From Amoeboaphelidium protococcarum X5 (taxonomy: Eukaryota > Fungi > Aphelidiomycota): DNA of 64,000 nt. The stretch spans positions 620,001-684,000 of the forward strand of contig JALDTO010000251.1 of assembly GCA_023515725.1 (NCBI GenBank). The letters are read 5' to 3'. The translations under genes and the position numbers were made by a program. This document shows positions 1-64,000 of the stretch, one piece after another (within the stretch, counting starts at the first letter, position 1; the number at the start of each line of letters is the position of its first letter). The notes beneath the pieces are model-generated. The model saw only the letters and a program-made list of their open reading frames with translations. It ran no database searches and was not told where the DNA came from.

Positions 1-149
1 GAATTGTTAGCAACTGGCTTTGTGGACACGCACATTTTCCCATCTGGAGTGCAGTAATTAAAAGCTTCCACTTGTGCAGTTGATAATACTAATAAGCTGA
101 TCACTGTTAAGATTAATCCTCGACAATAGTTGTTATAAAACAGCAGCAT
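1..149 (-). CDS. N-terminus of a secreted protein (runs off the window start)
   Basis: ATG at 149 reads MLLFYNNYCRGLILTVISLLVLSTAQVEA-FNYCTPDGKMCVSTKPVANN..., a signal-peptide-like hydrophobic run followed by a Cys pair; the frame is open to the window edge. Confidence 0.55.
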   Translation of the reverse strand, partial: MLLFYNNYCRGLILTVISLLVLSTAQVEAFNYCTPDGKMCVSTKPVANN

Positions 150-219
150 TTTCTTTACCTGATACAATATAAATAAATGTGATTCAAAATCAAGATAAGA
201 AAGTTAGAAGTAATAATGG

Positions 220-477
220 TCACACAGACTAGATTGTTGAGTGTATCGAGATCAACCAGTCCTAGAGCTAGTTGGACTGGATTATCCAGCTTCTGATTGG
301 TGGATCGTTTCGACACGTCACATCACTTGACTCCATTCCGGTGTAATATTAGTAACACTGTTCTTTCAGATTTTGTGACCCTCTGAACCTTGATTATAAA
401 TCATTATAGTGCACATGTTTATCAGATCTTTACTCGTGTTATTATATCGCAGTGACTTTAAACTTTTATTAAACCAT
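220..477 (-). CDS. hypothetical 85-aa protein
   Basis: ATG..TGA ORF open only under TAR=Gln; no motif recognised. Confidence 0.25.
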
Positions 478-626
478 CCTAAACAATCAATCACAGTTAT
501 ATCGTTTCATCTTCAGAAAACTTTCTTCATCTCACAGAGCAGAAAAGGCTCGTTTTACAACTCGAACTATTTCTGAGCTCTTCTCTCTGCGCGCCCCCAA
601 CTATTATTTATATTGAGTACGCCATT

Positions 627-2567
627 ATGCTTAGTGAGAGTATGAAGACTCATTTAAGTGGGCTGGATATAAAATAATTGCTGTGTATGAACTGTCTTAA
701 TTTGATGACTTCATCGAGGTCTCCAAAACTTTTAAACTGTGGTCATTCATTTTGTCAGTAATGTATCGATTAAATGCCGGTATTTAACTATCAAGAGCTG
801 GAAACAAAAACTACCCATTAGACTAAATCTTTCGGTGTTTAATAAAATGGTGTGAAAAAGTTGGATACCGTGTTTAGTTTTTTGAGTATTTTTGGAGTGA
901 ATTTAAATAATGAAGTGGCGAATGATCTTAGTTCTCAATTGGAATCCCCTCATACCTACACTCAGAAGCATGGATTTGGTGGTAATCTGATTTGCACCGT
1001 CTGCAATGCGGAAACTGTTCTAAGTGCTGATGGGAAGACTGGTCTGGAGAGCAGTGAATTTCTGGCCGCTGTTTGCGACAATGTATTCTAGCATATATCA
1101 CTTTGCGGTAATTTACATATTGTTTCTTTATCTGTATTTTAAAGTGAATTCAATGATTTTAATATCGTAACTTTGTGTAGCTGACTGTACAACTAATCAA
1201 GTCTAGAGTTATTGCTCCGATTGCAATTTATTTCTGTGCTTGCAGTGTAATCAGCGCCTACATTCTGGTTCGTAGACTAAATTTCATCACGTTGCTCAAG
1301 CCTGTGGAGGTCAAGGTGATGATACTCTGACATTATTAGCTGAGAAGTTTAAGGTAACTAAATATCTTACATCTCTTTTATGGTAACATATCATGATTAA
1401 CATACGCGAACATAAGTGTTGTAGATTTGTAAAGATCACCCTGGAGAAAAGGCCATGCTTTTCTGTGAGTAGTGTGAGTAGATGGTCTGTTTTATGTGTA
1501 TTTATAGCAAGCATGATAAACATAAAAAGATCTTACTTACTGAAGCTGCTGGTGTTCAAAAGCAAAAGTTAATCAACAGCGCAGATCTCATTGCGTAAAA
1601 GAGTGATTCTATTAGACTGACTCGAGACTCTATACAGAACGGATTATCTTTAATTGATTAAAATTCCTTCAACTCCCGTCAAACTATTTAAAAGACTATA
1701 TCAAGTGCTGTGAATGAATTGAAGATTTTAGAGAAGGAGCTTTTAGATGAAATTAACGATCAGGCTCATAACAAGAAACTGCTCCTCTAGAAGCAGTAGA
1801 ATGATTTGTAATCTAGGTAAGCTGATTTGGAATTGAGACACTAAACAATCAAAAAGTTGACGAAAAGCAACAATGACTACTTAATCACTCAATTCTCAGA
1901 GCCTGTAACCTCCACTATGAATCAACTGCTTTAATCTCTTCCTAGTTTGGCACTATAATCAGATTCCTCGGTTGATTGTGACACTAAATAGATTGCATCG
2001 CTACTTCGAGTAATTGCTAATGAGATTGATCCACAGGTTAAGTAGGAACCATAATCCCATGCTGTTGATCCTAGACTGCTAGTTAATAATAATATCTAAT
2101 ATTGTGATAACGTCCCAGCTAGTAATCCATAGCCAAAGGTTGCTGATATCCGTCATCAGTATGAATAATATGCAACACCTCCAACCTATATAGAATCGCA
2201 AGTCAGATAGAATTAATCCATCTCAGCTGATCTAATAGCTAGCAATCCAAATATCACTGTTAGTAAATCGTATGTTGTTAAAGAGAGCGCAAAGCCACCA
2301 TCCGTGATAGAAAAGACGCAGAATGAACCAGCTAAGGATGTCAGTGCCAAGGCTGCTCCAAAGAGAAAGTACAAGCGACGTAAAGCTGAAGAAGTTCCTC
2401 AAGAGCAATTGAGTGGTAATGCAACTAACATGCAGCCAGCAACCGTAAAAGAGAAAGAGAAGGTTAAGCGAAGTGTGCCCGTTGTAGAGTCTCCTCCAAT
2501 TCGCGTAGTCAAATTATCTTCATCTGATGATGAGTTTGACTTGCCCGTCATTAGCTGGAGTAAATGA
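627..2567 (+). CDS. TRIM/RBCC-type protein (RING, B-box1, B-box2, coiled coil, disordered tail); probable E3 ligase
   Basis: RING CMNC..PKLLNCGHSFCQQC...CTVC; B-box1 CADC..YCSDCNLFLCLQCNQRLH..H; B-box2 CKDH..FCEQCEQMVCFMC..H..H; then a Q/L/E heptad region. Introns 1108-1180 and 1354-1424; ends in TGA. Confidence 0.85.
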
Positions 2568-2919
2568 TTACATCAAACTTGTTGTGAAATGTATTTCTGA
2601 ATTTTTATCCGTGAAGAACAATTCCATATGTAGTAGAAACGTGGTAAAAGTAAGATGCTCCACTGGTGCAGAAACCAAAATCACGACGAAACAGCCTGGG
2701 AACGGGGGCGATCTCGTTGTGAAATTTCCGTTGAACCGCCCGCGACTTGTTCTGTTTCAGGAACGTTTCTTGGCTGGGTGATCGTCGTTTCTTATTCACC
2801 TGACCATTCTCTCTCTCTCTTGTCTCACTCACTCACTTACTTACTCCCTCACTCTGACTATTTGCATTTCATTGCCAATTTAACTTACCCATATAAATCC
2901 TGATATCTCATAAACTGAA

Positions 2920-4171
2920 ATGCCTAGCAGCGAAAGTAATAAGTCATCAGACAACAACAACAATAATAATAATAAGAACAAGAAGAAGCCATTGTCTACG
3001 CACTTGATCGCTGGTGGAGGTATGAATTTTGAACTTATAAATGTCATTAGCATTGTCGCTGTCTACATTGTAATTGAGTATTATTAAGTGTAGGAGCTGG
3101 TTTTGTCGAGAGTTGCGTCTGTCATCCTTTGGACACTATCAAAGTTAGGATGCAGCTTAGAGGAAAGACTAGTGTAAGATTGATATCAAACTTCTTATAA
3201 TGAAGTAAGTATATAAATGCAACTCATTATTAAGTGTAGTCCATGCCAAAGAATATTGGTTTTTTCGGGGTTGGACAGTTGATAGTGAAGAGGGAAGGTA
3301 TTCTGGCTTTGTACAAGGGACTGGGTGCCGTAGTTAGTGGAATTGTGCCCAAGATGGCTATTAGGTTCATGTCTTTTGAGTTTTATAAAGGCTTAATGGC
3401 GGACAAGGATGGAGTTGTTACGGTTGGAAAGACATTTGTTGCTGGTCTTGGTGCAGGTGTGACTGAAGCTGTAATTTTTACATTTATCTATCTCATTGTT
3501 AGAGTTGATAATTATAAGATGATACTTGTAGATTATGGTTGTTACTCCTATGGATGTGCTGAAAATTCGTCTTTAAGCTTAGCGTCACTCTATGGCCGAT
3601 CCAATGGATGTGCCAAAGTATAGAAATGCTGGACATGCAGCTTATACAATCATTAGAGAGGAAGGATTTGGTGCGCTGTACAAAGGAGTCACCTTAACCG
3701 CTCTGAGACAAGGTATAATGCTCTCTTTATATATTGTTGTCGACTTTTGGTATATTTATATTGTCATATGTAGCAACTAATCAGGCTGTGAATTTCACTG
3801 CTTATAAGGAGATGAAGGACTGGTTGTTGAAGTATCAGAATCTTGATAATCTTCCTTCTTATTAGCATCTTCTGGCTGGTGGTCTCTCTGGAGCTCTTGG
3901 ACCAATGAGTAATGCGCCTATTGACACTATAAAGACTCGTATCCAGAGATCCACTTCCCTGCCTGGTGAGTCGGCATCCACTAGATTTAAGCGCGTTGTT
4001 ACTGGAATTTATCGCGAAGAGGGAGTGATGGCGTTCTACAAAGGATTGACACCGCGTCTATTACGTGTCGCCCCAGGACAGGCTATTACATTTATGGTGT
4101 ATGAGAGAATTCAGCGCTGGATTAATACTATTCAGTTGAGTGGTATCAACGGAAGCAACGATGAAATTTGA
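2920..4171 (+). CDS. SFC1: mitochondrial succinate/fumarate carrier
   Basis: Three PxDxxKxRxQ repeats, GLGAVVSGIVPKMAIRF, KIRLQAQ (Q=TAA,TAG). Introns 3020-3093, 3174-3239, 3471-3531, 3713-3773. Confidence 0.9.
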
Positions 4172-4271
4172 TAATGATAAAGGTGCTCGTTGTTACATCT
4201 TGTATTTGCTTATTTCTATTTTTCATTATAAGTAAAGTGATCCAATTTTTGTGCATAAGGTGGTGTATCAA

Positions 4272-5509
4272 ATGGTTGTGAGTATTTCCATGTAAATTCC
4301 TAAAGGTCGTGGCGCTACGTGCATTAAATTTGTCAATGACGACTGTTTTAGTGTGTCCACCATATCTGGTCATTTATACACGTAATATATCTTTTCTAAC
4401 CTAATCTTAAAGCTATACTTGATTTGCATAATGTTTGTAGATATCGCGCGTCTGATTTGCATTAGTTGAGTAAAATCAAAGTATCAGCGGAGAGTTTATG
4501 CTCATTTGACGTCTTTGATCATTGTGTGTACGCTGTTGATTCTGGCTCAGGTCTATCTTTGTATGATTGTGAAAGTGCTCAAGTCGTATCGCATCTGGAT
4601 GATCAGTTGGACTTTGAGCCTGAAGTGATTAAAGTGCTTCCAGGTCTCTCCGCTTCGAGTGGGTCTGCGGTGTCTGTTATCGGCGGCGTTGATGGTCACA
4701 TTGCTATTCATGATTTTAGATAGCGTAAATGCGTATATTAATGGAATGATGTACATGAAGGAGAAATCCGAACATTTTTGCAGCGGGATGGAGATAGTAA
4801 ATCGGTGATATCTCTATCAGAAGATGGGTATCTGTCAGTATTTGATATCCGCAAAGTTTATCATAAACCATAGCCATAGGCCAAAGATGCATCCGACTAT
4901 GGGCTTATTGCGCGCAGTGATAACATGGAAGCTGGTATGCTCTGTGGTGCAGTGATGAAGCACGGTAAAAGGGTGGTGGTGGGCTTTGAGAATCCGTCCA
5001 ATTCCTAATTGAATCCTCAAAGTAGCAACGACGTGATGGGAATTTTCAATTGGGATAATTGGGGTGACATGTCTGATAGATTCGTGGTCCCTGCGCTAGA
5101 TAAGGCGACGCGTCACACCTCTAATTCTGAATCTATAACTGCAATGGTGAAAGTGAATGAGGATGAAGTGCTGATTGGAAATGAGGCCGGTGTCATTAGT
5201 CTTGTAAATGTACAGCCAAACAAAGTTATACGCACTCTAAATTGCTAATCGTCTAGTACTCTGACTGAAGTAAAGAAAATTCGACATGATGTTGAAATGA
5301 TGGAAATTAATGCATTCGGATCGACATTGATTACGGCTAATATGCTTGGTCACTTAGATCTCTACCGCAACTTTAATGCTTTCCTCGATGGCACAGAAGA
5401 TGCAGACGATTCATCATAGCATGGTAAACAGTCACGTCGAAAGAGACGGAAACAGAGCAGGGAAGATGATGAACATAAAGTCACCAACAGTTTCTATGCT
5501 GATATGTGA
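4272..5509 (+). CDS. JIP5: WD40 protein, WDR55/JIP5 family
   Basis: WD-like repeats, KHGKRVVVG, GIFNWDNWGDMSDRF, C-terminal SFYADM*. Intron 4382-4440. Confidence 0.7.
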
Positions 5510-5542
5510 TACTAAATAGAGTCAAATTCGTCAATATTTAAT

Positions 5543-6615
5543 TCAGTATTTTTAGCTCAGCTACTCCATGTCCCACCCAGCGTCAGATAGCATTTGGATG
5601 GCATCTCTTATCACGGGCAAATCAACAGCTTTTCCCTCAAGTTCGAAGGCGCCTGGTATAGTATTGAGATTTTGAACTGCCATTTTGTGCTTGAGAACGT
5701 CCATAACTTTCTGAGCCCATGCCACTTCATCCTCTGAGGGCGCGAACATCTTATTAATCACGTCAATCTGAGCAGGATGAATACACTGCTTCCCATTGAA
5801 ACCCATTTGCCTACCATTTAAGCATTCAGAGCGTAGCAATTTTCTCCACTCATCATTCTTGGTGTCGCGCTTACTCGACACGTTGATTGAAACAAGATCA
5901 ATCGCGAGGAGTTAATAAGCTTTAGCGACGCACTGCAAATGACTTCTTGGGTAAATGTACGTGCTTAGATCATTCGTTCTCTGCACTCTGCTGCTAGCGG
6001 TGTAGTCTTCTGACGCAAATACTAATCCCAAAAGAGCAATATTATCATACACCGCTTAAGAGGACTATGCAATACTTTATGCGTTAAGAATAGCCATCGA
6101 ACTCTCTAAAGCTGACAAAATACTTAGACGCTTCTAACTTTTCTACTGATCGTAACCAAATTGAGTCAAATACTTATCTAAATGTCCCAAATGTTGGCTA
6201 TTCTCTGTCTTGGGTAGGACAATACCATCAGCGAGATGAAGATGTGGCGATAAGACTGACAAATCACTTTTGCTCCACTCTGACAACTCTCCATCAGAAG
6301 TCAAAGCATTGATTCTTATGAAGATTTAACTCTATCGCTCATCTTCTTTACGCGTATGCTACTGCAGAAAGTCCACAATCATCTTACGTGCACTCCGCTT
6401 GGCAGAAAACGCTACTCCATCCTCTAGATCCAACACAACGGCATCCGCTCCACGGTTCATACATTTCGACAGCATATTCTCATTACTTCCCGGTACTACA
6501 ATTGTTAAAGGATGGTAGAATTAGTATAACAAACTTTCAGAGTACAAATCATACCATTGAACAGCGAGCGAATACGCGGTATAGTTCCAATCTTGAATAG
6601 TTCTTTTGGCAGCAT
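5543..6615 (-). CDS. citrate lyase beta-like (CitE/CLYBL family)
   Basis: RSLFNVPGS, LDLEDG, GFNGKQCIHPAQID, GKAVDLPV. Intron 6496-6554. Confidence 0.85.
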
Positions 6616-6829
6616 AATTTTAAGCTATTATTTTAAAGATTTAGATTGAAGATTTGAATATAAACTGCAAAAATCTCAAATCTGCACACCCTTATTCTGT
6701 AGCTAAGCGAGACTTGCAGTTTGTGTTTGATCTCTCAGCTTTTAAGCTTTCCTCTCTCTTTCTCGCTTATAATCCACTTTAAGGTAGAAAGGTTACAACA
6801 ATACTGAACTAGTATAATTTGAAATTAGA

Positions 6830-7919
6830 ATGTCAAAGGAATCAGATACGCAACCGATTGTGAACAAGGATCCTTATGGGATCAAGCGCTTTATTAGCGG
6901 TGGCATCGGAGGTATGTATTAAATATACATTTCCATTATTACTTTATCAATCGAGATATCATTCAATTGCATCTGTAGGAATGTGTTTGGTTCTGGTTGG
7001 TCAACCATTTGATACTGTTAAAGTTAGACTGCAGACAGATTCGCAGTATAAAGGAGCGATGGATGTGGTTAGAAAGACTATTGCGAAGGAGGGAATAAGA
7101 GGATTATACCGCGGAATGGCCACACCATTGATCTTTGTAACGCCTATGTACGCTGTCTGCTTCTGGGGTTATGAGATGGGCCGCAAGTTGTCGGTCAAGC
7201 TTTGGAACTCAAAGCCTGCTGATCCGCTGACTCTGAGCCAGGTTAGCTTTGCTGGTGGATTCAGTGCTGTACCAACTACATTCTTGATGACCCCTATTGA
7301 GAGAATCAAGGTGATCTTGCAGACTCAAGGATCATCGACTGCGGGCAGCTCTGCAGTAGTTTTAAAAGGACCGGGAGATGTTGTTAAACATTTAATGAAG
7401 ACTGGTGGTGTATCAAGTTTATACAGAGGATTTGGCGCTACTCTGCTTCGTGATGTCCCTGGTAGTGTTGCCTATTTTGCCACCTATGAGATTGCTAAAG
7501 AGAAGCTATCCAAAAAGTCTGCCGATGGACAGCTTGACAAGGCTGCTATTCTGTTCTCTGGAGGTAGATTATATATTTACATTCCCATCAAGATTAAATT
7601 TATTGACTTTGAGTATTTGTAGGCCTTGCTGGTGTTATGAATTGGGCGATTGCCATCCCACCTGATGTATTAAAGTCTAGATTACAATCGGCTCCTGAAG
7701 GCATGTACAAAGGTTTGGGTGACGTGTTTTTCAAGCTGATACGCGAAGAAGGTGTAACTGCATTGTTCAAAGGCTTCGGTCCGATCATGCTGCGTGCATT
7801 CCCAGTAAGATTGTATTGTTTTGATGATCAACTGTAATTCTATATTCCGCGTGTAGGCTAATGCTGCAACATTCTTTGGAGCCGAAATGAGTAATAAGGC
7901 TTTAGAAAAGTTATTCTGA
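6830..7919 (+). CDS. CRC1: mitochondrial carnitine/acylcarnitine carrier (SLC25A20)
   Basis: [56 protein letters not shown]. Introns 6912-6978, 7564-7622, 7805-7856. Confidence 0.9.
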
Positions 7920-8416
7920 CGTGTGATGTATTGACAATGAGTAGTTATACCTAGGGAACCCCGCAACTTTAACCTTGATGATTTTCACGCGCGCCTTCTC
8001 TGTCTGCTTAGATCTGTTTAGACTCCAACTATCTAATCAGCCAAAGATTCGTACACAAAATATAACAATAATTCACAATTATTAGATAACTCGCTTAATA
8101 CCACTTCATAGTCATTATTTATTCAGATACTTAATTCCCGACTGTAACAACTACGGTACATCAAGCATCACGTCATCCACATACACTCCTGAGTCTCTCT
8201 CGATTTATGGCCCGTTTTCCCACAGCAAGATCAAGCGCGAAACGAAAAAGCGACGCGAGCCGCGGTTTGTGAAACGAAATCTTTTTCATTTTATTGCGCA
8301 ACGACGACACTCAAGCCAATCGCCCCGTGCCACAGACGATAATCGTCCATTGCATTGACTACTTTCTATATACACAATTATCCCTTGGTGTGTATATATT
8401 TATCATTAACACCTAT

Positions 8417-9656
8417 ATGGCAGTATCTAAATTCTCCTTTGCGCTGGTTATCGCTGTTATCGTATCGCTGCTGAATTCTGTTATCGGCTATGGATTCGGA
8501 GGTATTACCTATTCTCATTGTATGATTATCATGGTTAATGAATATATATTTAATTCATGTAGGTCATCGAATGGTTGCAGCGATTGCTTAATCTCTATTG
8601 ACAGAGTCAACAGTGAGACAGCTCGAAGCGATACTGAAATATGATGGTCATGAGAGTAGTAGTAGTGTCAAAGCCGTCAGTGCTGGTAATAATGATGATG
8701 ATTATCAAAGCAATGGTGTGGCGTCGTTGATTGGCGGAGATCCGAATTATCAGTTGGATTTGCAGAGAATCTCAACATGGGCCGATCAGATTAAGAGAAG
8801 TGCCAAGTACCGATTCACTTCTCAGCTGCACTATGTCAATCCTCTGGACAATGAGCCGCAAAAGTGTAGCTACAACTATGCCCGCGATTGCCCAATCAAA
8901 TTTGAAGGGGATCAATTTGGTACTTGCATCGTTGGTGCACTGAAGAACTACACGCAGCGTCTATTGACGAGCGATGACATCTCAGTGCAGATTGAGGCTC
9001 TGAAGTTTATCGTTCACTTTGTCGGTGATATTCATCAGCCTCTTCATGCATCTGGTCGTTAGCGTGGTGGTAACGATTATTCAGTGCGTTTCTTCAATGC
9101 CAAGTCTAATCTTCACGCTGTCTGGGATGGCCTTCTTCTGGATAAGATTGTGCGTCAGATGTTCCACAGCTATGATAAGTCTGGTATTGATGAAAGTGAC
9201 GCGTCCGAAAAGAGCGGTGATAGTGATGATGATGATGATCTAGCTCGTGGTGTTGATTACGCGCCTCTGACAGACTATCTCATCACCAAGATAAATGATG
9301 GCTGGGACGGTCAGGTTGGTAAATGGGAAACTTGTTCGTATCCGCGCATGGTATTCCAGGATCCAACTTCACCGTTAATGTCCAGTGAACCATTTCTCGC
9401 TGTGCAAGATTTAACCAGCTCCGTGTGTCCTGACCTGTGGGCTCGCGAAAGTAATTAGTACAATTGCAAATCTGTGTGGCCTAAGGATGGGATCTAAACT
9501 CTCGGCCAGGATTATGTTGATGCGAATTAGAAGATTGCTATTGAGATTGTGGCCAAGAGCGGTGTCAGACTGGCTGCCATTCTCAATTCGATCATGGACG
9601 CTCGCGAACGGATGCGCATCGTCGGTGAGGTTAAGAGTGAACTTTAATTACTATGA
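8417..9656 (+). CDS. secreted S1/P1 nuclease
   Basis: Signal peptide, YGFGGH (WGxxGH-like), WAD, LHYVN, HFVGDIHQPLH, GGN, NLHAVWD, RLAAILN. Intron 8502-8562. Confidence 0.9.
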
Positions 9657-9840
9657 GCCTTATTTAAACGTGGAATTTTGTGTCTTATTTTTGGTTCTTT
9701 CACAATTTAAATTTCTTATTTTATAATCTTTTCAGTGTCAACGCTTTGGGACAGAGTGAGAGAGTTACTTTTTTTGTTCTCAAAAATAGATTAAAAACAC
9801 GTTAATATTTATCACCTTTTTTTGGAGTGTAATCATCGTG

Positions 9841-11643
9841 ATGCTTAGTATTGGGAGAAGGATTATAAGTGTAAACAGTCTGAGGATATAAAAGTATCCA
9901 CTAGCATCCGGTAGTAGATTGTAGTTGAATGCTTTGGGTTAAAGAAGTTTTACTACTCGGCCCGTTATTGGACCTTCATCGATGCCAGTCTATCATCGTT
10001 AACCATAATACAAATCTATTGTACTGACAAAGTAATGGATTAAAAAGTATTCTACTAATCAGCTAGCTCCTTAATCATCTAATAATAATCAATCCGCTAA
10101 GAAATCGCTGTGGACTAAGATTAAAGAGGAAGCCCTTCATTATTGGAATGGTACTAAACTACTGGCAAAGGAGATGAAGATATCGACGTTGCTCTTGATG
10201 AAGTAGAGTCGTGGCCACAAGCTATCTCGTAGAGAGCATCGATAGTTATTGAGAACTAGTAGAGATATGGTAAAGCTAATTCCATTCTCGATATTTGTGT
10301 TGGTACCTTTTACTGAGCTGCTTCTACCATTCGTGCTCAGAATATTCCCAAATATGCTCCCCAGCACGTATGAGCACGATAAAGGTGGTGTAAAAGATGA
10401 AGGTATTCGCAAATAGACTTGGACGGAGAAGGTTAAGTTGGCCAAGATGTTGAGATAATCCATCAATAAGGATCTGGAGACTGTGGATAATGCAGGATCT
10501 GCACAAGAGTTTGCCAAATTCTTTAAAAAGTATCGATCCAGTGGTGAACGGGCATCCACCGAGGAGATTCTGGCCATGTGTAAGAAGATATCTGACGATA
10601 TCACTATCGATAATCTGTCGCGCCCGTAGTTGATCACTCTGGCCCGGTTCGTCAACTTGAATCCTACATCGAATACTGTGAGTGCTCTCACCTCGTTTGC
10701 CACTGACAATATGCTCAGAGCTGCCCTCAGACGTAGAATGAGATAGATCAAGTCTGATGATGAAATGATACACGCTGAGGGTTTAGACTCGTTGACGATT
10801 TATGAATTGGTCCAGGCATGTCATGCTAGAGGTATCAAGACTGTGGGTGTGGACCCGGATAGATTGAGATTTGAGTTGCGTCAATGGATGGATTTGCATC
10901 TGGTACACAAGATTCCATTTACTCTAGTGCTGCTCTCACGCGCGTACATTATGAGTGAACGTGCCGTCATTAAAGAGACTACTACCGAGGTACGGCCCGA
11001 TGTTATCACCGTGTTAGAAGAAGCCGTTGGTGATGGTGGAACTACTCTGAGTGAACGTGAATAGTTGGAGGCTCTGCAGTAGACACTTAACTCTTTACCA
11101 CCTAAAATTTTGGCAGAGACTGAGCTGAAATTGCAAGAAGATGAGATTGATCGCGAGGCAAGTAAGAAGGACAGAAAGGCTGCAGCTTCTGCCGCTGCAG
11201 AAGTTGCTCGTCAAGCCATGGAAGAAGCCGCTTAGTAGGTTGCATCTGCTGGTAGTAATACTGCTGCAGCTGCTTCGGAAGAGCCTTAGCTGAGTGCTGA
11301 TGACTTGGAGCGTGACTTTACCAAGAGAAAGTTGGAGTACATTGATGCAGAGTAGAAACTGATAGAAGAGGAAGAGAAGGAGTTTAGTGAGCATCCAGAA
11401 TTGATACCAGATGATGATGACAGTCAGTCTGATGACTTGAGCAGTAGTGAAAAGGAGCTGAGGCACTCGTTAGACTCGGACAAAGCTTCATCCATATAGA
11501 GCAGAGATGAGCTTATGGACAATAATTAGCAATTGATTGACGATAATATCGCCATTGACGCGTAAAAGTATCGCGATACCAAGTCTGTAGATTCCGTATC
11601 TGGTGATAAAAGTGGAGATGGAAGTTCTCTAAATAAGAAATGA
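9841..11643 (+). CDS. MDM38: LETM1/Mdm38 mitochondrial inner membrane protein
   Basis: [54 protein letters not shown]; a single 600-aa frame under TAR=Gln. Confidence 0.92.
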
Positions 11644-11701
11644 AAATAGAGTTAAATCTTCAAAAAAGACTTTGCTTAGAACACAGTTGAACACTTTACA
11701 A

Positions 11702-12430
11702 TCACAACTTCTTCTTACTTTTAGCAGGAGTTCCCACAGTCTTGACACTATCAGCCACAGGCGCTTCGTGAACAGAGCCAACGCGATAATTGCTCTCCCA
11801 CAGCGCAGTGTAAATCTTCTTGCAACTATCAACTGTCAACATGATAGGTACGATTATCCATGGCAGATTGCAGAGTACAAAATACCCCCAAAAGTATTGA
11901 GGATGAGGATTAACTTCTGGAAAGTTGTGATACCAGCTAGATGCATAGTACACCACACACCCGTACAGTTGACCGACAGAGACCAGGAGTTGGAGCAAAT
12001 AGCGAGCCGGAGTCTGGTACATGTAACTGTAAACTAAATACAGACAAGCAGGACCTTCTAGAGCAGCGGTAATCATTTCGATAAAGAGCACTGTTGGATC
12101 GCTGGTCATGTAACGGGAATCAGCTTTAGCATACTCCTTCCATGCCTGTCCAAACAGAGACATATCGGAAGGGAGTTGATTGTTCCAGCCCTTCATCACA
12201 AAATGTCCCTCAAAGAATGTATGGATGCAGCCACACAGGGCGAACCACACAATAGCCAGGCGATCACATTGACAGATTCTATACTTGCTGTAGCCAGATG
12301 CAACGTAAGCAACCAGAGAAATTACACCGAAACCACCAAAGAAAGTTGTCAAAATGGACTGCGTGCTCATATCATTTGGCACATAGCCATTTAGCTTAAT
12401 GTTATGAGGATAATAATTGTGCATGTTCAT
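11702..12430 (-). CDS. EBP: emopamil-binding protein family sterol delta8-delta7 isomerase
   Basis: HTFFEG, WKEYAKADSRY, E..TAALEGP, GQLYG, FWGYFVLCNLPWIIVP; C-terminal KKKL ER-retrieval signal. Confidence 0.88.
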   Translation of the reverse strand: MNMHNYYPHNIKLNGYVPNDMSTQSILTTFFGGFGVISLVAYVASGYSKYRICQCDRLAIVWFALCGCIHTFFEGHFVMKGWNNQLPSDMSLFGQAWKEYAKADSRYMTSDPTVLFIEMITAALEGPACLYLVYSYMYQTPARYLLQLLVSVGQLYGCVVYYASSWYHNFPEVNPHPQYFWGYFVLCNLPWIIVPIMLTVDSCKKIYTALWESNYRVGSVHEAPVADSVKTVGTPAKSKKKL

Positions 12431-13039
12431 CTTGAATAGTTGAGCGATTCAAGTAAATAGTAATGTACCGTGGTAGTATTGAATGTTCGGTAGCAGGTCG
12501 GCTGTGTTTAACTCTTTAGGAAGATGAATGGCTTGAATGGCTTGAAACGGATAACGCGAGACGCGTCAACTTTTGATAGGTGCGGCTTTCTGTGAGAATA
12601 GACAGCTCCAGTGACTGGATTGGGAAACTATTCTACCGCCTCGCTTCATTCGAAAGTTTGTGTTGTAGAAAATTCCCATGAAGTCATCTAATAATAGTGC
12701 GACTCTTACATCAGCTCCCAATATAGTAAATTATTCCCATCTGTTGAGGCCATGCTGATGAGTTTTGCTTATCAACCATCATTTCATTTACTTGAATGAT
12801 GTTGCTTGGATACGGTGTTTGATGCATGTCGTCTGTCGGCATATTCACGGTCGGAACCTGTTGAATCTCTCGGCAATTCCTAATTTAGTGAGCCGACGAT
12901 CAGTCTAAAATATTCTGAACTTCACCTGCTTCCTTTTTCATCTATCATCTAAATAGCGATTTTAAAAAAAGTACCAAGTTTACTTGCACGTTTTTATTTC
13001 ACATAATCTCAAGAAGTTTATATATATATATATTCAAGA

Positions 13040-13276
13040 ATGATTCGTACTGCTTTGCGTAAACCAGAGACTGCTATCATTATTGGCATTATGGGCCTGG
13101 CTGTTAGTCTGTCCACCTTCCACTTGGTCAAGCTGGGTCTTGATCCTCACTCTAGGTACGCAAAGACTATTGAAGACAGGGAATGGGAAAAGAAGATGCC
13201 TTCAAAGTATCTGCAAGTGAGATGGTCAGACTTGGTCTAGAAGAAGAAGGATGCTGAAAGTGATAATAAGTAGTGA
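13040..13276 (+). CDS. small single-TM mitochondrial protein, NDUFA4/MLRQ-like
   Basis: 78 aa: KPE, one TM, then DP; family call from pattern only. Confidence 0.5.
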
Positions 13277-13370
13277 GAGTAAACTGAGGTTACCCCGGCA
13301 TTAATAAATTGACTAAGTAGAAGTTTATATCTTATTTTGTTTATAAAGTTCTTTTTTTTAACATAATCAT

Positions 13371-14468
13371 TCAATAATAAATGCATCGAGTCTTGTGAAT
13401 GGGAATGTCGCTCATACTATGCGATTCTAGCTTTGCATAATCCCATAGAAAAAAGTCTACCAAGATGGCGTTGACTTTATGCACCAGATCCGGATGGAGA
13501 ACGCGTATTCTATCAACGATCTTCTCCACAGCAATTATCGAGTTGGCTCTAATTTCAACTTCCATAGGATCGCCATTCTCTATGAGACTACCCTCGTGGA
13601 GAACGTCGTTCAACTGCTGGCTGTATGAGAGCACATCTATTGCTAAGAGACATTGTGGAACGCGGTAATCGGCAAACATTGTAATGCTGTCTATATCTAG
13701 AAAGTCAGTATCTCCATTCGTATACTCTGAATAGCTTTTGAAGGCAGCATATACGTCAGCTACTAGAATTTATACTCGTTTATACAAGTAAACATCCATA
13801 GTACTCCCATCTTTCAGTTAATATCGCGACTCGTCTCTAAAAGTGGGGAAATGCTCGAGCATAATGGATATCAAATTCTGACTATTTCTGTTGCCAGCAG
13901 CGACAATATTACTAAATTGAGCATCAAATTGTTATAGCATGATTTTGTAGGCTTCCATCACATTGTCATAGCGCGTTTGTATAAGAGGCATTTCAATATC
14001 AGGATCATCGCCGCGAAATATGCTCTTAAACAAATCATAATCACAATTTTATACCATTGCTTTTACATCAAGCAAGTTGTGTCCTTCATCCAGAGCTCTA
14101 TTTATACAAGCGTGTAATGTCCAATAGCCAGAGTAAGTGACGCCATCATACGTTACTTTATAAACTGATTACGGATCACACCAGAATGAATAATTGAGCA
14201 AATCGCTGAGAAATATCCAATTCAACAAATCATTGTATCCAAGTACGTGGCCACTTTTGAATTTCTGTCCTATCTTGGGATGAAGCTTATGTTACGACCA
14301 TTAATCCCAAGAGTAGTCGCTATCACTGATTTTTGTAGCAATCCAACGCGCAGCTTTATCAACACCTTCTACATTGATATACACATGCTTCGAGTTGCTA
14401 CTAACGCGTTTACAAGATTCTAAAACTTTAAATGATGGCTTCTATTAATCTATTGGTATACTGTTCAT
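13371..14468 (-). CDS. QNG1: queuosine salvage protein / Q-nucleotide hydrolase (DUF2419)
   Basis: FPTFRD, YKRVQILVAD (Q=TAA), MFADYRVPQ, EVEIRA, DFFLWD, HKTRCIYY*. Confidence 0.92.
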
Positions 14469-14493
14469 TGTTCTTCTAAAACGAGGGAAATAA

Positions 14494-19107
<4,614 letters not shown>

Positions 19108-19800
19108 ATTGATATTGTAAACTAAGCGGATTAATGATGTGTCAGCTTGATGTATTATATTCTTAAGCCAAGTCTACTGACTAAAATTATAATAAAGGCT
19201 AGATATTAATAATGCAATATTAACAACCAGATATACTCAAAAATAGATCGTGTTTCATTACTTTATAGCTACGAGATGAGAACCATAAAAATAGCCACTT
19301 AGACACGACGCATTTAATACCTTTTAGTCACTTGAGTATCTAAAATTAATGGTCAAATCCTCGTAAATGCCATTTTTAAATAATGCCAATCTCTAGGCAA
19401 CTGCAATAGACGTAATTGACTACTTTGAGACCAACGGTAGTTCATATTTAAAGCAATTACTATTGTGAAACGCCATGAATCAGGTAAAAAGTTTAATGTT
19501 GATCTCGACATCAATCGAGAGTGTTAAACGTCAAATTCTTTATATACGTGTCTCAATGCTTCATGCTTATACGCAAGATACACGCTATTCCCAGCTTGGA
19601 TGATAAAAAGACGAGTTCAAGTTCAGATACAAACGCTTCTCGTGTTTTACACTAATCACTTCCCTTCTCCCTTCCTCGTGCTCAAACAATTGTTGTTGAT
19701 CCGTTTGTCTGTCTCTCCCCATTGCATTTTCATTCTCAATTTCTTCAGGATCTCTCTGCGGTGGACTGAAAGAAAAGCTTTTGAAATTACAACAGCAGAA

Positions 19801-21070
19801 ATGATGGCAGAATCTGTCAAGGATACAGCGACTGGATCAAAAATAAGATCTAGAAAGCCTGCTAGTAAGATTACTATCGCTATCATAATGTCATAATTAT
19901 TTTATTCACCCATCGCTCTCTGTAGATACTGCGTTTAAACAGTAAAGATTGAAGGCCTGGTAGCCTATTCTTACTCCCCGCACTGTGCTACCCACATTTT
20001 TTATCATTGGTCTGATATTTGTACCTCTTGGAGCTGGTCTTTACGTTACCAGTAATAGTGTCCAGGAATTGTCTTTTGATTACACTGACTGTATTAATGC
20101 ACCTAGCACTTTTACTGCAGTCAGCGATAAATCACCTATTACTGCGTGGAGATACAATTCTGCTACTAGTACTTGCTCGATTTAGTTTAATGTCGACTCC
20201 ACTTTCAAGGCTCCCGTCTTCCTTTACTATCGCCTTACAAACTTTTATCAGAATCATAGAAATTATGTCAAGAGTGTTGATGCTACTTAATTGAAGGGAT
20301 CTGCTGATACATCCTCCATCTCAACTAATTGTGCTCCGCTGGACAAGGCTTCCAACGATGTATTTTATTATCCTTGCGGCCTCATCGCCAACAGTCAATT
20401 CAATGATACTATTGGTACACCTGTCGCTGGTGCTGATTCTTTTAGAATTTCATAGGCCTCCAACCCATCGGAGACTTACACGTTCAGTGAGAAGGGAATC
20501 AGCTGGCCTTCAGACTAGAGCAAGTATGCTCTCACCTCTATGCCATTGGATAAGATTGCGCCACCTAGAAATTGGGCAAATAGAAGAATTGGAGGCAAAT
20601 CGCTGAATGGAAGCACCTGGGCTGCGGTTGTTGGTTCAACTGATCCATCCCAGATGATCTTTAATCCTCAGACTGATGAGCATTTCCAAGTGTGGATGAG
20701 AACCGCCGGCCTGCCAACATTTAGAAAGTTGTATGGTAAGAATACGGCTGATGATTTGCAGCCTGGTAGCTATCAGATTGATATCGAGTACAATTTCCCA
20801 ACCTCTTACTTCTCCGGCACCAAAGGTATTGTGTTGAGCACCACGTCTTGGCTTGGTGGTAAGAATCCATTCCTGGGTGTCGCCTACATGGTTGTCGGTT
20901 GTATCTGTCTATTCCTGGGTATCATCTTTTTAATCAAGCAGTATGTATCACCACGTAAACTGGGAGACCACAGCTATTTGAGCTGGAACTAGCACGCTAA
21001 TGCCTCAACTACCCAGCAGTAATCTGGTGCAGGTGCAACTGATGCTGCGAATGGTGAAAAATCTAAGTGA
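19801..21070 (+). CDS. CDC50: P4-ATPase beta subunit
   Basis: [59 protein letters not shown]. Intron 19865-19925. Confidence 0.95.
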
Positions 21071-21259
21071 TTATATGATTGAACTGAACGTGGATCTATA
21101 TAAGTGTGTGTGTTTGAACGTGTGGTGTAACGTTGTGTTGGAATAAAACTTGCTATTTTTAAGTATGATTTTTATTTTCATATTGCTAATTACTATTTGA
21201 TTAACATTAACATTGTTCAGATTAATTCAATAGCATTAACTCTGTATAGGGCAGGAGAT

Positions 21260-22746
21260 ATGAATTACCAGCAGAATATTGATGACGATGATGAAGCTCC
21301 ATTGTCTTATTACGGAGCTGACGATCAGTATAATTTGAAACACTCGCAAAGGTTAGTATACTTAATTAAATGACGCAATAAGTAACTTGACTTAAATTTT
21401 AGTTTAAAATAATATGTAGTAATTATCAGCTTGATGAAATAGTGCCAGATGGTGATGGGAGTCGTATGAGACGCGAGGATAGTCATGATACATTGTCGGA
21501 TGAGGCTATTGCGCGCAACTTTTGGAATGAAGATTAGCAAAGTGTCAGGCTGAGATCTCCTGTGCGATAACAATACGATGATGGTCAGTTTGGTGGGGTG
21601 GTAAGTGGTAAACAACTTCCAGATATACCTACTTCATAGAGGAAAGTCAAATAAAGGCCGTTAATTGATATAAATGATGCTTCGGTTAGGAGACAGGTGA
21701 ATAGAAGACAGAATCCGCGATTTCGCCCTTGGTTTATATGGACTGTATCGGTGGTACAGGTGGTCCTCATGATTGTGGCTTTTGTTAGAAATCAGTAGCT
21801 GACAGGTGAGCTGATACAAACTAGTCCGTTCAATATCTTGATTGGGCCTTCAGCCTTCACTCTCATCAGATTAGGGGCGCGTTTTGTGCCATGCATGAAG
21901 AACAGCACCTTGAATGGTCAATTTTTCGAGTGCCCGAGAGGCATCAGCTCCAATGGAAGTACCACATGCTCTCTCCAGGATCTGTGTCCTCTTGCTGACG
22001 GTTAATAGCCAGACTAATGGTATGCTTAATTAAAAATCTTTGTGATATCTTATCTTATTCATGCGTATTGTTGTTGTAGGTATCGCTTTATTGCTCCGAT
22101 ATTCCTTCATGGAGGTCTGTTGCATATACTGATTAACTTTAGTTTTTAGTTGACTACGTGCACCTACTTGGAAAGAGTATTTGGCTGGTACAGAATAGCA
22201 CCAATCTACATGCTGAGTGGAGTGTTTGGATTTGCATTTGGCGGCGCGTTTGGCATCGAGTCTAACCCGTCAGTGGGATGTAGTGGCGCGTTATTTGGCA
22301 TCGTCGCTGTGCTACTGATAGATCTACTTAAGAATTGGCGAGTGTTGAGAAAGCCATGGATTGAATTGGCTAAGCTACTTGTCATGATTATAGTGTCTTT
22401 CGCACTTGGTTTAATACCAGGTGTGGACAACTTTTCGCACATTGGAGGATTCTTTATGGGCTTGTTCGGCTCACTGGCATTCCTGCCTTCAGTGTCATGG
22501 AAGTTGACTTCACAGCGCAATGATGATGTAGGAAGAAACAGAACAAAGTGGAGTTGGTCCAAGTTGAGTCCGTTTGTGAGGAAATCTATCCTCTTTGTCA
22601 TTGGAATGAGTATGATAGTTTTGTTCTATGTGCTCATCTTTAGGGCGTTCTACGGAGTTCAAGATGCAAAACAGCTGTGTCCTGCGTGTCAATATTTTGG
22701 TTGCCTCCCGATCGGAAACCTTTGCTCTATCGGAACAACAACATGA
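21260..22746 (+). CDS. rhomboid intramembrane serine protease
   Basis: QW-YRF..IFLHGGLLH, catalytic GCSG and NFSHIGG. Introns 21352-21419 and 22020-22079. Confidence 0.88.
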
Positions 22747-22966
22747 ATGTAATATATTCTTTGATTCTACATATTTTATCTATATGAATCGCGTACCTGA
22801 TAGCACAGAATTTAAATCGAAATTATCAGGTCCGGTGTGCCTAGCTTGTAGATGCCGATTTCATCATTGATCTCGAGTTTTCACGTTTTTTCTCTTTTAC
22901 CTCTGTTGTGCGATTAGCAGTGGTCATTACACTGATCTGACGATTTCTTAAAATACATTTGTAATA

Positions 22967-23641
22967 ATGGCATAGAATACTATTGAGCATGGACGCGATC
23001 CTTGGTAAGATTGTCTTTTGTATTACTTTATTATTTGATGTGCATATTTAGCTGTAGTCCTTGGAGAATATTGGATGATTTGGGAGGTGCATTTGCACTT
23101 GGTGCTATCGGTGGTGGTATTTGGCACGGTGTTAAAGGCGCGAAAAATTCGCCAAAGGTAAGATTAAATCAATGGACTAGATATTGATGATATAATTATA
23201 TTCTTTTGTTAAATGATCATGTAGGGAGAAAGATTTTTGGGTGCTCTATCTGCCGTGAAATCGAGAGCTCCCGTGCTTGGTGGCAACTTTGCCGTCTGGG
23301 GTGGAATGTTTAGCGCGTTTGATTGCTCTTTGGCTTACATGAGAAGAAAGGAGGATCCGTGGAATAGCATTCTTTCAGGTACCCTTACAGGCGGATGTCT
23401 TGCAATCCGAGGTGGACCAAAGACTGCTCTTACCGCTGCTGTAGTTGGTGGTACATTTCTTGCCGTTATTGAAGGTGCGATGATATTGATATCCCGAATG
23501 GCTACTGAGTCGATGAGGCCTCCTCCGCAACAGAAGATTGAGGCTATTCCATCAATTCCTGTCGCGCCTATTAGCAAGATTGAGCAAGCTCCATCATCCT
23601 TTGTCACTGACGATGCTGCAGAGTAGCACGATTCTCTCTGA
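22967..23641 (+). CDS. TIM17: mitochondrial import translocase Tim17
   Basis: [44 protein letters not shown]. Introns 23005-23057 and 23158-23224. Confidence 0.95.
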
Positions 23642-23797
23642 TTGATTGACGATCATAATGATACTTTTTATAGATCTGTTATTTCTAAATTTAGCCTGAT
23701 TGATCCTTTCTATATCATCGAGTCAATATTTTATTAATATATATCTCTTTTTTTCCTTCAAGCTCTATCTACTGTAATAAGTGAAATTTATTTATCA

Positions 23798-24028
23798 ATG
23801 GCTGACGCGATTAAGAGTAAAAAGTTGTGTGCTTTTGCTGATTGTCAGAGCAAGCCTGCAAAAATCGTTGGCGATTGCAAGTTTTGTAGCGCGTCATTCT
23901 GTAGTCGTCACCGCACTGTTGAGGCTCATGCTTGTGCCAACATTGATCAGTGTAAGGCTGCACACTTTTAGCGCAATGAAGCCAAGTTGTTGAAGGAGAA
24001 GACTGCTGGCGTTAAAGTGGCTATGTGA
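23798..24028 (+). CDS. AN1-type zinc finger protein (76 aa)
   Basis: CAFADC..IVGDCKFCSASFCSRHRTVEAHAC; not in the supplied ORF track. Confidence 0.85.
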
Positions 24029-24714
24029 TTACTGTAGTGATATCAGTGAATGAAGATTTTGAATGATGTTTGTCAAGCTTCTAATATTCTTATTTTTAAA
24101 TTTTACAGACGATGTTGGAGCTGTCTTGAATAGAACATAACGCGCAGGTTCCTTTTAAGTTTTGTTTTACTCTGTTCCATTTTAGAACGGATAGAGTCGC
24201 GTGATGCATCCATTTATCGGACTCTAATGTGAAACTAGTTGATTCATTATTGCCACAGAAAGACGCATAATAATATAGCAGGTTATGATTGTAATAATAA
24301 AAGGCTTGATACGAGAATAGTTCGCTTACTTGAATTACATGTCTGATTTATTACTAGCGAAAGTTCTGGGGACCATTTTACGCTCAAGTTCACACTGTTG
24401 GCATCCTTGTGAATACATGTTTCTAGAAAATCCAAATATCACTGTCGCTTATGCTGAGTGCAATTTCTACCTAGCTAGTAATCAACTAACACAATACATA
24501 TGCTTTTTATTTTCAGTCCCCCATCTAACGTTGTATCTGCGATTACTCTCATTTTTACCACTAATAGATTGGAAAAAGGACGACAATGGTGGGCGACTCC
24601 TGGGAGCGCCACTAACTGATACCCCTGCGGTCGGCGTTTTAACCGTGATCGGCACTTTTAAATTTTTCAACAATTCATCTCATATCAAATTCTTAAATTA
24701 AAGTCAGTATTAAA

Positions 24715-25896
24715 ATGATATTTTAGTTGATTCTTTTCCAAGGACTGGTATACGCGTAGGACCCAATCCTGGTTGCTTATCATGATTCTCTAGTATAGTA
24801 CAATGAGAGTCGCTTTCCAAGTCGTGAAATTGCTATGACTGTGATGCGAGATAATTAACCTATCGATACGCTCTTCTCAAGGCCTTACTATGAACCCTCT
24901 TACTATCCATATCATTCTGATGGTCATTCTGCACCTAGTTACCATACACCGAATTTTGATGAGATTCAATTTAAATATTCAGATTTAAGTCCTAATGTAG
25001 AACGCATGGAGACGGCTGTTTTTTTTGATTAGCCGCCACAGGTAGATTAATCGTTTAGCATTGTATCCTAAACGTAGAATCAAGAAGATGCTAACACTAT
25101 CGCGTAATTTAAACTGAGAGATCCGTTCAATTCAACTGAAAAAGACTCCTATGAGAACGTTATTGATCTTCGTAGATAAATCACGGTATAGATGGACGCG
25201 TTTAATGGCACTTGCGTCAGGAGCGGGCTGAAAGGACGTCTTTGCGAGTTTGTATGTGAGGCATTTCTGTATGGAACGTATGAAAGAGACTCTAATACCT
25301 GTTATGTCTTCTTAAAGTTGCATAGACTGTAAATTATGGTTAAAAAGAATAGCGACGGTCAGTGGGTTGCTGCAGCGGATGATTTTTGGAAGTCGGGTGT
25401 CCCTAAATCATTTGGTGCTGTGAAGCGTCATTTCGAACGTGAGAACTCTCATTCTGACTCTAAACCAGTGAGGATGGTATATGATCACGTCGAAGCTCTT
25501 GCAAAGAAAGAGATGCCTGAGAATTATCCAGCTGTGTATGGTGTTGACCGTAATGATTATCGCGTGAAATTTAGATTTTTAGAGATTCAAGTGTATGACT
25601 CTCAAGACCCTTTAATGTAATTGTCTAAGATGATTCCATACGATGATTTTAAACTTCCTGTGGTTGAGAGCCAAGGAAGATCAGGCAAAAAGGCATTTGA
25701 AGAAACATTGTAGCAGATCAATGCTACATCGAATAAGAAAACTGGCTGGATTATTGGTCTTGCCGTAGTTTGTAGCTGTCTTTTGGTGAGTGTCGTTGGA
25801 TTTGTCATTTGGTACAAACGCAATTTGCTACCCAAGATTTAGTACTAGAAATTGCAATCCTTTATGCTGGGAGAAGTTTTTGAACCTGAAGTTTGA
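24715..25896 (+). CDS. unknown type I membrane protein (393 aa)
   Basis: MIFQLILFQGLVYA signal peptide, ectodomain with several N-x-S/T sites, TM WIIGLAVVCSCLLVSVVGFVIW followed by YKR; open only under TAR=Gln. Confidence 0.75.
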
Positions 25897-26117
25897 TTAA
25901 TAAGGATATGATACGTTAATTTTGACATACAGTTTGTGGGCATATATCTCATTAGACGTGATTTTATAATTTGGCTGCATGGTATGTGTCTGCTTTGTCT
26001 TGACTCATACCATAAGCACTTCATTTGACAAGGATTTTTTGGCTGGTTCTAGATAGACGGAATAAGCGACTTTTTCATCTAAAAACGTAAGTCGCATAGT
26101 GCACTTGCCTCTCAAAG

Positions 26118-26456
26118 ATGTTGTATCATTAAAACGACTTGACTACTGCAAAAACACCTTAAGGATCGTAAATCACCAAAAAGTATGATTTCGCCGAGTG
26201 TCGATCTCGGTACCTCAAGCGTGTTAAGCTTGCGCTCTTCCGGCGTGAGCTACGAAACCTTTAAGTGAAAAGACAAAAATTCCGACAAATGATAGTACTT
26301 ATTATGTAAGGAAGTGGCTTCAAAGAACAGATTATAACCAAACAGTGCAATTGTGCTATTGTGGCAACGTGCGATCAAAGTAAAGACTGGATGTACGCGA
26401 CTATCATCGCCTTAGAAGAAACTAAATGGCGGAACTCACATCAGCTGGAGAAATGA
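26118..26456 (+). CDS. hypothetical basic protein (112 aa)
   Basis: ATG..TGA frame under TAR=Gln; no motif recognised. Confidence 0.3.
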
Positions 26457-26726
26457 GAACTTTACTATGTCTCATTGGAAAGGCTCTGACAAGGTTACAG
26501 AACATATATCAGCCACAACGTACATCAGTTCTGTAAAGAATATCGCGACACATGTTTACTACTCTTTGGATTTATTCAGTCTTGTTTACAAATGTCTAAT
26601 AAATGGCGCGTGTTTTACAAATATCGCATCATTTCTTCATTTACAGTATCAAGAGCCTCTCCACTTTATAAACTTAACAGCTGCCGTGGGAGGAGATTGT
26701 TAAATTATTATAATTTAAAAATTATC

Positions 26727-27708
26727 ATGTCTCAACTGTAAACTTTAATTGGTGATGCTTTGGAATTGGAGGATATTGATGTAAATTTGTACAGAAGTAA
26801 GAACAAGTTATGGGTCCCTATCGGAAGTCATGGAGTTTTTGGTATGATTGATTGTTGATGTATGGTTTATCTCATTCACATAACATGATAATGTAGGAGG
26901 CCAAGTACTGGGATAAGCACTCGTCGCAGCCAATAGGAGTGTACCTGATCCTTTTGTTGTGCATTCGCTTCATTCACACTTTCTACTTCCCGGTGATCCT
27001 AAAGTGCCTATTGTTTTTCATGTGGCCGAGAGTCGAGATGGCAAGAGCTTTATCACCAGATCAGTGGAGGCCAAGTAGAATGGACGCGCCATTTTGATAA
27101 TGACAGCTTCCTTCTAGCGGCCTGAGGCTTTTGAATTGGAACATTAGAAGCCGCCACCTCAAGCACCACCACCTCAAGATGTCAAGAGCGAAGAAGATAG
27201 ATTAAAAATATGGTTGAACACTCCTCAGATACCGTCTAAATATCACGATCTGATTAGTATGCGCCTGACCCAGCCCATTCCTATTGAGATTAAGCACGTG
27301 AGTCCAAAACTGTCTGTCAAGGCCGAGAAGACTGAACCTCAGCAGATGATATGGATCAGGGCCAAAGGAGATTTGGGTGACTCTAAGCAGACGTTCCATC
27401 AAGCAGTAGTAGCGTATGCGAGTGACCATATTCTACTGACCACTGCCTTATTACCTCATGGTCTCAACTCATTGCATCCCAAACTCAAGTATATGGCAAC
27501 TTTGAACCATTCAATGTGGTTCCATGCACCATTTCGCGCTGATGAGTATTTGCTTTATGAAATGGAGTCACCACGGACTGGTCAGAACAGAGGACTTGTA
27601 TTTGGTAGGATTTATACACAAGACGGCCGTCTGGTTGTCACTTGCGCGTAAGAGGGACTTATCCGCACACGAAGTGCAACCAGTGACAAATAGCAGAGTA
27701 AGCTATGA
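26727..27708 (+). CDS. TES1: peroxisomal acyl-CoA thioesterase II (TesB/ACOT8)
   Basis: VFGGQVLGQAL, HSLHSHF, RDGKSF, AYASD, NHSMWFH, QEGLIR, C-terminal SKL. Intron 26842-26896. Confidence 0.93.
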
Positions 27709-27744
27709 CTTAAATCAGTTTCTACAAAATATATTTATAATCAA

Positions 27745-28206
27745 TCAATTATTGGTTTATAATTACACGTAATATCCACAAGTTGAGCATTCCTATTTAG
27801 TGCCAAGATCTTCATATTAACACTGTGGACAAACGGAATTGAGTTGCTTCAAATAATCATCAGCCATTTCCTGATTCAACTCGGCCAAAAACTGCTCTTC
27901 ATCGATCAAGTCCTACTAATCATCAATAGTCCACTGATTATCAACACATATCCTCTTCCACTCTTACTAGAATTTATGATAAAGATTGAGATCATTATCA
28001 TCATCAGTGCTGTCCTAATCAACAGCTTTCAATTATCTTCGCTGTTGCAGAATCTAGATCTTTTTATCAGACTGAATGGATTTGTACTTGGATAGTAAAT
28101 TCTTTCGCACCGTTGACTTGTAGTCATTATTTTGTAATGACCGTACTGGTGTTCGATGAGAAGATGCTTGCTAATTAGACTATGGCACGCTTTTGTTTTA
28201 CTACAT
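27745..28206 (-). CDS. RPA-interacting protein (RPAIN/RIP)-like, short, with C-terminal Zn ribbon
   Basis: 153 aa: basic N-terminal helix, QQEWK, acidic stretch, CPQC...CSTCG; family call from pattern only. Confidence 0.55.
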
Positions 28207-28342
28207 GGTATAATAGTATTTCAACTCTTTATCAAAGCATAAATTTTGAAATGTCGAGCCGTTCTAACAACGAAGAAACTTAACCAAACTTGAGAAATTT
28301 AACAGTCAAAAAAGTAATAATAAAAACCAATTTAATCACATT

Positions 28343-29413
28343 TCATTATTACTAGGCGCCAGGTTGTTGCTGCTATTACTATTGAGTCTTGGTAGCTTCC
28401 TTCAATGCAACCAACTAACGAGTTCTAAATTACTCGTAATGATGCACAGAGGTGACTTCAATCAGAGACTGCATATGAGTCTTTATCAAAAAATTCTTCA
28501 AAATCGTAAAGTCAGAGTGTAGCGGATCTTCAGTATTGATTATGGCACCATAGCGAGTGAATCTAGTGCGAACATTCTAGCCATTCATAGAAGACAGGTG
28601 CTCACTGGACGAGACACAGAATGGTAGAATATCACGCACGGCAGCGTTCTATGACTGCTCCTCCGGATCCTCATCATCGTCAAAGTGCGAGGACGGGAAA
28701 ACGTTGATCTGGTGAAACTTGATCTCCTCCGCAATGCGTTTCTTAAAATCGGCGCGCTCTTGAACAGTCAGCGCATCGGATTTCGCAATCACCGGCACCA
28801 CGTTACTAATCTCTGACAGCTTCTTCATCACAGTGATATCGATTGGGCGCAGAGAATGGCCAGACGGGAAAATAAAGTACAGCACACAGTGCACACGGGT
28901 ATCCACAACTTTCTTCACGTCTCTGCTCGGACTCAGTTCTTTGCGCAGATACACAGCATATTGATCCTTGATGTAACGACACAGAGGTTCCCAACAGTGT
29001 TCATTATTCAGGGAAGAACCGAAACCAGGTGTATCAATCACATTCAATTTCATTCTCAGCTTCTAATCATGAACCTGGAATGATGAACATCTAATATCAG
29101 TCGTTGGACCTTTAGATGGGTTCAAGTTGGCATAGGTGGAATATGAGGAGGCACGCTGACGACCAACATCTCCACTACCAGGGACAGCATCGAGATTCGA
29201 AGGATTCTACTGCAAAACACCGCCAACTGCAGGATCAACCAAATGAGTGTTAAATAGAGAGTTTACAAAGGTGCTCTTTCCAAGTCCACTCTACCCGACT
29301 AGCATAATGTTAAAGTGAAATCCTCTGGACACAATCTTTTTCTCAATCTACTTCACCAGAGTATCAAATCCAATATAAGACTGCGGATGAGAAGTTGTTA
29401 CAGTTGATGCCAT
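28343..29413 (-). CDS. CDC10: septin, Cdc10 group
   Basis: YIGFDTL, GQSGLGKSTF (Q=TAG), DTPGFG, VHCVLYF, AKSD, HSDF, HYEQFR. Confidence 0.9.
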
Positions 29414-29743
29414 AGTTCAAAATTTTAGATTATAATTATAAAGTCTTTAACAATTTTAATAACGAAATAGAATTCAATATGAGCAATTTATCCGAACAGT
29501 AAATATCAAAACTTATCTGGAATTAGTTAAAGCAGTGTCTTCAGTACAACAACAGTAAGAACAAAGAGGAACAACAAAGCTGTCAGGCGGACGAAACGAC
29601 GAGGAAACGAAAGTGGAGCGAAACACTTGGCGCTTTCAACAGGACAGGTCGGGACAGGTCGGCGCGATTTAAACACAACTAACACAGTAAATAAGTCACG
29701 ATTAATATCTGGATTATCACTTGAAAGTTATAACTAGTACATT

Positions 29744-30649
29744 ATGGAAAGGAGTGCATATTCTGGACATAGTAATTTGTTAGAAAAGGAGCCGTTCGAG
29801 AGGTATGGATGGGACATGAATCAATCAGTGTTCACAACTCTGTCAGTCAGTTGGAGGCCGTCAGATGTTTTAAAGATGAGCTATGGGTATTATATGGGCT
29901 ATAACAGAATGTTTGTAAAGTCGCTATTTACACCTAAATCTGGCCGATGGACCGTAGATTCCAAGTTCTTGGTCGATGAGTAACTGGACGTGGACATCAA
30001 GTACGCCATCAACGCATATACGAACGCGAACATCAAATTGCAGTCTGTGAATGCTAGTAGCGACAAGTTCTGGCTCAATGCAATGTCAAGTGTACAGTTT
30101 GATAATGGCCATCATTCCGCAGAGATGGCTTCCGATGGGAAACTCTCACTAGTTCGTTATGGATATTACTTGCGTAATCTATTCTCATCTCAATATGATT
30201 TGAAGTACAATTTTGAATTCTATCACGTGCGGAGGGAAGGCTTTGGGCTCTCAATGAAGCTCACTGATCGATCTATGGGATCTTTTGTTGAACTAAATCC
30301 ACTGTTGGGACATTTGTCTTTACAGCTCTCATAGACTGCGCTAAAAGATGCGTTAACTCTCAGTACATTATTTGAATTTAACGTTTACTCCTTTGAAAGC
30401 TCGTTTGCTGTTGGCCTCTAATATACACCATCTCACACGGTTGATCAAGTGTCTGATTTATAGAAGGCGGAAATATCTCCATCATCATTATAAAGTCCTT
30501 CGTCTATATTACTTCGACTGGATACTCAGACAGGCTTATCTGTGGGATACGAGACGCGACTGAACCCGCAGTTTAAAATGTCTCTTGGATTGATATCAGC
30601 GCAATGGAGTAAAGTTTTATTTGGTGTCAACATTGAATGTGAACTTTGA
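29744..30649 (+). CDS. MDM10: ERMES beta-barrel Mdm10 (start uncertain)
   Basis: LNPLLGHLS...FEFNVYSFES signature, alternating beta-strand pattern, terminal FGVNIECEL. Confidence 0.75.
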
Positions 30650-30794
30650 GATTTGATTGGTGTGAAATGATGCTTGATCACTATGAGACCGTGATTCCAG
30701 TTTACATATTTATAGATTTGGTCTTTCTCTCTTTATTCACATCATTAAAACCCAAAATAATAGCTGATAATTATCCTTAGTAAAGTGTAAGAAA

Positions 30795-31395
30795 ATGTCA
30801 CCTTAATAGTAATCGTAGTAAGATGAGAATAACTCACCATTGTTGAGTTAAAATACACAATCATCTTAATCTGTGCCAGTAGCTGAAACATCAACAAACA
30901 TCAATAACAGCAATTCGCGTCATGAGTTTGCCTCGCTTGAAGTCTAGAGAATATCTGGCCATTTTAAAATAACCTTGGCTATTCTGGTCGTACTAAACAT
31001 AGTGTTATATACGTTTGAAAGTGTTGTAGGCGCGGCACTGGAGCCATCCGCGCATGATATGATCCTGCTGATGCTCGGCTACCTGTGTCAAGATATGCAA
31101 CGCGTCAACGGTCTCGTGTTGTACAAGAAGCTGACAATCGCATCCCTGGTTATTGACTGCATTTCATTGATCACGACAATAAGCTTTGTAGTTGAGATGA
31201 GTGGCGGATTCCATTTGATACTACTGCTTCTAATTGCTCTATTTCTGTTTGAAGCCTTTTTCAAAGTTGCATCCTTCAAGCATTCAGACAATCTCATCCG
31301 GGCGATCGAATCATCAGTAAGCTCTTCTCTAATTGATACACTTCAATAATTAACTTTATAATTTGTAGAAATTGTCCGAGATTATGGCTGTTTGA
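30795..31395 (+). CDS. unknown protein with about 4 TM helices
   Basis: Q/S/N-rich N-terminus then four hydrophobic helices; inferred intron 31317-31368 (GTAAGC..TGTAG) leads to TGA at 31393. Confidence 0.6.
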
Positions 31396-31587
31396 ATGAT
31401 TGCATTTTGAATTTATAAAGATTAGATTTTTGTTGTATTTACATCTTAGTCTTGCATGCAGTGGAGGTTAATTGGTAAGCTACTCAAATGGCCGCTCTCA
31501 ACTTCTTCTCTTCTTTTCACTCAAAAAACACATCATAATAAATTGATTTTATTTTTAATTAATAAATTTTAAGACATATTATTAGAA

Positions 31588-32946
31588 ATGGATAAGTAGG
31601 AGATTCTGTAAATGATAGTTAAGTAGTTGCAGTACTATGAGATGAATGGCTTGGCCTCTACTGTAGCGGAGACTCTTGATAAGCCTATGGAATTCTAGCC
31701 TGCTAATACTCTGGCGGAATTAATTAAGGACGCGTCATACAAGTTGGATACTATGTCGGTGAATGGTAGCACACTATCTGATAATAATAATAAAGACGCA
31801 TTAGACGGGGATAGAGACGCCGGTTAATAATCTGCAAAGGTATCCGCATCTGCTGTTGATCTCTCTACCAAATACAATGAGCAACAGATTAAGGAGAGAC
31901 TGGGGGAGTGTATTATCGATCTGAGTAAACGTCCATCTACGGCATGCAAATCTCCTCCTTTATAAATGATATTTACCACAGTTCACAAATCTCCTGTCAA
32001 GACGGCTTCATTTTCCATAGATGGACGTTATGTCGCCACGGGATCTGCTGATTGCTCCATCAAAGTACTGGATGTTGAAAAGATGAAGATTAGATCCACA
32101 ATTGGAGATGGTGGCACGGAAGAGACTAAGCCCACTATACGCACTCTGTATGAACACACGGCCGAGGTGAATGATGTATGTTTCCATCCAAATACGCGAA
32201 TCTTAGCCACCGCTTCTGATGATAAGACTCTGCGCTTCTATGACTTGTAGAAGGTGACCAATAAGCGGGCATTCAGAACATATGAAGACTCGTTTCCGGT
32301 GAAGTCTATCAGCTTTCATCCGACTGGAGAATACATACTGGCTGGTACTCAACATGACAGTCCTGTACGTATGTACAATGTAATCACAGGCTAGTGCTTC
32401 ACCTCAGCTATTGAAGATAGTGAATAGCACGTTGGCGGTGTCCGTATGGTCAGGTATAATGGCGATGGAAGAATGTACGCGACTTGTGGGTTTGATGGTG
32501 CTGTCAAGATTTTCGATGCCACGAATGGTCGTTTGATTCGTCATATTCAGGCAGCACATGGTGGTCATGATGTGGCATCAGTTCAATTTTGTAAAACATC
32601 GCGATACCTGCTCACCTCTGGCAAAGACTCTGTACCCAAGGTGTGGGATATCACGTCTGGTAAGCCGGCGTAGGTGTACATTGGAGCTACGTAGAAGAAT
32701 GTTCTTATTGGCGCATCATTTTCTGCATTGACCGAAGATTACGTGCTGAGTGGTTGTGAAAAGACAAATACTTTGGTTGCTTGGTGTAGCAGGACTGGTC
32801 AGGTGGTGGACAAGTTTAGTACGCATGGAGGTGCTATAAACAGCGTTGTTAGTTCAGTCGCTGATACTGGAGTGCTCACTTGTGGCGAGGATAACAAGGG
32901 TAGATACTGGTCCATGGATGACATTAAAAAGTATGATTAGTAATGA
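31588..32946 (+). CDS. CSTF1: cleavage stimulation factor 50 kDa subunit
   Basis: N-terminal ILQMIVKQLQYYEMNGLA dimerisation-like helix; WD repeats ATGSADCSIKVLDVEKM, PTIRTLYEH, LLTSGKDS. Confidence 0.85.
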
Positions 32947-33071
32947 AAATGGGCTTTTATATATACCAAAGAAATGCAAATCTATTCTATTAATTAGCTT
33001 AATCACGTATTCTTCATATATCAAATTCCAAAAAAGCAACTTTCCCATCACCCGATTACCGGTAGCCAGAC

Positions 33072-33929
33072 TCAACTGCTATTAGAGTCGACCATGTCTG
33101 GCACAGAAGTCAAAGACTCTGACGACACAACTGACACATTGTCACTCATACTCTGATCCTCACGGCTGGATTAAGGGAGAAGCATTGCAGACAATGGTAA
33201 AGACTTGAAAGATCCACGTGATGCCTCATTGTATCGATCCAATTGGGACAAGTAATCGTAGTATTCACCATCAGAGACAGAGAGACGATACTGTAGCAAT
33301 GATAGAAATTGTCTTTCAATCAGATTGATCTCAGAGACACAAAATACACCAGATACCCGAGACCAGTGCAGATTCTTGATTCCATGATCAGAAGTGAACT
33401 TCCACGCAAGTACTAGAGCTGCAGTGAATAGACGATGAGGAGTGCATGGAAGACCTTTGGCGGTGAGAGGAAGAGCAGCCTTGGCTTTACATAGATAGAT
33501 ATAGATGACGCCGATCAATTTCGAGGTGATGCCAGATTTTAGGAGCAAATCATTGATATAGTCTTTAAGGAGAGGGACGCGCTTGAGAGGGGATTACGAG
33601 CCATGTTGGATTGGAATGACAGATTGAGTGGTAACGTGTATGAGCGAGATCATTTCTTCAGTTATGCGTGATTCCCCAATGACTACTCCAGAATTAATGC
33701 GCATCTTATCCGCCTGACAGTCTCCGACACTTCTACTACTACTCAAGTCTGGTAGTCCAGCTTTATCGACAACAACCGCCGCAGTATCAAAAGTCTATTT
33801 ATGAGTGTCTCGAGCGAAATCTTTGATTTGATGATACTGATGCATCATTGGCTGATCGAGCTCATCACCGACAGTCTCGGCCAGCACAACAGCATTAGAG
33901 ACGGAAGGTTATATTTAGACTGCCGACAT
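33072..33929 (-). CDS. Pho85-type cyclin (Pcl1/2 family)
   Basis: LPLTAKGLPCTPHRLFTAALVLAWKF..D..KN..W...EINLIERQFLSLL. Confidence 0.88.
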
Positions 33930-34290
33930 CGCACTGCCCAGCACCGCCGCTTGAAATAGTTAGACACAAAGGATATAGATATAGAGAATGAGGTGCCAAG
34001 AAATAAAAAAAAAATTGTAAAGTAGAGCAGCTAACCAACCGTCAGTATAACGTTTCCGAGTGGCTAAGTTTTGTTCTCCTTGTCGTGTGATCGTTCCAAA
34101 ATTTCAATCTCAGCCAAGCGTGACAACGCGTGTTAGCCTCATGATATCATCACCTCGTTTAGTTGCTCTTTACAGAACTCAATGCTTAAGGATTAACAAA
34201 ATAAATAAATTAAAATGAATACAGTCGCGTAGACCAATTACAAATAATCAAATAATAATAGTAGTATTTTTCAAAAGACTATAAACGGCA

Positions 34291-35664
34291 TCAACATTTA
34301 GAAGTGGCAGAACTTAAGCACCTAGACCGAGTCTCCTTCTCACCAATCGCAGCCAGTTTTGATAAAGGTTTATTACCAATGAATGAGTCCATCAACTACT
34401 ACGCTCTGGTGTGGATTTTAGGAACGAGTATACAAATTTTCTACGTAATTGTGGAGTAATTCTCAAAAACTTTCTAAACTTTTAGAGCGATAAAGTCAGG
34501 ACTGTCAGCCTCATTAACAACCAGAGCATCCTGGAGATACGGATCAAGAGAGTAGATTGCGCTTGTGGCACTAGTCAATGCCGGGACACCAACACTGATA
34601 GATTCCAACACAGTCATGGGAAATCCTTCAGTCAACGACACGTACATGGTGACATCCATTCTTCGAATCAGCTCGACAAATTTATAATGTGGAATTGAGT
34701 CACCATGCTCTACAATATACGCGCGGCAGTGCTAGAGATAAGAGATACTGGGCTTCTTCAGAACATGGATAATGACATAGTCAAACTGACACAAGGCCAC
34801 AATCTGCACCAAAACATTTTTATGAATCCAATGAGATCCAAATACGCCAACATGCCACTGCTTCCGTCCATCAAATCCAGATATGGAAGACTTGCCCACA
34901 TCTTCCGACTGCTTACCATTCTAAATCCGCCTGAAATCATAAGGAGGAGAGGGGAAATTATAAATCTCAAACGTCTCTATACCAAAAGCAGCAAAAGTAT
35001 TCACCAAGCCTTCTTTCACAATACCCACACGATCGATAATACCGTCTTGTGTGGCGGTAATCATTTCATTAACAACATCCGCCTCAGCATCATGAAACAT
35101 CTGAGCAAGAGAACCATGATAGATAAACAGAACCTGAATATCTGGGAATTTTTATTTCACCTTCTTTGCAAATTTAATAGCCCCAAATGGAATACCATTG
35201 ACCAATATAATTTCCAAGTGCGGCATATTACTGAACAAGAGCAGAAGATTATTCAATTGTTTATCATTATAAAAATCCTTCACTTCAATGACTGGAAACT
35301 TTTAGCCATATGAAGCTTACCGGATACCATGCCAATCTTGATGACAAAAAGATAGAATCCGAACGTCCTTATCATTAAGCAGCTCATCAACGGATTGCAA
35401 ATTAGCAGATCTAGTACCGACTCCACCAAAATTTAAATCTCCAATCTATGCATAATTCCAGTGACGAAGACCATTCTTATTCACAATAACAGATGCCAAA
35501 GAATTACCCATCCAACCGACAGAGTGCATTGAGAACGCCAGTATAATCTATAAAATGACCAGAAAGGACACTATAATGACTGCAAAACAAAATCTAGTCA
35601 TTCTCTTATTAGTGTACAACTCCTAGAAATCATATGATAAATTTTATATTCTACCATAAGCCAT
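34291..35664 (-). CDS. type II membrane GT-B glycosyltransferase (GT4-like)
   Basis: N-terminal TM; VSLTEGFPMTVLESISVGVP EX7E motif; intronless, 457 aa. Confidence 0.8.
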
Positions 35665-36009
35665 ACTGTTATTATTAGTAAACACTGCCAAAACTGGATT
35701 ACAACGCAGTGATAATAATAAGCTTTCTATATCAGCGGAAGAGGAAAAAGCTCGTGTGTGAAATTGTCGAAAAAGTACAGTAAAATGTTCCAGCAGAAAC
35801 GGGTGTTGAGGAGACGATCGCCGAGCGTCTGTCTCTTCGGCAGTTTTGTTTCAGAGAAATTTCCCCAGTTCTCACCACGCACGCTATTCTTATTCCTCCC
35901 AACTGGATCGCTTATAGTACTACGTACTGTACTTTTGAATGAAGAGAACTCCTCGGTAGGACCCAAGAAACATAGAAGTATAGTGACTATCAAGAGTAGA
36001 CAGTAAAGA

Positions 36010-36762
36010 ATGACACTGAATAAATAGTTGAATTTTTACGAGATTCTGGGTTTGAAGAAAGAGTTAAAGCCCAGCGAGATTGATATTAAATCAAGTTATC
36101 GACGTTTAGCGTTGAAGTTTCATCCAGATAAGTAGCCTTCCTCTTTGAGTAGAGCAGACTTAATTGAAGCCGAGGAGAAGTTTAAAGACATTAATAAAGC
36201 ATATTCAATATTGAGCGATCCAAAGAAGAAATAATTATATGACACGACTGGTTCAGTGGAAGATGATTTTAATATTACTAATGATGCTAACTGGACGGCA
36301 TATTTCGACAAAGTAGTTACCAGAGTTAGTAAGGAGGAGTTGGATCGGTATAGATAAAAGTATTTGAATTCACCAGAGGAGCGGCAAGACATAGAGGATG
36401 CGTACCATAAATGTCGTGGAGATTTAACACTAATGATTGAACTCATCCCATTTTCCTCTTTTGAGCAAGAGGATATGGAACGAATTGTCCAGGCAGTGAC
36501 GCGTATGATTGACGACAAGTAGCTTACAAAGACGCGTTCATGGACGAAAACATCAAAGATTGACGACAGGAAGCGCAAATCTCTTTTGAAACGATCTGCA
36601 AAGGAAGCGGAAGAGGCCTAGCAGCTGGCAAAGGATCTTGGAATTGAGAGAGTGAGCGGAGAGGATTAGCTGAAACAGTTGATATAAAGCAAGAACAAGA
36701 ACAACTTTGACGCGCTGATGGATGGCATTGAAAAGAGATATACCAAAAAGTCTAAAAAGTGA
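36010..36762 (+). CDS. DNAJC9: DnaJ protein, DNAJC9 family
   Basis: FYEILG, YRRLALKFHPDK, LYDTTG, YLNSPEERQDIEDAY; C-terminal LMDGIEKRY. Confidence 0.85.
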
Positions 36763-36963
36763 ATACAAATCTATTTAATTATTCTCAAGTTACCATATGA
36801 TAATCTCTCTCAGTGAGTTAAATTTTCAGCCAGCCTAATTAAAATAATAGATCCACTAAACTTCGTGATATTTGTCTCCAGAGAACAGACTAAATACAGA
36901 CTTGTCATCTCCTGATTTCTTAATACCGTGTGTTTTTGTAATAATGGTCAAGTACTCTTCATT
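36505..36963 (+). repeat. direct repeat copy A (459 bp)
   Basis: Near-identical to 38746-39204 (offset 2241); covers the DNAJC9 3' end, the intergenic region and the 3' end of the convergent kinase-like gene. Confidence 0.95.
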
Positions 36964-37213
36964 TAATAATGCAGTTTTCGTATCAAAGCTCTATAAAACG
37001 TGAACCAGCAGCGCGCGTAAGTTTCGCATTGTGTTCAATGTTCCACTTTTGCAATGACGATTGACGGACGCCTAGTAGAAGGACTGATATTAATATATGA
37101 CGTTTATGTGCAATAAGTTAAAAGAAAATGCAAATTAAATATTATACCGTTACTTTATTTGGGCTCATTTCGACCCCCCCCCCTAATTTGTTTTCCAGCG
37201 ACCACCTCCCTCT

Positions 37214-37708
37214 TCAAATCCAAGTCTCGCACTTGCGCAAATGAACACCATTATAACTATAAGCGGCATACGGCTCATACCCTTAATTTGTGTATTAATC
37301 AAATAAACTAGTATCTAGTGGGGTGTATTTAGCGGTCCACTTTTTACAAACAGGGACTCCAGGGGTAGATTTCGCTCTCGTAGTTGCCAATGATTCCAAA
37401 TACTCAGCAGACTGCTACAATTACTACGCCTATCGACTAGCTTGTTGCAGAATTTCATTAGCTTAATCTTAAGCATCTTACAGCGCCTACTTTGCCTGAA
37501 CATTCATAGCAGTTGCTTGCTCCTAAGCCTACTGCAGCACGGACTGAGCCTCGGCCAGGACTGATCTCGATTAAAATTTATCCCTAAACCCGCTTAATAA
37601 ACCACGATCAGCTGGCATATCAGAATACAGCAAAGGCTAATGCGATTCAGAAGAAGGATCCATAGCACTGACCGCAATAGCCAAAACTGATAGAACAAAG
37701 ATGCGCAT
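37214..37708 (-). CDS. small secreted protein (164 aa): signal peptide, Q/A coiled coil, C-terminal CxxW..GYEPYA..GVHLRKC domain
   Basis: MRIFVLSVLAIAVSA-MDP...; open only under TAR=Gln; paralogous to 38003-38433. Confidence 0.8.
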
Positions 37709-38002
37709 ATTTCAATGTAAAAAAATCAATTATGTGAATATCTTTTAAAAAGTATGTGAAAAAAGATGAAAAAAATTGCTTATGATGATATGCAACTTAT
37801 AACGTGCTGCGCCATTAAAATCATACCCCTGACAAACTTAAAGAAGCTCGGCGATCTATCGACAGATGCCTCAGAAGATGTAAATGAAATAATACTCAAC
37901 ATGCATTGTACAAAAGTAAAAGAAAATCATATCCCATTACTACTTTATTATTGTTTCTAAGCAGGAGATCTCACAGCAATATAAGCGAACACACCTTGAA
38001 AC

Positions 38003-38433
38003 TCAATTCTCGCACTTGCGCAAATGAACACCGTAGTATCGGTCTGCTGCATACGGTTCATATCCATTTTGAGATACTTCTTTAAACTCCGTACTTCGCA
38101 ACGCTGCGTGTTCAGCCGTCCATTCTTGACAAAGAGGTGTTTCAGAGATAGACTTTGCTCTAGACAACGCCAAAGGTTGCAGATTCTCAACTGACTGCAA
38201 CAATTAATTTTCTTGTACAATCATTGCAGCGGTCATTGCTTTGCCTATAGCAGCACAGAGTTTGCCTCAGCCAATACAGATCTAGACTTAAATCCGCTCA
38301 TTAAACGACTAAAGAACTCACGATTTTTTAGAACTTCACAATAGTCAGGTTTAGACTAACGAGAATCACACAAATCAGATAGATTCATAGAGCTGACCGC
38401 AATCGGTAGCACAAATAAGACAGAGACGCGCAT
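38003..38433 (-). pseudogene. frameshifted paralogue of the 37214-37708 secreted protein
   Basis: MRVSVLFVLPIAVSS...SRSVLAEANSVL then in-frame TGA at 38233; the homologous C-terminus (CQEWTA..GYEPYAA..GVHLRKCEN) is in another frame; the 431-nt span is not a multiple of 3. Confidence 0.7.
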
Positions 38434-38745
38434 TTTTAATTTATTGATGGATAGCCGCGCATACTATAAAGTTAGCAAGAGAAACGAATCTTTATTTTGA
38501 CCAAATTGCTGAGCCACTGCTTTAATATCCCTGTCGAGTCATGGTGTCGCGAAATCTGCGACTGGTTGAAACGATATGAAGATTAGCTGATACAATGGCC
38601 GGCAATATGCAATACGAATGACAACTATTTATAGGTGAATACGGCCATTGGAGTATTAAACTTTTAGTTAAAACACCAAATTCTATCTCCGTTTATCTAG
38701 TATACTAGTTGAGTATTTGCCTGTTAATGGCATTCAACGTCGAAG

Positions 38746-39204
38746 ATGATTGACGACAAGAAGCTAAAGTAGACGCGTTTATGGACGAAAACATCAACGA
38801 TTGACGACAAGAAGCGCAAATCTCTTTTGAAACGATCTGCAAAGGAAGCGGAAGAGGCTGAGCAGCTGGCAAAAGATCTTGGAATTGAGAGAGTGAGCGG
38901 AGAGGATCAGCTGAAACAGTTGATATAAAGCAAGAACAAGAACAACTTTGACGCGCTAATGGATGGCATTGAAAAGAGATATACCAAAAAGTCTAAAAAG
39001 TGAATACAAATCTATTTAATCATTCTTAAGTTACCATATGATAATCTCTCTCAGTGAGTTAAATTTTCAGCCAGCCTAATTAAAATAATAGATCCACTAA
39101 ACTTCGTGATATTTGTCTCCAGAGAACAGACTAAATACAGACTTGTCATCTCCTGATTTCTTAATACCGTGTGTTTTTGTAATAATGGTCAAGTACTCTT
39201 CATT
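38746..39204 (+). repeat. direct repeat copy B (459 bp), includes an orphan DNAJC9 3' fragment
   Basis: Near-identical to 36505-36963. Confidence 0.95.
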
Positions 39205-40542
39205 CCAGTAATGTTCAATGTATTGAGGTAAATGCTTAGCTTGACCAGATTTCATAAGTGCCAATTCTGTGTTGGACGGATTAACGTACTTGGATATCAT
39301 TTTATACGCCTCCGAATCGCAAGATATCATCTTGATAAACACCTCCTTCCCTCTACCTCGACGTTTTTGGCCGGTCTTTTCATATCTCAAAGCCTTTAAC
39401 ACGAAGCCAAACTCATTTTTACCGACACAGCCAAGAATTTCATAATCAAATCTTTTAGTTGAATTTTACTTTTACTTTGTATCATTAGAATTGAACGTAT
39501 TTAGTGTCGGTTGCTGTTAAGATGACTCCAAGTTCAGAGCCTTTCTGCCATCAAGAATATCAGCCAAATCGCACTCTACTTTACTTGAACCATTACTTAA
39601 TGACGGTCTTTCTAGCTTATTCATGCTTTGTCTTCGGGATTGCAACAGATCTTCTACATTGGTAGCAGGAAGTCGCGCAGCTATTTTAACTTTCTAACTT
39701 TGATGCTCTTAACGTTATTGATCGCGATCTTTTACGGATTAATTAGCGACTTAAATTTATGGGACACTTAATGGAACTGAGGGCCTTTTCTGTATCAATG
39801 AGCTACTAGAAGGCTACTAAGATTATGGCAGAAGTTCGGGTACACTGATCATTGACTTTTGACTGCCCAAATACGGTTACGATTATGATTATCCGGGCTT
39901 CAACGATAATGAGCTACGACCAGACTTATCAATCGCTGCCAGACTCAGAGTTGACTACGTAGGAAACACGCTCACTCTCTGGGGTTTATCGCCACCATAA
40001 CCGCTTCTCCATCCACCGGAAGTGCTGGGTGTTCTCGTTAGATCAGACTCTGCACCTTTACCGCCATTTCCTCGAGGCATCAAATATCCATCAACATCCG
40101 ATGCAACAGACTGGCGAATCTAGTAACTGCTCCAAGATTAACGTTGCGGCACTGGCTAACTCTTTCTTGTGAGAGACGATTTAGCAATTGGAGGATAGGC
40201 GAACGCTTTATCAATATTCAATGCCTGACCCTCTGCATATCCCTGTGGCGTAATCCTTCTCAACGTTGGAGGCAGCTGCGATCCGGTACTTTAAATTCTA
40301 GACGCACTGATCTGAGCGAAGTCTTCAAACGATGGCATAGAATGAATTTTGTCAGAAGCATTTATAGAGCTTTAGTATTTCCTATCACTCTGGAACTCAG
40401 CTGGAAGAGCTGGTCGCTGTTTCATTACAACTTGTGACATCTATTGCTGATGACCATCATAACTCTTTCCCCTTTAAGAGCTATCGTTGATCGTTCCCGG
40501 CAATGGAGGAGGCAGAGGAATATTTTAATTAAAGTAATCCAT
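39067..40542 (-). CDS. disordered S/P/Q-rich protein ending in a protein-kinase N-lobe-like fragment (no C-lobe)
   Basis: 491-aa frame; YEILGCVGKNEFGFVLKA, VFIKMI, E-helix, YLTIITKTHG, then TGA with no HRD/DFG. Confidence 0.65.
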
Positions 40543-40815
40543 ATATATGATTTCTAAATTCAGATCAGTATATGCTGATGCTTATTATTACAAGGTAGTT
40601 TGATCAGAATTAATTAATATTTCAACATCCGATTGTTTTCATGGCAAAGCGAGTGAAACAAATCAATCAGACGTTCGTCGTCATGGCGGCATCCACGAAC
40701 TGTAAACATTGGATGATGATATGTGGGCGACTTATTCAGAGTGTAAGTACTAAGAATATGAATGAAGGCGAATGGAAAGTTGAAATTTTTATGATTGTTT
40801 ATTAAAAACTTACGG

Positions 40816-41556
40816 TCACATAAAGTCGTCATAGTCATCATCTCTGTCATAGAGTGCCTCAGATGCACCGAATGGATCAGCAGAGACCTTCAATTAACTT
40901 TTTGCAGTTGACTTCTTCTTTCCTTTATCCTTTTCCTGGCGCTGTTTATCATTTGCCAAAGTATTCAAAGTAGATGAGAGCTTCCTAATAGCAATAGGAT
41001 CCAAGTTCAACGCCAAGTTTCTATATAAAGTATCCAAAAACTACGCATATACAGAAGGCTTCGCGCTGCAAGACGCGACTTTCTGTACGATAAGATCAGC
41101 AAACTATTCAAAATCCTACTTAGTTTTAGGATGCATAGAATCGATGGATTATTTTGAATCCAAAGCACCAGCAGCAGCCGCTGCAGCATCAGCAGAAGAT
41201 AAGGTGACACCAGAGAACAGATCAGTCGCGTGCTGCATATCAGCCTCACGCACGGCCTGCTCCAGCCTCTTCTTTCGCTCCAGTGGATCTTCCATCAGTT
41301 CTGCCTCCATCTGAGCCTTCTTCTCAGCAATTTCCTGTCTCTTCTTCTCCTCAGCCTGTTTACGTTCTTCAATAGCTTGTGCAAGCGGCTTCTTCTTTTT
41401 AACAGGAGCCACCGTACTGACCTTAGTATCAGCACTTTCATCCTCCAACTCGTCTTCCCAAGAGTCTAGCACATCATCGTCCTGATCGTTCACGTATGCA
41501 CCCTCGGCGACAGCAATAGGCTAATCATCCAATTGATCTTCCCAGCTGTCTGACAT
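40816..41556 (-). CDS. HCR1: translation initiation factor eIF3 subunit J
   Basis: MSDSWED, VLDSWED, EADMQHATDLF, C-terminal DDYDDFM*. Confidence 0.92.
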
Positions 41557-41684
41557 TTTACGCGCAAATTTTATCTAGTGAAGAAATTAATGATTGTGAT
41601 AAAAGATGAAAAGAAGAGGAAGACGACGTCAAATAGATCGAGAATTAAATGAACGCGATCAAAACTTCATTAAACACGAAATCT

Positions 41685-41972
41685 TCATTTATCTACAGAA
41701 GTGAGGGAGATCGATTTAAGATTTTTGCCAGGAATCATTACTGTGCCAGTGATACGAGTAAATCCTACAACACACTGAATGTTTAATTAATCGCTAGCTC
41801 TATATAAATTCTTACCATTCGCATATCTCTCTTTGGAATTGTGAAGCACGACATTTCTATGTTTATCCACACATACAAACTAGCCAGATACCACGCGTCC
41901 ATCTGATACAGTCACAGTACATTTAGCATCCTTCTATTACATCAACTCCAAAAGCCGAGATTTGGCATCCAT
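41685..41972 (-). CDS. NAA38: LSM-domain protein, NatC auxiliary subunit Naa38/Mak31-like
   Basis: VSDGRVVSGQFVCVDKHRNVVL..E...R.TGTVMIPGKNL. Intron 41765-41815. Confidence 0.7.
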
Positions 41973-42078
41973 TGAACGCGCGTTAATGTCCCGTCCGCTC
42001 GTTCGTTCGCGCTTCTCTCTTCCCGAGTGAGTGAATGAATAAGAGAGGACTCAACACTTGGAGAATAAACTTTTCTAT

Positions 42079-42441
42079 ATGGTTTCAAGTCAGATCATTT
42101 GGAACAGTGAGTAGAGTGGAGAACATTACATTATAGAGTTGTAAGGAGTGCTGGAGGATATTTAAGAAGGCTTTGAACTTGGAGAGTTGATTGAATGCAA
42201 TCCTGAACATAACAACTAGACTACACTATCCATTGGCTCAGGCATCCTCATTGGGAAGAAGGTTGAGTTGAAGAAGCCTTTTTTATTGTTGTAGTCAATT
42301 CATAATGAAGATGATGCAGACCATGGTGATTAATAATAAAGAGCCCTTTAGATTGAAGACGTCATCAGAACTAAATATCTATTCAACACAAGGCCCTAAC
42401 ATTTCATTAGTTAAAGAGTAAAGAACAAGATGAATATTTGA
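42079..42441 (+). CDS. CTF8: Ctf18-RFC subunit Ctf8
   Basis: IIELQG, L.IG..IL.GKKVELKKP, KYLFNTRP. Confidence 0.85.
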
Positions 42442-42527
42442 TCTAACGTACTTCTGATCTCTCTGCTTTTTACTTACTGTATTCTCTTTTCTTTACTACT
42501 ATTGCAGAAATCACACGCGTGCGCGCC

Positions 42528-43379
42528 ATGACTGAATAAATTGACGAGAATTAGACGTCTGAGAGTAAGAGAGATATCGCTCAACTCACAGAGGAATAAC
42601 CAGCCGTCAATGAGGTGGATATCGATAGCCCACCCAAGATTTCCAAGAAACAGCAGAAGCGTCTCAGGAAAGAACAAGAGCGCGAAGAGCAGTATGGAAA
42701 TAAACGGGTCAAGACTGTAGATCCTGACGCGTTATACTCAGTCTCGTTATAGCCAGAGAGTAATGCAAAGCTTTCAATATTGCTTGATTGTGATTTTGAT
42801 AATCTTATGAGCGTGTCTGAAATAAAGAGCAATGCTTCTCAGATATCTCACTGCTATGGATTGAATCGAAGAAGTGATCGTCATATCAATCTACTAATTT
42901 CTGGCCTTGAGTGCGCAGATAATCTTATACCGAGTCCTTAACGACTAAAGTATGATGGCTCACTACACTCAACCAAGAGATGCCTTGATATTTAGAATGC
43001 TCATTAGTGGTAGAATGTGAAATTTTATAAAGATTCATTTAGTCAGTGTTTGAAGGAGCAATTTAACAAGATGATATATCTCACTGCTGATACAGAATCG
43101 TTCCTTGGAGATGATGAAAATGATATTGACTTTGATAGTGACACCATTCTCATTATTGGTGCAATAGTGGACAAGAATCGGCACAAGAACTTATGTGCTA
43201 CTAAAGCTAAAGAGTTGGGTATCAGGACTGCTGCACTGCCCATCGGAAAATTTATCAAGTTGTCCACGCGTCATGTTCTTACCACTAATCACGTCTTTGA
43301 AATTCTCCTAAAATATTTGCAGCATAAAGACTGGGAGAAGGCGTTTCTAGAAGTGATCCCCAAGCGTAAATTTGATTGA
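42528..43379 (+). CDS. TRM10: tRNA m1G9 methyltransferase
   Basis: LDCDFDNLMS, YLTAD, IIGAIVDKNRHK, LPI, VLTTNHVFEIL, VIPKRK. Confidence 0.92.
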
Positions 43380-43603
43380 AATAGTTACTATTAGAATTAT
43401 ATATCGCATTTTCTTGTCGCAGTATATGCACACGATGGTTAATCAGGGATCATTCGGTCGATGCGCGTTCCTTTCTTGCTCAAGTCGAACTTCAACGAGG
43501 CCCTCATCTTCCCTCTAACCAACACGTTCTCTGTTAAAAACTTCATTTTAAATAACACGATCTAGATTAGTATAATAATAATAATAATAATAGTAGTAGA
43601 ATA

Positions 43604-44590
43604 ATGAACGGATTCTAGAGCGCGTTTGGGAATTTTACAAAGTCACTGCAGGAGGGTATTGGACAGGTGAAATAGCTTACCGGCGATAAATTGGTTTAGG
43701 TTGATCCAGGTAATTATCTTTTTACTTTTATTATAAGTGTCTTTAACTACTAATAATGCGATTGTAATGTAGATTGCGTGTGTGAGCTACCTCCTGAGTA
43801 TCTGGCAAAAGAGTAGAAACTGGAACAAGTCAAGTCGCTGTATGAGACCATGTTAAGACTGTATCGTCCACTGACTTTGACTGATTATGATCCATCTGTT
43901 GGCGAGAACTTGAAAGACATCTACTCTAAAATGTCTGAGGCTTTTGGGTAATTAAAGCCACCTGCATCTTAATAGTAGCAAGCAGCCGAGTCTCCTATTA
44001 CAAGCAGTCCGGTTAGAGCATCCCAGTTCTCTTCCACTGATGGTAGTGGTAGCAGTGCTCAGGAGGAGATTCCAAAGACTCTGGCGCATGCCATTGCTAA
44101 AGCTTCACATCAGCATGGAGTGCTACTTGGTCAAGAAGATCCTCTCGGTGCCGCTTTGAAGAGATTTGCTGAGGCTCAAGATGAGATTGGATTCACCCGT
44201 CTCAAGCTGGAAGAGGAGGTGGCCAACAAGTTTATGCAGCCGTTCAGTGCCACTTTGAACACCAACATTCAGTTTGCCATCAAGGCCAAGAAGTAGTTAT
44301 GGAGTGCCAAGTAGCATTTTGAAGTCACCAAGACTCGCTTTAAGAATGCGCCTACTCCGCAAGTCCAGGCGGATATGGAGAAGGCAGAGTTGACTTTTAA
44401 TGACGCGTTGAAGGATGCTTAGTATAAGGTGAAGTTGGTAGTTGGATCCCCAGAGACTATTCGCAACTTGGTGGATCTCATCAGTGCCTTAATTTAGTAT
44501 CACAAGCAAAATTATGATATTTTGACGAATCTTCACACTGATGTTGAAGAATTTTAGATCACTTAAGAAGCTTTATACCGAAGCGAATGA
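43604..44590 (+). CDS. GVP36: BAR domain protein, Gvp36 family
   Basis: ELPPEYL, DYDP, PKTLAHAIAKA, helical BAR body. Intron 43710-43772. Confidence 0.8.
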
Positions 44591-44940
44591 TTTCGCTTAG
44601 CATCTAATCTGTTGGTTGATTCAGTGAACGCGGAACTATAATCCTTATTAATGAATATATTTCACTTTTAAAATTGATTAGATTTTTGACTTTAGAATGT
44701 ATTGCACATATAAGTTCAACTTACAAGAATGAATTCTTTTAAATGAGGCGTAATTGAGTAGAGATCCTTAAGACCGATCCAGCCACAATCAGGTCACACG
44801 GTAGACTTACACGCGGTTAGAATAAATTTCTCATTTGCTTAGATAAAAGAGATTCTTTATCGATTCTGCTTTAAATTGGAATATATCTATTAGATCCTTC
44901 TCTTTTTGCTTAAGAAGAATCCTCTGAATATATAGTTAGT

Positions 44941-47226
44941 ATGAGAGTCTGGAAGGTGAATTAATTACTAGCTTTGGCTGGGCTTTGTAGCGCGTAATTC
45001 ATCACTGAGCAATGTGGCGAGTAATTGGGAAAGCTGACTGCGGATGCTCCCGAATTACTACAGGCAATGGACAGCTGGGGTAAGCCTGTTGGTATTCTAC
45101 GTGGTGCTTTTACATCTCTAGGTGATTTTAAAGAGTGTGTTCGTCTTGATGGTTCTGCCGGTAATCAGGTGGCATTCAATCAGGTAACAGTCGAAGGTAA
45201 TTTGAAGCTGAACAGTGGGAACACGTCTGCATCGCTACAATCCACTCTGGGCATCTGTGTACCGCAATCTTGTGACAATATGCACGACGTCATTTCTATA
45301 TTTATGCTGGTGGTGGAGAATATTAACGAATTGCTTGAAGGTGGAACTGTGAATGACGCATCCTACGATAAGTATCCATCTTTGGTATTGGCAGCCACTT
45401 AAGCATGGCAAGGATCTATAATGGCATAGAAAGGAAGCTCCATTAAATATTTGGTGGATAAAGTGCACGTATTTAAGCCTATCGAATGGTCCGCTGGTTC
45501 TATTGTTATGGTGTCTCTGTGGGGCTTTTTTGCACTGTTAACAATTGTCAGCACTACCATTGATTATATTAAATAGTATCGCCAGGTGGATAGCGCGTAT
45601 AAGCTTGCTTTTTAGAGTAAATTGATGCAACAGACTGAAGAAGATGATTTGGCTGATTCTATCGGTGGCGGCAACAGTCACACCGTAGATAGTTAAACCT
45701 CAGATGGCGCTGTGCTATTGCCAAAGTCATCGCGTGACACTCTGTTCAACGCTATTGGTAATTAGTACACCCTTAAAGTAAATCCAAAGCCGAATTTTGG
45801 GGTTAAAGTATTGCGAGCTTTCTCACTGTATGAGACTTTGCCATTTTTATTCAATACCGAGACTAAGAGGTTTAAAGAATTGCGCATCCTGAATGTGGTG
45901 AGGGTGCTGTCTATATTCTGGGTTGCATTTGGACACAGTTTGGGAAGTTTTCTGGAGACGGCCACTCTTGATCCTCTTGATTTGATGGAGCTTGCCAAGA
46001 CCCCACCAATGATGGTGCTGTTCAATTCCTTTCTATCTGTGGACTCTTTCTTTTACCTATCTGCATTTCTTGTCACGTATATGTTCGTATCTGATCCTAA
46101 AAGTATGTAAAAGTTCAATTTTTTCAAGTATGTCCTATTTAGATTCCTGAGATTGACTCCTGCTGCAATGATGATCTTATTTACTCACTGGTTCATATTT
46201 CCTCTGGTTGGTGGTGGGAACTCGTTTGGTGGAAGTCCAATGTGGTACGCTAATGTGGAGCGCATTAATACTCAATGTCCAAAGTTTTGGTGGACGCATC
46301 TACTGTACATCAGTAATTTCTATCCACAAATCTTGGCCAACCAGTGCTTTCCCGCATTATGGTACGTCTCTGCTGATATGTAGCTCTATATACTTCTTCC
46401 ATTCTTTTTGGTGCCTATTTTGGCTAAACGAAAGATGGTTAGACGCCTGGGATGGCTATCTATCATTGTTGTTGGTGTAATTGGCAATTTCTTGTACACG
46501 TTCGTTCCATCAATGGTGTATAAAATACCTGCATTACCGACGCCTGTATTTAATTCGGAACACTCTAACAATGAAGTGCACAATGATCTCAATTTTTGGT
46601 AAGAGTATTATTATCAGAAGAGCTATAGTCACTGCGCTGTCATGTTGACTGGCATCTTGGCTGCTTATGCCTGCATTAATCTGCGCAAATTGTTGTCTAA
46701 TTACATTGAACGAAAGTAGATAAGTATCACACAATGGAGATTGTACGCGTCGCTGATTTAACTGCTAGGAGGTTTCTTGATGGTTTTGGTTCTCTACTTG
46801 CCGTACGATTATGTTCGCCATCTTACTCGCTGGTAATCTGCGGCTGCTAATTCATTTTATAATTTCTATTCAAGATGGCTGTGGTCTATTGGATTGTCTC
46901 TGATAATTATGCCATCCATCGTTGCTCCGGTGTTTACGGCTATTGACGGAGATTCTGTGGACAGTTCCAAGTTGTTGTTGATCAGTAAGCTCGCGTCTGC
47001 CAGGATTTGGACTGTGCTGTCAAAGTTGGTATTTCTGGTTTACATGATACATGTGATATACATCAACATCTGGGTGGGTAGTGAGCTGCGGGAACAAAGT
47101 TACTCTTGGCCAGTCGCGGTGAACGGTTTTGGAGGCATAATGTTTTGGAGTTACTTGACTGCTGCGGTTGTATTTCTAATTTTTGAGGCACCAATGGGAA
47201 CAATAGTTAAGTTGTTGACGCGTTGA
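44941..47226 (+). CDS. NRF-6/OAC-type O-acyltransferase (NRF domain plus acyltransferase_3)
   Basis: Signal peptide, MDSWGKP.GILRG...LGDFKEC, GICVPQSC, RVLSIFWVAFGH, SVDSFFYLS, RFLRLTP, WYVSADMQLY, YMIH, FEAP. Confidence 0.88.
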
Positions 47227-47437
47227 AATAGTAAAAAGTTGTAGTGTTTACTCAATTGCTTTATTTTTACGTTGTATACACCATTGTAAAACGAAGTCCG
47301 GACGCTCTGCTACAATTTTCTAACGTTAATCGAATCACGTTAAGATGTGACCCCTGGCGTGATTTTCAAGTCCGACTGCTGATTTCATCTTTTTAATTAC
47401 ATTGTTAGATCAATCAATGTAATACTATTTAGAGAAA

Positions 47438-48244
47438 ATGCTATTATCAATTCTTGTTTTTAGCTTTTTAACGGTATCCGCATTTGCTCTGTAATTGCGT
47501 AAATTTGATTACCACTCAAGGAATTTCGCGTGTTAGGCATCCAATTCACACGCGTAATGGCACATGCGTAATCTGATGTCTGCTAAATCGCTCAGATATC
47601 TAGAGAGTGTTGGTGAAGAAAGCTTATTCTTAATCTAGCAGTTTGGTCCATAATCTGTATATCGCCAAGATTATTTAGAACATATTTATGATGATGCTCC
47701 ATAAGAATTGAACTAGGTGATGGTGGAATCATTATTAAGGCTACATCGCATAATCTAATCCCCCTCTGATATTGATGCCTCCATAATATAACAGTTCACC
47801 TGCCAAGAGTTTGGTATGTCACTGTCTTTAGAGATAAGTAAGGAGATAATTTTGACTTTTAGGAAGGTATCAGAAGAGTTTAGATTGCCTGTCATAACAG
47901 GCAAATTGAACAATAGATCCCTGGATCAGAAATCACACCTACGATCTTTGCATAAGCGACAACATGATGAGTTGAACCGCGAAATCAAGCGCGCTTTCGT
48001 TGGATTAGTCCAAATTTTAATTGGAGTCCATATTGCTAGAACTGAAATGATAGCGGAAATTGCCTCAGAAGGAAGACGTCCTTTTTTTACCCAAGAGCTA
48101 ATTCAAGCAGCGGGACATGTTGCTTCCGGGTATTTTTTGATCTAGTAGGAACCACAATAGGCTTTAATTGTCTTTTCATTGGCCGCGATACTGAGCATAG
48201 TTGTTCACGTTTTGACGACGAGACACGTTCAAGCCATTAGATGA
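47438..48244 (+). CDS. LxKR preproprotein family member 1 (268 aa)
   Basis: Signal MLLSILVFSFLTVSAFA; YDDAP; LHKR; hydrophobic C-terminal helices. Confidence 0.85.
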
Positions 48245-48537
48245 GTTTTGATTAGATAAATACACTTTTCAGTATTTTCATTTGGCCGTATAGCGATTTA
48301 ATGTTTTGCTCTTACAGTGGAGTTTATACTGTTCTATTCTGGTGAGTGTTCAGGATTCAACCTAAATAACTTAGCAGTCTATGTGTGTCTCCTCAGTCGA
48401 CCATGAGAATTTCACGAGTTCACGTTATATCGCGCCCCTTTGTCCCCGCCGTGAAATTCAAAGACCGATACTAGATTTACCCATTGTCTTTATATATATT
48501 GATATAAGATCAATTTATATAATACTATTTAGAGAAA

Positions 48538-49338
48538 ATGCTATTATCATTTGTTGTCTCAAGTTTTTTAACGGTATCCACGTTTGCTATTTAATTGCGT
48601 AAATTCGATCACCACTCAGGAAATATCGCGTGCGGTGCATCTAATTCACACGCCAATCTGCACCTTAATGGTCTGCTGTCTAGGAAATCGCTCAGTTATC
48701 TGGAAAGCATCGGAGAAGAAAGCTAATACTTGATTGATTAGTTTGGCCCTTAGTCGGTGTATCAGTAGTAGTATTTAGAGCACATTTATAAAGATGCTCC
48801 ATAGCAATTGAATACAGTGATAGAGGAGTCATTATTAAAATTGCATCGCCTGCTCAAGGCTTCCTCTGATGTCGATGTATCCGTGATACAAATATTCGCT
48901 TGTCAAGAATTCGGCGTGGCTTTGCCTTTGCATGTAAGCAACCATGTAATTTAGGCATCCATGAAGGAATTCAAGGAACTTAGATTGCCACTCATTAAAG
49001 ATGGCTCTTATGATCGAAAGTAGAAGTCGCGATCACTGTAAAAGCGATAGCATGATGAAAATAGTATGCGTAGATTGCGCGCTATTGTCGGATTTGTCGA
49101 ATTATGGATTGGAGGAGATATGGTTATCGTCGCAACGTCGCTCGCTTAGGCTCGCAGGTAACGACTGGACTCCGCGTTTTTTTCCCAATCGCTAATACAA
49201 GCATTGGGGCACATGTCGGCTGGGGCTTTTATGATCTAGTAGGACACACCAAGTGCCTTAGTTTGCATCATATTAGCCATGATACTGGACAGCATCATAA
49301 AATTGATGCTAATGAGGCACGCCCAAGTCAATAGATGA
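48538..49338 (+). CDS. LxKR preproprotein family member 2 (266 aa)
   Basis: Close paralogue of member 1, including upstream DNA (aatactatttagagaaaATG); YKDAP; LQKR. Confidence 0.85.
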
Positions 49339-49752
49339 AGTATGACTAGATAGATTATTTAATTTTTTGGCGTTACATTGATTTATTCCAATTCGTTGTG
49401 TTGTAAATGCTCGTTGCACCGTTGATTACGTTAACTAAAACGTGGAAAATCACACGCAGTTGAAACGTTACGCGATCTGCGACATGCATTAGATCTATAT
49501 TGTATTTTTTGGCGTAAGATGCTTTTATTATTTTCCAAAAAAAATCACTATCAGACTATTAATAGCTAATCACGACTTTTTACGTAACGATATTGCTAGT
49601 GATTATTATGCCGCACCTATCTCTTTACGATGAAATGGTGTAATTATTGGAGAGATGCATAACCATTGACGAAGAAAGTTGAATCACGACAGCGTTGAAA
49701 GATTAGACAACTGTAAGTTATCTTTTCAAGTAGGTAGCAGTTTTGCTTAAAA

Positions 49753-50370
49753 ATGCACAATTATAATAATAAGTATCCAGGATTGAGCATCAAATTCCTG
49801 GCTGAAACTTACATAAATGCACCCGATAAATTTGATTTCGCGTTGCATTTCTTGTTGTCTTTTATTGCAAAGGGCGGTATTGATCACGTCGATGCTAGCC
49901 TAATCCAAAAACTCTTTTGTTCTGTATTTGGGATAAAAGTATCCAATAAAGATGGTATTATAATCTACGAATAATTTAAAAAATTCTAGACGGAGCTGGG
50001 TAAGAATAGAAAAGAGCAGGATAAAGTTGGGTCGCTCAGGCCCACACTCGTAGCGGACGTATCTCTTTATAAACGAAGTCTATGGGATAATGCTGAAACT
50101 TTACGCGTGTTCTTTGGCTCCTTGGAGATTCTTATTGGGTACTGTTTTTACACAAGCCTGTTAAATTACTATCGTTCTCTGGAATAGTTGTTAGACCCGG
50201 TTCCTGGCATGGTTGGTGCTGGTTTGATGCTCAGTGGCTCAGAGATGATACTTTAAAATAATAAGGTTGCTGGAATAGTTTTTTATTTGACTATGATCTA
50301 TCTGGAGTTCTATTATCGATTCGTTTAGGTTTATGATCGTATCTCTGATCGTGATTTGTACTATTAGTGA
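49753..50370 (+). CDS. LxKR preproprotein family member 3 (5' end degenerate or unresolved)
   Basis: YINAP, DASLIQKLFCSVFG, LYKR, hydrophobic C-terminus; in-frame TGA at 49696 upstream and no intact signal peptide found. Confidence 0.6.
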
Positions 50371-50652
50371 ATTTCATTTAAGTAGTAACTAGACAGACAG
50401 ACACACTATGGATATCATGATGATAGTAGAATTTATGCACCTAAATCTCTCTTTAAGTTATTTTGACACCGTGTTCAGTTAGCGTAGATTCCTGATTTTC
50501 ATACGGAAATGCATATAATAAGGATGCAAATAACGCGTACCTGACAATGTCCCCTTGAAACGATTGGTTGAGCCCCCAGTCATGTGTTGAATCGTTAATC
50601 CTCTATTTTTGGAGACTAAGTCTGAATTATAGAGTTTAATTACGTCTACACT

Positions 50653-51732
50653 ATGTAAAGTATCTATCTCAGTGTTTTTTATAGCTATCTCATATTGTGG
50701 TCTAATATAGTATATCCACACATTTAAAAGCTGTCTTATCGCTCGTAAACTGCTCTGCTATCATCTGGACTGTCTGACTAGGATTCACGTTTGTATCTGT
50801 ATCGCGTTGGCAATGATGCTTTCAATATAGCGAGATCAGATAGCTTCTAAATAAAAGGTGGTAAACTTATGGATTAAAATTACTGGCTTGATGTTTACAA
50901 TGAGGCTCCTTAAGTGCTTAAGTCTGCCATGACGCGTCTAATTTATAGCGTAGAGCAGGCACTAGTCGTCAACAATTAATAGTTTGATGGTGGTATGATT
51001 TAAAAAGTCTTGATGTAATAATACGGTATCAGATAAAGCAGATAGAATATGGACACTTTGGCATCTGACGCGTTAAAAAGCTTTCATCGAGTATTGAATG
51101 GAGATATAGAAGTAAATACAGCTGACGAAGCTTTTAGTGAGTTGGCTCAGCTTCGACACAATCTTGCGAAAAGCAGCCATCCAAAATTGTTAACTAAGAG
51201 AGGTCTAAGCAATTAGTACAGGAGAAAGTTGTTCGATTCTGAAGTTGGCATTGCATTAAGAGCTGCAGATCAAAATAGAGATGATGTGATATCTCAGTTG
51301 TCGCCTAACACTTAAAAATCTATTAAAATTATCTTGGGAGTCCTGTTCATTATGACTGGTGTCGCGCTTGTTATGTTAAGCTTATCAGGATAAGGCTTGT
51401 CTCCCAGATAAAGGATTAGAAAGGTTTTCACATTGCTTATTGCAGTGTGTGGTGCATTCAGTGCGGGAATACTCTTACTGACATCAGGTCCAGTGAAAAT
51501 TGGTCTTATAATTATTGCTAGTTTTTCTGTGGTTGCGTTTTTAGTATGGTATATTTGTGTCAATCAGTTCCCTTCGCCGGAAGATGATAGTGATTCCGAA
51601 TCATCAGATCACGATTCGGAGTTGAACGAGTAGTCTGCGATAGAGTTGGCTGCAATGCACTTGGAGTAAATTCGTGCGGATTAAGCATAGAACCACATTG
51701 ATGTACTCTCTGGAACTACGGCTAGACATTGA
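50653..51732 (+). CDS. LxKR preproprotein family member 4 (359 aa)
   Basis: N-terminal hydrophobic MQSIYLSVFYSYLILWSNIVYP; YNEAP; LTKR; 3 TMs; acidic tail. Confidence 0.8.
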
Positions 51733-52188
51733 TAGCTTTGTTTCATGATTTTGCATTTAAATAAATATGCTAAATTAAACTTTATTTTTATAAATACTGT
51801 AATGCTATGGCCATTAAGAAATCAACTTTCATTAAATTACTGTGGACTTGTGCTTTGGCGAACAATACACGACTTCACCATGCGAATCCTTACTTAAACC
51901 AAGTCGTGTCTGACCAACACTACTTCAAAGAAGCTGGGGCCACACACATTTAATCGGAAGGATAAATCCATATTATTCTCAAGATGTCCCGTTTGAAGAA
52001 CCACTAATCTCAACTTTGATTAGTGCGGTTTTTCTAGTCATTCACACACGTGAGACTTTGGGCATCTCGAGATTGGAAGTCTCGTGCTTCAAGCTATCCA
52101 CGGCTTTCTCTGATCAGGCAAATGGCACTTTGGTCTTCAAATATTATCACTGATAGTAGAAGTATATATACGGTTTCATTCAAAGGAC

Positions 52189-53286
52189 ATGGCAAACTAC
52201 TGGCTTGGTATCATCTTTAGCTATTTGATCATTTGGTCCAATCTGGTCTATCCTCAGATTTAATCAGGAGCATTCTGCTCCTAAAAGGCGATTGTAAAGT
52301 CTGGTCTATCTGATGGACAATCTTTATAATTTTTGAAAAGCCTTGGATCGGATGTAATGCGTAAAGTGATGGAATCTAATGCTGGCTAGGATAGTATAAT
52401 GAATCCATCCTTTTGGGTGGAGGTATACGATAGCGCGCCTTCTGTACTGCAAAACTCCTTCTCCCGCCTAGTGTAAGATGTCTCTTTAATACGACCAAGT
52501 AAAGATAGATTTAATGGCGCATTTATTAAGGAAATACTTGGCCAGGAGTTTAGTTATGCGTTAGATGAATTCGATCTGGATTAAATGTCGTAACTGGCAC
52601 TGGACAGTTATCATCGAGCTCAACTTGATTAGAATCGTTAATCTTTATACGATGCATTTGCTCAATTAAGCAAGCTGCAATCTACATAATTTATCCCCAA
52701 TAACCGTCGGCCTTAGTTGTGGAAACGTGGGTTTGGAAATAGTAAATTTAATGCTCCATAAGGTTTACGCGGTCGTATGGCGATGGAGATTTTCCACAAT
52801 GATTACTCCAATTATAGTCCTAACCCAGTACTAAACTCAGTACTTTAGAATTTGCCATACATTGTAGGAGCTGCATTTATCTTGATTGGAATCGGGTTAT
52901 CGGTTATAAGTTTTGCTTACAGTCCGGTGTATAGCCGTTAATTTAGGAATGTCATTGCTTGTCTGACGACGGCGGCTGGTTTTTTTGCTAGTGCAATCTC
53001 TTTATTCACTGGCATTGGTTTTATATTAAGTATGATAATACTGGGGTCTTTCCTAACTCTTGCAGGCATAATGTATGTTGCTATTACAAAGTGCGAGACA
53101 TTGGTATAACGAGGCATTAATATTGTTGTTACTCGTTTCCCATTGGAGATTGATCAATCTTTGCCTCAAGTAGAAATGCAATAGTAGTAGTCGTAGTAGT
53201 AGTAATAGCAGTAGAGACATACATAACTCTCAGTGGTAAATGAAGCTGCTTAAGACGCGTAAGAATTGCAGTAGAGTTAGTAGTGA
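52189..53286 (+). CDS. LxKR preproprotein family member 5 (365 aa)
   Basis: MANYWLGIIFSYLIIWSNLVYP (paralogous to member 4); YDSAP; LWKR; 3 TMs; polyQ tail. Confidence 0.8.
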
Positions 53287-53580
53287 ACTCTAGTAATTGA
53301 TAGGTTGAGGTTTGCACTGATAGCTAGCAGCGTATTGTTCATAAGCTGCTAGTAACTTATACGGTATGATGATGATCCTTTGAACGAACATTAATTTTAT
53401 TAAGAGTACTATTAGCAATGGCGTCTGCCACTTTGTCAAGTTGACATTATAATTCCAAGTTTTGATTTTAAGCTCACGTAGACTTTTATGAGTACATGTC
53501 ATTAACTCGTAAAAAGGCTTCTAGTAGCATCCTTAAGTTGATAATATATTCCACAAAACTAAAATCTTATATTCAGTATA

Positions 53581-54309
53581 TCACAATTCTCCGTACCACA
53601 ATGGCTCCCGTATTTTCACTCTGTCTTCCTCCATGAACATGTCATTGTCATACTATTAAATCAGCGACTTGATTCGCTCGTCTGGATACATACCAAGCCG
53701 CTGAGCTCTACTCCAGCGCTCCTTACGCGACAATCCAACGTTAGGGCCATACGTGTAATCTAAATCAAACTTTCTCAAAATCTATAAAGCATCCTACAAC
53801 TCTTTTTAAGGAATTCTAATGGCTTTCAACGGGGATCGCTTAGCCTTGACTGGAGTAGATGGCGCCACCAACAGTGTAGAAGCAGACTTATTATCAGGTG
53901 TTCTCAGGCGAGATCTATTCACAGCGGCAATTGATGGAGATTAAATATGTAGCGTGTCGTCACTGTAATCAGACTCAATAACATCATTCTAAGTATCGCT
54001 TTGCTTATGGTTGTTATAATCAGTAGAAACAGACGATTGCGGGCGTTTAACAGAAGGAGGTGGAGTCTAAACTAGGCTACTGCTCAGCAGCGAATCTTGG
54101 CCATCAGAATTCACAGCAGGGACATCAAAATTATCCAAACTCTTCAGCGACTACTTTTACTTTTTCCTACCATTAGCCAGCAGTTTACCGCCAGATTTTG
54201 AAGGAGGTGTGAACAAATGCTCTCTTCCCACATCACCATCATCGTCCCCACCGACTCTCTTCTTCTTCTTCATTTTTGGCGTTTATGGAGTACTTCGCTT
54301 AGGCGGCAT
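53581..54309 (-). CDS. POLD4: DNA polymerase delta subunit 4 (p12/Cdm1) with long disordered N-terminus
   Basis: LRKFDLDYTYGPNVGLSRKERWSRAQRLG...PLWY. Confidence 0.82.
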
Positions 54310-54804
54310 CTTTACTCAGGTTGTGTTAATTATAGAAGATATATAGTGTTATGATGATGGAGTTGGAATTATGATTGTAATCAAAAACAGAACAAGTTAC
54401 TCGCGCTATTTTTGTGATGTTGATGCTCAGAGAAGAAGCGATAATGAGCAAACAGTTCCTGCGTGTGGCTGATGTAGATGAAACAGAAGGTCATTCTCAG
54501 TAAGCGGTATAGTTACTTATTACTTTTTCCAGTATATAAAACCATTATTCTCAAAATGTGCTGTTATGTGAAGTCTGTACGTGTATGTTGAATAAGCTTA
54601 CTATATATTAATTTTTGGTTCAGTCAACTTGTGTAAAATAGTTACGCCATCACTCTTACCGCGATAGAGAGAGAGGCAGTATCGTTCATTTTTAAACTAG
54701 ACCTACTACAAATAAGAACATTAACATATGGCATAGTGCTGCCCATCCATCTGCATGTCAAGCTTTCCAGAAAATAAACGTTATTCTTTAGGTGCTTCTA
54801 AGCA

Positions 54805-54890
54805 GCGGTGAGTGGACAGAGATGACAATACGTCTTTAGTATCTTGTGACATTGTACAGTGCTTGAGCTCTCTCTCTCTTAAGCAAAGTC
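54805..54890 (+). repeat. diverged direct repeat upstream of the Crinkler-like gene
   Basis: Aligns with 57297-57380; shares the exact 18-mer tatcttgtgacattgtac. Confidence 0.75.
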
Positions 54891-55107
54891 ATCGCTTCAG
54901 AAGATCACTTTCAGCGTCCGACAACGTTGCCCAGAGTTTAGCAACGCAATGAGATAATTTTCTCTTTACGGTAATTCTGATTGGTGGATCAGCATTTTCG
55001 CAATCTGCCCGCTCACATTTCTGTGGTCCTCTACTATTTTCCCTTAAATTGATTTTCTCTTTTTCGTTCACATCACACTTTTTTAACCAAAAATTACAAT
55101 CAACAAA

Positions 55108-56877
55108 ATGCCATTTCTTAACGTAATCTATGGTGGAATGTCTGCCGAAATTAAAACTGATGGCATTGAACGAATTGGCGAATTGCGCAGAGCTATTAAA
55201 GAGGAGTACAATAGAGCCCTGGCAGAGATCGATGCTCCTAGATTGCAGCTCTACAACTCCTCTACCAATGATCGAATTGCCACGATGGCTGATTTTCGAG
55301 CACTCCCTAATGCATTCTATGTTGAAGGTGGACCGTGCATTGAAATACGCACATCACCGCCTCCGTCGAAGTAGCCGTCGCTGGTTAATATTGTTCCATT
55401 TCCCCCAAATAGTGGTGCTGTTCATGAAGGCCTTCCTGACGCTGCTCAAAAGCCGGTAATAGATCGCGCTGAACTCGTGAAGAAGATTTCTGACATTATG
55501 GAGAGGCAGATGTCGTTGCTCATTACATCGCCATCGTTCACTGGGAAAACCGCACTAGCTAATTTAATGTATAATCACTGGTAGCGAAGTGGGAAGAATG
55601 TCCATTTTATCTCGTTTGCGAATTATACGCCCGAAATGGATATTGATGAATTTTTCTCTTTGTTCTTAGGGTAGAGCGCTTTGCGTATTATGGCGACTGG
55701 CGGTATTCTTATTATGGACGAAACGCAAAACATTTACAGTCATCCTACCTTTTGGAGTAATCTGAAGAGTGGAGCTTAAGGCTGCAGAGTTCTGGCGTTT
55801 GGTGTTTTTGGTTTATCCACTCTTGGATTTGATCGGTCTCCTTTGCAGTTTCAACTAAAGTGGTATTATGATGATGTCAAATTTTCGGATCAAGAGTGTA
55901 TGGAACTTATCGATAAATTCAAGCAATATAAACCGATTGCTCGCGAAATCTTGGTTCCTGAGGTTATTGGTGATCTTTTAAACAAATTCCTCAATTATCA
56001 CCCTGGTTTAGTTTATCTGGCGTTGCATACTATCTGTTATGAGTTTACACGTACACCATACTGTGCTAAAGAAGTTAAAGATATTCGATTGCTCATGATG
56101 AAAGGAAAACTTCTATCTTAACTTTACACTGCGCGATGTTTTGCCGTGGACTACGATAAGATTAAGCAGATGCTGGGCCGTGATACGGATAAAGATATGA
56201 ACGCGCTGATTCACTACGATTCTATTCCGCTGGATGATAATAATCTTGATTTGCATCGCTATGGAATTTGTATAGCAGATCGTAGTGAAGGAACTTTGAA
56301 ATTCGCAAGTGAAATAATGCGGTTCTTCTATCGAGATTTATACTACAAAGCTACATATGGAGTTTCTGGACGTTATGTGATTACGAACTGGACTGGTGTA
56401 TCTGCGCACACCTTGCTAAAGCGTATTCTCGAGTTATTTAATCCTCGAGTATTTTTAAATACTCAAGCTATAGGTAGAGATGGTCGAATCTATGAGCGTC
56501 TTTTTTAAGATGAGTTTTATAGGTGCTGCTATCTGTTGGCACCATCAAAGTGTCATCCTGATGTCGGGGCGAAGTATAGCTCAACAGGATTCATCGATTT
56601 TTATATTGATGACGAACTTTAATGGGGGTTCGAATTGCTTCGCAATGGGAACAGGCTGAGAGAACACATGGATAGATTTGATCCTACGATCGGTAGATAC
56701 AAAGATATTCCTTTGAACGATTATGCTGTTGTGGACTTTTACGAAGTTTTTGAAAGTGGTGACGAATTCGTCAACGACAAGTACTTTAAGGTTGTATTCT
56801 CGAGTGACTTCAGCTCAGTGGAACTATCTCACAATGGTTAAATTGAACATATCGTTTGCGGCTAACCCCAATAATGA
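55108..56877 (+). CDS. Crinkler(CRN)-type effector: Ubl header, P-loop NTPase, PD-(D/E)xK-type REase (589 aa)
   Basis: IGELRRAIKEE..LAEIDAPRLQLY header; SPSFTGKT Walker A; LIMDETQ Walker B; YERLFQDEFYR..PDVG..GFIDFYI..WGFELLRNG..EH..RF..Y.VVDF. Confidence 0.85.
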
Positions 56878-57296
56878 ATTGTGACAATATACAAGACACG
56901 TTTGACGTTGAGACTAAAATTTGCATTGCGGATAATTTGATAAAAATGAATAATGATATGACATAGTTGCAGGAATTTGCGGGCTCTGTGTGGCCTTTCT
57001 ACTTTACATTTGAACCTGCTTTCGCCTTCGTATCCTAATCTTTCAAAGTTTCGTGCCATTGGACTTTTTACCATTGGATTAATCCTTAAATCAACTTAGA
57101 ATATATCGCCGAGATATTTGTACAGTTCTGGTAATAGAACATTTGAAGATTGACCAGTGAATGAGATTGTTGCATAGCTGAAATATAAACGCGTGATGGA
57201 TATAATTCTGTACGCAAAGTCCCAGCGGAACTCTATGCATTCGTTATTTAGACTCCTTGGTATTCTGATAGGGCTAGTCCAGCCTATCATATTACC

Positions 57297-57380
57297 GCGG
57301 TGAAGTGGGATGATAATATGACTTTCCTATCTTGTGACATTGTACCGCGTGTTTTGAACTCTATCGCTTAGGCGAAGTTT
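57297..57380 (+). repeat. diverged direct repeat downstream of the Crinkler-like gene
   Basis: Aligns with 54805-54890. Confidence 0.75.
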
Positions 57381-57700
57381 TCTGTTGGCAGAGATTTACA
57401 CACACGCTTACTGTATTCCGGCTATGCTGAGCAAAGCAGAGCAGAGGATCTCGCGCGGCCTTTTCTTCTGTTTTTCGGGAGAACGGAATAAACTTTCGCT
57501 TCTCCTCTCTTTTACACAGAGCTGGTACATAATATACTTGCCTGGTAGAGAGAACTCTTCATAGCAGTCGGAGACTTTCGCCTCTAGATAAAGAATAAGT
57601 TTTTGCTCTCTTGGCTGTAATATAGAACTTTAACAATTGCCAAAGCATTCACAACTCTAAATTTAGCTTGGAATTATATAGAATCTCCTCTGTTAATTAA

Positions 57701-59149
<1,449 letters not shown>

Positions 59150-59363
59150 TTTTAAATTATTATTTATACTTTGTATTTAACCTGATATTAACTCTACTAC
59201 TTGCTGCTCTGTGGCTAGAATTCTTATAGTTCGAATTTTAACGAAATCTACTTTAGTTTGTAGGTTGAATCAATCAGTAAATATCACTTCACTCTCAGCG
59301 ATCGACTTCTCTTCTTTTTTTAAGTATCACAACTTGATTCTTATCTCAAACCTTGATCGCTAA

Positions 59364-60190
59364 ATGTCGTAAGCGAAGATTGCTCCATCCCTATTAAGTG
59401 GCGACTTTGCTAGGCTCGCAGAGGAATGCCAGAGAATGGTGGATTGCGGTAGGATATGTGTTTGAGTACAATCTGTATCTTGAAAGTTGGAGTTGGTGTA
59501 GGAGCGGACATGTTGCATATGGATGTGATGGATGGACACTTTGTGCCAAATTTGACCATTGGGGCGCCGATTATAAAGTCTCTGCGTCCGCATACGAAAG
59601 CATTTTTGGATTGTCATCTTATGGTCAGCCATCCATAGCAGTGGATCGATGACTTTGCCAAAGCTGGCGCTGATGGTTACACGTTCCATATTGAGGCTAT
59701 CGCTGCTGGTGCTGGTAGTAGTAATGGTGTAGATTTGCGACAAATGTGTTAACGCGTCAAAGATGCTGGTATGAGATGCGGGATATCTATAAAGCCAAAG
59801 ACTCAACTCTCTGATAAAGCTCCAGGGACTGATCGTTCTATAATTGATGCGTTGATGGATTTGATCAGAAGCGGACTTTTGGATATGATTCTGATTATGA
59901 CTGTCGAGCCGGGATTCGGAGGTTAGAAAATATAAATTGAATAGCTGTAAAAAGTCACAGCATTGCGCGAATAGCTGAACAAGATTGCTGTAGATGTCGA
60001 ATAGGCCCTGCAGTTTGATATTCAAGTAGACGGCGGCATAGATTTGACTAACATTGAGATTGTGGCGCGTTCTGGTGCTAACGTTATAGTTAGCGGCACT
60101 GGTATATTCAAGCCTAAGCAAGAAGGTGTCAGTAGTAAAGATGTAATCACACAGATGAAAGACATTGTGAACAGCCACATTCGCAGTTGA
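59364..60190 (+). CDS. RPE1: ribulose-phosphate 3-epimerase
   Basis: [38 protein letters not shown] (Q=TAG), VDGG. Intron 59449-59501. Confidence 0.95.
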
Positions 60191-60294
60191 ATGACAATCT
60201 TTATCCAAATCAATGCGTTCTTTTCTGTTTATTCAGTGATTATTATCGTTTATAATTAAAGTTCAGACTAAATGAAGCCAATAGTTTAATGATT

Positions 60295-61416
60295 TCAATT
60301 ATTGATGTTGAGCGCATTCAATATTCCATTGTAAGTGATCCCCTCGTGCGGGTTCCAAACACATTGCAACCGGTACTCAAACTGGTTCTTGTAAACTTTC
60401 ACGGCAGAGGGATACATTGATATAATGGGCATAGAGTCACCATTGTTAAGTACACTCCTCTAATTGGCAGTGAATGCATAAAAGTACTGATCAAAATCTT
60501 GCAATATATACATTAAGATAGTGATGAAGACTTGTTACGCTAAATCAATCACAATACCGTCTTCAATCACAAAGGTATCCATACCTGAATTACTAAACAT
60601 AGCCTCAATGAACAGATGAAAAGCTTATCGGGACTTTAATAGTTCTACGAGCCATGAGATAAAGTTAATGACATGGCACGCCCATGGAAGGTAGTTGTTA
60701 ATGTCTCCACCACCGCCACCACTACCACGTGTCAGGGCCAGACTCTATGAACACATTTCGGGAAACCGCACAGCCAGCAGTGACAAGCTCCTCAATGCAA
60801 ATAGGCCAAGTGCACGAAAGTCTGTAGTGGGATCTTTTTATTAGAATCCCAGGCGTTCCCAATCTGGAGTCACCGCCTAATATTTTATACCTGGAGGTGT
60901 AAGAGTGATAAACAGAGATCTCAACAACTGTTCATGTTACTCGATAGATGCATCAACTTTGACAGTCATTTCACACCTAATCTAACCAGTAAATAAGATA
61001 ACAGCTTTATAACATGCCATAAATCTATGTAAAGCATCTTTTCCATTCTAATCTAGGTAAGAACACTTTTTAACGTTGAGAACTTTAACCAAAATCTAAC
61101 TCAGATCTTAAATACTTGTTGAAGAATCCTCCACTTGAATTCTCAATGCCATTAGTTAGTGAGATAGCATCCAACTCTAATACAATCGTGCTATAGTAAT
61201 AGAATCTAATTTCCTTACATTAAGAATACTCTATGTAGACTCTGGTTGTATGTCTTGAGAAGTAGTCAACAATAATCTTTCCAATTCAGACTAACCAGTC
61301 ATCTTGTGTAATAGAAACTTTACCAACTTGTCTAATCGTAGGAGTATATCATGACTTTGAACTAATTTGAACTTGTAATAGTAATACAAACGCCTCACCA
61401 ACTCAATAACTCCCAT
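60295..61416 (-). CDS. ELMO-domain protein (ELMOD-type ARF GAP)
   Basis: TGQSELERL, WERLGFQQKDPTTDFRALG, LPWACHVINF. Confidence 0.85.
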
Positions 61417-61545
61417 TTATAATTACTGTTGCTTACTATTCTTCTATGTACAATCTGAAATTAAAATCGATTACAAATTTTGGAGATGAAGAGATCAAGA
61501 TCAACAGTTTCTTATTGTTAACACAAAGTAATAGTCAACAAATTA

Positions 61546-62250
61546 TCAATTTTTTGCTAGAGAGGAACAATATTCATCGAATAGCTTCTTCTTGTTGCCT
61601 TTAAATGCTTTAAATCTATCATCAGTCTTGATCTTTTTAACTTCAATTTCGTAAGAGCTGAATTTATTAACGCCAATCTCCTGCAACATGTCAAGAAACT
61701 CTTGCCGTCTTTCAGTGTCAGATTTTACCGGTTTTGTAGGTTCACTCTACACTTTAGGAGTAGTCGTGTTTTTATCATCATTGACTTACTCTATGACGCT
61801 TATACTGTTAGATGCGTTAACATTTGATTAGGATTATACTTCATCTACTAAAGTATCATCGATGGCGGCATGATGCAATACTGACGCGTCTTCATCAAAC
61901 TGTCTCAGAAACGATTAAACTTCTTCAGGGCACTCCCACTGACTGAGTTAAAGTGTACTCTAGTGATAGAATATATGGCCCAGATTAGTGATGCAGATAA
62001 TCCATTGAGTGTTTGGTACATTTACACTCTCCACAATCTTTTCCTCCCTGCGCAATCGAGATAATTCTTACTCAATCTCTACAATCTCCTAAGGCTTTTC
62101 ATTACGCGTCTACTTTGTCAGATGATTGTAATAATAATAGACTCCATCACCGCCGGGTAATGCTGATGTAGAATAAGTAGTGGCAGATCTCTCTTCAGTC
62201 CAATAATTAATCTTTGGAATCTTGTCAAAGTACTGATGCGTTCTCTCCAT
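61546..62250 (-). CDS. WW-WW-FF protein (Urn1/TCERG1-like, compact)
   Basis: W..GVYYYYNHLT; W...GHIFYH...QWECP; EFLDMLQE..NKFSSY...DDRF...LFDEYC. Confidence 0.7.
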
Positions 62251-62761
62251 TTTTGTTGTTGGTAATACACTGCGATTAACGGTAAGTGAAAGAGGATAAA
62301 GCAGATTTGCGAGCAAAACTAAGAATTAAACTTTCGAACGTGAACTGGTGTAAAATTTCGTCTATTATCATACGAAGCAGTATAAACGGGAAAAGTTGGT
62401 CATTATTGAGAAATTTAGTAATGATCAAGCCATTGTCGGATGTGTCTTTTATAGATAAGCTAAGAATGAGAGAACGCATAATGAGGTGAGGCGTCATCGC
62501 TGAAACAGATCTGAGTACAGATAGAGATAAAGAAAGAGAGAGCGAGAGAATCCCTCTTCAAACGAGATGTACGACGCGACGCCACATATCTTTCTTATTC
62601 TCTTCTCTTCTCATTCTCTCTTCAACGCGGAACGACAAGAATTACTGTGTTTCGCTCTTAGAAGTATCGACAATTACCGTAACCTTTTATATCCATTGTC
62701 TACTTGACAGAATTGTTAAATTCTATTTATTAATTCTCTATCTCTCTCTCTCCTTTACGTT

Positions 62762-64000
62762 ATGACTAAATTCTAGTTGAATTCTCTTGGTGCTCAGGCT
62801 GTCGGTGCTGCTGATGTGTCTCGTGGTGAATAAGTGGACAGTGCTGCCAAATTGGCTGCTTAGTAGTTGCACAGTGCTTCCACTCTCGAGAAGAAGTAGA
62901 GTAATAATGTGTCCCAAAATTCTGCGTCTGGTGTCCTTACTCCTTCAGATTCTAGAAATTCTATTAGTAGTGGTCATCAGGATGAATTTCCTAGTCAGAA
63001 GCGCTAGTTGAGTCCACAAAAAGTGTAGGTGTCTTAGAAGTAGATACTGCTGTAGAATGGTGGCAACACTGTGGCTACTGTGAAGAGAGTCCGTCCCATT
63101 TAGGTTGCACCTCCTCCCGGTCTGCTGAAGCATACATCCAATGTCCAGAATCACCAATAGCATGGTGGTGCTGCTAATTTGCCTGGGTCATACGTTCAGG
63201 TGGATGCTCCGTAGCAGCACATAGACTCCAACTACCAAAAGTTCATCAAGTTACGTGCTGTGAGTGGTGCTCTGGCTTCAGACTGGTCAGTTGGACGTGC
63301 TTTGCCTGAGGTTCCGAGGTATTTGAGTGCCGAGTTGGCCAGTGCTTCCATGTCTATGCAGTAAATGGTTGGTGTTCATGCCCAGTATCGACAACTGTGT
63401 CAGTAATAATAGTTATAATAACAAGGTGGTTCTTAGTAGTAGTAGTAGCAGTAGTAGTAGTAGTAGCAGTAGTAGTAGTCTGCGCATTTGAACTAGGTGT
63501 CCGTATAGTCCTCAGTTAATGTATCTGAGAATGTCACCTTGTAGCCACAGTAATTGGCTAAACCCGTGGATTCTGTGTATATTCCTCCTCCTCTACGTTC
63601 AAAGATTGAAGCTAGACTTACTGAGCCTTTGGGTCAAAGTGCTGCTGGTGCATTTAAAGTTTCTCAGTTGAAAGATTCGTACGCTCCTCCTATTATTAAG
63701 GATTCTTCTATAGCTGATCAGTCTTCATCTGCAAGCGTTAATCAGAGTAGTGGCAATAATAAGCGGAGATTGGCTCCTACAAAGGTGACTGCCTAGTAAA
63801 TGTTCTCTTTGAATGCTCCTGCTAAGTTTTAGCAGCACCCGCTTAGGTAATAATAGTAACAGCAGCAAGTTGACTCTGGTCTGTCTTATTCATCCATGGT
63901 CAGTAGAAATGTTTAAGCTCCTACTATCACTCCTCCCCTTGTTGTTGAAAAGTAGAAAGTTGATCTTCCAGCTGTTGTTGAATCTGAGGCAAGTAACAAG
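62762..64000 (+). CDS. Q/S/P-rich low-complexity protein, N-terminal part (runs off the window end)
   Basis: Open frame from ATG 62762 to the window end under TAR=Gln, containing a 15-Q tract. Confidence 0.75.
63434..63478 (+). repeat. (TAG)n/CAG microsatellite encoding polyglutamine
   Basis: 13 TAG plus 2 CAG codons, in frame with the 62762 CDS. Confidence 0.85.

Follow-up and report, generated by a model that had tools for sequence, protein, structure and literature searches.

A fixed TGTAG intron end in a 64-kb window of the Amoeboaphelidium protococcarum genome

How is the 3' splice site recognized in introns that carry neither a branch-point consensus nor a pyrimidine tract? The question is raised by a 64-kb stretch of Amoeboaphelidium protococcarum DNA (hereafter the window), whose genes read TAA and TAG as glutamine and in which the initial annotation had proposed that all 22 introns, 51-74 nt in length, end in TGTAG. 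Introns were called from transcript-like contigs covering ∼40 of the 64 kb, and the motif was not used in the calling. Contigs of runs X6, X8, X9 and X15 were aligned to positions 500-20400 and 20800-40799. X15 is recorded as RNA; the kind of the other three is not recorded, and their contigs show GT..AG joints and poly-A ends and are ∼97% like the window. Acceptors were read from the window DNA, the transcripts being from another strain, and contigs lose rare splice forms. The 21 joint rows from these four runs comprised 19 predicted introns and two non-introns, a go-back and a repeat skip. Eighteen of the 19 joints carry the tool label GT..AG or CT..AC; the exception, 23005-23057, was read across a neighbouring strain difference together with a loose end in X9. 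None of the 19 joints was present in the DNA-like runs X11 and X2, and no intron with any other acceptor was found among the joints of X6, X8, X9 and X15 in the RNA-covered ∼40 kb. A viral scan and an Rfam search of the window gave no match.

The introns lie on the plus strand unless indicated. Two interrupt a RING/B-box gene (1108..1180, 73 nt, GTAATT...TGTAG, and 1354..1424, 71 nt; both with joints in X6 and X8) and four an SFC1-like mitochondrial carrier gene, at 3020..3093 (74 nt, X8), 3174..3239 (66 nt, X6 and X8), 3471..3531 (61 nt, X6 and X8) and 3713..3773 (61 nt, X8). A WDR55-like gene has one at 4382..4440 (59 nt, X6 and X8). The two minus-strand introns of the initial annotation were taken as 6496-6554, a 59-nt intron of a citrate-lyase-beta-like gene with a CT..AC joint in X6 and X15, and 41765-41815. 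The carnitine carrier gene CRC1 contains three introns, each with joints in X6 and X8: 6912..6978 (67 nt), removal of which gives a protein identical to P0121, 7564..7622 (59 nt) and 7805..7856 (52 nt). Further joints define introns in an S1/P1 nuclease gene (8502..8562, 61 nt; X6, X8 and X15) and a CDC50 gene (19865..19925, 61 nt; X8 and X15). The rhomboid gene has a 68-nt intron at 21352..21419 (joint in X8, loose ends in X9) and an in-frame, stop-free 60-nt intron at 22020..22079 (X6, X8 and X9). In the Tim17 gene, 23005..23057 (53 nt), whose X6 joint adjoins the strain difference, is followed by 23158..23224 (67 nt; X6, X8 and X9). An acyl-CoA thioesterase gene (26842..26896, 55 nt; X6 and X9) and a gene without a Pfam match (31317..31368, 52 nt; X9) complete the RNA-backed set. 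The remaining three were recognized by other means. Exactly the 21 residues encoded by the in-frame intron 43710..43772 (63 nt) of a BAR-domain gene are absent from P0176, in agreement with four NCBI-annotated A. protococcarum proteins (307 aa), and removal of 59449..59501 (53 nt) restores the frame of a ribulose-phosphate 3-epimerase (RPE) gene into its GAD motif. A probable in-frame 51-nt intron of a Naa38-like Lsm gene on the minus strand (41765..41815; donor GTAAGA, GC 0.29) is predicted in a variable-length loop where homology is undecisive.

These data bear out the proposed acceptor and length range. All 20 plus-strand coordinates listed in the initial annotation end in TGTAG, as do 19/19 RNA-backed introns, and all 22 introns are 51-74 nt long. 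The fixed TGTAG end is confirmed in this sample of one 64-kb window and 14 genes. If acceptors were plain YAG drawn at the base composition of the introns, TGTAG would be expected with a probability of 0.040 per intron and 3e-27 for 19/19; provided that introns are independent, the one-sided 95% lower bound on the TGTAG share is 0.85. Positions -5 to -1 are invariant in 22/22 and -6 to -8 are free; the information content reaches 5.7 of 6 bits at -5 to -3 and is almost nil over background at -6 to -16. CAG is never used (0/22), and G follows at exon position +1 in 10/22. A motif-free scan using GC and donor only also placed TGTAG top on the plus strand (17/122), at a noise level too high for defining introns. 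We did not find a fixed TGTAG end described in the literature searched; the logo may already be contained in the published description of the genome (Mikhailov et al., 2022) or in supplements to it.

With GT-AG ends and removal from mRNA (19 joints), the introns are probably of U2 type. The donor reads GTA in 21/22, with GTTAGT of the rhomboid intron 21352..21419 as the sole exception, and has G at +5 in 14/22, a GTR-type donor with a weak extension (3.3 bits over +3 to +6). Strong ATCCTT-type donors and CCTTAAC-type branch sites characterize U12-type introns, a class we rejected here with 0/22 donors of ATCCTT type. GC content is ≤0.33 in 21/22 introns and in only 1/21 exonic donor-TGTAG decoy pairs. 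As first noted, no consistent CTAAC branch point exists (0/22) and no polypyrimidine tract either (C+T 0.53 at -20 to -6 vs 0.58 in the rest). Across the 22 introns, branch-like motifs did not exceed dinucleotide shuffles (TRAY 18 vs 15.9, p 0.20; the fungal branch motif CTRAY 4 vs 3.1), and no column between -16 and -6 is conserved. The best branch-like candidate, WTGAY, reached p 0.056 against shuffles, 22 introns giving low power for a degenerate branch site. TGA is enriched relative to base shuffles (16 vs 8.8); because this excess is lost once dinucleotides are shuffled (16 vs 12.9, p 0.10), we make no claim of a TGAY branch site or of stop enrichment. Eleven unused YAG lie no more than 30 nt from the 19 acceptors, three of them upstream (-29, -17 and -6; the latter two are the TTTAG skipped in 21352..21419 and 23005..23057, respectively) and one a TGCAG at +18. 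A second AG occurs within the last 30 nt of 11/22 introns (0.57 expected by composition), so there is no AG-free zone. Since nearby YAG and AG go unused, simple first-AG scanning does not explain site choice.

A comparison with relatives suggests that the word is younger than some of the introns carrying it. A metagenome scan yielded 104 candidates that reduced to four loci, none near the window (41-49% identity). Only L003 was counted, because the trees place L001 as unrelated and both L002 and L004 duplicate L003. L003 is probably an aphelid relative, as judged from one gene on a long branch with SH-aLRT 95 in trees built by a quick method (88 of 124 rows and 40 rows). It uses the standard code (56 Gln codons, 0 TAR), and TGTAG ends 0/11 of its introns; the extended five-base acceptor of the initial annotation is real and, as far as testable, lineage-specific, this standard-code relative not having the same consensus. 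CTRAY occurs in 6/11 introns of L003 and 4/22 of the window (p 0.049). Of the three CRC1 introns, which were compared for position, two, at 7564 and 7805, are common to other genomes. The 7564 intron is also shared with L003, where its counterpart ends in CTCAG; of 50 short homologues, ten read through the end of this intron, one of which fits GTA at -4 to -2, and another six continue into an intron at the site of 7805. Four relatives reading through another CRC1 intron give F-S, K-S, V-S and R-S where TGTAG would give C-S, which lends weak, indirect support to the absence of TGTAG there. Shared positions with other acceptors elsewhere and 0/11 in L003 therefore argue that this lineage rewrote the ends of introns it already had.

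The word also appears to leave a trace in exons. Exonic TGTAG is mildly depleted overall (43 vs 54.7 ± 6.7; 9th of 64 NNNAG words). In intron-bearing genes, glutamine after an NTG codon is encoded by CAG 15 times and by TAG never, and only in these genes is TGTAG avoided where its TAG is an in-frame codon (0 observed, 5.2 expected, P 0.003). This last value comes from a single cell out of six, defined by frame and gene class, in a split chosen after the data were seen. No depletion was found at their out-of-frame positions (8 vs 7.4). This suggests that the acceptor word restricts the use of TAG-Gln after TG in intron-bearing genes.

We favor, with a probability of roughly 55%, a reading in which UGUAG is recognized as one sequence-specific word, probably by a U2AF-type factor early in splicing, replacing branch consensus and pyrimidine tract. 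Selection by the splicing machine would have rewritten the ends of old introns, and the intron would be defined across its length by the GUA donor at one end, UGUAG at the other and an AU-rich body (50-75 nt) in between. Once bound, the acceptor factor would guide U2 to a loosely defined A further upstream, a mechanism put forward for C. elegans, and a fixed word would then constrain exon codons, with TG-CAG kept and TG-TAG avoided. U2AF recognizes the C. elegans acceptor UUUUCAG, in which the -5 U is the key base and which goes with no branch consensus (PMC4889670), and in S. pombe the affinity of U2AF1 is 3-4 times higher for UAG than for CAG (PMC7505975). The solved U2AF1 complex offers nothing for the G at -4, because it spans only -3 to +2; the U2AF1 preference for G at +1 is weak in these introns.

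Alternatively, Pus7 could convert the -3 U of UGUAG into pseudouridine on nascent RNA, making every 3' splice site a UG-Psi-AG that the spliceosome needs or strongly prefers, so that the modification replaces branch-point and pyrimidine signals and explains the TG-TAG avoidance; such a mark is compatible with a U2AF reader. PUS7 acts best on UGUAG, whose middle U is the target (PMC13689517, PMC8794802), 78% of PUS7 sites lie in UNUAR motifs vs 14% of background (PMC13689517), and human PUS7 modifies pre-mRNA co-transcriptionally, the YAG pyrimidine included; pseudouridine at the MDM2 3' splice site, TGTAG in the reporter, boosted splicing in extract (bioRxiv 10.1101/2020.08.29.273565). The 22/22 fit to UGUAG (UNUAR), the extent of exactly five bases, the lack of constraint at -6 and the exclusion of CAG would all follow, and a modified reassigned codon could explain why avoidance is confined to in-frame TAG of intron-bearing genes. 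We nevertheless regard this account as possible but unlikely. The match is post hoc, fixed AG and Y at -3 leaving only 32 words, and the supporting codon result is itself one of six cells after a post hoc split. Several RNA-binding proteins favour UGUA(G). The -3 U is predicted to be unpaired at 0.38, vs 0.33 for exonic TGTAG (p 0.40) and 0.37 for shuffled sequence. None of the introns ends in UCUAG, which PUS7 modifies well in vitro, and yeast Pus7 modifies <5% of UGUAR sites (PMC8794802).

It also seems unlikely that recognition comes late, during exon ligation, through an altered pocket (Prp8, Slu7, Prp18 or similar) or a changed snRNA that pairs with the word. The upstream YAG at -6 and -17 are ignored, and selection of this kind usually belongs to the second splicing step; UGUA is presumably complementary to the U6 UACA ahead of GAGA. 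At exon ligation U6 is engaged by the donor, however, and a late reader leaves the placement of U2 without branch consensus or tract unexplained. Irimia and Roy observed that further extended acceptors carry a purine at -4 and found no snRNA explanation (PMC2483917), which would suit a late pocket.

Rather improbable is that reassignment of TAA/TAG caused the longer acceptor, either as protection against Gln-codon decoys or because retained introns became stop-free and escaped decay. Code change and TGTAG do occur together in the window and are both absent from L003, and an in-intron stop is present in 6/22 introns under the real code vs 19/22 under the standard code. The compensation for TAG/CAG glutamine decoys envisaged by the initial annotation fails as stated, however: recoding TAG-Gln as CAG leaves the exon YAG count unaffected (1399 vs 1399), because CAG is already YAG, and TAG-Gln raises exact TGTAG decoys from 27 to 43. 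Three of the four introns of 3n length are without a stop, and one lineage pair cannot demonstrate a cause. Streblomastix, also TAR=Gln, has a plain pyrimidine-AG intron end in a T-rich region (PMC1501061) and no such described word, and Paramecium bursaria is described as having AT-rich GT-AG introns and a code said to make retention more tolerable. Finally, descent of the introns from one mobile element of Introner type carrying a terminal TGTAG, of which the same end across many unrelated genes would be the expected trace, is largely refuted by the unrelated bodies (best similarity score 27 vs 25.5 ± 2.5 in shuffles) and the two shared CRC1 positions, alongside variable donors, conservation ending at -5 and low density (22 introns in 44 gene models).

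The combination of an invariant UGUAG, a weak donor and a missing branch consensus represents another solution to acceptor definition in the fungal sister group, presumably reached by rewriting old introns. It offers a natural system in which -5 and -4, unexplained by U2AF1 structures, are essential, and because the word is the best Pus7 motif, pre-mRNA pseudouridine as a core splicing signal becomes testable. In practice, it corrects gene prediction where TAA/TAG no longer flag retained introns.

Plant introns, with an AU-rich body separating intron from exon and a weak branch point, likewise favour U at -5 and G at -4 in a UGYAG-like acceptor; the plant preference is loose and often allows C at -3, whereas here the word is fixed and C excluded. 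Of 50 eukaryotes surveyed, only five have an extended end of this kind, three being branch-point anchored and one a weak preference (PMC2483917). Ostreococcus lucimarinus CGCAG and Eremothecium, with G at -4, resemble the window in a five-base preference with G or purine at -4, but as described there these are notably weaker preferences, reaching 80% G in one subset, and they accompany a strong branch point. Yarrowia, Trichomonas and Giardia share a conserved 3' end, no pyrimidine tract and few introns (PMC2483917); they differ in a branch point at fixed distance from the AG, whereas the window has no CTAAC and a weak donor. PUS7 targets such as the MDM2 3' splice site have the same pentamer, the U at intron -3 being the one modified; human PUS7 touches a few splice sites and is not known to be required genome-wide, and the introns of the window match its targets in sequence. 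C. elegans UUUUCAG/R, a pyrimidine octamer read sequence-specifically by both U2AF subunits, is likewise an extended fixed acceptor with its -5 U most conserved, short introns and no branch consensus (PMC4889670). The window's UGUAG differs from it in G at -4, U only at -3, a composition that is not pyrimidine-rich, a free -6 and 22/22 identity, in an intron-poor genome (0.5 per gene) of a different kingdom.

Contigs of public sequencing runs were aligned to 500-20400 and 20800-40799, a choice made to avoid circularity. Three runs (X6, X8 and X9) have the character of assembled transcripts from a strain ~97% like the window and X15 is recorded as RNA; the other two, X11 and X2, look like DNA, and intron joints occur in neither. 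The transcript-like runs yielded 21 joint rows, corresponding to 19 introns and 2 other events, and no further intron across the two stretches. All 19 RNA-supported introns end in TGTAG, and all had been listed, or implied as a minus-strand set, by the initial annotation; every intron end on its list reads TGTAG, and the RNA joints were found independently of the motif. The chance of 19/19 under a YAG acceptor is 3e-27, and the lower 95% bound on the TGTAG share is 0.85 for these 19 introns. The other three lie outside the aligned stretches: 43710-43772 fits NCBI-annotated proteins of A. protococcarum, 59449-59501 brings a conserved frame back, and 41765-41815 is a probable intron in an Lsm gene. 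Three of the four introns of length 3n (22020-22079, 41765-41815 and 43710-43772) carry no stop and are thus invisible to frame analysis under the TAA/TAG = Gln code; others of this kind could exist outside the RNA-aligned stretches.

The 44 gene models comprise 47.6 kb of coding sequence, with 22 introns spread over 14 genes (~0.5 per gene). Spliced CRC1, the carnitine carrier gene (6830-7916), encodes a product identical to an NCBI protein of Amoeboaphelidium protococcarum, and the BAR gene matches four further NCBI proteins of this species. In-frame TAR is present in 42/44 models, and the septin gene aligns TAA/TAG with conserved Gln at three positions; the reassignment is already recorded for A. 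protococcarum (PMC5304391). Several intronless genes were also observed. Five on the plus strand at 47417-53286, without Pfam match, form two or three groups of similar genes; their ends are predicted to be hydrophobic, and they look like a family of secreted or membrane proteins specific to this lineage. The 589-residue product of 55108-56877, also without Pfam match, has a short N-terminal domain, a P-loop-like motif and a C-terminal domain, a layout that may resemble that of Crinkler-type proteins; 44941-47226 encodes a 761-residue NRF plus acyltransferase-3 protein (nose-resistant-to-fluoxetine type). A local duplication at 36569-39400 repeats the DNAJC9 3' end at 38713-39000 and the terminal stretch of the 39070 gene at 36829-37164; 37930-38538 is a broken-looking copy of the gene at 37217, and an X6 contig jumps 2241 nt between the repeats. 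Another X6 joint steps back 278 nt over a short AN1 zinc-finger gene (23782-24059) with flanks lacking splice signals, probably an assembly loop or circular form. Near-identical and 90-95% X2 contigs align to the same places within 20800-40799, as would those of a hybrid or strongly heterozygous genome.

The introns are 51-74 nt long, as initially annotated, with a mean GC of 0.27 against 0.42 in exons. Five acceptor bases are invariant and -6 is free. The annotation had noted no consistent CTAAC branch point or pyrimidine tract; the tract is absent from the introns of the window, and no branch motif in these 22 introns, a small sample for a degenerate site, exceeds dinucleotide shuffles. Half of the introns have a second AG in the last 30 nt, matching the composition-based expectation. 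Around the 19 RNA-backed acceptors, 11 YAG at distances of up to 30 nt stay unused in the contigs; two of them are TTTAG (-6 and -17) and one is TGCAG (+18). A donor-like site lies 48-78 nt upstream of 21 of the 43 exonic TGTAG, and 1 of these 21 spans is as AT-rich as real introns. TGTAG thus looks necessary, though not sufficient, for splicing. We consider it somewhat probable (roughly 0.55), by analogy, that UGUAG is read early and sequence-specifically by a U2AF-type factor.

The strongest rival, itself unlikely, takes UGUAG as a Pus7 pseudouridylation site. UGUAG is the optimal Pus7 motif, with the modified U at intron -3 (PMC8794802, PMC13689517), and in human extract an MDM2 reporter was spliced better when its TGTAG acceptor carried a pseudouridine made by PUS7 (bioRxiv 10.1101/2020.08.29.273565); Pus7 would account together for span, sequence and exclusion of CAG. 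However, the match is post hoc, one among 32 possible words, predicted accessibility of the target U lent it no support, and yeast Pus7 modifies <5% of its motifs (PMC8794802). Reading of the word at a late step or by an snRNA is doubtful.

That the code change caused the acceptor is improbable. The annotation had proposed that TGTAG compensates for TAG/CAG decoys in exons; recoding TAG-Gln back to CAG leaves exonic YAG unchanged (1399 before and after), and this link falls. Reassignment did raise exonic TGTAG from 27 to 43. Streblomastix, also TAR=Gln, has a pyrimidine-AG intron end in a T-rich region (PMC1501061). Retention would create an in-frame stop for 6/22 introns under the organism's own code versus 19/22 under the standard code, which could raise the cost of splicing errors, although a Paramecium preprint argues the opposite effect. 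Following an NTG codon, 16 Gln codons are TAG and 31 are CAG; following other codons that end in G, the counts are 55 and 27 (p 4e-4). TAA:CAA is unshifted there (interaction p 0.023; 0.079 when all contexts serve as the reference). In a split chosen after the data were seen, TAG versus CAG after NTG is 0 versus 15 in intron-bearing and 16 versus 16 in intronless genes. The acceptor word may constrain exon codon choice; out-of-frame TGTAG is undepleted in intron-bearing genes (8 versus 7.4), which counts against a simple decoy reading.

A comparison with a standard-code relative, as had been suggested, was provided by metagenome contig L003, probably an aphelid, whose carrier clusters with A. 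protococcarum and ten other proteins (SH-aLRT 95, long branch). Its 11 introns, identified by homology alone, close with YAG in ten cases and with an uncertain AAG in the other, with TGTAG in 0/11; CTRAY occurs in six. L003 1-6498 holds the intron-rich carrier and a WNK kinase gene, the closest relative found for the latter being 54% identical. The window's donors have A at +6 in 13/22 and T at +7 in 15/22 (GTAAGAT type); the textbook donor carries T at +6, which most L003 donors likewise lack. The CRC1 intron at 7564-7622 shares its codon position with an L003 intron ending CTCAG. Among 50 short homologues, gene calls running into intron sequence mark this position in 10 (1/10 compatible with GTAG) and that of 7805-7856 in 6 others. 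At least two introns are therefore old, with rewritten ends. Intron bodies are unrelated to each other, and a mobile origin is most improbable.

A literature search on the motif or aphelid intron structure found no description in the portions of text available; the genome paper may show a logo (a chance of about one in four). In the accessible parts, three TGTAG matches in PMC7367187 are individual example introns, and PMC8476143 and PMC13393502 hold nothing relevant to the acceptor; PMC10608142 nowhere mentions introns and PMC10639083 nowhere mentions aphelids. It is strongly supported that TGTAG introns are a real, lineage-specific variant of U2-type introns, and the mechanism behind the acceptor is directly testable. 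For early reading by a U2AF-type factor, the model is C. elegans, in which UUUUCAG is recognised by U2AF, a factor believed to position the branch without a consensus (PMC4889670). Fission-yeast U2AF1 favours U at -3 (0.47 versus 1.7 uM), and its structure spans only -3 to +2 (PMC7505975), so G at -4 would call for an altered or additional contact. The donors, GT with A at +3 in 21/22 and weak thereafter, carry 3.3 bits over +3 to +6, inside the 1-4 bits of intron-rich species (PMC2483917).

Follow-up and report, generated by a model that had tools for sequence, protein, structure and literature searches.

Tandem genes for candidate kexin-processed membrane proproteins in the aphelid Amoeboaphelidium protococcarum

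Aphelids, the closest relatives (sister group) of fungi, crash algal mass cultures. Membrane proproteins that are activated by convertases include class I viral fusogens, ENaC and cadherins. Kex2-processed pro-domain (K2PP) effectors are represented by SnTox3, ToxA and SIX1/4/6 (PMC8528282; bioRxiv 10.1101/2020.05.27.120113). Candida albicans Ece1, a precursor of 271 aa with seven KR sites, gives rise to many peptides, among them the 31-residue candidalysin (PMC5784256). Furthermore, the killer toxins K1, K2 and SMKT are made from a Kex2-processed precursor in which a predicted transmembrane helix is buried (PMC13211469). Kex2-cleaved fungal integral membrane proteins were not found in open-licence main texts, and a literature search on aphelid and kexin returned no relevant paper.

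The window, which is the whole 64,000-nucleotide stretch of Amoeboaphelidium protococcarum X5 analysed here, holds five co-oriented paralogue frames on the + strand at 47438..53286. They are readable only under table 6 (TAA/TAG=Gln) and end on TGA, and the standard code places 8-30 internal stops in each. In the tandem array, four genes are intact and one copy is broken:

47438..48244, + strand: member 1, 268 aa, with a signal-peptide-like start, a helical domain predicted to be lumenal, LHKR and a 94-aa hydrophobic module
47948..47959, + strand: LxKR of member 1 (LHKR); helix 1 lies between further dibasic sites whose last residues are 185 and 214
48538..49338, + strand: member 2, 266 aa, 52% identity to member 1
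49036..49047, + strand: LxKR of member 2 (LQKR); further dibasic sites have 179 and 207 as their last residues
49590..49730, + strand: member 3, broken 5' remnant, 53% identity to P0019 residues 2-48
49741..50370, + strand: member 3, open 3' part, 72% identity to P0019 residues 53-264, with LYKR at 50065-50076
50653..51732, + strand: member 4, 359 aa, with an N-terminal hydrophobic segment, a predicted lumenal domain, LTKR at 51190-51201 and a linker
51322-51561: member 4, three predicted transmembrane helices, which an acidic tail follows
52189..53286, + strand: member 5, 365 aa, with an N-terminal hydrophobic segment, a predicted lumenal domain, LWKR at 52717-52728 and a linker
52852-53085: member 5, three predicted transmembrane helices, which a poly-Gln tail follows

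An earlier note on this DNA had described five whole, intronless, co-oriented genes that need TAR=Gln. Orientation and code were borne out, and the contigs of four runs aligned to 47150-51000 showed no intron-like joint; members 1, 2, 4 and 5 are intact, but member 3 is broken here. Its intact orthologue P0019 (264 aa), from a public Amoeboaphelidium protococcarum record, maps onto two different frames, 49590-49730 (53%) and 49741-50367 (72%). The remnant, found with P0019 as query, has an in-frame TGA at 49680 and no ATG at the position matching the P0019 start, and the first ATG of the 3' part is at 49753, with no in-frame signal peptide. Splicing was dropped as the cause of the break, the P0019 homology being colinear across two frames, and an assembly slip is unlikely because one DNA contig is identical to 47085-49908 throughout. 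Run X9, whose contigs reach parts of all five genes, is likely RNA, since its loose end of 25 T at 53549 is what a polyadenylated transcript of the neighbouring gene would leave. In runs X9-X12 mostly gene-sized pieces are covered and 49472-49729 is uncovered; this gap is a weak hint only and was given no weight in judging member 3. No sixth paralogue was found in the window by tblastn and a profile search, the same profile having also overlooked the member 3 remnant, and the five genes contain no internal repeat family. Member 1 has a second in-frame ATG at 47417. The DNA of 47407-47706 (member 1) and that of 48507-48806 (member 2) are 77% identical.

The pro-regions are homologous, as eight of the ten member pairs outscore all 300 shuffles (z 5.5-86); the remaining two involve the truncated member 3, and with P0019 in its place all four pairs outscore every shuffle. 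For the post-KR parts alone, some shuffles reached five of the ten pairs, and homology between subfamilies is weak there. An alignment of nine sequences, representing four deep lineages at 20-30% identity, has 15 invariant columns, nine of them in the N-domain and three in LxKR. The YxxAP motif reported earlier holds for its AP, which is fixed, but not for its Tyr, which is absent from P0019 and P0015. Among the sequences searched, relatives were detected only in Amoeboaphelidium protococcarum, an aphelid parasite that feeds on algae, and only at this locus.

Neither whole proteins nor halves matched Pfam above the cut-off, the claudin/SUR7, tetraspanin and MS4A/CD20 families included; helix 1, which we take to resemble MS4A, gave no MS4A match in the profile search. 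NCBIfam likewise gave no match above cut-off, and the PDB sequence search gave 0 matches at E 10. Sub-threshold profile matches to Formin_GBD_N (E 0.004-0.03) and PspC transmembrane (E 0.002) were set aside. In the protein atlas there was a single lead of 0.76 with low recognition, and none for the N-domain. Metagenome and viral contig scans gave no relative, although their standard-code patterns could overlook TAR=Gln genes, and six accession or locus names were not mentioned in open-licence main texts. Two structure models, both low-confidence (pLDDT 47 and 52), are all-helical; there are 2-3 Cys per protein, none invariant. Foldseek against PDB and viral models returned nothing at E 0.001, and its rows for the alpha-pore toxins AhlB and SmhB (E near 1, rmsd 38 A) are meaningless. 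The best VIA-align matches, Z 7.6 (rmsd 4.0, 86 aligned) and Z 9.9 (rmsd 2.5, 93 aligned), pair the C-terminal helices with generic helical bundles, and the N-domain alone was barely covered. The earlier description of the paralogues as an undescribed family agrees with this, as no housekeeping family was matched in Pfam, NCBIfam, PDB or fold searches.

LHKR, LQKR, LYKR, LTKR and LWKR were recovered at the positions first reported for them (47948, 49036, 50065, 51190 and 52717). Each of the five members has a single LxKR, 86-101 residues C-terminal of YxxAP, and the motif is present in 19 of 19 family records (near-identical alleles and one fragment counted), with eight different residues at x and constant L, K and R. 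Any LxKR occurs in only 4-9% of shuffled family proteins, and the other long frames of the window, 12,885 aa in all, contain six. There are two KR in member 1 and one in each of members 2-5, and dibasic sites number 1-3 per protein. LxKR forms one alignment column in all three accurate MAFFT modes; its positional homology across subfamilies is nevertheless method-dependent, because four of six default alignments (A1, A2, A6, A7) failed to align it and two (A3, A5) aligned it, with A4, which contained a fused model, outside this count. With P4 Leu, P2 Lys, P1 Arg and an unconstrained P3, the site agrees with the published kexin pattern (PMC8528282). However, the yeast matrix gives Leu at P4 only 0.09 and favours an acidic P1' (PMC2515848 Table 1); all five sites score low on it, their P1' residues being Gln, Ser or Gly, with no acidic ones. 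In the member 1 model, LxKR lies in a low-confidence stretch (residues 141-200, pLDDT 31-49) that follows a helical domain (residues 41-140, pLDDT 55-78). The site is predicted to be lumenal and not cytosolic, as expected of the kexin-type site first proposed.

Starting from the array, the homology, the conserved LxKR and the hydrophobic helices, our leading explanation, tentative and a little short of an even chance, is that these are aphelid-specific membrane proproteins, likely cut by Golgi kexin at LxKR so that a cap is released from a three-helix module anchored in the parasite. The same protease-type site is kept before a hydrophobic module, so the members would likely be cut in the Golgi and, instead of leaving the cell as toxins, likely be anchored in the parasite's own membrane. 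The N-terminal segment would take the protein into the secretory pathway and place the cap (~150 residues) and KR in the lumen. Helix 1 would run out-to-in and lead into a basic loop in the cytosol; helix 2 would return to the outside and helix 3 re-enter, leaving the tail cytosolic. This predicted topology is clear for members 4-5, and in members 1-3 the last helix would be the main anchor. Golgi kexin would then separate the folded cap from the module, and cap removal may activate the module. The module would thus do no harm in the ER and would act at the cell surface, where its likeliest role is that of an oligomeric channel, or of a unit for adhesion or membrane remodelling, during invasion of, or feeding on, the alga. 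We infer the host-interface role solely from how the parasite lives and from copy turnover.

Of the signal-peptide-like starts claimed for four members, those of members 1-2 are clear by hydropathy and by eye, with conventional endings, but those of members 4-5 are atypical and lack a clear signal-peptidase site by eye. Similarly, the three hydrophobic helices claimed after KR are present in post-KR parts of 94, 96, 97, 176 and 185 aa (members 1-5), but fall into two classes, strong in members 4-5 and marginal in members 1-3. Membrane insertion free energies are approximate estimates, referred to the window's own membrane proteins and to soluble controls. The helices of member 4 (-1.3, -1.4 and -2.3 kcal/mol) and member 5 (-1.2, +1.2 and -2.1 kcal/mol) stand beside -1.3 and -2.9 kcal/mol for the reference CDC50, and five of six soluble controls have no segment under +2.5 kcal/mol. 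The loop after helix 1 carries +4 and +2 charges in members 4-5 and the following loop at most +1. Three transmembrane-scoring helices, a first loop that is basic and a tail of low complexity make it likely that members 4-5 are integral to the parasite's membrane. Their helices score like those of the window's membrane proteins, so insertion by the translocon would probably fix them in the parasite membrane, and hydropathy speaks against a soluble mature part. The G-x6-G of helix 1, invariant across the nine-sequence alignment, suggests helix packing and a role beyond that of a plain anchor.

Members 1-2 fit a three-pass topology poorly, because helix 1 is at +1.6 and helix 2 above +3.5 kcal/mol. 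A secreted membrane-active peptide is possible for members 1-3, since their helices 1-2 are marginal for insertion (they contain Gln, Glu or His) and members 1-2 have extra dibasic sites. The earlier note had proposed for the whole family a soluble pro-domain that shields a secreted pore-forming payload; this is possible for members 1-3 but conflicts with members 4-5, in which, with a homologous layout, three strong transmembrane helices are combined with a long tail of low complexity. As a general account, secreted protoxins in which a cap shields the module until kexin frees a pore former against the alga or competitors are unlikely, and most plausible for members 1-3. The dibasic sites around helix 1 could free peptides of 28-29 residues, in members 1-2 only, compared with 31 for candidalysin (PMC5784256), and killer toxin precursors also bury a predicted transmembrane helix (PMC13211469). 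However, the downstream RR of member 1 is followed by Pro, that site is absent from the divergent homologue P0014, and a second dibasic site is missing from member 3. In intact copies, the final helix of members 1-3 still comes out at about 0 to -1 kcal/mol, and the helices, including that of the possible 28-29-residue peptide, are not strongly amphipathic because their hydrophobic moments are low (0.03-0.30). Divergence speaks partly for a payload: identity between members 1 and 2 is 41% after KR and 60% in the cap (p 0.009). The claim of a diverging payload behind a conserved pro-domain holds in the member 1/2 clade, to which the only two of seven comparisons with p<0.05 belong, but a third is borderline (p 0.051) and the other four show no difference; dN/dS, roughly estimated, ranges from 0.18 to 0.77 and so never exceeds 1. 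We also think it improbable that the family is an aphelid-own kexin-activated membrane weapon, its Gly-packed three-helix module inert under the folded cap until the Golgi and then oligomerising to a pore or fusogen for breaching algal membranes at invasion, with members 1-3 secretable, members 1-2 releasing a candidalysin-sized peptide and members 4-5 ancestral and anchored.

The N-domain itself might be the product, a soluble effector or signal shed by kexin, with the helices only for sorting and anchoring. It is predicted folded, not disordered as typical fungal pro-domains are, holds most of the invariant columns and is the better-conserved half in the member 1/2 clade; however, one helix would suffice as an anchor, yet three with invariant glycines are kept over four deep lineages, and no fold match suggests a ligand or enzyme function, which leaves this reading doubtful. 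Least probable of all is an uncleaved lineage-specific membrane protein with a signal anchor, 1+3 transmembrane helices, a large outer loop and an LxKR that is structural or rarely cut, which would suit the N-termini of members 4-5, the frequency of KR by chance (36-53% of shuffled proteins) and the fact that good-looking kexin sites can remain uncut (PMC2515848), but not the conventional signal-peptide endings of members 1-2 or an exact L-x-K-R with free x that persists where length and sequence otherwise vary.

Four predicted neo-N-termini follow from the kexin-cleavage reading, QHDE, GLSN, GFGN and, where member 3 is intact in a strain, SLWD. If the proteins are cut and active at the host interface, aphelids would have convertase-activated membrane modules, a target for culture protection; if this is merely a private surface family, it would be one among many orphan expansions in parasites. 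In one aphelid infection study, candidate effectors were chosen by likeness to database entries (PMC8657485), a selection that would overlook a family like this one.

Like K2PP effectors, the family comes from a parasite, is lineage-restricted and combines a signal peptide (clear in members 1-2 only), an N-terminal pro-region and one LxxR/LxKR site, so that the K2PP combination of signal peptide and LxxR/KR/RR site is seen. In K2PP effectors a soluble mature part follows a pro-domain that is mostly disordered, whereas here the N-domain of ~150 aa is predicted helical and precedes a mature part of hydrophobic or multi-pass character. Under the published K2PP rule (pro-region at least two-thirds disorder-promoting, mature part more than half of the secreted protein), none of the four intact members passes, member 5 narrowly missing (disorder share 0.58-0.66; mature share 0.37, 0.39, 0.52 and 0.54). 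Members 1-3 resemble Ece1 in precursor length (264-268 against 271 aa), and members 1-2 also in a hydrophobic stretch between dibasic sites. Unlike Ece1, the family has one or two KR sites and not many KR-bounded peptides or repeats, a predicted folded N-domain and C-terminal transmembrane helices, and no search found a sequence relationship to Ece1/candidalysin. Killer toxins share the hydrophobic helix within a Kex2-type precursor; K1, K2 and SMKT are multi-domain, their single central helix lying in a beta-sheet cradle and their alpha and beta chains joined by disulfides, whereas the family is Cys-poor and, in low-confidence models, all-helical, with three helices on the C-terminal side and a single conserved site, a difference that would also count against the protoxins considered above. 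The sequence and fold searches gave no match that would tie the family to convertase-activated proteins such as class I viral fusogens, ENaC and cadherins; it differs from them in a hydrophobic helix that starts 11-45 residues past the site and in having no large ectodomain behind it, and resembles them in a predicted convertase site in the lumen, where cleavage would activate the part anchored in the membrane.

In the earlier note this locus was read as five co-oriented frames that are whole only when TAA and TAG encode glutamine (table 6), and this is borne out: the standard code breaks each frame 8-30 times. The LxKR sites, conserved and of kexin type, were also located correctly, with exactly one per protein. 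The table 6 code is supported because neighbouring genes match Pfam strongly under it (including septin, CDC50, eIF3j and PTEN; a clear family in 11 of the 14 neighbours scanned) and because, when members 1 and 2 are compared, a TAR codon lies opposite CAR in four places.

Members of the array and other features of the window
47438-48244, plus strand, member 1, 268 aa, table 6 frame
48538-49338, plus strand, member 2, 266 aa, table 6 frame
49699-50370, plus strand, member 3 open frame, table 6
50653-51732, plus strand, member 4, 359 aa, table 6 frame
52189-53286, plus strand, member 5, 365 aa, table 6 frame
44941-47226, plus strand, NRF + Acyl_transf_3 membrane acyltransferase on the same strand, ending ~210 bases before member 1
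53581-54309, minus strand, DNA polymerase delta subunit 4 gene, bounding the array downstream
24649-25896, plus strand, long frame without Pfam match, resembling a single-pass surface protein
39067-40638, minus strand, long frame without Pfam match
55108-56877, plus strand, candidate protein of CRN type, 1.8 kb away from the array, with an N-terminal domain resembling Crinkler (PF20147, E 6.8e-4; 20.8 bits, below the 24.6 cut-off), P-loop NTPase stretch and, by eye, a nuclease-like C-terminus

The claim of five readable genes stands for four, which are intact, and fails for member 3, which is a broken allele in the window. Its intact orthologue, the public 264-aa protein P0019 (signal-like start, S-x-x-Y-L-x-x-V-G motif and LHKR), maps there in two frames, 49590-49730 (53%, TGA at 49680) and 49741-50367 (72%); one DNA contig is identical to the window over 47085-49908, two further runs span the region gap-free, and a second public record, P0015, starts at the same internal Met. 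Over 48538-50370, three public gene models (P0013, P0014 and P0016) have member 2 truncated or joined to member 3; they look like prediction artefacts because none of the contigs matching this stretch has such a joint.

Identity is 52% between members 1 and 2, 30% between members 4 and 5, and about 20-30% across groups. Pro-regions, the parts before KR, score above all 300 shuffles in eight of ten member pairs, and post-KR parts in five of ten. A profile built without member 3 recovers it (E 8.8e-6) but no sixth copy anywhere in the window. A 16-row tree, for which P0014 was trimmed to its N-part and fragment P0011 was omitted together with the fused models P0013 and P0016, resolves four deep lineages with good support (1+2, 3, 4 and 5), whose stems measure 0.85-1.8 changes per column.

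The family is real and apparently undescribed; so far it is confined to a single aphelid species, and its kexin-type site is well conserved. A profile search of 1.84 billion representatives, whose E-values could miss weak paralogues elsewhere, returned six matches, each of them a member of this locus or a close copy. Word-index searches and cluster look-ups gave further copies; every named one is from Amoeboaphelidium protococcarum, and their locus numbers run consecutively on three public contigs, which hold five numbered genes, four (members 1, 3, 4 and 5) and three models. A diverged-haplotype DNA contig from run X1 skips 47226-48593, carrying 708 other letters there, and lacks member 1, so that this haplotype has a single member 1/2-type gene; copy number therefore varies among haplotypes. 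At 52279, contigs from X1, X5 and X9 are longer by nine bases and P0012, P0017 and P0018 by three residues, so member 5 as it stands in the window is either a shortened allele or a variant of the assembly. Searches of open-licence literature for the family's accession names and for aphelid with kexin found no description, nor do the available portions of PMC6339444, PMC8657485 and PMC11767097 mention such a family.

The members are likely transcribed. Run X9 is probably RNA because one contig ends in a loose 25-T stretch at 53549, just beyond the minus-strand DNA polymerase delta subunit 4 gene, whose likely 3' end it marks; X9 contigs cover 47465-48215, 48459-49274, 49888-50605, 50711-51779 and 51815-53401. 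Three runs of the same study span parts of members 1-4, without joints.

LxKR occurs in 18 of 18 records plus P0019, although many are near-identical alleles and the independent cases therefore number four. Its x is H, Q, Y, T, S, W, R or F, and it lies 86-101 residues beyond the AP motif. Accurate MAFFT modes on intact sequences place it in one column in three of three alignments, as 3 of 15 invariant columns; default alignments do so in two of six. When a member is shuffled, an LxKR turns up somewhere in 4-9% of cases.

The most likely, if tentative, reading is a kexin-processed membrane proprotein, in which we infer everything beyond the sequence anatomy. A folded lumenal cap would be cut by kexin from a three-helix module, which would stay in the parasite's membrane and become active at the surface. 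In a translocon free-energy model (checked against the window's own proteins), helices 1-3 score -1.3, -1.4 and -2.3 kcal/mol in member 4 and -1.2, +1.2 and -2.1 in member 5; the window's membrane protein CDC50 gives -1.3 and -2.9, and of six soluble controls five have nothing under +2.5. In members 4 and 5 helix 1 leads into a basic loop (+4, +2), the second loop is short, and the protein ends in an acidic or poly-Gln tail; together these features fit a predicted three-pass protein whose cap and KR face the lumen. The charge argument is blurred by basic residues that in members 1, 2 and 4 also lie ahead of helix 1. AlphaFold2 models on shallow alignments are almost all helix (pLDDT 47 for member 4 and 52 for member 1; 55-78 over residues 41-140 of member 1, low around KR), and fold searches with them gave no meaningful match.

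The toxin proposed earlier is possible, yet the membrane proprotein is preferred. A secreted pore-former is rather unlikely overall and suits members 1-3 best: helices score +1.6, above +3.5 and about 0 in members 1-2 and +0.5, +2.1 and -1.0 in intact member 3, and dibasic sites 28-29 residues apart flank helix 1 in members 1-2. In member 1 a Pro comes directly after the downstream site, P0014, a divergent homologue in that clade, lacks this site altogether, and helical moments of the post-KR helices are low. Faster divergence of the payload, also claimed, holds for members 1/2 (60% before KR vs 41% after, p 0.009) and member 2/P0014 (63% vs 47%, p 0.04), is borderline for member 5/P0018 (84% vs 73%, p 0.051) and fails in four other pairs, where identity is equal. 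Selection is purifying to relaxed on three rough dN/dS estimates from contig differences and public proteins (0.31, 0.77 and 0.18, none above 1), which assume that each contig encodes its paired protein; where this was checked, in member 5, 14 of the 16 codons listed agreed. That the shed N-domain is the product is as improbable as the secreted pore-former. An uncut membrane protein is less probable still. The sites have the Kex2 pattern of P1 Arg, P2 Lys, free P3 and P4 Leu (available text of PMC8528282), although the accessible part of PMC2515848 rates P4 Leu at 0.09, favours acidic P1' residues, which the family sites lack, and reports that some good sites stay uncut, all of which weighs against the kexin reading.

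Ece1 has seven KR sites (PMC5784256), which this family lacks, and K1-type toxins have a beta-sheet cradle (PMC13211469), of which the low-confidence, almost all-helical models show no sign. The published rule for K2PP effectors, fungal effectors with a Kex2-processed pro-domain, is failed (bioRxiv 10.1101/2020.05.27.120113) by four of four intact members; the likeness to them is the one LxKR after an N-terminal domain.
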